Shown here in pieces: positions 1 through 64,000 of a stretch of 64,000 nt of DNA. Under the pieces are notes generated by a model. That model had not been told where the DNA came from. It saw nothing but the letters and a program-made list of their open reading frames with translations, and did not search any database. The stretch comes from Chiloscyllium plagiosum (taxonomy: Eukaryota), in contig NC_057755.1 of assembly GCF_004010195.1 (NCBI RefSeq), positions 11,010,161 through 11,074,160 of the forward strand, written 5' to 3'. The position numbers were made by a program, and so were the translations under genes. How positions within the stretch are numbered: position 1 is the first letter of the stretch; every line of letters begins with the position of its first letter.

Positions 1-3000
1 ATCTCCACAAAGAATTCGCCTTTGTGGGTAAAGTTTATTCAGAAAGACCAGGGGGAAGAAGGACAAGAAGTCAAAACTTTGAGCGATATAGTATCTCACC
101 AGTAGCTGATTGTAAGGAATGAGCGAATATGCACTCTTCCTGATCTGTTTCCCGAGAGTATGGTCATTGGTGGTACAGATGGACAGAAATTTAACATTCC
201 CTGATGTCAGATCAGGTTGGATTGCCAACGTTAGGCTGTGGAAGTTAAAGTGGCAGTGATTGACAGAGTGTCAGTTCCAGAAATTTAGTTTATTCTTGGG
301 AATGATTTGACAGGAACCAAGATGGGAGTGACACCCCATGTTGTGGAGAAGCTCAAGAAACTGAGTAGCTAAAACACAAATATTGTGGTATTTTCCCAGA
401 TTCTGTGGTAACCAAAATAAGTTGCAGCACGAAGTGAAAAGTGAAGTGAAAGAAGAACAAGTTGAGGTTGGGTTAGCACATACCCTATTTGATGTAATGG
501 TGCAGGAAAAACCTGAACAGGCAGAGGGTCAGACAGAAGTGTTTAGTCCTGAAAGGTGAAGAGACTTGCAACAGCAAGCCAAGACAGTAAAAGATATATA
601 TGTGGATGTGCACACTTAAATGGAGTCCGAGAATATTCTGGATGGTTATTATCTGAAAGATAGAATATCAAGGAGGAAATGGAGACCGCGGCAAGTTTGT
701 GCGGAGGGGAAATACACCAGATTGTGTTGCTGGTAGTATACAGACAGGAGATGTTATGGGTAGCACATGAACTACCTGTCGAAAGTCATCTAGGGGTAGG
801 AAAGACTCAAGCTAATGTCCAAAAACATTTTTATTGGCCTGGAATGCACAAAGATGTCGTTAACCTTTGCTGTACGTGTCACACATGCCAAATAGTAGGT
901 GAGCCACAGGCGATAATAAAATCAGCACTTTTTGTTGCCAATTCCCACATTGGAAGAACCTTTTAAGCAGGTCCTAATAGATTGTGTAGGGCCCCTCCCG
1001 AGAACTAAAAATGGGAATAAGTACTTGTTAACAATTATGGATGTTTCTACCAGATTTCTGAAGGTAATTCCATGACGGAGTATCAAAGCAAAAAGGAAAG
1101 AAGAAAGGTTAAAGCTTTCTTCATACAGTATGGGCTACCCAAAGAAATTCAGTCAGGCCAATGGTCAAATATGTACAACAAGGCTGTCTAAGGAGATTGT
1201 GGAGAGTTTAGGTATGCAGCACTTGAAATCAAGTGCTTATCATCCTGAATCCCAGGGAGCTTTAGAAAGGTGGCAGCATACCTAGAATGCCATGTTGAGA
1301 GCATACTGTCAGGCTTACACAAATGATTGGGATTAATGCATCCCATTCGTATTGTTTGCCATGAGAGGTACCCAAACGAATCTTCTGTTTACTCCCTTTG
1401 AGTTAAAATTCGGTCATTAAATGAAAGGCCCTTTGAAATTAATTAAAGAAAAATTGACAGGACCAAAGTCGGAGATCTCACACTTAGATTATGTATCGGA
1501 TGAAAGGGAGAGATTAAATCGAAAAGGTGAGTTAACTAAACAGCACCTGAAGTGGGCACAGTATAGAAGGAAATAGGTAGCAGATAAAAGCTCTGAGACT
1601 CAAACGTTTTCCCGAGGGGTAACATGTTAGTACAGTTACTAGTGACAGGAGATCCCTTCAAAGCCATGTTTAGCGGACCCTATCAAATTGAGAAGAAATT
1701 GAGTCAGGTGAAATATTTAGTAAAGATGCCAAATAGAAAAAAAAGATATCGAGTATGGAATGTGAACTTTTGAAACCATGTTATACCAGAGAGAAAGATT
1801 TGGAGAAACAGGTGTTTTTCACACCCACTCCACACTGTGTTAGTGAGGAAACAAGTCCAGATGATTTGGCTTTTGATGTGCCTCAAAATAGATTTAAAAA
1901 TGAGGAAGTCCTTGAGGAATGGGATCGATTAGTAAGCTATCCATCTCAGGAACACAGATGTAAGAATCAGATGGGGAGGACTAATGTTATTGTACATGAA
2001 GTAGATGTACGAAATATTGCTCTGATAAAACCCCTATTTGGTTTAATCCTTTCAAAGCCAAATAGATCCAGAAGGATGTGGAGGCCATGCTTGCCAAGGA
2101 CTTGATCGAACCAAGCCAGAGAGAGTTCACCTATTGTCTTAGTTCCCCAACTGGATGGGACTCAATGATTCTGCGTGGATTATTGGAAGGTCAACGCCGT
2201 TACAAAGTCGGACTCATATCCATTCCTTGAATGGAGGACTGTATTGAGAAAATCGGACAAGCCAATTATATCACCAAGTTGGACTTAATGCGTGGATAAT
2301 AGCAGGTGCATTTATCAGACTCAGCAAAATAAACTTCCCCGTTTTTAACCCTAAATGGGCTACATCAGTTTAAAGCGATGCTCTTTGGAATGAAGATCGC
2401 ACCTGTCACATTCCAAAGACTCATTAACAGAGCTTTGGCTGGGTTAACAAATTGTGCAGTCTATTTGGATGATGTAGTGATCTTTATTAAATCCTGGAAG
2501 ATCACATGGTACAGATGGCAGAGCTCTTTGAAGGACTACGAGAAACAAAACTTGTGACAAATTTAAATAAAACTGATTTTGCGAATGCAGAGGTGACGTT
2601 CTTGGGACATACCATCGGTCATGGAAGATTGATCCCATGGAACGCAAAGACGAAGGCCATCGAGGAATTTCCACGATCAGCCTCGAAGAAAGAGGTGCGT
2701 CGATTCTTAGGACTCAGCGAATTCTATTGAACGTGTGTTTCCAAACTTCAGCAGTGTAGTGGCACCATTACCCGGTTTGCTGAAGAAGAACACAAAGTTT
2801 TGGTGGACAGAACAATGCCAGGAGGCATTCGAACATTTGAAATCAAAACAAACCACCAAACCAATTTTAGCTACATCAAACTCTTCACACCTTCTAAAAT
2901 CGCCATCGATCCAAGTGACATTAGAGTTGGAGCTATTCTCCTACAGGTAGGTAAGGATTGGATTGAACTGGCAGTTGGTTACCTTTCGAAGGAGATCAAC

Positions 3001-3254
3001 ATCCAACCAAAGGAATTACGCCACGATTGAAAAAAACTATTGAGTTTAGTATTGGCCTTAATGTGTATGTCACAAACAATGCGTCAGAGATGGTTGTGTG
3101 CACAGATCATAACCCGCTTCCAATATTAGAACACTTTAAAGGCAGAAATATGAGATTATTTCGTTGGAGACTTATGTTACCGAATTTTAATTTTAAAATT
3201 GTACATGTTGCGGGTCGGAAGAATAGAATAGTAGATCCGTTATTGTGGATTTAA
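1..3254 (+). mobile_element. Degenerate Gypsy/Ty3 LTR retrotransposon pol, Gmr1-like domain order (protease-integrase-RT-RNase H)
   Basis: Protease remnants (VKTLSDIVSHQ ~70-105; FILGNDLTG ~289-315). Integrase HHCC (HELPVESHLG...CHTC, ORF 679-966), core (LIDCVGPLP, SAYHPESQG) and GPY motif ~1675. RT (FCVDY, YLDDVVI at ~2462). RNase H (TDHNPL...RLFRW, 3027-3254). Many stops and frameshifts. Confidence 0.9.
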
Positions 3255-3434
3255 CTGATGCAATTTAGATGAGATGTCTTTATTTAATGTTATAGCTATA
3301 TAGGTATATGGGAATATGTTAAGATGAACATATACTAAACTTATCTGTAAGTTAGTGTAATGTATTTAAAATATAGAGAAAAAAATTAAGCCATCCTTTC
3401 ATTATGATGGTTCATTTATTCTTAAGGGGGAAGG

Positions 3435-4106
3435 TGTTCGGAAGATGTGGGTATACTGTACCATTCAGAGAGTAAAAGCTGGCAGTGACAACACCAAGTG
3501 TTCTCAGAAGACACAATGTAAAATTTTCTCCAGGTGCTGGGGCAGCTGGTTGCCTGGAAACGACAAAGCAGATGTGAATTACGCCAATCAGTTTAAATTA
3601 TAACCCGAAAAGTACCAAATTTCAGTCAAATTTGAATTAAGTATATTGAGAGTATTAAAATCCAATGACACAATCCGATGCTTTGGGGAAAATTAAAGAT
3701 TAGGAGGAGAACTGCCACCAGACCAACAGATGTAGACTACATTGTCGGAACTCTCTGAGAGGTACCTGTCTTGAGAAGGAGTTCCCACAGAGAAAAACAT
3801 CAACACTGAAGTGGAGAGCAAATCTACTGATGAAGATAAAGAGAAGATTCGACCGCTGGTTGGTTTAAAAATCTGATTTTTTTCTCTAAACCTCAATAGG
3901 AAGTTTTATTGGGCTGGTATTATAGAAGGGAATGTAAAAGATATGTAAGTAGTTGTTAGTTAATTATTCTCTGTTATACTTTAAGAAATGAAATTGTTAC
4001 TTTTTACTTTAAATAGTTCTTGGCCACTCGACTTCTTACATGGGATAAATCTTTTTTGTGTTGCTCGCTTTAAATTAAGTATGAGGTTTTACCCCGTGTT
4101 GTAACA
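3435..4106 (+). repeat. 3' LTR of the Gmr1-like element
   Basis: Polypurine tract AAGGGGGAAGG (3424-3434) is immediately followed by TGTT; the segment ends in AACA at 4106 (TG...CA, 4-bp terminal inverted repeat). Confidence 0.75.
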
Positions 4107-4329
4107 GTATAATGTGGGAGTAAGTCAATTCCTCCAGCATAGGAAGTAGATGTAACTTTATGTCATACTCATTGCTCTACTGAGGTATCCCAAATGAGAC
4201 AAAATGGTGCTCTTCTTCAGTCTGCATCTGCATTGACTCCTGCATTGATTTTTCTCCAAAGGTATCGCCTAATCAGTATAATTTCTGTTAACCAAAAAAC
4301 TCAAATGGACTCTCCTATAATTACAGCGA

Positions 4330-4900
4330 CTACATGTGTACATTGGAGACTAATAATTCTGCAGCAAGTAAGTCACCTCATGACTTCCCAAAATCTCTCC
4401 ACAATCTGCAAGGCACATGTCAGACGTGTGATGAAATACTCCCCACTTCCCTGGGAGGGTGCAGCTCCAACACAACTGAGAACGCTCGACACCATCCAGG
4501 ACAGACTAGACCCCACTTGATTGGCACCGTATTCACAAACATCAATTCCTTCCACTATCGACATTCTCAGTCGCAGCAATGTGTACCCTCTACAAGATCC
4601 TTACACTTTATCTCTGCAAGCTATAATTATTTCTTTCTTGGAGGAAAATCAGCAGCGAATACGCACCAACATCAGCACCATGTAACTTCAACCCGCCCCC
4701 TCCTCCCCTCCCACCTCCACTCTCCTTCAGTACTGCTCCTTCAATGTCATTTGCTCAAATTCTGGGAAGACCCTCCCTAAAAGCATCGTGGTCTACTGAC
4801 ACCAGATTTAGTTTTTCAGGTAAGGTAGCTGACGACCACCTTCTCAAGAGCAATTAGGGACAGGCAGTAAATGCTGGCCCAAGCAGCAATATGTACATCA
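4330..4900 (+). mobile_element. CR1/L2-group LINE 3' fragment
   Basis: LSTICKAHVRRVMKYSPL resembles the LINE RT C-terminus; the tail CACCTTCTCAAGAGCAATTAGGG...AAATGCTGGCC recurs inverted near 32780-33005. Confidence 0.6.
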
Positions 4901-4929
4901 GGGGGGAAAAGAGTAATAAAAGTAAATGA

Positions 4930-5900
4930 TGGTCCCTCCTTTTTGAATAATCCTCTCGGTGCCTACCATTGATTCTCCACTGATCTATCTCCTAGACTAA
5001 TATCCATGTTCATTTCTGGTGGGTTAGTTTTCATGCCCACAGATTTGTTCCATTTTTATGTTGAAAACACTGGTCTTAGACCCACTCTTCCCCCTTTCAA
5101 ACTTCCTGTAAAGTTCCATCTATTATGATAACTTCCTCCAAGAGGTGTCTCTGCGATCAGATCGTTAACTGAACCTATCATATTGTACAATAAACTGTCT
5201 GATGTAGACTGCTCTTTGCTCAGAGATGAAATATGCTGCTCCCAGACACGACTCCTAAATGGTTCTGCATCGAGGCTAATTGCTAATAGGATTTCTTTTT
5301 TTTCTATTTGCATTTAGATTTAAAGCTCTCATGATTATTGCTTTATCAAAATCGCCAATGTTTCTTCTGCTATACTTCTTTATACATTGTAGTCACTTTT
5401 CAGTTCGTCACTGCCATTAGTAATTTCTTTCACTTACTGTTCCTCACCTCCAACCAAACTGATTCTACACCCTTATCTCCTGAAACAAGAACATCACTGA
5501 GTATTGCACGAAAACTAACTTTGATGAGGAGTCTTGCCGAGGATGCTAGAATGTTTTAACTCCTCAATGTGCAGAACCCACATATTGTTATCCTGCAGAC
5601 AACGCTCCTCAATGTTAAACTAATCCTATTTATTAAGTTCAATGCAAGGTATAAATTCATTAATTTCTTTATGAACTGAGTTTGATTTCAAACGCTGAGC
5701 TTTTAACGTTAATCTCTCCCTCCCCCGTGTTAATACTGCAGCATCTGGGTCTTTATTGCTGGTATATGTTTCGGCATTTTTCTCACTGCCCTCCCTCTCA
5801 TTCTCTGACCTTCATTTGTCACTTGATTATTTTACACTCCTGCTACAACCCTATACCTTTATTTGTAAATTACCCAATCGTCATTCCTCGAGCCCAAAAT
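4930..5900 (-). mobile_element. Highly decayed L1/Tx1-like RT remnant
   Basis: AISLDAE motif in ORF 5056-5313 (L1-type SLDAEKAFD). Confidence 0.4.
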
Positions 5901-5922
5901 AATTCCACGAAGACTGGCATCC

Positions 5923-7990
5923 TGTCACCAAGTCAAAATTTATTTACACTGACATAGCAGAGAACACTGACCCAGCTCGCTCAGAGCCAGCTTCTACACT
6001 GATCGGACCCTCCTGTTTATATCTGTCATCCAGGTCTCCCTGAGCGGGTTAACAGCCCTAATGAAGGAACTCATATTCGATGAGGTCCACTTGGTTACAA
6101 TAACGACGTTCTTCCCCTCTCAATCCTGTAACGGAGGCCTGGTCCTTTTCTTGCAGCTTTTTCTTCGGGGTTTTCACACAACGTTCGGTTGGGATACTAC
6201 AGCTGACTGTTTTACCCAGAGCATTCTTCTCACTGCAAACCCAAGCAAGTCCATTCCCAGAGCTTCAACGCCTCACTTAACCCCCTGAAATAAACTGTCT
6301 CTGTCGATTAGAGGAGGCATGTGTCTGGTATTGGTGTTCCTAATGCTGTTTCTCTCTTAGCCCTATACCATGCTCCCCCCTCCGCACCTCCACCACCACC
6401 ACCACTGCCAGGTCTGGCATGATCAGGTTTAACCTGTCGCAGAGTAATCTTTGCCTTTGTTGGCATACTGGGCACAGCCCACCAACGTGGCTACATCACT
6501 ATCCATTCCTGGCGGCCAGACATAACGTCTCACTGGCATCCTCGTTTGGAAACGATCTTTAGACCGGCCTCTTGCTCTCCATCGTAGTATGCAGTTCTGT
6601 CCGGTGATCTGGCCTTACTGAGTCCTAAAGTTTTCAATTCTGGTTGTGATGTCCCTTCTCCTTCGGCCATTGCCACCAGCCGTTTTAATTTTGCCAGATG
6701 GGATTTTTTTTGTGTCCACAGTTGGATATTGTCAGCGCTGACGCGAACGGTGTTCAGAACGTTTAAAACCAAACCAGACTCTTCCAGTGAAGGCACTGCC
6801 AATTGTGTATCTGTCAGTGGGAGGTGGCTTAATGCATCCATATTTTACACTTGGTCTCCCATAGGGTGTTCCAACTTGCATGCACAGACTATAAGGGCCC
6901 ACTGCTGAATTTGATAAGAAGCTATGGGTGGAACGGCCCTGTCTTCTTCAACCTTGCTTCTGTATCTGGGCGCATTTGCGTTTGGCAAAGTCTAAGGAAA
7001 GAACTTCGCTCCTATAGAGACATGGGAGCCAGGGTACCTGTGATCGCCCTCAGTTCATCTTCCAGTGTGTGGAGCCCAGCCCTGTTGAATCTGTAGCCCA
7101 AGTACTTCGCTTGGGGTACCTGGAACAGCATTTTGCCATTTAAGGCCTGGAAAATATGTTTAAGTGCCGTGTGAAAGTTCTCTAAGGGAACTTTAATGGT
7201 CTTCTCTGTTATGAGCACTTCATCCAGATAAATGGTAACCTGGAGTGATCACATCCACTGGATAAGGGCACAGGTTAATGACACACTAAATTCAGTCCTG
7301 TATATTGGTACAACTCTGATGGGTACTTTTGGTGCACCCGTCTGGGAAACCTCATTTTAAGGCAATTGCAGGTTTACATGTCCAGCTTCCTGAAGGGCAG
7401 CCCCATCACCTGTCAGCTTTGTCTCCTCGAAAATGAGGGATTGGGGATTAACTAACTGTGAGAATTGCCTTATAGCTTGTTTAATATCCCCACAATGGCA
7501 AACCCACCCGTAAGGTTTCACAATCAGTACTCCGTTGCTGCCCATTCTGTCCTGGGTTAATGATTATTTCCCCATCCAGCCTCCTGATTTCTGCCTCTGC
7601 TTTTACCCATAAGGAAAATGGCGCTTGCAGAAGCGGGAAATTTCTTTCCACTCAACATGTGAGGTGACCGTGGCCCCTTTGGTAATGCCTAGACTTTCTT
7701 GAAAAACATCTGGGTAATTAATTCAGACTTCACTCAGGCGACCATTTATTGATTGGAAAGTGTTGAGCCAATGAAGCTGAATCTTTTTTACCCAGTATCA
7801 CACTATTGAGCTTGGGCCCAATTGATGGTAACTGAAACCGCCGTTTCCCATATGAGACCAGAACCGAAGTTGACCCCATAGTGTGTAGGGGGTTCCCTGG
7901 GATAGATTCTCAGTCTGTCCGAGGTCTTCTGTCAACTTACGTTTTGGAGTCATTAGCGAATCTTTTGATTGACTAGTTACACAATCACTG
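5923..7990 (-). mobile_element. Gypsy LTR retrotransposon relic (protease-RT-RNase H, integrase largely deleted) with short 3' LTR ~5923-6108
   Basis: Minus-strand CGDIKQAI and YLDEVLI..KYLGY RT pieces and the DALSHLPL RNase H end; PPT GAGGGGAAGAA next to a ~186-bp segment containing AATAAA and ending GTGACA. Confidence 0.7.
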
Positions 7991-8014
7991 ATATAGTTGC
8001 TCCCAGAATCGACC

Positions 8015-8610
8015 TCAATTGGTGTAAATTCGGTGCAAACACAACAATCTCTCCCTCAACGTCAACGAAACGAAAGAGCTAGTCATCGACTTCAGGAAGC
8101 GGAGTGGAGAACACACCCCTGTCTGCATCAATGGTGCTGAGGTGGAGATAGTCGAGAGCATCAAGTTTATTGGAGTAAACATCACCAACAATCTGGTCTG
8201 GTCCACCGACACCATAAATGCAGTCAAGAAAGCACATCAATGCATTAACTTCTCATGAGGCTAATCTGACGTGTCCACAATAACTCTTACTGATATTTAA
8301 AAATGCACCATAGAAAGCATCCTAATTCCATGCATCACAGTGCGGTACGCCAACTGTTCTGGCCACGAATGCAAGAAATTACAAAGAGTTGTGAGTGAAG
8401 CCTAGTCCATCATGAAAACCAGCCTTCCATCCATTGACTCCGTCTGTACTTCTCACTGTCTTTGAAAAGCGGCCAACATTATCAAAAGCCCCTCTCACCC
8501 CAGTTATACTCTCTTTCATTTTCTTCGATTGGTCAGAAGTTAGACAACTTTGAAAACACCCACTAAAAGATTCAAGAACAGCTGTTGTTATCAAACTTGA
8601 GATAGGCAGC
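8015..8610 (+). mobile_element. Rex1/Babar-like LINE 3' RT fragment (inverted copy ~30820-31370)
   Basis: NNLSLNVNETKELVIDFRKRSGEHTPVCINGAEVEIVESIKFIGV. Confidence 0.7.
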
Positions 8611-8639
8611 ACGGAAACGGACCTTTCAATCCAATTCAA

Positions 8640-9340
8640 ATATGCCAACCAGATATTCTAAGTTAATCTTCTCCCACTTGCCAGCACTTGGCACATATAC
8701 CTCGAAATCCTTCCTATTCATTTACCCATCCATGACTTATAAACATTGTCATTGTACCAGCTTTCACCTCTTCCTCTGGCAGCTCATTTCATGCACACAC
8801 CAAGCTCTGTGTGAGAATGCTGTTGTTTCGGCACCTTTCAAACGTTTCCCCTCTCACCCTAAACCTATGCTCGCTACTTCTGGACTACAGGACAGTTAGG
8901 AAAAGGTCTTTGGCTATTCACACTATCCACGCCCCATCGCGATTTTATAAACTTCTATAATGTCACGCAACAGTCTCTGGCTCCAAGGAAATCAGCCCAA
9001 GCCTATTCAACTTCTCTCAATGGGTCAAAAATCCAACCCGAGCAATGTTCTCGCAAATCTTTTCTGAACTCTTTCACGTTTAGCAACTTCCTTCCTAAAG
9101 CAGGGCAAAGCAAATTCATGCAGTATTCCAAATTTGGCCACGCCTGCACAGCTGCAATATGACATTTTAACTCCGATATTCAATGCCTTGAACAATAAAG
9201 GCAAACATATCAAATGCCTTCTTCATTATCCTATCTGGCTGCGTCTCCATTTGTAAGGAACTATGAACCTGAAATCCAATGTCTCTTTATTCAGCAACAC
9301 TCCCCAGGAGCTTACCATTAAGTGTATGTGTCCTGCCCTG
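8640..9340 (-). mobile_element. Decayed CR1 LINE 3' fragment (inverted copy ~30090-30790)
   Basis: KRERVQKRFARTL motif (CR1 LERVQRRFTRM). Confidence 0.7.
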
Positions 9341-9789
9341 ATATTGTATCGTGCGGCTGCACAGTTACTGAGCCCCTGCACCAACATGGTCATTTATGCA
9401 GCAACCTAGAGAATGTCCGGGCAGCACCTGCTCCTTGTTTTGACCAAGTATCGTTTTAATCTGATGGAAAATTGTATTGAATGAGTAAAACGGCAGAACT
9501 GAAGGGCAGACTGCCCCTCCGTGCCACAATTCATATGGAAACCAAACTTCGAGGGAACTTGTGACACATTGGTAGTGTCCTTAACTCTAAACCAGGAGTC
9601 CCAGGTACATGCCACAGTGATTTCTGAGTTTTATGTTAGCATCTTTTAACAGAGTTATCAGAATGTCTCTCCAAATTAAAATAAGCAAAACTTTCTGCAA
9701 ATAACAATTTATATCGTTCCTTCCATTTACTTAAAATTAAACTTCGAAATCTCAGATTCCTTCAGCAGGATGTAATTCCCATTTCTGCC

Positions 9790-10215
9790 TGTGTAGCTGA
9801 CCATACAGGCAGTGGAGAGGAGCACTCATTATAAGCAGCCAATACAATAGATCACATTGAGTGAAGTGCAGGTAAAACACTGCTTCGCCTGGAAATAGTG
9901 TGCCTGGAGCCTTAGATAATGAGCAGTGAGGAAGTAAATGGGTGGGTGTTACAGCTTGTGCAGTTGCAAGGTAAGGTCACATGGGGTTGCAGGGAGATAT
10001 TGGGAATGGGGCAGTGGTCCAGGGTATACCAGAGAGAATGGTCCCGGTGGAAAGTTGAATGTGGGAGGGAGGGGAAAACATGTCTGGTGGTGGCAGGAAT
10101 TGATGTAAATAGCCGCTAATTATCCCACAGATGTGGAGGATAGTGGGATAGGAAGTGAGAACCGAGGGCCCTATCCTTGTTGTGGGAGAAAATTAAAGGG
10201 GTGAGATGGGGTGGT
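9790..10215 (-). mobile_element. Penelope-like element GIY-YIG endonuclease remnant (inverted copy ~29210-29640)
   Basis: Translates as FQVKQ-FTCTSLNVIYCIGC, the motif leading into the PLE GIY-YIG domain. Confidence 0.6.
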
Positions 10216-11009
10216 AGATTGAATAGTGAGATGTGCCTATCACTTTATAGAAAAACTGTAACATAGAAAATAAATGCATGCATTTTTATTTTGTTCTGAC
10301 TAGTCAACTGCACCGACATAACTCTCGCTTCATAAACTGTGTACTGAGACCACTTTGTACTTCAGCTCGCTGCGCAGTGATTAATACTCCCGGCTTGCAC
10401 AATCTACGCTTGTTGATTAGCTTTCACACACAGTCCGTTTGATTTATTTGAGTGACTACTCTATGTTCATTGCAGGATCTCCTAATATGAACCAGACTGC
10501 TTTTGCTTTCTAGGTATTGAAGTTTTGAACTGGATTGTAATTTTTGATGTGAGAATGATTCTCTTGAGAGAACCTCCCCACCATCATACGTCTGACTTGG
10601 CACACAGTAAAATAAAGCACTCTCAAAGAACTGCCCATCTGAACTCCGTGGGATGTCAAAATGCTGCTTTGAGACAAGATTAAATTACCCTGTCACACAG
10701 ATGTTCGATTTTGGAACTTCCTGCCTCTGCCGATGGTCAAGGCAAGTCAGTGAATGATGCTGATAGTGGTGGGAGGTAAATTCCAATTTTATAAGGCATC
10801 CCAGGGTAATCAGGTGCAGACAGAAATGTGGAACATAAACATATCAACCATAATTTTATTGAATAACAAAGCATGACATATTTCTCCTTCTAAATTGGAT
10901 TCTTAACAACAGTCAGTTCCTTCCTTTCCAAAATATATTCCCCAAATGTATTCTCCTGAAAACTATATATTGCCCATTTATTCTTTTGTTCAATAATGCC
11001 TGTAGATAT

Positions 11010-12075
11010 AGAATATTGAACATATAAAAGTATAGCACAGAACAGGCCTTTTGGCCCACGATGTTGTGCCGAGATTTAATCCAAATGTAAAATATAGTAA
11101 CTCAACCTACGCACCCCTCTACTCACTGCTATCCATGTGCATTTCCAGCAGTCGCTTAAATGTCCCCAGGGACCCTGCTTCCACCACCACAGCTGGCAAA
11201 GCATTCCATGCATTCATAACTCTCTGTGAAAAGAACCTACCTCTGACGTCTCCTCTATACCTTCCTCCTAATATTTTCAAACTATGACTTATCATACTGG
11301 TCAATCCTGTCCTGGGGAAAAGTCTCTGGCTATTGACTCTATCTATTCCTCTCATTATTTTTACACCTCGGTCAGGTCACCTCTTTTCCTCCTTCTCTCC
11401 AGCGAGACAAGTCCAAGCTTATTCAATCTTTCTTCTTAAGGCATTCCAAAATGCATCACTTTGCATTTATCCAGGTTGAACTCCATCTGCCATTACTCAG
11501 CCCAGTTCTGCATCCTGTCTCTGTCGAACTGCAACCTGCAGTAGCCCTCTATACTATCGACGACACCTCCAACCTTTGTGTCATTGGCAAACGTACTAAC
11601 TCACGCCTCAACCTTTTTATCCAAGCCATTTCTATAAACTACAGAGAACAGAGGCCCAAGAACAGAACCCTGCGGGACTACACTCAACACTGTCCACCAG
11701 GCAGAATACATTCCATCTACACAACTCTCTGCCTTCTGTCAGCCAGCCAATTCTGAATCCAGATAGCCAAGTCTCACTGTACCCCATACTTCCTGACTTT
11801 AGGAATGAACCTACAATGGGGAACCCTATCAAATGCCTTGCTGAAGTCCATAGACACCACATCTGCTGCCCGACCCCGTAGTCCACCTGTCTTGACACCT
11901 CCTCAAAGAACTCAATAAGATTTGTGAGTCATGACCTGCCCCTCACAAAGCCATGCTGACGGCCTTTAATCACACTATGCTTTCTCAAATAGTCATAAAT
12001 CAAATCCCTCATAATTCTTTCCAAAACTTAGCTGACCACAGACGTAAGACTGACTGGTCTATAATTGCCAGAAAA
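11010..12075 (-). mobile_element. CR1 LINE RT/3' fragment with internal deletion
   Basis: RGIDRVNSQRLFPR...HSLKILGGRYRGDVRGRFFSQRV; partner copy at 27010-28420. Confidence 0.85.
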
Positions 12076-15000
12076 TTCCATATTACCCTTACTGCAACCT
12101 GTTGTTTTATTACCAGTGATATGTTTCTCTTGTACTCAAGTTGCCCTTAGTTATACATAATTGCGTCTTTGTAATTATTGCTATTATTCCATTATTCCCA
12201 CTCTTGTATTTTCAGTTTTCCTATTTCTTTAAACAATGCTTCACTTCCTCAAGTCACTTAAGTGCATTATTACCTTATGGCCACTTATTTGCATTAAAAT
12301 GCACTTCTGCTAAGCATGCTGAAATATCTTCTTCAATGTCAGACACTGCCTCTACTAACTTGACACATTATCTGATTTCCAAATTCTCTTTGTTCTTATG
12401 TCCTCGCAATCTCCTCAATAAATCACCATCTTTAGATCTAACCAACTCTCCATCAGATCCGATGTGAGACCTAGTTATGATTACTTTTACCTAAAACTGC
12501 CTTCAAGACGATGTCATGAACGATGTGTCTCTTTGTGTAAGTCCAGGTCGGGTATTGCTTGCTCTCTTGTTGTATCTAGAATATGGAACTTCTTGAAAAT
12601 GTCCGGAAAATACGCCATAAACTATATCTAAACTATATCAAAATAGAAAAATCAATTCTAATGAGGAAGGAAGAAATGTTGATGATGGAGATACAAAGAA
12701 CAAAGAAAGTTTAGAGCCGTGGAACAGGCCCTTCGCCACTCTCAGCCTGACCCAATCCAAACCTATTACTATGCACTTCCGAATAAAAGAAAGAAGTGTG
12801 GATGCTGGAGATCTGAAACAAAGAAAATACAGGAATAACTAGAGAAATTCAGCAACGTCTGATGAGAGAAATTAGAAATAATGCTTTGAGTTCAGTGACG
12901 CTTGTTAAAACTGGGCAATATATTTCTCTCTTCGCACAGATGCTGCCAAACCTTCCAAATTCTAGAGAAAAAAGACCTTAATTTTAGTTAGAACAGTACA
13001 GCACAGAAAAAAGCGCTTCAGACGGTCAGGTCTGTCCTAAATATAATGCTACTCTAAACTAATCCTAGCTGCCTGTTCGTGGTCCATATTCCTCTGTTCC
13101 GACCTGTTCATGTGTCTGTCTAAATGTCTCTTCAGCGTTTCTATTGTGCCTGATTCTGCCACTACCTCTGAGATCAAGCATCCTCTGTCGCAATAAACTT
13201 GCCTACCACATCCCCTTTAAGTTATCCAATGAGTTATCTAATCCTCCATGCATGCTACACACTGCCCTAATGACACAGGTTCTTATCGGTCGAACGTGCA
13301 GTACGTGATCAAACACCATTTGGCAATCCAAATATTTTGGATTCGCTGAATCCCTGTGTCTCCTTTCCTTGTTCTCTCCTCAATATATGCAAATGCATTT
13401 GTCAGGGAGAATTTCTCCTTCATCTGTAATGCTCAGTCCATTTGATTTTAATATATTTCTACATGCTATGGTGTCAAATCGTTTCTAATAGGCTTGAATG
13501 ATTTTACTTTTACGAAAGAAGTGTTCCATTGACAGTTTTAAAATGTTCCAGGCTATTTCTAGAATTCAAAGGAAACTGGAGAGAATACCGTGAGGGTTTC
13601 CATTATCTCTGCCCCAACTCATTTTAACATGTCAGGGGGAAATTCATCGGGTCCAGGAGATATTCAGACTTTAATACCAATAATTCTTCCTGTACGCTTT
13701 CTTTCTTTAATGATACTTATTGGATTTATTTCTACTATCCTCCTTTTTAATAATTCTTTTAATGATCCGCAATGAAGACTGAAGAAAAGTATTTATTCAA
13801 AAATTCTGACATCCTGTCTTGCCATTCCCAATTCTCCAACACCATTCCCAAAGGAATCAATTAACTCTTTGCTAGCTGATTGTATTTTTATCCTTCAACA
13901 AACGCTCTTGGTGTTACTAACTGGCACTCAGTTATCATGTGGAATGACAGAACAGACCCGTCGGGGTGAATGGCCTACTCCTGTTCCAATAGATTCACAG
14001 CACATTAACATATCCTCCAGTCCAGACATTCCAATCTGATTTTGTCTCATTTGCTAGTGTTTGGCCTATATGCTTCTAACCCTTTCATGTTCATATAACC
14101 AACCAAATGCTGTCAAACACTACAATGTGATGCGGTTCTTAATTTCCACAGTTCGTCTGAATCGTTGCAATCACATCTGTTCACTATTGGGACATAATGA
14201 ACCGTGATGTGTCTGCCATTCTTCTTCAACTGTTTTTTTTTTGCGCTAAATTCCTTTCCCAGTCCAACCGTTTGTTCCTTTGTATTTATACTTGATGAAT
14301 TTCCGCAATATTTGCTTCTAAACCCCATTCCCCGCTCTGGGACTGAACGCTAAGCTTGAACCATGTCACGGTCACTGAATTGTGGGCTATGTTTCATTCT
14401 ATCATTTGTTAAATGTATCTTTTGCACAATACTAGATCCTAAGTAACCTGATCCCTCTATCAGAATGAAGTAAGCCATTTTCTCTGTGCTGTCGGTTGTA
14501 TTGGAAATTGAGGTGATTGAAACGTTGCCATTAACATTAATAATGTACTTCTGCTGCACATAGGAATGTTTTCATTTTGTGTTTTACAGAGCTGTATAAT
14601 ATTCAGATGTTGTAGAAAAATTTAGAGCTGAATCGTCTTTGAGTGATTCGAATACATACAGAGAAAATATTCTGAAAGGAAAGCGTACAAATATAAATTA
14701 CTGAATACCTTCTGAACTTTAAAAAACTCTTTTATTGAATATGGTATTTATTTAAAGATACACAACAGTCAGCAAAGAATATTTTTCTAAAATTTAAAAT
14801 GATGTGTGTGTTCGAATCGTAAGGCAAAAATGAAAAATAATAGTTTGATTTACTGTTTACAAATGCTTCAGTCAAGAATTGAAATGAGAAAATTATACCA
14901 AATAGTCAAGTAGATTAATTGACATGCAGTCATTAATTTTCAATAAATCTGTACGCAACTGCAGGGAAGTGAGCAATTCAGTTACATTAAGATTTTTCTT

Positions 15001-16355
15001 CTCTTGCCAATCAGAGAATGAATTCAGGAAAAGAAAAACATTTGAACGGCAGTCACTTTCAGATGTTTATACGACATAAGCACGTTTTCAACGTTCCATA
15101 TTTTGCAAACAAGACACACAGTCTGGTGGGGACAAGATGAATTACATTTGTGGCAGCCACAATGCAGATCAATGCTCGATGACTCTGTTGCGTGATGGCA
15201 CATAGCTACTGCAAAGATGACCTTTAGTAGACTGCTGTGCTCTTCCTTTTGGATGTGCGAGTTCAGGGAGAGTTTCCATGTTGTTGATGATTATGTCTGC
15301 AGGAAGTTTCATTGGCTGCAAATTCTAACACAATGCATGGATCGGNNNNNNNNNNNNNNNNNNNNNNNNNNNNNNNNNNNNNNNNNNNNNNNNNNNNNNN
15401 NNNNNNNNNNNNNNNNNNNNNNNNNNNNNNNNNNNNNNNNNNNNNNNNNNNNNNNNNNNNNNNNNNNNNNNNNNNNNNNNNNNNNNNNNNNNNNNNNNNN
15501 NNNNNNNNNNNNNNNNNNNNNNNNNNNNNNNNNNNNNNNNNNNNNNNNNNNNNNNNNNNNNNNNNNNNNNNNNNNNNNNNNNNNNNNNNNNNNNNNNNNN
15601 NNNNNNNNNNNNNNNNNNNNNNNNNNNNNNNNNNNNNNNNNNNNNNNNNNNNNNNNNNNNNNNNNNNNNNNNNNNNNNNNNNNNNNNNNNNNNNNNNNNN
15701 NNNNNNNNNNNNNNNNNNNNNNNNNNNNNNNNNNNNNNNNNNNNNNNNNNNNNNNNNNNNNNNNNNNNNNNNNNNNNNNNNNNNNNNNNNNNNNNNNNNN
15801 NNNNNNNNNNNNNNNNNNNNNNNNNNNNNNNNNNNNNNNNNNNNNGGATGCTGCCTGACCTGCTGCGCTTTTCCAGCAACACATTTTTCAGCAAGTTGCT
15901 ATCTATGTCAGGCTTCAATATACACAAGGACTCTGCCCCCACAGCTCTCTGCAGCAAGGAGTTCCAAAGATTCGCCCCCCCCCACCCCCCGAGAGAAGAA
16001 TTTCCTCCCCATCTCAGTCTTAAATTGGCCAGGGTTGTTCGTTCATCAGGTGAAGTGACGAAGGGGCAGTATTCAGAAACCTCATGATTTCAAAGAAACC
16101 TGTTGGACTATGAGATGTGGCATGTGACTAATTAAATTCGAGGTTGGGATTATCATAGAATCTTACTAAGATATGAACAGGAAGTGAAATAAGGCTTAAC
16201 CAATAAACTCTCGGCTTGTTAGATCTGGGAATAGGCATGTGTGAAATGAACGAAAATCATAAATGAGATGCTAAAACAATTAAAAGCCATTTTTTGGTTC
16301 TAAAGTGAATCTAGACAGTATGTTTGATTCAAACATATTTTTCTCTCCCTTACAG

Positions 16356-17230
16356 TTAATTTAGTGGCGCTCTTGATCTTGTCTCAGGGAAGGTGTGGCC
16401 TGTCCTCCTGCACCACTTGCTACCTGGTGGCCATGGCAGCATCGGATCTGATGGTTCTTATTACTGAGGTTGTACTGAGGAACATCAATGGTTATTACTT
16501 CCCATTATCCTTCTTAGATTTGACTCCATTGTGCAGTATAATCTATGTCTTATCAACAGCAGCCACCTCCTGCTCTGTTTGGTTCACGGTCACTTTCAGC
16601 TTTGATCGATTTGTCATTATCTGCTGCCAGAGACTAAAACTTAAATATTGCACAAAGAGAAATGCAGTTGTAATTCTGTCAACAACCTGTACCCTGATCT
16701 GTTTAATACATCTTCCTTTCTACTTTAGATTTAGACCTTATGCAATACTGTACAATCTCCCATGGCTCTGTGTTTCAAAGCCGAGCTACTACAGCGATTC
16801 GATTTGGGTGGGTTTTAAATGGTTCATAACAGTTTTTTATCCATTACTGCCATTTGTTCTAATTCTGCTGCTCAACGCTCTGACAGTCAGACACATTATA
16901 GTAGCCAGTCGAGTCCGCAAGAAACTGAGGGGACAGAGCAAGGGAGAGAATCGCAGTGACCCAGAGATGGAGAGTCGAAGGAGGTCTATAATTTTACTCT
17001 TTACCATTTCTGGCAGCTTTGTAATTCTGTGGTCCGTATATGTGATTGATTTCATTTATAACATTATTCCTGGAACTGATTCCACAGATGGTGACCATTC
17101 TTTATTCACATTTGGACAAGTCGGAATTATGCTGGTGAATTTAAGTTGCTGCACAAATGCATTTATTTATGGGGCGACACAATCCAAATTTAGACAGCAG
17201 ATCACGAAAGCAATGAAATGCTTTTTTTAA
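16356..17230 (+). CDS. GPR139/GPR142-like class A GPCR, main coding exon (copy A); exon 1 not present (gap at 15346-15845)
   Basis: Acceptor TTCTCTCCCTTACAG|TT. Open frame with TM1 end to TM7: YLVAMAASDL, SVWFTVTFSFDRF, LPFVLILLLNALTV, ILLFTISGSFVILW, NLSCCTNAFIYG, SKFR; stop TAA at 17228-17230. Confidence 0.9.
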
Positions 17231-19129
17231 AAACATAAATCAACATCATAATTAACCAAATGTTTGTCTCAGGGTTTCCAAGTTATGGATGGTGCTTTCG
17301 TATATTAACTTGATATTTGTAATTGTCTCCATTGGCCGGTTGGAAGTATGGCTGAATTAGATGCTACTGGGAAGTGCCTTAGAGTAGATGGAAGACCCAT
17401 TAGAATGGATATAAGGACAAACATCTTTAACTAGAGAGTGGTGAGTATGTAGAAATTATTGCCACTGAGGGCTATGGAGGCCGGGTCCTTGAATGTATTT
17501 AAGACAGAGATCGAGGGTCACGGGGAAAAAAAACATAAAAAATTGAGTTGAAAAACCTATCGGTGACGGTTGAATAGTGGAGTTGACTTGATGGACCGAA
17601 TAGCCTAATTTCCGTTCCTATGGTCTTATGGCCTAACAGCTCTGAAGGGGTAAAACTCTCTACAAGTATCTCTAGGCCAAAGTACAAAGTAACCCAAGGA
17701 TGAAAGGTGCTCAGATTAATTTTGTAAGTGGAGTTGAAGTGACTATTTCGCAGATTGAACAAAGTTTATAAATAGTGAAAGACGAGACCACTATTCAACG
17801 AGATTTGGATGTGAAACTTTCTCAACTTCTCCAACACGCCTCTTTGCAACTGAGGAGCTGAATGGTAACTTGAAAAGCTAATCCCGCCACATCTTATGTG
17901 GTAATACCAAGTGCTGGAAACAGTAAGACTCTTCCGATTTTGACGCACTGTTGATATTTTAGAAAAGAAAAGTTATCATTCGGTGTTTGAAATGACTTGC
18001 GAATTTTTCAGAGACTTTGAAAAGAGCAGATCTGGAAAATTAAAACCTGGGACTTTTCCAGGTCTCTTCCGCATCCTCACAGTCCGGGAACCCCCACATT
18101 CCAAGTGAGGACACAGTTTCAGACCAGACAGTGATGTAAATCCTACCATGCGTGTAACTAACCCGATCCCACAATACAAATAATGACTGAGGTCCTCTGA
18201 TTAATGATATGCTCCACTTAAACTTGAGTGACCATGTCCACCTCTCAGTAACTTAGATTTGTAACAGGCGTCAGCTTATCTCTCCACTCTCAAGTGACAC
18301 TTGAACCCATGATATATTTAACCGTGCTGCTCTTGTCCCGCTGCTGGTAGAAATCACATTTGACCATGCTAATCCCATTCTACTAGTGCTACACAAATAA
18401 TGAAGGTGACCATTCTCTAGTACTCATAACATCCTAACCTACCAGTAGATGTGTTTGTACTGCTTGGATATGAGGAGGAGGATCTCATTTACATGAGATG
18501 TAGCAATATTAGCTCATTAATGCTCGTGCCCTACGGATACACTGGAGAAAGATGTGCTGGTTTGGTACTAATGCCCAGCTACAGATATCTAGTTGCGATT
18601 CTCTGGTAATGATTATACAGTGACACAAGATCGAACATAGATATTTTGATAGGAGTAGTACAGCAACATGTACACGAGGCTTCACAGTGCTTCTTTGATA
18701 TGAGACTTTGATATGAGAGTTACTGGTATCTTGTACAAACCCTCTAATTTACTTATGCCCTGCACCAATTCTCCAATTCAGTGTTTCCCGACACCAACTT
18801 CCCTATTTGCTGATGTCCTGAGCACATTCTGCACTAAGTGTTGCCATACACCAATTGCCCCATTTACTGATTCTCTCATTGAGGGGTGCCATACTCTAAT
18901 TCTCCCATTCAGTCCTGTCCTGCCCCAATTCTCCTCCTTAGTGCTGCACTGCACCAATTCTCCCATTTAGTGCTGCAATACTATGGACCCAAACCAAAAT
19001 CATGTGACACTCCCACAGTTCTAAACCGCTTATAATAAAGTACTGCCTCAGTATTGGCCATCTCACAATAATTATTCCCACAGTTTTCACCATCTGACAG
19101 TGCTTCAGTATCTCAGCTCATGGGAAAAT

Positions 19130-20640
19130 TGTTGAATGGGTCAATACTGAGGCAATGCCTCATTGCATCAGGGTCAGAATTGAGAGAATGCCACACGATT
19201 AGAGGGTCAGTGCTGAGATATCGTAGGTCTATCAGAGGGCCAGTACTAAGGGACTGAAGCACTGTGAGAGCTTGAACACTGAGGTGTACTTCCTTGTCAG
19301 AGGGTCAGAATTACCAGAATGCATTATTGTCAAAGCACCAGTCCTGAGGCTGCGTCTCATCATCCAGGAGTCTGAGTTGAGAGAGTGCCACATGGTTAGT
19401 GGGCCAGTACTGAGATACTCTATCATAGCGTCAGTTCTGAGGGCATTGCTCATTGTCAGACGTTCAATTCTGAGGCAGTGCCTCATTGCATGACGATCAG
19501 AAATGAGGGTGGATCAGGCGTTCAAAGGTTCAGTACAGACAGTGCAGCACAGTGAGAGAGCCACTACTGCGGGAGTCCACCCGGTCAATATTGAGGGAGT
19601 AGAGTATTGTCAGTGGTTCATTCCTAAGTGTGTGACTCATTGTCAGAGAATCTATTCTGAGGCAGTGCCTGATTGTAATGGGGTCAGAAATGAGGGAATG
19701 CTGCACGATTAAAGGATCGCTACTGAGGTATTGCAGAGTCAATTAAAGTAGCAGCTGAGAGAGAGAGAATCTAAGTCCTGAGGCAAGGCACTACTGTCAG
19801 CGAGTCAGTCCTGATGGAGAGCCTCATTGTTACAGGGTCAGGCGTAACAGAGTGCCTCATTTCAGGGGATCAGAGTTGAGGGTGTGCCTCCCAATTAGAT
19901 GATCAGAACTGGGGTATTGTGGCTCAATCAGAGGTTCGTTACTGAAGGGCTGCCTCATTGGCAGAGGTTAAAACTCACACACTTGTTTATCGTCAACAGG
20001 TTTGCGCAGAAGCACAAGCTTCCAAAGCACTGCTCCTTCATCAGGTGGTTGTCCACAACCAGCCCATGAAGAAGCAGCGCTTCGAAACTGGCTGCTTCCA
20101 AACAAACCTGTTGGGCGATAACGTGGTGTTGTGTGATTCTTAACTTTGTCCACCCCAGTCCAAAACCCGCACCTCCAAGTTATCATTGTTGATGGTCAGT
20201 TCTGAGGGTGGGCATCATTATCAAAGGGCCAACATTGTGGCAGTGCCTTATTGTCAGAACTTCCCTCCTACAAGTGTTTCACTTTGTTAGAGGATTTGTT
20301 CTAAGGCAGTACCTCGATATAATGCGGTCAGAACTGAGGTAGAAGTACATGATTAGAAGGTGAGTCAAGAGGTATTGCAGCTCTGTCACAGGGTCAGATC
20401 TTTGAGGATGTGCCATTGGTAGAGGGTCAATACTGACGCAGCGTATTTCTATGACGGGGTCAGAACTGAGGGAGCGCCACTCGTTCAAAAGGTCGGTTCT
20501 GCGATAGTGCTGCGCTGTCAGAGGGTCAGTTTTGTGAGAATGCCCTCATTAGCAGTTGTTCAGGACTGAGGCAGTGCCTCATTGTCAGAGGGTCCGTTCT
20601 GAGGCAGTCTCTCAGTATAAGGGGTCAGAGTGCCTCATTG
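19130..20640 (+). repeat. Degenerate ~33-34-bp tandem array (GGGTCAGTACTGAGGGAGTGCCTCATTGTCAGA-like); paralogous copy ~47070-48370
   Basis: GGTCAG..CTGAGG...CTCATTGTCAGA recurs dozens of times. Confidence 0.7.
19967..20185. mobile_element. Palindromic Penelope-terminus insertion (paralogous copy 47767-47984; related piece ~62500-62605)
   Basis: Inverted halves around ~20055; the copy at 47767-47984 is flanked by the 13-bp TSD TCATTGTCAGAAG; degenerate hammerhead-like cores on both strands. Confidence 0.6.
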
Positions 20641-20814
20641 TCGGGGGTCTATTTCCACAGTCAACATTGATGCAAAATGCTCACTTAGTATCTCCTTCAT
20701 CTCCTGCGGTTCCACACGTCGGTGGCCTTGTTGTTCTTTCAGGGACACTATTCTCTCCATAGTTACCCTTTTGCGCTTAATGTGTTTCTAAAAACCCTTT
20801 GGATTCGCCTTAGC

Positions 20815-23230
20815 ACTATGTCTCAATGTTATCTCATGTCTCCATTTTACTTCCTGATTTCCCCCTTAAGTACGCTCCTACTGCCTTTTTTTCTATTCTC
20901 AGGATACACTTGTCTGCTGTTTATACCTGACGTATGTTTCCTTCTTTTTCTTAACCAAAAATCTCAATTGCTCTAATCATCCAGCATTCCGTATGCCTAC
21001 CAGCCTTTCCTTTCACCCTAACAGGAATATACTGTCTCTGGACGCTCGTTATCTCATTTTTGAAGTCTTCCCATTTGCCAGACGTCCCACTACCTGCGAA
21101 AATCTGCCCCCAATCAGCTTTGGAAAGTCCTTGCATTTAACCATAAAAAATGGTCTTACTCCAATCTAGAACTTCAACTTTTTGATCCGGCCTATCGTTT
21201 CCCATCACTATTTTAAAATTAATAGAATTCTGGTTGCTGGCCCCAAAGTGCTCTCACACTGATACCTCCATCACCCCTTTTATTTGTCAAGAGTAGGTAC
21301 ATCCACATACTTACTCAGAAATTTTTCTTGTATGCACGAATCAAATTCCTCTCCATTTAAGTGTTTAACACTATGACAAACCCAGTCTATGTTTGGAAAG
21401 TTAGCATCCCTTATCATAACACCCCTATTATTCTCACAGAAACCTGAGATCGCCTTACAAATTTGTTTCTCAATTTCCCGCTGAGTAGGGGCAGCGGTGG
21501 CAGTGGTTCTTATTACAATCCCAATAAAGTGATCATTCTTTTCTTATTTCTCAGTTCCACCAAATGACTTCCCAGGATGTGTTGCCAGTAATATCCTCCG
21601 TCAGTGCAGCCATAATGGTATACCTTATCACAGACGCCAAACTCTCTCCTCTCTTGGCCCCGTTTGTATTATTCATCAACCATTTATATCCTGGAACATT
21701 ATGCTACCAGTCATGTCCATCTTTGAGCCACATCTCTGTGATTGCTTTGATATCCCAGTCCCATGTTCTTAAGCACACCCTGAGTTCCTCTGCCTTCCCT
21801 GTTCGATCTCTTGCATTGAAGAAAATGCAGTTTAATTTATCAGTCCTACCTTGTTCTCTGCTCTGTTTCTGCCTGCCCTGACTGCGTGACTTTCTCCTTT
21901 TCTCAACTGTACCAGTCTCAGACTGATCAGTTTCTTCACTATCTCTCTGGGTCCCCCCTCCCCCATCTTATTGCTCAAAACCAGCTTAGCAGCTCGAGCA
22001 AATCTCCCTGCTGGTTTATTAGTCCTCTTCCAAATCAGGTACAATTCACCCGGCTTGTACAGGCCAATTATACCACACAAGAGAATCAATTGATACAAAA
22101 ATGTGAACCCTTCTCTACTGCCCCAGCTCCTCAGCCATGCATTCATCTGTTCCATCCTCCCATTCCTATCCTCACTAGCTTGCACCACCATGAGTTATCA
22201 AGATCTTATCACCCTTGGGGACTTCCTATATAAATTCCTGCCTAACTTTCTTTCTACTCTCTTCAGAAACGCATCCTTTTCCCTTCCTACATCATTAGTT
22301 CCAATGTATACAATGACCTCTTGCTGGTCCCTGTCCCCTTTGAGACCATTCTGCACCCTCTTTGATCCTGGCAGCACGGAGGCAATGCAGCATTCTGATT
22401 TCTCACTGCTGGCTGCAGAGACGCCTGTCTGTGCCTCTGAGCAGGGATTCCTTTATCACAAGCAATCGCGTGGAACCTGATGTACCCCTTGTTACACTAG
22501 AATCAGTCTCAGTACCAAAACGTTGGTTGTTCGTGCTACATTCCCCTGAGAGTCCATCATACCCTACGTTTCCAAAACAGCATACTTGTTTGAGATGGGG
22601 ATAGATTAGATTAGATTACATTACAGTGTGGAAACAGGCCCTTCGGCCCAACAAGTCCACACCGATCCGCCGAAGCGCGGCCCACCCATGCCCCTACATT
22701 TACCCCTTACCCAACACTACGGGAAATTTAGCATGGCCAATTCATCTGACCTGCACGTCTTTGGACTGTGGGAGGAAACCGGAGCACCCGGAGGAAACCC
22801 ACGCAGACACGGGGAGAACGTGCAAACTCCACACAGTCAGTCGCCTGAGGCGGGAATTGAACCCGGGTTTCAGGCGCTGTGAGGCAGCAGTGCTAACCAC
22901 TGTGAAACCGTGCCGCAGGACCTGCAGGAGACTCTTGTACTACCTGCCTCCCTCTCCTACGCTTCCTGGAGGTAACCCACTTACTTAACTGCATCTGTGG
23001 TTTTTCTCCCTTCCTATAACTGCCATCCATCATCGCCTTTAGGTCCTGTAATTTCCTCATTGCCTCTAACTGCTGCTCCAACCAATCCATGCAATCTGTC
23101 AGGATTTGCAACAAAGACACTTCCTGTAGACACAATCATCAGTAACATGGAAACTCTCCCTGAATTCCCACATTCAAAAGGAAGAGAATATCCCTCTACA
23201 AAAGGCAACCTTTGCTGTACCTATGTGGCA
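20815..23230 (-). mobile_element. Decayed CR1 LINE 5' part (ORF1 zinc finger/esterase and ORF2 endonuclease)
   Basis: EQMNAWLRSWGSREGFTFL (ORF1 SGNH-esterase-like) and KWEDFKNEITSVQRQYIPVRVK (ORF2). Confidence 0.75.
22603..22916 (-). mobile_element. HE1-type tRNA-derived V-SINE
   Basis: Minus-strand 5' end GCGGCACGG..CACAGTGGTTAGCACTGCTGCCTCACAGCGCC (A box), GGTTCAATTCC (B box), V-domain GGGTTTCCTCCGGGTGCTCCGGTTTCCTCCCAC, (TAATC)n tail. Confidence 0.85.
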
Positions 23231-25930
23231 TCAGCCAATAGGGTCAGGCAGCATCAGTCTGCATTGTGGCTCCCATGATTGTATTTTATTTCTTCCCCAT
23301 CAGACTGCGCGTTCTATTTGTAATATATGGAATGTTGAAAAAGTGCTTATGTAGTGCAAACATGCGAAATTGACTGCCGTTCAGATGTTTTTCTTTTCCT
23401 GCATTCATTCTCTGATTGTTAAGTGAAGAAACATCTTAAAGTAAGTGAATTGCAGACTATTTATGTTGTGCATATATATTTATTAAAAATTAATTACTGC
23501 ATCCATGAATCTACTTTACAATTTATTACAATTTTCTCGTTTCAATCCTTTACAGAAGCATTTGTGAACAGTAAGTCCAGCTACTACTTTTTCCTTACGA
23601 TTCGAGCATGCTCATCCTGTTATATTTTAGAAAAATATTCTTTGCTGAATGTTGTGTTTCTTTAAATAGATGCCGTCGTCAGTAAAAGAGTTTTATTTTT
23701 CTGGAAGTTGAGAAGTTATTCAGTACTTTATATTTGTACGCTTTCCTTTCAGAATATTTTCTCTGGATGTATTCGAATCACTCAAAGACGATTCAGCTCT
23801 TAATTTGTGCACAACATCTAAATCTTATACAACTCAATAAAACACAAAATGAAAGCATTCCTTATGTGTAACAGAAGTACATTATTAATGTCAATGGCAA
23901 CATTTCAATCATCTCCTCAATTTCCAATACAAACGACAGCACAAAGAAAATTACTTACATGGTTCGGATCGAGGGATCAGGCTACACATGATCTAATATT
24001 GTGCAAAAGATACATTTCACAAATGATGGAGTGAAAAATAGCCCATAATTCAGTGTTTGTGACATCGTTCAAGCTTAGCGTTCAGTCTCAGAGTGGGGAA
24101 TGGGGTTTAGAAACAAATATGCTGAAAATCATCAAGTATAAATACAAAGGAACAAACGAGTGGATCTGGAAAGGATTTTAGCGCAAAAAACAAAGTTGAG
24201 GAACAATGGCAGGCACATAACGGTACATTAACTCCCAGCGATGAACAAACACTGTTGCAAAGGTTCAGACGAACTGTGGAAGTTAGGAACCGCATCAAAT
24301 TGCAGTGTTTGACAGCATTTGGATGGGTATATGAACATTAAGGCGTTAGAGGCATATAGGCCAAACACTGGCAAGTGAGACACGGTCAGATTGGAATGTC
24401 TGGACTGGAGGATATGTTAATATGCTGTGACTCTATCGGAACAGGAGTGGGCCATTCACCCCAACGGGTCTGTTCTGTCATTCCACATGATAACTGAGTG
24501 CCAGTTAGTAACATCAAGACGGACAGCAAGAGCGTTTTGTGAAGGATAAAAATAAAATCATTCAGCGAAGAGATGATTGACTCCTTTGGGAATGGTGTTG
24601 GCGATTTGAGAATGGGGAGGTATTTTTGAATATATACTTTTTTCAGTCTTCATTGAGGATCATTAAAAGAATAATTAAGAAGGAGGACCAGTAGAAATAA
24701 ATCCAATAAATATCATTAAAGAAAGAAAGCGTACAGGAAGAATTAATGGTATTAAAGTCTGAACATCTCCTGGACCCGATGAATTTCCCCCTGACATGTT
24801 AAAATGAGTTGGGACAGAGATAATGGAAACCCTCACGGTATTCTCTCCAGTTTCCTTCGAATTCTAGAAACAGCCTGGAGCATTCTAAAACTATCAATGG
24901 AACACTTCTTTCGGAAAAGTAAAATCTTTCAAGCCTATTATAAACGATTTGACACCAGAGCATGTAGAAATATATGAAAATCAAATGGACTCAGCATTAC
25001 GGATGAAGGAGAAATTCTCCCTGACAAATGCACTTGCATATATTGAGGAGAGAACAAGGAAGGGAGACACAGGGATTCAGTGAATCCAAAATATTTGGAT
25101 TGCCAAATGGTGTTTGATCAGGTACTGCACGTTCGACCGATAAGAGCCTGTGTCATTAGAGCAGTGTGTAGCATGCATGGAGGATTAGATAACTCATTGG
25201 CTAACTTAAAGGGGATGTGGTAGGCAAGTTTATTGCGACAGAGGGTGCTTGATGCCAGGGGTATTGGCAGAAACAGGCACAATAGAAACATTAAAGAGGC
25301 ATTTAGACAGACACATGAACAGGTCGGAACAGAGGGATATGGACAACGAACAGGCAGCTGGGATTAGTTTAGAATAGCATCATATTTAGGACAGACCTGA
25401 CCGTCTGAAGGGCTTGTTTCTGTGCTGTACTGTTCTAACTAAAACTAAGGTCTGTTTTCTCTAGAATTTGGAAGGTTTGGCAGCATCTGTCAGAAGTGAG
25501 AAATATTTTGCCCAGTTTTAACAAACGTCACTGAACTCAAAGCATTATTTCTAATTTCTCTCATCAGACGTTGCTTAATTTCTCTAATTATTCCTGTATT
25601 TTATTTGTTTCAGATCTCCAGCATCCAGACTTCCTTCTTTTATTCGGAAGTGCATAGTAATAGGTTTGGATTGGGTCAGGCTGAGAGTGGCGAAGGGCCT
25701 GTTCCACGGCTCTAAACTTTCTTTGTTCTTTGTATCTCCACCATCAACATTTCTTCCTTCCTCATTAGATTTTATTATTGTATTTTGATATAGTTTAGAT
25801 GATAGTTTGTGGCGTGCTTTCGGGACATTTTCAAGGAGTTCCATATTCTAGGTACAACAAGAGAGCAAGCAATACCGGACCTGGAATTACACAAAGACAC
25901 AGATCGTTCATGACATCGTCTTGAAGGCAG

Positions 25931-26599
25931 AACATAGAACATAGAACATAGAAGAATACAGCGTAGTACAGGCCCATTGGCCCTCGATGTTGCGCCCATC
26001 CAAGCCCACCTAACCTACACTAGCCCACTATCCTCCATATGCCTATCCAATGCCCGCTTAAATGCCCATAAAGAGGGAGAGTCCACCACTGCTACTGGCA
26101 GGGCATTCCATGAACTCACGACTCGCTGAGTAAATAACCTACCCCTAACATCTGTCCTATACCTACCACCCTTTAATTTAAATCTATGCCCCCTCGTAAT
26201 AGCTGACTACATACGTGGAAAATGGTTCTCATGGTCAACCCTATCTAAACCCATAATCATCTTGTACACCTCTATCAAGTCACCCCTAAACCGTCTTTTC
26301 TCCAATGAAAACAACCCCAAGTACCTCAGCCTTTCCTCATACGATCTTCCTACCATACCAGGCAACATCCTGGTAAACCTCCTCTGCACCCGTTCCAGTG
26401 CCTCCACATCCTTCCTATAGTATGGCGACCAAAACTGCACACAATACTCCAGATGCGGCCGCACCAGAGTCTTATACAACTGCAACATGATCTCAGGACT
26501 CCGGAACTCAATTCCTCTACCAATAAAAGCCAATACGCCATACGCCTTCTTCACCGCACTATTTACCTGGATGACGACTTTCAAAGTTGCCATCCAGGT
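25931..26599 (-). mobile_element. Young 5'-truncated CR1 insertion with 5-bp TSD GGCAG
   Basis: Intact RT C-terminus (LYKTLVRPHLEYCVQFWSPYYRKD), (TTCTATG)n tail, GGCAG at 25926-25930 and 26600-26604; empty site at ~12490-12510. Confidence 0.9.
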
Positions 26600-27009
26600 G
26601 GCAGCTTTAGGTAAAAGTGATCATAACTAGGTCTCACATCGGATCTGATGGAGAGTTGGTTAGGTCTAAAGATGGTGATTTACTGAGGCGATTGCGAGGA
26701 CATAAGATCAAAGAGAATTTGGAAATCAGATAATGTGTCAAGTTAGTAGAGGCAGTGTCTGACATTGAAGAAGATATTTCGGCATGCTTAGCAGAAGTGC
26801 ATTTTAATGCAAATAAGTGGCCATAAGGTAATAATGCACTTAAGTGACCTGAGGAAGTGAAGCATTGAGTAAAGAAATAGGAAAAATGAAAATACAAGAG
26901 TGGGAATAATGGAAGAATAGCAATAATTACAAAGACAAAATTATGTATAAGGAAGGGCAACTTGAGTACAAGAGAAACATACCACTGGAAATAAAACAAC
27001 AGTTTGCAA

Positions 27010-28420
27010 GAAGGGTAATAGGGAAATTTCTGGCAATTATAGACCAGTCATCTTACGTCTGTGGTCAGCTAATTTTTGGAAAGAATTATGAGGGATATGA
27101 TTTATGACTATTTGGGAAAGCATAGTGTGATTAAAGGCCGTCAGCATGGCTTTGTGAGGGGCAGGTCATGACTCACAAATCTTATTGAGTTCTTTGAGGA
27201 GGTGTCAAGACAGGTCGACGACGGGGTCGGGCAGCAGATGTGGTGTCTGTGGACTTCAGCAAGGCATTTGATAGGGTTCCCCATGGTAGGTTCATTCATA
27301 AAGTCAGGAAGTATGGGGTACAGTGAGATTTGGCTATCTGGATTCAGAATTGGCTGGCTGACAGAAGGCAGAGAGTGGTTGTAGATGGAATGTATTCTGC
27401 TTGGTGGACAGTGTTGAGTGTAGTCCCGCAGGGTTCTGTTCTAGGGCCTCTGTTCTCTGTAGTTTATAGAAATGGCTTGGATGAGAAGGTTGATGCGTGG
27501 GTTAGTACATTTGCCAATGACACAAAGGCTGGAGGTGTCGTCGATAGTATAGAGGGCTACTGCAGGTTGCAGTTCGACATAGACAGGATGCAGAGCTGGG
27601 CTGAGCAATGGCAGATGGAGTTCAACCTGGATAAATGCAAAGTGATGCATTTTGGAATGTCGAACTTGAATGCTGAAGATAAGATTAAAAACAGAATTTT
27701 TGGCAATGTGGAGGAACAGAGGTATCTAGTTTTGCAATTACATAGATCCCTCAAAGTTGTCACCCAAGTGGGTAGGGTTGTTAAGAAGGCATATGGTGGT
27801 TTGGCTTTCATTAACAAGGGGATCGAGTTTAAGAGCTGTGAGGTTTTGCTGCAGCTCTACCAGTCCCTGGTAAGACCACATTTGGAATATAGTGTTCAGT
27901 TCTGTTCGCCCTATTATAGGAAAGATACAGAGGCTTTGGAGAGGGTGCAAAGACGGTTTACCAGGATGCTGCCTGGATGGGAGGGCTTGCCTTAAGAAGA
28001 AAGATTGAATATGCTTGGACTTGTCTCGCTGGAGAGAAGGAGGAAGGGAGGAGACCTGACCGAGGTGTAAAAATAATGAGAGGAATAGATAGAGTCAATA
28101 GCCAGAAACTTTTCCCAGGACAGGTTTGACCAGTATGGTAAGTCATAGTTTGAAAATATTAGGAGGAAGGTATAGAGGAGACGTCAGAGGTAGGTTCTTT
28201 TTACAGAGAGTTATGAATGCATTGAATGCTTTGCCAGCTGTGGTGGTGGAAGCAGAGTCCCTGGGACATTTAAGCGACTGCTGGAAATGCATATGGATAG
28301 CAGTGAACAGAGGGGTGCGTAGGTTGAGTTACTATATTTTACATTTGGATTAAATCTCGGCACAATATCGTGGGCCAAAAGACCTGTTCTGTGCTGTACT
28401 TTTATATGTTCAATATTCTA
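27010..28420 (+). mobile_element. CR1 LINE RT/3' fragment
   Basis: VPQGSVLGPL, FANDTK, LVRPHLEYSVQF (ORF 27330-27995). Confidence 0.9.
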
Positions 28421-31400
28421 TATCTACAGGCATTATTGAACAAAAGAGTAAATGGGCAATATAGAGTTTTCAGGAGAATACATTTGGGGAATATATTTTG
28501 GAAAGGAAGGAGGGAACTGACTGTTGTTAAGAATCCAATTTAGAAGGAGAAATATGTCATGCTTTATTATTCAATAAAATCATGGTTGATATGTTTATGT
28601 TCTGTCTGTACCTGATTACCCTGGGATGCCGTATAAAATTGGAATTTACCTCCCACCACTATCAGCATCATTCACTGACTTGCCTTGACCATCGGCTGAG
28701 GCAGAAAGTTTCAAAATCGAACATCCGTGTGACAGGGTATTTTTATCTTGTCTCAAAGCAGCATTTCCCATTCTACGGAGTTCAGATGGGCAGTTCTTAG
28801 AGAACAGGGTGCTTTATTTTACTGTGTGCCAACTCAGGAATATGGTGGTAGGGGAGGTTCTTTCAACAGAATTATTCTCACATCAAAAATTACAATCCAG
28901 TTTAAAACTTCAATATGTAGAAAGCCAAAGCAGTCTGGTTCCGATTAGGAGATCCTGCAATGAACACAGAGTAGTCACTCAAATAAATCAAACGAACTGT
29001 GTGTGGAAGCTACTCAACAGGCGTAGATTGTGCAAGCAGGGAGTATTAATCGCTGCGCAGCGAGCTGAAGTACAAAGTGGTCTCAGTACACAGTTTATGA
29101 AGCGAGAGTTATGTCGGTGCAGTTGACTATTCAGAACAAAATAAAAATGCATGTATATATTTTCTATGTTATAGTTTTTCGATAAAGTGATAGGCACATC
29201 TCACTATTCAATCTACCACCCCTCCTCACCCCTTTAATTCTCTCCCACAACAAAGATAGGTCCCTCGGTTCTCACTTCCTGTCCCACTATCCTCCACATC
29301 TGTGGAATCATTAGCGGCTATTTCCATCACTTCCTGCCACCGCCAGACATGTTTTCCCCTCCCTCCCACATTCACCTTTCCACAGGGACCATTCTCTCTG
29401 GTATACCCTGGACCACTCCCACATTCCCAACAGCTCCCTGCAACCCCATGTGACCTTACCTTGCAACTGCACAAGCTGTAACACCCACCCATTTACTTAC
29501 TCACTGCTCATTATCCAAGGCTCCAGGCACACTATTTCCAGGTGAAGCAGTGATTTACCTGCACTTCACTCAATGTGATCTATTGTATTGGCTGTTTATA
29601 ATGAGTGCTCCTCTCCACTGCCTGTATGGTCACCTACACAGGCAGAAATGGGAATTACATCCTGCTGAAGGAATCTGAGATTTCGAAGTTTAATTTGGAA
29701 GGAATTGGAAGGAACGATATAAATTGTTATTTGCAGAAAGTTTTTGCTTATTTTAATTTGGAGAGACATTCTGATAACTGTTAAAAGATGCTAACATACA
29801 ACTCAGAAGTCACTGTGGCATGTACCTGGGACTCCTGGTTTAGAGTTAGGGACACTATCAATGTGTCACAAGTTCCCTCGAAGTTTGGTTTCCATCTGCA
29901 TTGTGGCACTGAGGGGAACAGTCTGCCCTTCAGTTCTGCTGTTTTACACATTCAATACTATTTTCGATCAGATTAAAACGATACTTGATCAAAACAAGGA
30001 GCAGATGCTGCCAGAACATTCTCTAGGTTGCTGCATAAATGACGATGTTGGTGCAGGAGCTCAGTAACTGTGCAGCCACACGATACAACATCAGGGCAGG
30101 ACATATACACGTAATGCTATGCTCCATGCGAGTGTTGCTGAATAAAGAGACATTGGATTGCAGGTTCATAGTTCCTTACAAATGGAGGCGCAGCCAGATA
30201 GGATAATGAAGAAGGCATTGATATGTTTGCCTTTATTGTTCAAGGCATTGAATATCGGAGTTGAAATGTCATATTGCAGCTGTGCAGGCGTGGCAAAATT
30301 TGGAATACTGCGTCAATTTGCTTTAGGAAGGAAGTTGTTAAACGTGAAAGAGTTCAGAAAAGATTTGCGAGAACATTGCTCGGGTTGGAGTTTTGACCCA
30401 TTGAGAGAAGTTGAACAGGCTTGGGCTGCTTTCCCTGGAGCCAGAGACTGTTGCGTGACATTATAGAAGTTTATAAAATTGCGAGGGGGCGTGGATAGTG
30501 TGAATAGCCAAAGACCTTTTCCCAAGTGTCATGTAGTCCAGAAGTAGCGGGCATAGGTTTAGGGTGAGAGGGAAAACGTTTGAAAGGTGCCGAAACAACA
30601 GCATTCTCACACAGAGGTTGGTGTGTGCATGAAATGAGCTGCCAGAGGAAGAGGTGGAAGCTGGTAGAATGACAATGTTTATAAGTCATCTGGATGGGTA
30701 AACGAATAGGAAGGATTTAGAGGTATACGGGCCAAATACTGGTAAATGGGATAAGATTAACTTGGAATATCTGGTTGGCATGTTTGAATTGAAATTGAAA
30801 TGGAAAGTCCGTTTCCATGCTGCCCATCTCAAGTTTGACAACAACAGGGAATACGCTGTTCTTGAATCTTTTAGTGCGTGTTTTCAAAGTTTTCTATCTT
30901 TTTCCCAAGCGAAGAAAATGGAAGAGGAGTGGGTGGGAGGGGTCTTTGATAATGTTGGCCGCTTTTCAAAGACAGTGAGAAGTACAGACGGAGTCAATGG
31001 ATGGAAGGTTGGTTTTCATGATGGACTGGGCTGCACTCACAACTCCCTGGAATTTCTTGCATTCGTGGCCAGAGCAGTTGCCACACTGCGCTGTGATGCA
31101 TGCAGTTACGATGCTTTCTATGGTGCATCTTTAGATACTTATAAGAGTTATTGTGTTTTCTTGACTGCATTTTTGGTGTCGGTGGACCAGGCCAGATGGT
31201 TGGTGATGTTAATTCCGAGGAAGCTGACGCTCTCGATTATCTCCACCTGTGCACAATTGACGCAGACAGAAGTGTGTTCTCCACTCCGCTTCCTGAAGTC
31301 AATGACTAGCTCCTTCCTTTCGTTGACATTGAGGGAGCAATAGTTGTATTTGCAACCGAGTTTACACCAAATGAGGTCAATGCTGGGGGCTACTCTATCG

Positions 31401-32039
31401 GTGATTGTGGAACCAGTCTATCGAAACATTTGCTAATGTCTCCAATCCTTAAGTTGGCAGAAGACCTAGGCCAGGCTGAGAACCTATTCCAGGGAACCCT
31501 CTACACACTAAGGGGACAACTTCGATTCTGGTCTCATATGAGACACGGCGGATTCAGTCATCATCAAATGGGCCCAAGCTTAATGGTGTGATACTGGGTC
31601 AAAAAGATTCAGCTTGCTTGGCTCAATACTTTACAATCAGTAAATGGTCGCCTGAATGAAGTCTGAATTAATTACCCAGATGTTTTTCAGGAAGGTCTAG
31701 GCATTACCAAATGCGCCAAGGTCACCTCGCATGTTGACTGGGAGGAAATTACCCGAATCTGCAAGGCCCGTCAGCGCCATTTTCCTTCCGCATAAAGGCA
31801 GATGCTGAAATCAGGAGGCTGGATAGGGAAAGAATCATCAACCCAGGACAGTTTGGAGAATGGGCAGCAACGGACCCTCCAACAGTGTGGCTCTCCCTCA
31901 GTGTTGACCCTCCGACAGCACAGCACTTCCTTAGTACCGAGAGTTCCGACAGGACAGTTCTGCCTCGATCGCGACGGCAGAGGTTAATGTCACGTGAGGT
32001 TAGGGCGAGCTGAATTCGTCTCTTCTTGAACCTTCGCAG

Positions 32040-32236
32040 GTTGCAGTGGGATCGGGGCTGACGACGGGAAGTTCAGATTTGACACGTTCTCCCACATGTG
32101 GTCGTACCTGCTGAAGAATGTTGGGATGAAAAATAGCAACGCTATCCATTACCCTCCGTAGTACGAAGAAAAAGTCAACTGGCTCCTGTGGGCCAGTGAC
32201 ATTCAGAAGACAGACTGTAGCTGTCAGCTGGTGTAG
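32040..32236 (+). pseudogene. ALDH3B1: Orphan terminal exon of an aldehyde dehydrogenase 3B-like gene with in-frame stop
   Basis: Acceptor TCTCTTCTTGAACCTTCGCAG|GT. Translation (G)CSGIGADDGKFRFDTFSHMWSYLLKNVGMKNSNAIHYPP*YEEKVNWLLWASDIQKTDCSCQLV* matches the ALDH3 C-terminus (SGMGxYHGKFSFDTFSH...RYPP) with an ALDH3B-type CaaX end. TAG at 32159-32161; AATAAA ~32518. Exact paralogue uncertain. Confidence 0.85.
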
Positions 32237-33267
32237 AGTTGCACCCTGAGCCAATCTGTAGAATTGTTCTCCACTACAATCGTTCAGCATCCAAACTGCA
32301 TTAAAACCTGGTGCTAGTTGTTTAATACCTGTCATCTATCACTGTTGCCACCCTTTCCTTACAACATGGAACAGCAAACCGTTTGCTCCTGCTTCCTCTT
32401 TGAGTACAATGAGCACATCCCTTAATACTGATTACACAGCAGGACTACCCAGCTGCCTAAGACACATTACCTCGTCATTTTGTGCGTTCCTCATTGCTGT
32501 TCCTCTTTGAAAATTAAAATAAATAAACAAATAATTGTTTAACACTTGAAAAACCCAGATTCCAGAATCTTTCCTGTTTGATTAAAGCACGTTGGGCCAA
32601 AATATCACTGATCTTCTCTGCCACATTGGTTGAAATATTCCTGGATTTTCTTGCATTGTGACTCAAGATTAGAGGAAGAAATGGGAATAACATAGGATTG
32701 CAGTGGTAGTGGGCGCAGTGTTTACAGTGCAGCAGGATTGTTGACCACAGTACCAACTCTGGAAGGCTGTCACTTTTTATTCACTCATAGCACACAGCCG
32801 TCATTGGCTGGGCCTAGGATTTACTGCCAGTCCCGAATTGCTCCTCTTTGAGAAGGTGTGGGTGAGCTGTCTTCTTCAATCACTGCTGACCATGTGCTGT
32901 TGGTAGACCCACAATGCTATTCGACCGGAAGTTCCAGGATTTTGACCCAGTGACAGTGAAGGAACAGTGATGTATTTCCAAGTCAGGATGGTGAGTGACT
33001 CAGAAGGGATCGTTGTGAGTCTGGGGCGAGATAGAAAGAATGGAGCAAGAGACCGACTGAATCCAAATGCGTCATCTTCCATATCGCCCAGTTTCCGTTG
33101 ATGATGGCGAACCAGGGACAGATTGAACTGACTTCTTCAGTACACACAATGGATCCCACTTTCAAGCGGAACAGGGATGGCGACTGCGGTGAAGTTAATG
33201 TTTTGACTAATATTTCATCCTCATGTGTCTTTAATCCTGACCAAACCATGCAGTTAACCTTTTACTG

Positions 33268-33491
33268 GAGAAAGTGAGGACTGCAGATGCTGGAGATCAG
33301 AGCTGAAAATGTGTTGCTGGAAAAGCGCAGCAGGTCAGGCAGCATCCAAGGAACAGGAGAATCGACGTTTCGGGCATAAGCCCTTCTTCAGGAATGAGGA
33401 AAGTGTGCCCAGCAGGCTAAGATAAAAGGTAGGGAGGAGGGACTTGGGGGAGGGGCGTTGAAAATGCGATAGATGGAAGGAGGTCAAGGGC
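33268..33491 (-). mobile_element. Short Penelope-like terminal-repeat insertion with 15-bp TSD
   Basis: GTTAACCTTTTACTG at 33253-33267 and 33492-33506; same family end at 15846-15892, related piece at 55445-55507. Confidence 0.75.
33360..33395 (-). ncRNA. Putative minimal type I hammerhead ribozyme
   Basis: Minus strand ATTC-CTGAAGA-A-GGGC-TTAT-GCCC-GAAA-CGTC-GATT: CUGANGA and GAAA cores, 4-bp stem II, GUC cleavage triplet. Confidence 0.6.
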
Positions 33492-33544
33492 GTTAACCTT
33501 TTACTGCCCTCCGTAATGAAGCAGTGAGACACTCAGACTTGGAG

Positions 33545-33885
33545 CACAGAGCAATGCGGTATGTGTTCATGGTGTGTGTGCGTGTATGTGTATGTGTGTG
33601 TCTGTACAGGGGTGTACAAATGTGTGCACAGGGGCATGTGCGTGTGTACACGAGTGTATGTCTGTATGTACTGGAGCATGTATGCGTGTACAAGCACATG
33701 CGTGTGTGTGTGTGTGTATAGGGATGTGTTAGTCCATACAGGGTGTGCGTGTTCAAGAGTATGTGTGTTTACAGAGGTTTGTGCGTGTGTGCACGTGTGC
33801 ATGTACAAGTGTGTGCGCGCGTCTGTATACTGGAGTGTCTGTGTGTGTGTGTATATAGGTGTAAGTGTATTTATAGGGGTGTATT
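33545..33885. repeat. (TG)-rich simple repeat
   Basis: Imperfect TG/TA dinucleotide tract. Confidence 0.9.
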
Positions 33886-33949
33886 TGCTTTTTACAAAAT
33901 GAAGGTTTGGAGAGAGAAGGGATGATTTTTCTCGAGGTTCGAATGTAAC

Positions 33950-34200
33950 AGCTCAGTGTCACAAGACTCTATACTCCATGCCTGTTCCCCATTGTGTGAA
34001 CGGGAACTTCATCGATTCAGTGAGAGATGCTGCAGTACTGACAGAAACCGACTGGTCTCCCACGGGAACGAGTCATCCTTTGAGCGAGAGTCACAGACTG
34101 ACACGTGCCAAGATCCAGGAAAACTTGCTGATGGACTCACTACAGCTCAGGGCAGTGAGCAACATCCATTCAGGAAAACCCACTGCCTCAACTTGATCTG
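33950..34200 (+). mobile_element. Decayed Tx1-like LINE ORF2 C-terminus
   Basis: ESHRLTRAKIQENLLMDSLQL...GKPT resembles the Tx1-type ORF2 end. Confidence 0.4.
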
Positions 34201-34594
34201 CCATTATCGAGTGAGGGCAGACATCCTCACAGCTCCGACTGGAATGTGTATATTTTTTATCATATTCAGCTAATTTTCCATTTGGATGGAAGCACATAAC
34301 AAACGATAAGAAATAGGAACAGGTATGGGCCACTCGTCCCCTCCACCTTGCTCCATCACTCAGTAGGATCATAGCTGATCCGATAATCCTCATGTCTACA
34401 TTCTTTCCTCGATACCCTTGATTCCCCGACTGATCAGTAATCTATCTGTCTCAGCCTTCAATATACACAAGGACTCTACCCCACCCTATCGCTCTGTGAG
34501 TAGGAGTTTCAAAGGCTCACATCCCTCTGGGAGAAGAAACCCTTCCCCATCTCAGTCTTACATTAATGACCAGAGTGTGCCGTCTGCTCCCAGA

Positions 34595-35668
34595 CTCTGG
34601 TGGGAAAGATGCTGGAGTCTATTATAAAGGATGAAATTACTGCACATCTGGATAGTAGTAACAGGATAGGACAGAATCAGCATGGATATATGAAGGGGAA
34701 ATCATGCTTGACTAATCTTCTTGAATTTTTTGAGGATGTCACTATGAAGTTGGACGAGGGAAATCCAGTAGATGTAGTGTACTTGGACTTTCAGAAAGCT
34801 TTTGATAAAGTCCCACACAGGAGGTTAGTGAGTAAAATTAGGGCGCATGGTATTGGGGGCAAAGTACTAGATTGGATTGAAAATTGGTTGGCTAATAGGA
34901 AACAAAAGGTAGTGATAAACGGCTCCATTTCGGAATGGCAGGCAGTGACCAGTGGGGTACCGCAGGGATCCGTGCTGGGACCACAGCTTTTTACAATATA
35001 TGTTAATGATATAGAAGAAGGTATCAGCAATAACATTAGCAAATTTGCTGATGATACAAAGCTGGGTGGCAGGGTGAAATGTGAGAAGGATGTTAGGAGA
35101 TTACAGGATGACCTGGANNNNNNNNNNNNNNNNNNNNNNNNNNNNNNNNNNNNNNNNNNNNNNNNNNNNNNNNNNNNNNNNNNNNNNNNNNNNNNNNNNN
35201 NNNNNNNNNNNNNNNNNNNNNNNNNNNNNNNNNNNNNNNNNNNNNNNNNNNNNNNNNNNNNNNNNNNNNNNNNNNNNNNNNNNNNNNNNNNNNNNNNNNN
35301 NNNNNNNNNNNNNNNNNNNNNNNNNNTGGCAGTAGGAAACATATTTTCACTGATGGGTGAGTGCCGAACCAGAGGACACAGCTTAAAAATACGGGGTAGA
35401 CCATTTAGGACAGAGCTCAGGAGAAACCTCTTCACCCAGAGAGTGGTGGCTGTGTGGAATGCTCTGCCACAGGGGGCAGTGGAGGCCCACTCTCTGGATT
35501 CATTTAAGAAGGAGTTGGATAGAGCTCTCAAAGATAGTGGAATCAAGGGTTATGGAGATAAGGTAGGAACAGGATACTGATTAGAAATGATCAGCCATGA
35601 TTATATTGAATGGCGGTGCAGGCTCGAAGGGATGAATGGCCTACTCCTGCACCTATTGTCTATTGTCT
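34595..35668 (+). mobile_element. Young CR1 LINE RT (spans gap), nested in an older minus-strand CR1 (~34300-36260)
   Basis: QHGYMKGKSCLTNLLEFFE, YLDFQKAFDKVPH, GVPQGSVLGP, SKFADDTK; (TATTGTC)n tail. Confidence 0.92.
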
Positions 35669-36267
35669 CCCTAAGGGGAAACACCCTTTCAGCACTTACC
35701 ATCAAGCCCCTTCAGAATCCGATATATTCCAAGGAGACACCTCGCATTCTTCTAAACTTCAGCAAGTAGAGTCCCAACCTATTTAACCATTGCTCGTAAA
35801 ACAATTCCTCCATATCAGAGATCATTCTCATGAACCTTCCCTGAACTGCCTACAATTAAGTCACATCTTTCATTGAATAAGTGATCAAAACACATCACAG
35901 AGCTAGTCTCTAGACGTAGTCTCCCCAGCAACAGTAAAACTTCCCTCCTTTTATACTCCAACCCGCGTTGAAATAAGTACGAACATTCCATTAACCCCCT
36001 TCCCGATTATTTGCTACCACTATATGATGGCTTTCTGTGCTTCGTGCACAGTTTCTCCCAGGGCCAGTTGTGCTGTCTTTCTGACGTTTTCCTCCATTTA
36101 AGTAGTAGTTTTCTTTTATTTTCTCTTCCAAAATGGCCTTTACATGTTCCCACTTTATACTCCATTTGCTACTTTTTGCCCACTCATTTTACTGATCAAT
36201 ATCTCTCCGCAAATGCCTGTATCCATCTCGCAACCTGTCTTTCTACCTTTCTCTCTCAAGGTAAACA

Positions 36268-39200
36268 TGGAACATAGAACATAGAACATTAAAGCGCAAT
36301 CCAGGCCCTTCGGCCCGCGATGTTGTGCCGACCTGTCATACCAATTTTAACCCAATCTAATCTACACTATTCCATGTATGTCCATGTATTTGCCCAATTA
36401 TGACTTAGATGTACTTAAAGCTGGCGAATCTACTACCATTGCAGGCAAAGCATTCCATGCCCTTACTACTCTCTGAGTAAAGAATCTACCACTGATATCT
36501 CTCCTATATCTATCACCCCTCAATTTAAAGCTATGCACCTCGTGCTCGCCGTCACCATACTTGGAAAAGGTCTCTCCCTGTCCACCCTATCTAACCTTCT
36601 GATTATCTTATATGTCTCTACTATGTCACCTCTCAACCTTCTTCTAACGAAAACAGCCTCAAGTCCCTCAGCCTTTCCTCATAAGACTTTCCCTCCATAC
36701 CAGTCAACATCTTAGTAAATCTCCTCTGCACCCTTTCCAAAGCTTCCACATCCTTCCACATCATCTATAATGCGGTGACCAGAACTGTACACAATACTCC
36801 AAGTGCGGCCGCACCAGAGTTTTGTACAGCTGTAGCATAACCTCATGGTTCCGGAACTCAATCCCTCTAATAATAAAAGCTATAACACAGAATGCCATCT
36901 TAACATCCTGTCATCCTGGGTGGCAACTTTCAAGGATCCGTGTACCAGGAAACCGAGATCTCTCTGCTCATCTGCGCTACCAAGAATCTTACCATTAGCC
37001 CAGTACTTTGCATTCCGGTTACTCCAAGCAAAGTGAATCACCTCACACTTGTTCGCATTAAACTCCATTTGCCACCTCTCAGCCCAGCTCTGCAGCTTAT
37101 CTATGTCTCTCTGTAACCTACAACATCCTTCGTCACTATCCACAACTCCACCAACCTTCGTGTCGTCAGCAAAGTTACTAACCCACCCTTCTACGCCCTC
37201 ACCCAGGTCATTTATAAAAGTGATGAACAGCAGTGGACCCAACACTGAACCCTGTGACACACCACTGGTAACTGGACTCCAGGATGAGCATTTCTCATCA
37301 ACCACCACCCCCTGTCTTTTTTCAGCAAGCCGATTACTGATCCAACTGCCATATCACCCACAATCCCATTCCTCTGCACTTTGCACAATAGCCTACTGTG
37401 GGGAACCTTATCAAACGCCTTGCTAAAGTCCATATACACCACATAAACCAGTTTACTCTCATCTAGCTGTTTGGTCACCTTCTCAAAGAACTCAATAAGG
37501 TTTGTGAGGCATGACCCACCCTTCACAAAACCACGCTGACTATCCCTCATCAAATTATTATTTTCTAGATGACTATAAATCCTATCTCTTATAACCTTTT
37601 CCAACACTTTACCAACAACTGATGTAAGGCTCACTGGTCTATAATTACCAGGATTGTCTCCACTCCCCTTCTTGAACAGGGGAACCACATTTGCTATCCT
37701 CCAGTCTTCTGGCACTATTCCTGTAGACAATTACGATTTAAAGATCAATGCCAAAGGCTCGGCAATCTGCTCCCTGCCTTCCCAGAGGATCCTAGGATAA
37801 ATCCCATTCAGCCCAGGGGGCTTATCTATTTTCACACTCTGCAGGATTTCTAATACCTCTTCCTTGTGAACCCCAATCACACATAGTCTAATAGCTTGTA
37901 TCTCAGTATCCTCGCCGACAACATTGTCGTTTTCTGGAGTGAATACTGTCGAAAAATATTCATTAAGTACTTCCCCTATCTCCTCTGGCTCCACACACAA
38001 CTTCCCACTACTATCCTTGATTGGCCCTAATCTTACTCTCGTCATTCTTTTATTCCTTACATACCTATAGAAAGCCTTAGGGGTTGCTCTGATTCTATCC
38101 GCCAACAACTTCTCATGTCTCCTCCTGGCTCTTCTGAACTCTCTCTTTAGTCTTTCCTGGCTACCTTGTAACCCTCAAGCACCCTAACTGAGTTTTCACA
38201 TCTCATCCTAACATAAGCCTTCTTCTTCCTTTTGACAAGAGATTCCACTTCCTTCGCACACCATAGCTCCCGCACTCTATCACTTCCTCCCTGCCTGACA
38301 GGTTCATACTTATCTAGGAGACATAGGAGCTTTTCCTTGAATAAGCTCCACATTTCTAATATGCACATCCCCTGAAGTTTCCTTCCCCATCCCATGCTTC
38401 CTCAATGTTGCCTAATCACATCGTACTTGCCTTTCCCCCAGCTGTAACTCTTGCCCAGTGGCACACACCTATTCCTTTCTATCACTAAAATAAACATAAC
38501 AGAGTTATGATTGCGATCACCAAAGTGCTCACCTACTTCCAAGTCTAACACCTGGCTGGGCTCATTACCCAGTACCAAATCTAATGTGGCTTCGCCCCTT
38601 GTTGGCCTGTCTACATCCTCTGTCAGGACGTCCTCCTGCACAAAAAACTGACCCATCTATAGTTATCGTACTACAGTGTTCCCAGTCAATTTTTCTAATG
38701 TTGAAGTCCCCCATGACAACTACCCTGTGTCTTTCACTCCTATTGAGAATCATCTTTGCTATCCTTTCCTCTACATCTCTGGAACTATCGGAGGCCTATA
38801 GAAAACTCCCAGTATGGTGACTTCTCCTTTCCTGTTTCTAACCTCAGCCCATACTACCTCAGTTGACCAGTCTCCAAACATCCTTTCTGCAACTGTAATA
38901 CTGTCCTTGACCAACAATGCCACCCCCCTCCAACTTTTACCATCTTCTCGGTTCTTACTGAAACATCTAAATCCTGGAACCTGCAATGACCACTCCTGTC
39001 CCTGCTATATCCATGTCTCCTAAATGTCCACAACATCGAAGTCCCAGGTACCAACCCATGCTGCAGGTTCACCCACCTTATTCCGGATGGTCCTGGCATT
39101 GAAGTAGACACGCTTCAAAACAACTTCTTGCTTGCCGGTGCCATCTTGCATCCCTGAAACTTGATTTTGGACCTCCCTACTCTCAACATTTTCTATACTC

Positions 39201-39370
39201 AAACTACAATTTTGGTTCCCATTCCCCTGCTGGATTAGCTTAAACCCACCCCAATAATTTCCCAGATCCCCCAGTATATTGGTACCCCTCTGGTTCAGAT
39301 GAAGACCATCCTGCTTGTAGAGGTCCCACCTACCCCAGAAACAGCCCCAATTATCCAAGAATCAAAAACC
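36268..39370 (-). mobile_element. Long CR1 LINE (ORF1 esterase end + EN + RT), frameshifted
   Basis: DGLHLN (ORF1), YFNARTIRNK, VMGDFN, PTRGEATLDLVL, NYRPVSLTSVVGK, FADDTK; (TTCTATG)n tail. Confidence 0.92.
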
Positions 39371-39379
39371 CTCCCTCAA

Positions 39380-39770
39380 ACTTGAGTCAATATTTATGAA
39401 GGCAAATACAATGTTGGCATTTATTTTGAGAGGACTTGAATACAAAAGCAGGATGTTTCCATTGGTAGGAGAGACTAGGACACGAGGGCACAGCCTTAGA
39501 GCAAAGGGAAAACCTTTTAGAACGGAGATAAGGAGAAACATATTCAGCCAGAGGGTGGGGAATCGATGGAACTCATTGCCCCTGAAGGCTGTGGAGGCCA
39601 GGTCATTGAGTGTATTTAAGACTGCGATGGATAGGTTATTGAGTATCAAGGGGATCGAACATTATGGGGAGAAAAGAGGAGATTGGGGTTGAAAAACCCG
39701 TCAGCCATGATTAAATGGCGGCAGACTCGATAGGCTGAATGGTCTAATTTCTGCTCCTATGTCCTATGAT
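39380..39770 (+). mobile_element. CR1 3' fragment
   Basis: TRGHSLRAKGKPFRTEIRRNIFSQRV. Confidence 0.8.
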
Positions 39771-40235
39771 GTATTCCTGTGTGAGCTACAAATTTGGCTC
39801 CAGCACGTTTGCTTCCATCATGAAAGTGAAAATACTCAAGTCATTTTGATAAGTTTTTTGTATTCTGCGCCGTGCATGGCCATTGGTTTAGCTGAGTTGT
39901 CTGGAGAGCTGGCTTTCTGTGCAGAGCAGTGATAGTTGGAGAGGTTTAAGTGGCAGACTGGCTGAACTGACCATGAAGGACTCTCCCCTTGCCTGAGAGA
40001 GCAGGACTATGGCCTTATCTGTTATGTCTAATTTGAAACGACTCTAATATAGCTTATTGTGCATTTATTTCATTAAGTACTGTATACCTTAGCAACAAAA
40101 GAAATTGCCGATTCATTTAAATTATCCAAATTTAGTATCTAAAATATCAGTATCACCATTGAAACACATTCTATCACAACCGTGTTCTGACACAGATTTG
40201 TTTTTCCCAAATTGTAAAAGATCACTTTGAAAATG

Positions 40236-40280
40236 TTGCAATCCTCATGTCCCTGTGGAGATTTCCAGAGAGTATAAATA
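40236..40280 (+). promoter_or_regulatory. Candidate core promoter of GPCR copy B (TATAAATA 40273-40280; upstream TTGCAAT and TCCCTGTGGAG motifs)
   Basis: TATA box ~78 bp upstream of the exon 1 ATG; motif roles are inferred only. Confidence 0.4.
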
Positions 40281-40350
40281 ATGGGTTTCATTAACTCCGG
40301 AGCTGAATTAAGTTGGATTGTTCATTGAGGCAGAGGAGTGCATTCGGAAA

Positions 40351-40417
40351 ATGCACAGAATAATTCTGATTGCCAACAAAATATATTACGTGATCTTGGC
40401 TGTCATTGGTGTTCCGG
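40351..40417 (+). CDS. GPR139/GPR142-like GPCR copy B, exon 1
   Basis: MHRIILIANKIYYVILAVIGVP + G, then donor GTAAGT. The phase-1 join to 42972 gives GVPVNL (TM1 GxxxN motif). Confidence 0.85.
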
Positions 40418-42971
40418 GTAAGTAGGTTTACACAGAAACTGCGTAAGTATGCTGTCCCTATTTTTACTGAGGGACTGACACTGCGTACAAACCTTTATGC
40501 AGATACCGCATCAGTTTTATCATTTAATTTTCAAAACCTCCATTGGCCTCATATTAACATTGGTGTGTTGATTTATTGCCTCATATACAAGTGGGTTTCG
40601 GATTGCCGTTTGGGGATAGTGAACGCTACAGCTGATGGAAAGTCAGTTTCAGTAAACTGTGGAGCTGGATAAAGCACAACAGGTCTGGCAATATCAGAGG
40701 TGTAGGAGGGTTGATGTTTCAGACAGAGTGTTCATTTGAACCGTCTTGCTCCTCGAGCTGCTGTGTGTGGGGATGGAGTGATTCAGAGCTGGGGAGAGGC
40801 TGGATAAGCTCGGATTGTTTTGTTTGGAACACAGAAGTGGCAAATGTATCCCACTCGGGGGTTATGAGGTCGCCAATGGAATTCAGAAGGATTTTAATAG
40901 TGGTGGCGGCGGGGGTGAGGGGGAGAGGGGATTCTGATGGAAACTTACAGAATACTGAGAGGCCTGGATAAGTGGAAGTGGAGAAGATATTTCCACCAGT
41001 AGGAGTGACACGGGTCTGAGTGTACAGCCCCAGAGAGGAAGGATGACTCTTTGAAGCCGAGATGAGAATCAATCAGAAAACTCACATGCTCAAGTTCATT
41101 TTCTTAAACACTCTCGTTATTTCCATAGTCGTACGGCCCTGTCTTTTAGGAAAATGATTCTGGGATACCTCCTTGTGACAGCCTACCTCTCTCTTCTCAT
41201 TTAACAGCCTCCTTATGACTTTAGACCAAACATTTGCATCCCCATCCTATCGTCTCTGGTGTGTTAGCCCTCCTGCAGCAGCAGCCCCAAAAGATTTGGT
41301 GAGGTGGGGGGCAAATCGGGGGAGGAGTTGGGGAGGGGTGAGTTGAGGCGACGCTGGTTTTATTTTCACTCTCTTCATCGTCCCCTCTCATCCTGTTCTC
41401 CTGCCACCTGCACCCCGCCCAACAAAATAGCACATCCAGATCAAACCGACATCCACTCGTACTTTGTACGCTTCACTGGAACTCCCTGCACAGGATATGT
41501 TTCCATGCAACCTCCCAATTGGATTCCGTCACCATTTTGTTAAAAGATTCATCCAATCGATTTGTGTGACATTTAATGATCCGTCTCTCTATCTCTCTCT
41601 CTCTCTCTTTCTCTCTCTTCACTCATACACACTCTCTCTCACTCTCCCTCTCTCGCTCTCTGTCAGAGCTGTCCTGACTCCCTCCCTATCTGCTCGTGAC
41701 CTCCAGTGCTGGTGGAGTGACCACTTTACCAAGGATCAGCAAAGTGTCGACACGTTTTACCCTCTGGCTTTGGCAGAGAAGAGAGGAGACGGGGTTTCCC
41801 ATTGGAGTTGGAGATCCCAATTTAGTATGTGAGTAATAGGCTGCCCCATAACCCGGGGGTCCCTTTGGCTTTCTTGCTCCAACTGACAGTGACCCAGAGC
41901 ATTGTCCTCACAAGACACTCTCTGTTCCTCAATAAAGCACTTACATTTCCACTAACCCGTCTTCTCCCTTTTCCACCTCATTCATCTTTCAGTTGACTCA
42001 TTCACAGAATGGTGAATGCCTCATTTTCAAATATCTTCTCTGACTCTATCAACATTATAGATATGAACCAGGTCAGACGCAAATGTTATCTAGCGGACAG
42101 CATCACTTAGCTTCTCTCCTGATGAATGCTACCTGACCAGATGTGAGTTTCCATTTATTAATGCGTACTTGCTTTTTTTTGTAAAATCACACTCCTGGCT
42201 CGCTGAGTTTTTTTTATTGTTGAGGATTTACAACTAAGTAACTCGAGGTCACAGAGTCCTGGAGATGTACAGCGCAGAAACAGACCCTTCGATCCATTTC
42301 GTCGATGCTGACCAGGCATCCATAATTAATCTCAGCCCATTTGTCAGTGGCAAATGATTCTGAGGCATCAGGGGAGGTGGAATCCCTATTGTAAATCCGT
42401 GTCTTAAGATCGTAAGAAATAGGAACAGGAGTAGGCCATTGGGCCCCTCGAGCCTGCTGTGTCTTTCAATGGGATCATGGATGATCTGACATTCCTCACG
42501 TTCCGTCGTTTCTCCACACCCTGGCTGAACAAGATTCTATCCATGTCAGCCTTAAATACACACAAGGGCTCTGCCCCCACAGCTACCTGCAGCAAGGAGT
42601 TCCAAAGACTCACACCCCTCTGAGAGAAGAAATTCTTCCTCATCTCAGTCTTTTCGTGGCCAGGGCAGTTCCTTCGTCAGGTGAAATGAAAAAAGGGCAG
42701 TGTTCAGAAAGCTTGTGATTTCAAAGAAACCTGTTAAACTATAAGATGGTGGGGTGTGACGAGTTAAGTTCGAGGTTGGGAATATAATTCACACATATTC
42801 AGATTTGAACAGGAAGTGAACAAAGGCTTATCCCATAAACTCTCAGCTTGTTAGACCCGGGAATAGGCATGTTTGAGATGACGCTTCAGCAAGTTAAAGC
42901 CTTTTGTTTGGTACAAAAGTGAATCCAGAAAATATGTTTGATTCAAACGTGTCCTTTTCTCGCCCCTGCAG

Positions 42972-43867
42972 TTAATTTAGGTTCGCTCATGATCCTGTAT
43001 CAGGGGAAGTGTGGCCTGTCCTCCTGCACGACTTGCTGTCTGGTAGCCATGGCAGGATCGGATCTGATAGTTCTTATCACTGAGGTTATATTGAGGCACA
43101 TCAATCGTTATTACTTCCCATTATCTTTCTTAGATTTGACTCCATTGTGCAGCATAATCTATGTCTTATCAACAGCAGCCACCTCCTGCTCTGTTTGGTT
43201 CATGGTCACTTTCAGCTTTGATCGATTTGTCATTATCTGCTGCCGGAGACTGAAACTTCAATATTGCACAAAGAGAAATGCAGTTGTAATTCTATCAACA
43301 ACCTGCACCCTGATCTGTTTAATGCATGTTCCTATCTACTTTAGATTTAAACCTTATGCAATACTTTGCAATCTCCCATGGCTCTGTGTTTCAAAGCTGA
43401 GCTACTACAGCGATTCGAGCTGGGTGCGATTTAAATGGTTCCTCACAGTTTTTTACCCATTACTGCCATTTGTTCTAATACTGCTGCTCAACGCTCTGAC
43501 AGTCAGACACATGATAGTGGCCAGTCGAGTGCGGAAGGGACTGAGGGGACAGAGCAAGGGAGAGAATCGCAGTGACCCAAAGATGGAGAGCCGGAGGAGG
43601 TCTATAATTTTACTCTTTACCATTTCTGGCAGCTTTGTAATTCTGTGGTCCGTATATGTGGTAAATTTCATTTATAATATTATTCCAGGAACCAATCTCA
43701 CAGATGGTGATCATTCTTTACTCCTATTTGAACATGTCGGAGTCATGCTGGTTAATTTAAGTTGCTGTACAAATGCATTTATTTACGGGGTGACACAATC
43801 CAAATTTAGACAGCAGATCACGAAAGCACTGAAATGTAATTTTTACATAAATCAACACCATGAATAA
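42972..43867 (+). CDS. GPR139/GPR142-like GPCR copy B, exon 2 (spliced product ~320 aa)
   Basis: Acceptor CCTTTTCTCGCCCCTGCAG|TT; intact frame with DRF and NAFIY; stop TAA at 43865-43867. Confidence 0.9.
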
Positions 43868-44835
43868 CCAAATGCTTGTCCCAGTGTTTCCAAACTATGG
43901 ATGGCGCTTTAGTACATTAACTTGATATTTGTAAATGTCTCCATTGGCAGGCCTGAGAGCAAAGGGAAGACCCATCATAATGGACAAAAAGACAAACGTC
44001 TTTAGCCAGAGAGTGGTGAATATGTGAAATTCATTGTCTCAGAGGGCTGTGGAGGTCAGGTCGTTGCATGTATTTAAGACAGAGATAGCTGAGTTCTTGA
44101 TTGTCAAAGGTATCAAGGGTCATAAGGAAAAAGTAGAAAAATGGGGTTGAGAAAACCTGTCAGCGATGGTTGAATGGCAGAGCAGACCTGATGGGCCGAA
44201 CGGCCTAATTCCTGTTTCTATAGTCGTAAAGCTTAGAAGGGGTAAACTTCTTTGCAAGTATCCAGGAGAGCTGTCTAGGCCAAAATACAAAGAAACGCAT
44301 AGGTGAAAAGTCCTCAGACTAATTTTAAAAGTGGAGCAGAAGTGACTATTTCCGGTTTAGCAGAATGAACAAAGTTTATCAATAGTAAAAGAGTTGACCA
44401 CTACTCAACGAGACTTGCATTTGAAACTTTCTCAACTGCAACATCACGCCACTTCGCAACTGAGGATCTGAAAGATGATTTGAAAAGCTAATCCCACCAC
44501 ATCTTATGCGGTTATATCACGTTCATGAAAGAATAAGACTCTCTCTATTTTTACGCACTGTTCATACTTTATAAAAAGAAAAGTGATCATTTGGAGTTTG
44601 AAATGACTTGCGGATTTTTCAGAGACCTTGAAATGAGCAGATCCGGAAAACTAAAATCTGGAACTTTTCCAGTTCTCTTTCCACATTGTTGCTGTCAATT
44701 CAAGAAATAGAAACAGAAATTCGTCCAAAAGAGCATCTGGAAATTTGTTGTTAATTGCAGTGAAAGACGAGTATTTTAAACTCACCATAGTTATCAACCC
44801 TAACATTAATTTAACTCAATACATTGGAGTTGCAC

Positions 44836-45247
44836 ACTGAAACTTAAAAATTGCGCAAATTACCAACAACCTGCACCCTGACCTGTTTAATACAGATTTC
44901 TTTCTATTTCAGATTTATAAAATACTGTACATGGCTCTGTGTTATTATGGCGCTGTGTTTCAATGCTGAGCTGTTTTAGTGAGCCCAGCTGGGATTTAAA
45001 TGGTTCATTACAGACTTTTATCCATTACTGCCATTCATTCTAATTCTGCTGCTCTGACAGTCAGACACATTATAGTCGCCAGTCGAGTCCGGAAAGGCTG
45101 AACGGGACAGAGCAAGGGAGAGAATCATGGTGACCCGGGATGGAAAGCAGAAGGAGGTCTATGATTTAACTCTTTACCATTTCTGGCAGCTTTGTAATTT
45201 TGTGGTCTGTGTATGTGATAAATTTCATTTATAATATTATTCCTGGA
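44836..45247 (+). pseudogene. Decayed internal fragment (ICL2 to TM6) of a third GPR139-like paralogue
   Basis: Matches such as CAACAACCTGCACCCTG, CCATTACTGCCATT, ACAGAGCAAGGGAGAGAATC, TTTACCATTTCTGGCAGCTTTGTAATT, with deletions, frameshifts and stops. Confidence 0.88.
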
Positions 45248-48200
45248 TTTGACGACTTTCTGAACATAGTTAAAGTACAAGAATGACAAAGTGCAATACT
45301 AATACAGCTTGAAAGGTTTGAAATGTCAAATTTCCTGGAATATACAGTAATCTCAAGGGAGGCAGCAGTTTAAATTTTGCATCAGTCATCTTAGCTTTGC
45401 CACATACGGCCAGGCATACAACTTCAAACATTTACTGAGCTGACTAACCTTTAGCAGCATTACAGCTCAATCCTCATTCACCTTGGTCCATGTGAAAACA
45501 TACATCTTATTTCAAAGTTTAACCTTACCTCTCCCTAGAATGTTTGCAAGGAATCTGAACAATATATGTTCCACCCAAACAATATACTCAAACTTAACTT
45601 GATTTAGCTTGGATTTTTGAGTCTTGACACTTATGCCACTGCTGCAGACTACTCAGATTGCGAAACAGTCCATGACACCGATACAGGAAGATCTGAAAAA
45701 CAAAAGACACTTGGATAGATGCATGAATAGAAAAGGTTTGGAGGGATATGGGCCAAGAGCAGGCATTTGGATCTATTTTTGTTTGGGATTATGTTCGGTA
45801 TGGACTGGTTGATACATGGGTGGAATGATGGAGAAATCTTATTTATGGATCCTTCAATCTTCCAGAGAGTCAATCATTAAAAATTGCAGTTGGTGCTAAC
45901 TACAACTGTACAACACATGGACTTAGGTGGGTTGTTACGTTTCATTCACCAGACTGTAGAAGACATTATTACGCCAGTGTTTAAGTGACAAATTAAATCC
46001 CCCTGTGCAGCAGCTAAATCTGTTCCAAAAGGACTGATAACAGCAGCTGCACAGAGCCTTATCCTCCCAACCCGGAGACCCCACATGCCAAGTGCAGAGA
46101 CAGTTTCAGACCAGGCAATGATGTAAATCCTACCGTACGTGTGACTAACCCGATCCCACAATACAAACAATGACTGACGTCCTCTGATTAATCATATGCA
46201 TCACTTAAACTTGAGCTGGCAATATCTGCCTCTCAGTAACTTACATTTGTAATAGTGGTCAGTTTATCTCTCCAGTACAAGTGACACTTGAACCCATGAT
46301 ATAGTTAACCACGCTGCTTTTGTCCCACTATTGGTATTAATCACATCTGACTAAGCTAATCCTATTCTACTGGTGCTATACAAATGGCGAACGCGACCAT
46401 TTTCTAGTTCTTTGGCATCTCACCCTATCAGTAGATGTGATTGTACTGCTCAGATACGAGGAGGAGAATCTCATTAACATGAGATGTAGTAATATTAGTT
46501 CATTAATGCTAGAGTCCTGAGGATACACCGGAGAAAACCGTGCTGGTCTGGTATTAATCCCCAGGTACAGATATCTCGTTGTGATTCTCTGGTTGTACAG
46601 TGACACATGATCGAACAAAGATATTTTGAGAGGAGTTGTACTGCTACATGTACATAATGCGTCACCGTGCTTTTTTGATATGGGAGTTACTGGCACCCTG
46701 CACCAATCATCTCATTTACTGATGTCCTGCACCAATTCTCCAGTTTATTGTTTCCCAACAACAATTCCCCCATTTACTGATTCTCCCATTGAGGGGTGCT
46801 ACACTCTTATTCTCCCATTCAGTGCTGTCCTGCTACAATTCTCCTACTTAGTGCTGAATCGCACCAATTCTCTTATTTAGTGCTGCAATATCCAGGACTC
46901 ACGCTTCAATCATGCGACATTACCACAATTCAAAACCTCTTATAATAAAGTACAGCCACAGTATTGACCATCTCATAATGATACATTCCCAAGGTTTTGA
47001 CCATCTGACAGTGCTTCAGTATTTCAGATAATGGGAGAATTGGTGTAGGGGAGTACTAAATGTGTCATTGCTTGAGGGTCAGAATTAAGAGACTATCACA
47101 CGATTAGAGGGTCAGTACTCAGATATCATGGCTCTATCAGACAGTCAATATTGAGGGACTGAATCACAGTTAGAGCTTGAACACTGAAGGTGTGCCTCAT
47201 TTTCAGAGGGTCAGAATTGAGGGAATCCATTATTGCCAGAGTATCAATCCTGAGGCAGCGCCTCATAATCCAGGAGTCTGATTATGGGAGTGTGAAATGA
47301 TTTTTGGGTCAGTACTGAGAAAATCAATCACAGGGTCAGTTCTGAGGGCAAGCCTTATTGTCACAGGTTCCCTTCTGATGCAGTGCCCTTTTGTCAATAT
47401 TGAGGGAGACCTTATTGTCAGAGGTTCATTCCTAAGAGTGTGTATCATTGTCAGACAATCTGTTCTGAGGTAGTGCCTTATTGTCATTGGGTCAGAAATG
47501 ACGGCATGCTAAATGATTAATGGATCAGTTCTGATGTATTGCAGCACTCTCAGAGAGTCAATTCTGAGGAAGTAGCTCTTTCGGCTCAGTCCTGAGACAG
47601 GACTCAGTCCTATTGGAGGGCTTCATTGTTACAGGGTCAGTCCTTACTGAGTGCCTTATTTCAGGAGGTCAGAGTTGAGGATGTGCCTCCCAATTAGATG
47701 ATTAGAACTGGGACATTGTAGCTCAATCGGAGGGTTTATACTGAAAGACTGTCTCATTGTCAGAAGTTAAAAAAACACAACACCAGGTCACAGTGCAATA
47801 GGTTTATTTGGAAGCTCTAGCTTTCAAAGCGTTGCTCCTTCATCAAGTGGTTGTACACAACTAGCTGATGAAGAGGCAACGCTTCAAAATCTTATGCTTC
47901 CAAATTTACCTATTGGAGTATAACCTGGTGTTGTGTGATTCTTAACTTTATCCATCCCAGACCAACATCCACACCTCCAAATCATCATTGTCAGAAGATC
48001 AGGAGTGCCTTTTGCCAGAAATTCATTCCTAAGTGTTGGCCACTAAGATAGAGGATTTGTTGTAAGGCAGCACTTCAATGTAATGTCGTCAGAGCTGAGG
48101 GAGAATTACATGATTAGAAGGTGAGTCATGAGGTATTGCAGCTCTGTCAGAGGATCAGATATTTGGGAATGTGTTATTGTTGGAGGGACAATACTGACAC

Positions 48201-49035
48201 AGCGACTTACTAAGAAGGGGTCAATATTGAAGGAGTGCCACCCATTCAAAGGTCAGTCCTGAGGTATTGTTGCACTTTCAGAGGGTCAGTTCTATGGGAG
48301 CGCCTCATTAGCAGATGGTCCGTTCTGAGGCAGTCCCTCACTAGAAGGGGTCAGAGTCCCAAACTGTCAGGGGTCCTTTTCAAGAGTAAACATTAATGGG
48401 AAATGTTTGTTTAGTATCTCCCTCTTCTCCTACGGTTCCACACATTGATTGCCTTGCTATTCTTTCAGGGGCGCTATTCTCTCCCCAGTTACCCTTTTGA
48501 CCTTAATGTATTTTTAGAATCCCTTTGGATTCGCCNNNNNNNNNNNNNNNNNNNNNNNNNNNNNNNNNNNNNNNNNNNNNNNNNNNNNNNNNNNNNNNNN
48601 NNNNNNNNNNNNNNNNNNNNNNNNNNNNNNNNNNNNNNNNNNNNNNNNNNNNNNNNNNNNNNNNNNNNNNNNNNNNNNNNNNNNNNNNNNNNNNNNNNNN
48701 NNNNNNNNNNNNNNNNNNNNNNNNNNNNNNNNNNNNNNNNNNNNNNNNNNNNNNNNNNNNNNNNNNNNNNNNNNNNNNNNNNNNNNNNNNNNNNNNNNNN
48801 NNNNNNNNNNNNNNNNNNNNNNNNNNNNNNNNNNNNNNNNNNNNNNNNNNNNNNNNNNNNNNNNNNNNNNNNNNNNNNNNNNNNNNNNNNNNNNNNNNNN
48901 NNNNNNNNNNNNNNNNNNNNNNNNNNNNNNNNNNNNNNNNNNNNNNNNNNNNNNNNNNNNNNNNNNNNNNNNNNNNNNNNNNNNNNNNNNNNNNNNNNNN
49001 NNNNNNNNNNNNNNNNNNNNNNNNNNNNNNNNNNN

Positions 49036-50310
49036 TCACTGTAACACTCTCTGACATACCCCATACTCCTCACTGTAAGACCCTCTGACATACCCCACAT
49101 CCCTCACTGTAACTCTCTCTGATACGCCCCCACCCCTCACTGTAACACTCTCTGATATACCCCACACCCCTGACTGTCACTCTCTCTGAAATTTTCCCCA
49201 TAACTCTCAGTGTAACACTCTCTGACATACCCCACAGCCCTCACTGTAACACTCTCTGGAATACCCCACCCCCTCACTGTAACAATGTCTGACATACCCC
49301 ATACCCCTCACTGTAACACTCTCTGACATACCCCACACCTCTCAGTGGCACACTCTCTGATATACCCCACACCCTCACTGTTACTATCTCTGACATACCC
49401 CACACCCCTCAGTGTAACCCTCTCCAACATACCCCCACACCCCTCACTGTAACACTCTCTGACATACCCTACAACCCTCAGTGTAACACTCTCTGACATA
49501 CCCTACACCCCTCACTGTAACACTCTCTGACATACCCAACACCCCTCAGTGGCACACTCTCTGACATACCCCACACCCCTCACTGTATCATTCTCTGTCA
49601 TACCCCACACCCCTCACTGTAACACTCTGACACACCCACACCCCTCACTGTAACACTCTCTGATATAACCCACACCTCTCACTGTAACATTCTCTGACAT
49701 AGCCCATACCCCTCACTGTAACACTCTCTGACATACCCTACAACCCTCAGTGTAACACTCTCTGACATACCCTACAACCCTCAGTGTAACACTCTCTGAC
49801 ATACCCTACAACCCTCAGTGTAACACTCTCTGACATACCCTACAACCCTCAGTGTAACACTCTCTGACATACCCTACAACCCTCAGTGTAACACTCTCTG
49901 ACATACCCTACAACCCTCAGTGTAACACTCTCTGACATACCCTACAACCCTCAGTGTAACACTCTCTGACATACCCTACAACCCTCAGTGTAACACTCTC
50001 TGACATACCCTACAACCCTCAGTGTAACACTCTCTGACATACCCTACAACCCTCAGTGTAACACTCTCTGACATACCCTACAACCCTCAGTGTAACACTC
50101 TCTGACATACCCTACAACCCTCACTCTCTTATATACCCCACACCCCTCGCTGCAACACTCTCTGATATACCCCTCACCCCTCACTGTAACATTCACTGAT
50201 ATACCCACACCCCTCACTGTAACATTAAATGCTCTGACATTACCCACACCTCTCACTCTAACACTCTGTGACATACCCCACACCTCTCAGTGTCACATTC
50301 TCTGATGTCC
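49036..50310. repeat. 34-bp minisatellite (CAGTGTAACACTCTCTGACATACCCTACAACCCT)
   Basis: Exact 34-bp period in ~49720-50120 with diverged flanking units. Confidence 0.95.
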
Positions 50311-50378
50311 CACACATATGGCAGTGTTACCCGGAGAATGTTGGGATCCCTGACCGTTAGTTTTGATCTATGTGACAG

Positions 50379-50468
50379 GGCCCTGATCACCCCCACCCAG
50401 GAATGAATTTCACCGCACGAGGATTCCCACGACATTGTTACTTACCCGACAACGAAAAAGGCCGAGAG
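50379..50468 (+). CDS. DTX4: Deltex E3 ubiquitin ligase (DTX4-like), penultimate exon
   Basis: [38 protein letters not shown]; 90 nt, phase 0, Deltex C-terminal (DTC) domain. Not in the ORF track. Confidence 0.9.
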
Positions 50469-50544
50469 GTGAGAGGGAAACGCTCCGTGACATTTTTGGT
50501 GCCGTTGGGAGAGATTTTCCAATGACCCAACCTAGCGGGCACGT

Positions 50545-53500
50545 CCTGCCCTGGGAGAGTTTAATAGGAACAGTGCAGAGGGAGATACACTCTGTATCTA
50601 ACCCCATGCTGTCCCTGTCCTGGGAGCATTTAATAGCAACAGTGCAGAGGGAGATTTACTCTGTATCTAACCCCGTGCTGTTTCTGTCCTGGGAGGGTTT
50701 AATAGCAACAGTGCAGAGGGAGATTTAGTCTGTATCGAAACCTGCGCTGTCCCTGTCCTGCGACTGTTTAAGAGGAACAGTGCAGAGGGAGATTTCCTCT
50801 GTATCTAACCCCGTGCTGTCCCTGTCCTGGGAGTGTTTAATAGGAACAGTGCAGAGGGAGATTTACTCTGTACCTAACCCCGCGCTGCCCCTCTCCTGGG
50901 AGTGTTTATTAGGAACAGTGCAGAGGGAGCTTTACTCTGTACCTACCCCGTGCTGTCCCTGTCCTGGGAGTGTTTAATATGAACAGTGCAGAGGGAGATT
51001 TACTCTGAACCTAACCCCGTGCTGTCCCTGCCCTGGGAGTGTTTAATAGGAACAGTGCAGAGGGACATTTACTCTGTATCTAACCCTGTGCTGTTCCTGT
51101 CCTGGGAGTGTTTAACAGGAACAGTGCAGAGGGAGATTTACTCTATATCTAACCCCGTGCTGTTTCTGTCCTGGGAGGGTTTAATAGCAATAGTGCAGAG
51201 GGAGATTTATTCTGTATCTAATCCCGTGCTGTTTCTGTCCTGGGAGTGTTTAACAGGAACAGTGTAGAGGGTGATTTACTCTGTGTCTAACCACGTGCAG
51301 TCCCTGTCCTGGGAGTGTTTAATAGGAACAGTGCAGAGGGAGATTTGCTCAGTATCTGACCGCATGCTGTCCCCCTGTCCTGGGAGTGTTTAATACGAAC
51401 AGTGCCGAGGGAGATTACTCTATATCTCACCCCTGGCTGTCCCTGACCTGGGAGTGTTTAATAGGAACAGTGCAGAGGGAGATTTACTCTGTACCTAACC
51501 CCGTGCTGTCCTGTACTGGGAGTGTTTAATAGGAACAGTGCAGAGGGAGATTTACTCTGTACCTAACCCCGTGCTGTCCTGTCCTGGGAGTGTTTAATAG
51601 GAACAGTGCAGAGGGAGATTTGCTCAGTATCTGACCCCATGCTGTCCCTGTCCTGGGAGTGATTAAAAGGAACAGTGCAGAGGGACATTTACTCTGTATC
51701 TAACCCCGCGCTGTCCCTGACCTGGGAGTATTTAATAGGAACAGTGCAGAGGGAGATTTACTCTGTATGTAACCCCGTGCTGTTTCTGTCCTGGGAGTGT
51801 TTAATAGGAACAGTGCAGAGGGAGATTTACTCTGTATCTAACCCCGTGCTGTTTCTGTCCTGGGAGAGTTTAATAGGAACAGTGCAGAGGGAGATTTACT
51901 CTGTACCTAACCCCGTGCTATCCCTGTACTGGGAGTGTTTAATAAGAACGGTGCGGAGGGAGATTTACTCTGTATCTAACCCCATGCTGTCCCTGTCCTG
52001 CGACTGTTTAATAGGAACAGTGCAGAGGGAGATTTACTCTGTATCTAACCCCATGCTGTCCCTGTCCTGGGAGCATTTAATAGCAACAGTGAAGAGGGAG
52101 ATTTACTCTGTATCTAACCCTGTGCTGTTCCTGTCCTGGGAGTGTTTAACAGGAACCGCGCAGAGGGAGATTTGCTCAGTATCTGACCCCATGCTGTTCC
52201 TGCCCTGGGAGTGTTTAATAGGAACAGTGCAGAGGGAGATTTACTCTGTATCTAACCCCGTGCTGTCCCTGTCCTGGGTGTGTTTAACAGGAACAGTGCA
52301 GAAGGAGATTTACTCTGTGTCTAACCCCGTGCTNNNNNNNNNNNNNNNNNNNNNNNNNNNNNNNNNNNNNNNNNNNNNNNNNNNNNNNNNNNNNNNNNNN
52401 NNNNNNNNNNNNNNNNNNNNNNNNNNNNNNNNNNNNNNNNNNNNNNNNNNNNNNNNNNNNNNNNNNNNNNNNNNNNNNNNNNNNNNNNNNNNNNNNNNNN
52501 NNNNNNNNNNNNNNNNNNNNNNNNNNNNNNNNNNNNNNNNNNNNCCTGGGAGTGTTTAATAGGAACAGTGCAGAGGGAGGTTTACTCTGGATCTAACCCC
52601 GTGCTGTCCCTGTCCTGGGTGTGTTTAACAGGAACAGTGCAGAAGGAGATTTACTCTGTGTCTAACCCCGTGCTGTCCCTGTCCTGGGAGTGTTTAATCG
52701 GAACAGTGCAGAGGGAGATTTGCTCAGTATTAGACCGCGTGCTGTCCCTGTCCTGGGAGTGTTTAATACGAACAGTGCCGAGGGAGATTTACTCTGTATC
52801 TAACCCCGTGCTGTCCCTGTCCTGGGAGTGTTTTATAGGAACAGTGCAGAGGGAGATTTACTCTGTATCTAACCCCGTGATGTCCCTGTCCTGGGAGTGT
52901 TTTATAGGAACAGTGCAGTGGGAGATTTTCTCAGTATCTGACCGCGTGCTGTCCTTGTCCTGGGAGTGTTTAATAGGAACAGTGCAGAGGGAGATTTACT
53001 CTGTACCTAACCCCACGCTGTCCCTCTCCTGGGAATGTTTAATAGGAACAGTGCAGAGGGAGTTTTACTCTGCATCTAACCCCGTGCTGTCCCTGTGCTG
53101 GGAGTGTTTAACAGGAACAGTGTGGCGGGAGATTTACTCTGTACCTGACCCCACGCTGTCCCTGTCCTGGGAGAGTTTAATAGGAACTTGCAGGGGAAGA
53201 TTTACTCTGTACCTAACCCCGTGCTGTCCCTATCCTGGGAGAGTTTAATAGGAACAGTGCAGAGGGAGATTCACTCTGTACCTAATCCCGTTCTGTCGCT
53301 GTCCTGGGAGTGTTTCATTGGAACAGTGCAGAGCGAGATTTACTCTGTATCTAACCCCGTGCTGTCCCTGTCCTGGGAGTGTTTCATTGGAACAGTGCAG
53401 AGGGAGATTTACTCTGAACACTAACCCGGTGCTGTTCCTGTCCTGGGAGTGTTTAATAGGAACAGTGCAGAGGGAGATTTACTCTGTATCTAACCCCACA

Positions 53501-54490
53501 CTGTACCTTTCCTGGGAGTGTTTAATAGGAACAGTGCAGAGGGAGATTTACTCTGTATCTAACCCTGTGCTGTCCCCGTCCTGGGAGCGTTTAACAGGAA
53601 CAGTGCAGAGGGAGATGTACTCTGTACCTAACCCCGTGCTATCCCTGTCCTGGGAATGTTTAACAGGAACAGTGCAGAGGGAGATTTACTCTGTATCTAA
53701 CCCCGCGCTGTCCCTGTCCTGGGAGTGTTTGATAGGAACAGTGCAGAGGGAGATAAACACTGTATCTAACCCTGCAGTTTCCAAGTGCTCGGAGTGTTTA
53801 ATAGGAACAGTGCAGAGGGAGATTTACTCTGTATCTAACCCTGCCCCACGCTGTCCCTGTCCTGGGAGTGTTTAATAGGAACAGTGCAGAGGGAGATTTA
53901 CTCTGTACCTAACCCTGTGCTATCCCTGTCCTGGGAGTGTTTTATATGAACAGTGCCGAGGGAGATTACTCTATATCTAACCCCGCGCTGTCCCTGACCT
54001 GGGAGTGTTTAATAGGAACAGTGCAGAGGGAGATTTACTCTGTACCTAACCCTGTGCTATCCCTGTCCTGGGAGTGTTTTATATGAACAGTGCCGAGGGA
54101 GATTACTCTATATCTAACCCTGCGCTGTCCCTGACCTGGGAGTGTTTAATAGGAACAGTGCAGAGGGAGATTTACTCTGTATCTGACCCCGTGCTGTCCC
54201 TGTCCTGGGAGTGTTTAATAGGAACTTGCAGAGGGAAATTTACTCTTTATCGAACCCCGTACTGTCCCTGCCCTGGGAGTGTTTAATAGGAAAAGTGCAG
54301 AGGGAGACTTAGTCTGTATCTAACCCCGTGCTGTCGCTGTCCTGCGAGTGTTTTATAGGAACAGTGCAGAGGGAGATTTACTCTGTACCTAGCTCCACGC
54401 TCTCCCTGTCCTGGGAGTGTTTAATGGGAATAGTGCAGAGGGAGATTTACTCTGTATCTAACACCGTGCTGTCCCTGCCCTGGGAGTGTC
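50545..54490. repeat. 69-bp satellite in the DTX4-like intron
   Basis: Unit GGGAGTGTTTAATAGGAACAGTGCAGAGGGAGATTTACTCTGTATCTAACCCCGTGCTGTCCCTGTCCT, more than 50 copies, spans a gap. Confidence 0.95.
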
Positions 54491-55606
54491 AACAGGGATA
54501 CACAGAGACACACACACACACACGCAGGGTCAACAGGGACACACACACATACACAGGGTGAGCAGGGACGCACACAGAGACACACTCACATACACAGGTT
54601 CAACACGGACACACAGAGAGACACACACACACAGTGTCAACAGGGACACACACAGACACACGCACAGGGTTAACAGTAACGCACAGAGACACACGCATAT
54701 ACAGGGTCAACAGGGACGCACAGAGACACACGCATATACAGGGTCAACAGGGACGCACAGAGACACACACACACAGACAGGGTCAACAGGGACACACAGG
54801 ATTAAATGGGACACACAGAGACACACACACACACAAACACGGTCACCATGACACATGGAGACACGCACACACACACACACACACTCACAGGTCAACAGGG
54901 ACACACAGAGAGACACACACACACAGTGTCAACAGGGACACACACAGACACACACACAGGGTTAACAGTAACGCACAGAGACACACGCATATACAGGGTC
55001 AACAGGGACGCACAGAGACACACGCATATACAGGGTCAACAGGGACGCACAGAGACACACACACACAGACAGGGTCAACAGGGACACACAGGATTAAATG
55101 GGACACACAAGACAGGAGTGTTCCCTCCCAGATGGGGAACACTTCAGTGGTCCAGGACATTCGACCTCGGACCTTCGGGTGACCATCCTCCAAGGCGGAC
55201 TTTGGTACAGGCAGCAGTGAAAAGTGGCTGAACTGAGGCTGATAGCTAAGTTCGGTACCCATAGGGAGGGCCTCAACCGGGACCTTGGGTTCATGTCACA
55301 TTACAGGTGACCACCATACACACGCACACACACACACAGGCACACACAGGGTCAACAGGGACACACACACACAGGGTCAACAGGGACACACACACACAGG
55401 GTCATATACGCACACATACACACACAGGGTCAACAGGGACACACAAATTCTGGATTAGTGGTGCTGGAAGAGCACAGCAGTTCAGGCAGCATCCAAGGAG
55501 CTTCGGGACACACAGAGACACACAAACATACACAGAGGGAGAGAGACACACACACACACACAGACTCTCTCTCTCTTTCTATCTCTCTCTCTCTCTCTCT
55601 CTCTCT
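54490..55606. repeat. CA-rich minisatellite (ACAGGGTCAACAGGGACAC...) ending in (CT)n
   Basis: Visible directly; includes a ~290-bp internal duplication (~54600-54815 vs ~54890-55105). Confidence 0.85.
55112..55310 (+). mobile_element. Penelope-like endonuclease C-terminal fragment
   Basis: GEHFSGPGHSTSDLRVTILQGGL...RLIAKFGTHREGLNRDLGFMSHYR* (EHF...H and GLN motifs of PLE GIY-YIG). Confidence 0.7.
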
Positions 55607-55644
55607 GTTGGGTGAATGATCTGTTTCTGTCTGGCCCTGGGTAG

Positions 55645-55857
55645 GTGCTGAGGTTACTGCTGGTGGCCTGGGACCGAAGGTTAATCTTCGCCATTGGGAC
55701 ATCCAGCACGACGGGAGAGACAGACACGGTTGTCTGGAACGAGATCCATCACAAGACGGAGTTTGGCTCGAATCTGACTGGACACGGCTACCCAGACTGT
55801 AACTACCTGGAGAACGTCTGGGCAGAACTGAGGGCCCAGGGGATCAGCGACGATTAG
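55645..55857 (+). CDS. DTX4: Deltex E3 ubiquitin ligase (DTX4-like), last coding exon
   Basis: [94 protein letters not shown] favours DTX4 over DTX1; in frame with 50379-50468. Confidence 0.92.
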
Positions 55858-56324
55858 GGCTGTGTTAGGGGAGGGGGCAGAGAGCGACCGAGGGAGGGAC
55901 ATGCTGCGAGTGAGCTGGTGTCAGAGAATAGAGGGAATTGTGAGAGTGTGGGGCACAGAAGGAGAGAGAGAGAGAGTGTGTTGTGGCGGAGAGAGAGAGA
56001 GAGACAGAGCACCTTAGGAAGGAGTGGACACGGTGAGGGAGGGACTGACCAACTGAATCCTGACCCCTCTCTCTCTCTTTCTCTACATTAACCCCGAACA
56101 TCCCACAGCCAGGCAACTCCTGTGTTCAGCCAGCGCAGTCTGGGAGATCTGGTTTGACTGAAGAGTGTCATAGCATGAGAGGGTCCCTCCAGGACTTTGA
56201 TTCCTGAGACGTTAAACTGATAGCACGCAGGTAAACTTTGTAAAACAGAGCTCACGGATTTTAGTTTCGGAAGAAAGGTGAAGGATTTCACTTGATCAAT
56301 GAGATGTAGATTACAAATTGTGAA

Positions 56325-57430
56325 AGCTGATTTCCTCTGCCCATCCCCTCTCTCTAACCCAGGGATCACTGGGCAGGAATCAGGAGCAGGAACCCTGGCT
56401 GATTTCCCCTCTCTCTAACCCAGGGGATCACTGGGCAGGGATCAGGAGCAGGAACCCTGGCTGATTTCTCCTCTCTCTCTCTCTCTCTAACCCAGGGGAT
56501 CACTGGGCAGTGATAAGGAGCAGGATCCCTGGCTGATTTCCCCTCTCTCTCTATCTAACCCAGGGGATCACTGGGGAGTGATCAGGAGCAGGATCCCTGG
56601 CTGATTTCCCCTCTCTCTCTCTCTCTAACCCAGGGGATCACTGGGCTGTGATAAGGAGCAGGATCCCTGGCTGATTTCTCCTCTGTCTCTCTCACCCAAC
56701 TTCGTCTGAAAGCAAAACTAAAAACCCTGGGTCAATTGGGGCGTGACCCCCCCCCCCCCTGCAGTGATCAGGAGCAGGAACCCTGGCTGATTTCCCCTCT
56801 GTCTCTCTCTCTAACCCAGGAATCACTGGGCACTGATCAGGAGCAGGAACCCTGGCTGATTTCTCCTCCCTCTAACCCAGGGATCACTGGGCAGTGATCA
56901 GGAGCAGGGACCCTGGCTGATTTCCCCTCTGTCTCTCTCTCTAACCCAGGGATCACTGGGCAGGGATCAGGAGCAGGAACCCTGGCTGATTTCCCCTCTG
57001 TCTCTCTCTCTAACCCAGGGATCACTGGGCAGTGATCAGGAGCAGGAACCCTGGCTGATTTCTCCTTTCTCTCTCTCTCTCTCTCTCTCTAACCCAGGGA
57101 TCACTGGGCAGTGATAAGGAGCAGGATCCCTGGCTGATTTCTCCTCTGTCTCTCTCTCTCTAACCCAGGAGATCACTGGGCAGTGATCAGGAGCAGGAAC
57201 CCTGGCTGATTTCCCCTCTCTCTAACCGAGGGATCACTGGGCAGTGATCAGGAGCAGGAACCCTGGCTGATTTCTCCTTTCTCTCTCTCTCTCTCTCTCT
57301 AAGCCAGGGATCACTGGGCAGTGATAAGGAGCAGGATCCCTGGCTGATTTCTCCTCTGTCTCTCTCACCCAACTTCGTCTGAAAGTAAAACTAAAAACCC
57401 TGGGTCAGTTGGGGCGTGACCCCGCCCCTC
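56325..57430. repeat. Variable ~55-70-bp minisatellite with internal inverted repeats
   Basis: Unit CTAACCCAGGGATCACTGGGCAGTGATCAGGAGCAGGAACCCTGGCTGATTTC(CT)n, about 15 copies. Confidence 0.9.
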
Positions 57431-58585
57431 ACTGATCCCTCCTTGTCCCTAAATAGAAACGCTCTGGAAGTTCAATGCTGTTTGCCCACTGCCTCTGGAG
57501 CAGGAGTTACAGGCCAAAGTGTGGCATCATCTCTCTGAAAGAGGAGCAGCACAGAACAAATCCCTCTTCAAGGCACAGTATGGATTCCAACCATTCCCCG
57601 CTGTTCCAGTGAAGAGATTTTTCCTCTTCTCTGTCCTTGCTCCTGGTCATTTCTGCTCCCTCACCCCCACCACCCCTCCTCCCCTCTTCCCTCCTCCCCA
57701 TAACGGAGACGGGGACATGTGGGGAATTTGCTTCCCAATGTCCCGTCGTCCACTCAGCTCGGAATGAGATCTTCCGTTCCACTCTCGGCCATGGGAACCT
57801 TGGCCAATTTACCTCCACCCAGCCTCCTTCCAGGACCCTTCCCCTCTCTGCTATCCCAGTTTTCCATCTCTCTCCAGTCCCTCGAGCCAGTCACCACTTC
57901 CCACAGCTCCCCCGTCCATTCAGGAACGCGGCGGCTATTAAACGCTGCGGACGGGCTAAAAGGGAGCCGAGTGATCACAGCAAGATGTCTCCGCTGGGGA
58001 CTGGAGACCCTGGGAAGGTCAGTGAGGGGGGAACAGACTGTGAGAGGGAGGCGGAGGAGGGAGTTAGGGGGAGGAATTCCGAGGGGACGGAGCAGGGAGT
58101 GGAGTGGTTGAGGCGGTGGAGGAAGTGAGAGTGAGCGATGGAGGGACGAGGAAGTGGGGGAGGGGTGGGGGAGAGCGAGGGATGAGGGTATGTAAGGGTT
58201 GAGGGGGCCAGGGAAAGGGAGTGAGATGGCGAGGGTGAGTTGAGGGAGCGAAGATATTGAGGGATGGAGAGAGTGAAGGTGGGGAGTGTGTGTGTGAGTT
58301 TGGTGGAGATGGGGAGAGTAGTGTTTGGGAAGGGTACTTCTGAGTGAAATGTGGGAAGGGTTGCTATGGGGTTAATGATATCGCTGTCGGGGAGAGTTTA
58401 GAAATAGTTTCATTTTAAGAAGATAAAAATGAGAGTAGGTTGAGAAGTTTTTAACGCGTGAATTGGAGACAGAGTAATTGGGATCAGACTGTGTACTCGA
58501 TCTGGCTTCAAGGCCCTGTGTTTGCCAGGGTGCCTGGGAGCAGGTGAACCTCCACACTGTGTTGTAAATAGACACTTGTACACCA

Positions 58586-58596
58586 AATAAAATAAA
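58586..58596 (+). terminator. Candidate polyadenylation signal of the DTX4-like gene
   Basis: Overlapping AATAAAATAAA preceded by TGTAAATA; the first clear AATAAA I saw after the stop codon. Confidence 0.4.
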
Positions 58597-58954
58597 ACCA
58601 CCTTTCAGACGCAGAGCGGATGGACCACTCATGTCTGGCTCTCACCTTCCCTCGCTTGGGAAATGTTTCAAAAATCCCTCAGGCCAAGGGTTTGCGCTCT
58701 CCAAATCGGGGCGCACAAGACCGAGCTCAATTTCTATGGCACCTGTCACAAGCTCAGGCCGTGGCACAGGGCTTGGCAAACATTGGGATCCTTTGTCTGA
58801 AGTCTCAGTGCCACATTAACCTGGCAACATTGCTCCAGGAGCAGACATACCCAACTAACCACCCCACCCCCTTTCCTCCCCAATGGGCTGCCTGATACCC
58901 CTCATTCCCCTAGTGTCACCTGACACAGACTCATAACAGGCACCTCAATCCCCT

Positions 58955-59655
58955 CACCCACTTAGCACACAGTCCTCTTAGCTATCTACCACCTTACCTA
59001 CATGGCACACTATCCCCTTACCTACCTGTCTACCACCTTACCTACATGGCACACTATCCCCTTACCTACCTGTCCACCACCTTACCCACTTGGCGCACTA
59101 TCCCCTTACCTACCTGTCCACCACCTTACCCACTTGGCGCACTATCCACTTACCTACCTATCTACTACCACCTTACCCACTTGGCACACTATTCCCTTAC
59201 CTACCTGTCTACCACCTTAACCACTTGGAACACTATCCCTTTACCTACCTGTCTACCACCTTACCCACCTAGAACACTATCCCCTTACCTACCAATCTAC
59301 CACCTTACCCACCTGGCATATTATCCTCTTTCCTACCTGTCCACCACTTTACCCACTTGGCACACTATCCCCTTACCTACCTGTCCACCACCTTACCCAC
59401 TTGGCACACTACCCCTTACCTACCTGTCCACTATCTTACCCACCTGGCACACTATACCCTTACCTACCTGTCCACCACCTTACCCACCTGGCACACTATC
59501 CCCTTACCTACCTGTCCACCACCTTACCTACATGGCACACTATCCCCGTACCTACCTATCTACTACCACTTTACCCATTTGGCACACTATCTCCTTACAT
59601 ACCTACTACCACCTTACCCATTTGGGCACACTATCCCCTTACCTGCCTGGCACAT
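58955..59655. repeat. 44-bp minisatellite (TGGCACACTATCCCCTTACCTACCTGTCCACCACCTTACCCACT)
   Basis: 44-bp period, about 15 copies. Confidence 0.92.
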
Positions 59656-59789
59656 CACTCCCTTCCCTCGCCACCTTCCAGTCTACCTCTGGAGTTTTGC
59701 AACAGTCAGCCGCTGTATGAGCCAAAGGGATGCAGGAACTTCAGGACTGATATCAGGAAGTTCTTAATGTCATCGAATCCCAACATTGC

Positions 59790-60090
59790 AGAAAGAGGCC
59801 ATTTGGTCCATCAAGTCTGCACTGACCCTCTGCAGAGCAGCCTACTCAGTCCCAGTCAGCCCACCCTATCCCTGCAACCCTGTGTTTCCCATGGCTAACC
59901 TCGCCTGCACATCCCCGGACACTATGGGACATTTTAGCACCACCAATCTACCTAAGCTGCATGTCTTTGGAGGAAACCGGAGCACCCGGAGGAAAGCCAC
60001 GCAGACACGGAGAGGATGTGCAAACTCCAGATAGACAGTCGCCTGAGGCTGGGATCGAACCTGGGCGAGAGTGAGGTGAGGCAGCTGCAC
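59790..60090 (-). mobile_element. Diverged HE1/V-SINE
   Basis: GGAAACCGGAGCACCCGGAGGAAA..CACGCAGACAC core shared with 22603-22916. Confidence 0.75.
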
Positions 60091-60256
60091 TCATGAAATG
60101 TCCTGGGAAAACTGCAGCTTGTCATCGGCAGATGAATTAAAATGATTCAAGAAGTCTTAACGCACCAAAAATGACAGATGGTTTATTTTCTATGAACTAC
60201 AACTAATAACATCTGTTTTTGTTAATAGGAGCTCATCTACCTATTATTGGGATTCA

Positions 60257-60369
60257 GAGTTTGGGAGAAGATTTGTAGCTCAGGTGCTCGTTGCTGTGGT
60301 TCTGTTCGCCGAGCTGGGAATTTGTGTATTCAGCACACAAATTCCCAGCTCGGCGAACAGAACCACAGC
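60257..60369. mobile_element. Short insertion with perfect 36-bp inverted repeat and 11-bp TSD (probably an inverted Penelope terminus)
   Basis: Arms 60292-60327 and 60335-60370; ATTGGGATTCA at 60246-60256 and 60370-60380. Confidence 0.7.
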
Positions 60370-61119
60370 ATTGGGATTCAAAACTGAGGATTTGAAGGAT
60401 TGAGAGCTGAGTTGATTTGGCCAGGGTAAAGAGGCATAATTCAATCCCCATTTTAGAATTATACACTGCCATCATTCAAGCATTCCATAAATGACATGGT
60501 CCACATTCAGAACGGAAATTGTTTAAGTCAGTTTTTCACGTTGCAATCTCACCCCCTGTCACCAAGAGCGGGGTATAATCTGGCTGTGACAATTTCCGTT
60601 ATAAATATTGAGTGTAGTAGTTAACACTGGAAAATGGTGAATGTTTTGGTATTTGAGGGGACACATCGCATCCCAGAAATGATGTGAATGAGGAGGTGAG
60701 AGATTGAGGACAACGAAACAATTAAACCTCGAGAAAGGGGGACTGAAGAAAGTAATTGGAATTCTAATTCCCCCAGGCCCCGAGATGGTGCCAGACCTGC
60801 TGAGTTCCTCCAGCAATTCCAGTATTTGTTTCCGAACTCCAGCCTCCGCAGTTCTCTGATTGATTTGCGAAGTAGATGGTGTCGGGTTTTAGCTTTTGTA
60901 GATTCTGGATACTTCCCACCCTTTGGAAAATAGCAAAACTCCTTCATTTAAGAAAGAAGGAGGCAGGAAGCAGGAGAAGATAGGCCAGTTAGCTGAAGAT
61001 GTGTCTTCGAAAAAAATGCCAGATTCTTTTATTAAGGAGGAGACAGCAGGGCAGTGAGAAAACGTTCATGTTATCAGGTGGTGTCTGATTTAGTCTCGAT
61101 GGTTTTGTGACCGATTGCT

Positions 61120-62168
61120 AAACTTAGTGATCTCGGACTAAGCTCCACTCTCAGCAGCTGGATCCTCAGTTTCCTGACCCACAGGCCACAATCAGTGAAG
61201 ATTGGGGACAATATTTCATCGACACTAACACTCAACACTGGAGCCCCCCCAAGGGGTGCGTACTCAGCCCCCCACTGTACTCACTGTATACCCATGACTG
61301 TGTCGCCAAACACCAGACCAATGCCATGTATAAGTTCTCTGATGACACCACCACAGTTGGTCGAATCTCAGATGGCGACGAAACAGACTACAGGCTGGAG
61401 GTGGAAGACCTGGAAAAATGGTGCACTCAGAACAACCCAGCAAAACCAAGGAACCCATTATTGACTTTCAGCGGGATGTTATTCATGCCCCCCCTACACA
61501 TTAACAGCACAGAGGTGGACCGAGTGGACAGTGTCAAGCTCCTGGGAGTGGTCATCCACAACGAGCTTTCTTGGACTCTTCATGTGGACATTCTGTTTAC
61601 AAAGGCCCAACAACGTCTCTTCTTCCTCAGGCAGCTGAGGGAATTTGGGCATGACGGCGAATGCCCTCGCCAACTTTTATAGGTGCACCATCGAGAGCAT
61701 TCTGTCTGGATGTATCACTACCTGGTATGGCAACTGTACCATTCAAGATCAGAGACAGTTACAGAGAGGGGTGAACTCGGCCCGGACAATCACAAAGGCC
61801 AACCTCCCCATCTATAGAATCCATCTCCCAGTCCTGCTGTCAAGGAAAGGCCGCCAGCATTCTCAAAGATCCATCCCACCCTGGCAATGTTTTTCTACAA
61901 CCTCTCCAATCGGGGAGAAGGTACAGAAGCCTGAACACACCCACCAGCCGGTTTCACAACAGTTTGTACCCCACTGTTGGTAGAATACTGAATGGACTCA
62001 CAAACTCTCAACATTCGCCTGGACCTGTGTTTCTGATTTTGCCGCTGTTTACCTATTATTTACTATCTACGCTACTTAACTCTGTGATCTGCCTGTATTG
62101 CTCGCAAGACAAAGCTTTTCACTGTGCGTCAGTACACGTGACAATAAATTCAATTCAATTCAATTCAA
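61120..62168 (+). mobile_element. Rex1/Babar-like LINE, 5'-truncated
   Basis: [53 protein letters not shown] + (TTCAA)n tail. Confidence 0.85.
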
Positions 62169-62344
62169 ATTTGATAAACATACTGAGATTTCTTTGTGAG
62201 GAATTAACACACAGTGTGGGTAATGGCATCTTATGGATGTGCTGTAATTGGATTTCTAGAAAGGATTTGACAAGGTGCCACACAAAAGGTACAGTTTGAA
62301 ATCAGCTGATGGTGCAGGGGTTAACGTAACGCAGAGGATATGGG

Positions 62345-62965
62345 CCTGTTTGATTTGATTTATTGCCACGTGTACCTAAGTGCAGTGAAAAGCTTTGATT
62401 GTGAGCAGTACAGGCAGGTCATAGTGAGCAAGGACATAGGGTGAGGCATAAACATAGACAGCGGTGTACTAAGCGAGATCACCATTAACCAGATTATGTT
62501 GGGGAGGGGCCGGTGTTGGATTGGGGTGGGCCTATGTTAAAAATCACACAACACCAGGATAGAATCCAAATAAACCTGTTGGACTATAACCTGGTGTTTT
62601 TAACATGAACAAGAGCAGCATTATTTGAAGTTAGAGAGTCCAAACATCAGGCTGATAACGGCTGCGGGGGGGGGGGGGGGATGCTGTTCCTGAACCTACT
62701 GGAACGTGTGTTCAAGCTTCTGTATCTCCTGTCTAACAGAACAATTGGAGGACAGCATGACCCGGCTGCGTTGGGTCTTTGATGATGCTGGCAGTGTCTC
62801 TGCGGCTGTGAGCCGTGTAAATGGAGTCCGTGGAAGGGAGGTTGGCTTCCAGGATGGTCTGGGCTGTGCACAAGACCATCTGTAGTTTCTTAGAGTCCTG
62901 GGCTGAGCCGTTGCCACACCAGGCGGGTGATGCACCTGGACAGTGTGGTTTCTGTGGTGCCTCTG
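62345..62965 (-). mobile_element. Decayed Rex1/Babar-like LINE 3' end
   Basis: RRYRSLNTRSSRFRNS motif; the tail AAAGCTTTTCACTGCACTTAGGTACACGTG matches the element ending at 62168. Confidence 0.6.
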
Positions 62966-63139
62966 TTGGGGTAAGGAGGAGCTGCAGTCGATGAGCGGTT
63001 AGTTTGTAGTGACCCCGCTTGAGTGTCCTTGCTGTCCAGGTAATTCAGGGATGAGGGCAGGGCTAGGGAACCCGTATCCGCTGTGGACCTGCTCTGTTGG
63101 TAGGCAAATTGTAGGGAATCGAGGCAGGCTGGGAGACTG

Positions 63140-63445
63140 GAGTTTAGAATTCCTACTGTGTGGAAATAGGCCCTTTGGCCCCACACCAAACCTCCCAAGT
63201 GTAACCCACCCAGACCTATTCCCCTACCCTGGGGTGACGGTGTGGAGTTTGCCCATTCTCCCCGAACCAGCGTGGGTTTCCTCTGGGTGCTCTCATTCTC
63301 TTCCACACTCCAAAGGTATGGAGGTTAGGCTGGCTAAGTCCTGGGGAAACGCAGGGTTACTGGGATAGGGTAGGAGGGGGTGGGATGCTCTTTGGAGGGT
63401 GAGTGTGAACTCAATGGGCCAAATGGCCTATGCTGTAGGGATCCA
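63140..63445. mobile_element. Rearranged HE1/V-SINE fragments
   Basis: GTGGAGTTTGCCCATTCTCCC...GGGTTTCCTCTGGGTGCTC (plus strand), preceded by an inverted 3' tail piece. Confidence 0.6.
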
Positions 63446-63678
63446 AGACTCCTACCCGGCTATGGGCCATATCCAATGAATATTGAAAAAGATTTTGATC
63501 AGAGATCAGGAGAGTGGCTAATTCTAACTGCCAGGAACCAGGTCAGGATAGAGAGATGTGTGGCTGTTTTCAGTGTGCTCTGCTCCCAGCTCCTAACCAT
63601 AGGTAGCATTCCGTAGCTCCTGGGACTGGGGACACACTCCCTGCTTTAGAGAAGGACTTGGCCAGCAGTTATGTTGCA

Positions 63679-63965
63679 GTGACCCCAACGTGATGGGGCT
63701 AGTACAGGCACCACCAGGAAGGCCGAACAGCCACGTGACTCCAACGTGATGGGGCTAGTACAGGCACTACCAGGAAGGCCGAACAGCCACGTGACTCCAA
63801 CGTGATGGGGCTAGTACAGGCACCACCAGGAAGGCCGAACAGCCACGTGACTCTAACGTGATGGGGCTAGTACAGGCACCACCAGGAAGGCCGAACAGCC
63901 ACGTGACTCCAACGTGATGGGGCTAGTACAGGCACCACCAGGAAGGCCGAACAGCCACATGACTT
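63679..63965. repeat. 56-bp tandem repeat, 5 copies
   Basis: CCAACGTGATGGGGCTAGTACAGGCACCACCAGGAAGGCCGAACAGCCACGTGACT; CAACG at 63686, 63742, 63798. Confidence 0.95.
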
Positions 63966-64000
63966 TGTGGAGGGCCTGCTGAAGTAAATCTACCGAACGG

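Follow-up and report, generated by a model that had tools for sequence, protein, structure and literature searches.

The window analysed here, i.e., the whole 64,000-nucleotide stretch of Chiloscyllium plagiosum DNA, holds two receptor genes (A and B), a decayed fragment of a third copy, and the duplicated blocks in which they lie:

15346-15845, no strand: 500 consecutive N, immediately upstream of the duplication block around A
15892-20809, plus strand: duplication block that holds A; identity to 42530-48535 is 74-82%
16356-17230, plus strand: gene A coding exon 2, from the end of TM1 to the stop; open frame
40273: TATA-like hexamer upstream of gene B exon 1
40351-40417, plus strand: gene B coding exon 1, 22 codons and 1 base; GT donor at 40418
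40418-42971, plus strand: gene B intron, 2,554 bases, phase 1, AG end; splice inferred from sequence
42530-48535, plus strand: duplication block around B and the fragment; N run 48536-49035 at its end
42972-43867, plus strand: gene B coding exon 2, open frame, 7tm_1
44860-45256, plus strand: decayed fragment spanning TM4 to TM6, broken by frameshifts and stops

The first-pass annotation of this DNA had described two paralogues with intact frames. Both exon 2 frames are open, and to that extent the description stands, but of A only exon 2 is intact: neither profile search nor DNA search turned up a first exon for it in the 64-kb window. The homology between A and B starts at 15892, 47 bases past the N run, and the missing exon would be expected upstream of that point. 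Exon 2 of A comprises 290 codons past the split codon and departs nowhere from the near-invariant positions of the family, while that of B departs at 3 of them (family range 0-10). The intron of B sits just before the TM1 Asn codon region, and its predicted splicing gives a product of 320 aa with no internal stop and, as had been claimed, no N-terminal sequon; the DRF, TM6 and TM7 motifs reported earlier are likewise present in the translations. The two second exons share 86.1% identity over 296 aa, with a dN/dS of 0.31. In a Pfam search (24,736 models, E≤0.001) they matched only 7tm_1, at 82.9 and 68.1 bits against a cut-off of 30.5. The AlphaFold2 model of A has a helical 7TM fold (mean pLDDT 85.7) with a TM-score of about 0.72 to class A receptors, among which Foldseek does not discriminate, GPR139 coming in third place; single-sequence folding gave a pLDDT of 44.7 and was discarded. 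Profile match and predicted seven-helix fold together place A and B in the class A (rhodopsin-like) GPCRs.

The duplication blocks that had been noticed around the genes align in three pairs: 15892-18068 with 42530-44679 (81.6% identity), 18073-19482 with 46061-47387 (77.4%) and 19584-20809 with 47393-48535 (74.3%). The stretch bearing the fragment, 44680-46060, has no counterpart in the block around A. The fragment itself, frameshifted and full of stops as expected of the decayed third copy first reported, is 80% identical at the DNA level to both A and B, and since similar fragments trail the paralogues L002 and L006, it was copied together with its block.

The idea of a lineage-expanded birth-and-death family of cartilaginous fish within the wider GPR139 group is borne out by the tandem clusters and pseudogenes found and by its size, which is not one of a few copies: pooled, the genome searches list at least 404 separate loci of the family, the match being free of stops in 355 and at least 322 lying on 34 chromosome-scale contigs. 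Their density is highest on the small contigs C44, C46, C37 and C48, a large cluster lies on C17 as well, and some copies sit 0.5-1.5 Mb from the true GPR139 on C21. Copy number is taken here from the search listings, as a lower bound, and from spaced sampling, where 100 stretches of 10 kb contained 22 loci, of which 6 were intact, 13 broken and 3 truncated by the edge of the stretch; the resulting estimate for the spans sampled on four contigs, 1,017 ± 484, suggests some 1,000 loci there, mostly broken. Summed DNA contig depth runs to about 20,000-41,000 at conserved places, compared with 11-20 in unique flanking sequence, in keeping with a very large family; it gives no copy number and was left out of the count. 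A protein search found 1,369 proteins among 2,005 candidates, and all 120 of the matches listed come from sharks or rays. Some sub-lineages are common to sharks and rays, which argues for long retention. Spread by retrocopying was ruled out, because the copies keep the TM1 intron acceptor (seen in 39 of 43 family exons, the other 4 not being evaluable) and close paralogues keep exon 1. Across 29 independent close pairs dN/dS is 0.29 (0.26-0.33), falling to 0.24 in the inner half, and the open copies are under purifying selection. Large, clustered, turning over by birth and death and yet selectively maintained, the family has the makings of a receptor repertoire.

Grouping with GPR139 and GPR142, which the first-pass annotation had proposed, does not hold in the strict sense. 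Both are separate single genes in this genome (C21:58.73 Mb and C24:44.31 Mb), and in the trees, all built under LG+G4 and with GPR139 and GPR142 each represented by a single shark row, the AU test rejects a grouping of the family with GPR139 (p=5e-17) as well as the family and the salamander genes with GPR139 and GPR142 (p=7e-4), the three GPR139/GPR142 groupings having p values of 7e-4, 5e-17 and 3e-41. The family is thus not GPR139/GPR142 proper, failing to be monophyletic with them, and the tree also rules out that it arose from GPR139 by local duplication on C21. It shares with them the class A fold, a phase-1 TM1 intron at the same place and a TM7 motif lacking proline, and its best sequence match among solved structures is GPR139 (PDB 7vug, E 2.9e-8); it differs from them in being merely 23-38% identical, and in the TM3 and ECL2 cysteines, present in 90 and 89 of 93 family copies and lacking in GPR139. 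Two further single genes of this genome, both of the non-mammalian GPR139-like kind, like-A (C26:36.60 Mb, 64% identical to coelacanth P0234) and like-B (C98156), carry, as do its GPR139 and GPR142, an acceptor-like AG at the same TM1 place. Nearest relatives and common intron set the family within the wider GPR139 group, which takes in GPR139, GPR142 and the non-mammalian GPR139-like genes. The low-copy GPR210A/B (PMC6504862) and 'NMOGPR' or 'Orphan 139-like' (a table in PMC5207463) of bony vertebrates, as far as the available portions of these papers describe them, fall on the same tree branch, their names being unmatched to individual lineages; the words 'shark' and 'cartilaginous' do not occur in the available text of PMC6504862. 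The motif oddities first taken as sensory hallmarks are ancestral: GPR139 itself lacks the TM7 proline, in single-copy like-A the TM3 Arg is likewise followed by Phe and the TM6 proline is missing, and all 5 of the single-copy or outgroup proteins checked have a short N-terminus that lacks a sequon.

The closest relative found is a conserved receptor that occurs in amphibians and sturgeon (P0244, P0408-P0427); it stands as the sister of the shark family with support of 100/99 and has features of TM3 and the third loop in common with it; a clade of the two excludes like-A, like-B, GPR139 and GPR142 with the same 100/99, and joining the salamander genes to like-A is rejected (AU p=0.012). Its amphibian orthologues form one cluster per listed species, 66-74% identical to P0244; that of Xenopus tropicalis is P0411, named 'probable GPCR 139' by NCBI. 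No one-to-one shark orthologue stands out among the 65 matches to it (best E 6e-45, 30-36% identity). The family is the expanded counterpart of what is apparently a single gene in amphibians and sturgeon, and it goes back to one old jawed-vertebrate gene whose pocket has stayed fixed in those two groups.

That pocket is nearly invariant in amphibians and hypervariable in the shark family. At 24 pocket positions, mapped over from GPR139 through an alignment of about 30% identity, entropy over 93 shark copies is 2.2 bits versus 1.43 elsewhere (p=2e-4), against 0.05 bits versus 0.53 in 20 amphibian orthologues (p=9e-6), and the 8-residue pocket signatures are distinct in 79 of the 93 copies. The outer half as a whole is the more variable one (2.01 bits, versus 1.19 in the inner half), and the margin of the pocket over other outer-TM positions is modest (2.29 versus 1.91, p=0.04); in recent pairs dN/dS at pocket positions is 0.34 (0.26-0.44), no higher than in the whole outer half and well under 1. 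A variable shark pocket opposed to a nearly invariant amphibian one is a sensory-repertoire pattern, in keeping with the repertoire idea first put forward. The accompanying idea of amino-acid sensing by the GPR139 mechanism fares worse. The residues described for Trp/Phe binding in GPR139 (F3.33, H5.43, W6.48, R6.51 and N7.38; PMC5430874, available part) are all five kept by shark GPR139 and by shark GPR142, whereas 90 of the 93 family copies keep at most two (one in 51, two in 39, three in 3), and gene A keeps only the Trp.

Evidence of transcription is scant. Two conserved places each draw about 10 reads from a single-cell run, and no RNA data set was listed as containing gene A. Four data sets aligned to A gave paralogue-like reads only, and because 226 of 228 reads are below 95% alike and none reaches 99%, nothing shows A to be transcribed.

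What, then, could several hundred two-exon class A GPCR genes be doing in sharks and rays? That they work as a chemosensory repertoire is the best explanation, and one to which we would give an even chance. An ancestral receptor with one conserved ligand would have been multiplied in cartilaginous fish by segmental duplication at the DNA level, and the pocket of the copies would then have diversified, so that the copies might recognise different chemicals from outside while signalling through a G-protein face common to all, in the nose, taste buds, chemosensory cells of skin or gut, or sensory neurons. Formyl-peptide receptor and MRGPR expansions offer the model for a different, rather unlikely use of the same repertoire anatomy, as innate-immune or barrier sensors by which leukocytes, mast-like cells or epithelia would detect peptides and metabolites that stem from microbes or from damage. 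The density of copies on the small contigs would suit it: in the bamboo shark 13 chromosomes, most of them high-numbered, evolve fast and are enriched in immune genes according to the available text of PMC7677710, whose numbering may differ from that of the contigs here; the large cluster on C17 does not fit so well, and a dN/dS near 0.3 even at pocket positions speaks against arms-race selection. Nor does the family name appear in any of 4 supplement files from a single-cell atlas of immune cells in cartilaginous fish, a weak search because gene labels may differ.

It is also conceivable, if improbable, that the expansion is largely passive, an old gene in duplication-prone chromosomes yielding redundant or weakly selected copies that decay with no repertoire function, as the broken majority of sampled loci (13 of 22), the multi-kb segmental duplications enclosing the window copies and the little RNA signal would have it. 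Such copies should hardly show the dN/dS seen across the 29 pairs and in the inner half, nor the long retention in sharks and rays, nor a pocket that varies beyond the rest of the protein where that of the single-copy orthologue varies less. Least credible of all is that the copies arose from GPR139/GPR142 and sense aromatic amino acids at the binding site of those receptors: the structure match, the common intron position and the copies near GPR139 on C21 lean towards it, against which stand the AU tests (p=5e-17 and p=7e-4) and the loss of the key pocket residues, none of the 93 copies keeping more than three of five. Amino acids might nevertheless be bound as ligands in some other way.

The preferred reading, a chemosensory repertoire, draws on a known analogy, as large, clustered, pseudogene-rich families are the mark of olfactory receptors (PMC10116579, available text). 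With OR, TAAR, V1R/ORA and V2R/OlfC the family shares clusters, pseudogenes, a variable outer half and a short N-terminus; it differs in its separate origin and in matching 7tm_1 only. Membership in the OR, TAAR, V1R, T2R or V2R families, for which the trees had no rows, was rejected on that Pfam match and on descent from the GPR139-like branch. Catshark nose neurons are described as all microvillous, consistent with V2R expression (PMC10116579, available text), and a nasal role is therefore not required of the family.

The expansion has been easy to miss. The RefSeq/GenBank name 'probable G-protein coupled receptor 139' is carried by 118 of the 120 matches listed, the closest of which is Stegostoma P0001 at 82%; these elasmobranch models, many with a mis-called first exon, belong to the same family, which the automatic name hides inside GPR139. 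We found no account of the expansion in the literature searched, and the family is likely a large undescribed set of chemical sensors. Cartilaginous fish are described as GPCR-poor in the available text of PMC8455134, a view contradicted by at least 355 stop-free matches in one shark, whatever their function. They are also described as OR-poor, a puzzle given their smell, the catshark having 8 OR-type, 3 ORA, 3 TAAR, 2 TARL and about 32-34 V2R genes (PMC11979771; PMC10116579, available parts), roughly ten times fewer than the family loci counted here; to that shortage of olfactory receptors the family is a concrete candidate answer. Through the single conserved orthologue of Xenopus tropicalis, a laboratory animal, the ancestral ligand and the place where the gene is expressed are open to direct test. 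The stronger proposal is that one orphan receptor of the GPR139-like kind gave rise, in sharks and rays, to a main chemoreceptor repertoire of their own, several hundred genes strong; it falls somewhat short of an even chance. If true, it would mean an independent origin of a smell- or taste-type family about 10 times larger than the olfactory families known in these fish, one that went unnoticed because all its copies are annotated as GPR139.

The window carries three members of a GPCR family of sharks and rays (hereafter the family), and the observation made in the first-pass annotation, of two open receptor exons, a decayed third piece and duplicated blocks around them, is confirmed.

Family members in the window (window coordinates)
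16356-17230, + strand: gene A exon 2, long open frame with a Pfam 7tm_1 match
40351-40417: gene B coding exon 1, before a 2,554-base GT-AG intron
42972-43867, + strand: gene B exon 2, long open frame with a Pfam 7tm_1 match
44860-45256: decayed third piece with frameshifts and stops, its DNA 80% identical to A and to B

Both frames match 7tm_1 and no other Pfam model, the exons of A and B are 86.1% identical (296 aa), and the spliced product of gene B has 320 aa. No exon 1 of gene A was found within the window and A/B homology begins just past a run of 500 Ns, so gene A can be called intact for exon 2 only. The blocks holding A and B (about 5-6 kb) are 74-82% identical. Since exon 1 is present in close paralogues elsewhere on contig C46 and on contig C96066, and the trailing fragment is also present behind two of them, the gene and its fragment were duplicated together. 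A further family member lies about 8 kb ahead of the window. Gene A is flanked by a large inverted duplication (7531-15345 and 23082-31874, arms 88-96% identical) in which no family exon was found; as its left arm stops at the N run, the duplication may be an assembly effect. Judged by eye, the window also contains decayed LTR-retrotransposon-like coding remnants (664-3251; integrase zinc-finger-like and RNase H-like pieces) and LINE reverse-transcriptase fragments on both strands (26210-28094, 34570-35577, 36883-38174 and 61131-61679). Long tandem arrays occupy 49036-59649, with periods of 34, 69, 37, about 70 and 44 bases.

Genome-wide, the family has far more than a few copies. With gene A as query, the best 135 of 8,171 candidates all (135/135) had E <= 1.8e-100, and the union of four genome searches with different queries gives at least 404 distinct loci, 322 of them on 34 chromosome-scale contigs and 82 on unplaced contigs (alleles may be among these), with a stop within the match in 49 of those listed. 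One further search brings the count to at least 450; the single-copy relatives, one hit resembling a somatostatin receptor, additional fragments of a locus already counted and the short partial matches of the added search are left aside. The search lists overlap little, and a Chao-type estimate from them, biased as they are, comes to 760-850 loci. The genome was also sampled in 100 stretches, each 10 kb long (40 on C46 and 20 each on contigs C44, C48 and C37, the last over the first 24 of its 35 Mb only). Their spacing was regular apart from an extra stretch on C46 and three that were shifted (one on C46 and two on C48), two of these away from known loci. The stretches held 22 loci (6 intact, 3 edge-cut and 13 broken), which scales up to 1,017 +/- 484 loci, 309 +/- 263 of them intact, on the sampled spans of the four contigs; an earlier pass over C46 gave 14 loci. 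Leaving out a shifted stretch with an intact match, the search lists already contained 3 of the 5 intact sampled loci. Open copies may fairly be put at several hundred, and all loci together at about a thousand or above. At C17:69.7-72.0 Mb at least 37 copies, many with stops, form a dense and young cluster.

In protein databases 1,369 of 2,005 candidates match the family; among the matches listed, 120/120 are from a shark or ray and 118/120 are named GPCR 139, and distant members are elasmobranch too (10/10 looked up). In protein cluster P0173 the last 300 residues of a Chiloscyllium punctatum model match the family and one member is named RING-type domain protein, a combination that is probably a gene-model fusion.

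In spite of its annotated name, the family does not group with GPR139. There is one true GPR139 gene, on contig C21 (match to PDB 7vug, E 1.6e-157), and a second gene, on C24, is 55% identical to it and is taken to be GPR142; family members are just 23-38% identical to GPR139. Among the best 150 of 986 cluster representatives, closer relatives appear in coelacanth, teleosts, salamanders and amphioxus, and fall into three lineages beyond GPR139 and GPR142, two of which have these loci in this shark.

Single-copy relatives
C26:36600769-36601743 (L061): like-A, conserved single-copy GPR139-like orphan gene
C98156:21305-22210 (L037/L062): like-B, conserved single-copy GPR139-like orphan gene, also in anchovy

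Like-A ranges over sharks, sturgeon, teleosts, coelacanth, amphibians, turtles and squamates; of the 120 hits listed, those that carry a name include neither mammals nor birds. Like-A is merged with TMEM183A in two public models, which suggests that the two genes adjoin. The third lineage comprises 20 amphibian clusters and one sturgeon among 25 hits, amphibian ‘single copy’ here meaning one cluster per listed species. In LG+G4 trees of 52, 40 and 41 selected rows the shark family and this amphibian/sturgeon gene form a clade (support 100/99), joined then by like-A (93/89), like-B (100/98) and two amphioxus-type proteins (98/97), with the GPR139+GPR142 branch outside. The lineage-specific expansion proposed in the first-pass annotation stands, whilst its grouping with GPR139/142 falls: AU tests reject the family's placement with GPR139 or with GPR139+142 (p <= 7e-4). 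The shark copies by themselves are less firmly supported as a clade (91/68 to 93/79), and no shark copy stands out as a one-to-one orthologue of the Xenopus gene. An acceptor lies at the same TM1 place in all five lineages. Three family copies sit 0.5-1.5 Mb from the true GPR139 (C21:59.2-60.2 Mb), close to where the 60.5-Mb contig ends; the tree speaks for a secondary origin of this proximity.

The motif oddities earlier taken as sensory hallmarks are inherited: the TM7 proline is absent from GPR139 too, in like-A the TM3 Arg is likewise followed by Phe and the TM6 proline (present in 28/93 shark copies) is lacking, and the single-copy relatives also have a short N-terminus with no sequon. 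An alignment-based model of the gene A exon-2 product (mean pLDDT 85.7) has a helical 7TM fold with a hairpin in the second outer loop, and matches class A peptide receptors without discrimination. According to the available part of PMC5430874, mutagenesis of GPR139 found F3.33, H5.43, W6.48 and N7.38 important for agonists, R6.51 being implicated by a model because its mutants failed to reach the surface. Shark GPR139 and shark GPR142 each have 5/5 of these residues; among 93 distinct open family exons of this genome 51 keep one, 39 two and 3 three, gene A keeping only the Trp, and amino-acid sensing of the GPR139 type is accordingly improbable for the family. Pocket positions of the 93 exons stand at 2.2 bits vs 1.43 for the rest, and the reverse holds for 20 amphibian orthologues (0.05 vs 0.53), the sturgeon having the amphibian residue at 11 of the 16 positions printed. 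From such a fixed ancestral pocket we infer that there was probably one conserved ligand. In the shark proteins the outer half has 2.01 bits vs 1.19 for the inner.

An old receptor with a fixed pocket would most likely have multiplied in cartilaginous fish by segmental duplication, its copies retaining the inner signalling face whilst the pocket diverged and many copies died. Receptor repertoires for varied outside chemicals look like this, with a conserved signalling face, a diverged pocket and many dead copies. Numerous pseudogenes are described as a hallmark of olfactory families in the part of PMC10116579 available. On this pattern there is about an even chance that the family is a chemosensory repertoire, for which it is a candidate; a repertoire for immune or barrier sensing, which the same pattern might also serve, is a less probable reading that deserves some weight. 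Passive expansion would account for the duplications and the dead copies, and is rather unlikely given dN/dS values (0.31 for A vs B; 0.29 in 29 independent pairs, with 0.24 for inner, 0.36 for outer and 0.34 for pocket positions) that indicate purifying selection on open copies and do not show recent positive selection. No RNA data set was listed as containing gene A. In about 2% of one single-cell run (tissue unknown), two conserved places had some 10 paralogue-like reads each, and no read in this part reached 99% identity; with so many loci these reads could be background. In run X5, poly(A)-ended repeat reads pile up at window 16056-16111, their source being other copies of the repeat.

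Public annotation already has these genes, named GPR139. A literature search covering few subscription journals found no paper describing the shark expansion, nor is it described in the available parts of PMC12294341, PMC12208981, PMC10115646, PMC11979771, PMC7677710 and bioRxiv 2025.09.06.674125; a term search of the accessible text of PMC11406177 gave no match, and neither did the family's annotation name in 12/24 supplementary files of PMC8455134, 4 of PMC11372145 and 3 of PMC7677710. As far as the accessible portions go, the GPR210A/B subtypes that PMC6504862 names in bony fish are low-copy, ‘NMOGPR’ and ‘Orphan 139-like’ appear as unclear entries in PMC5207463, and the shark expansion is covered in neither paper. 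According to PMC8455134, cartilaginous fish are relatively poor in GPCRs. What is new is the amphibian/sturgeon orthologue, the rejected GPR139/142 membership and the pocket reversal. The family is an unusually large, lineage-specific GPCR repertoire with an origin of its own, whose function we infer.
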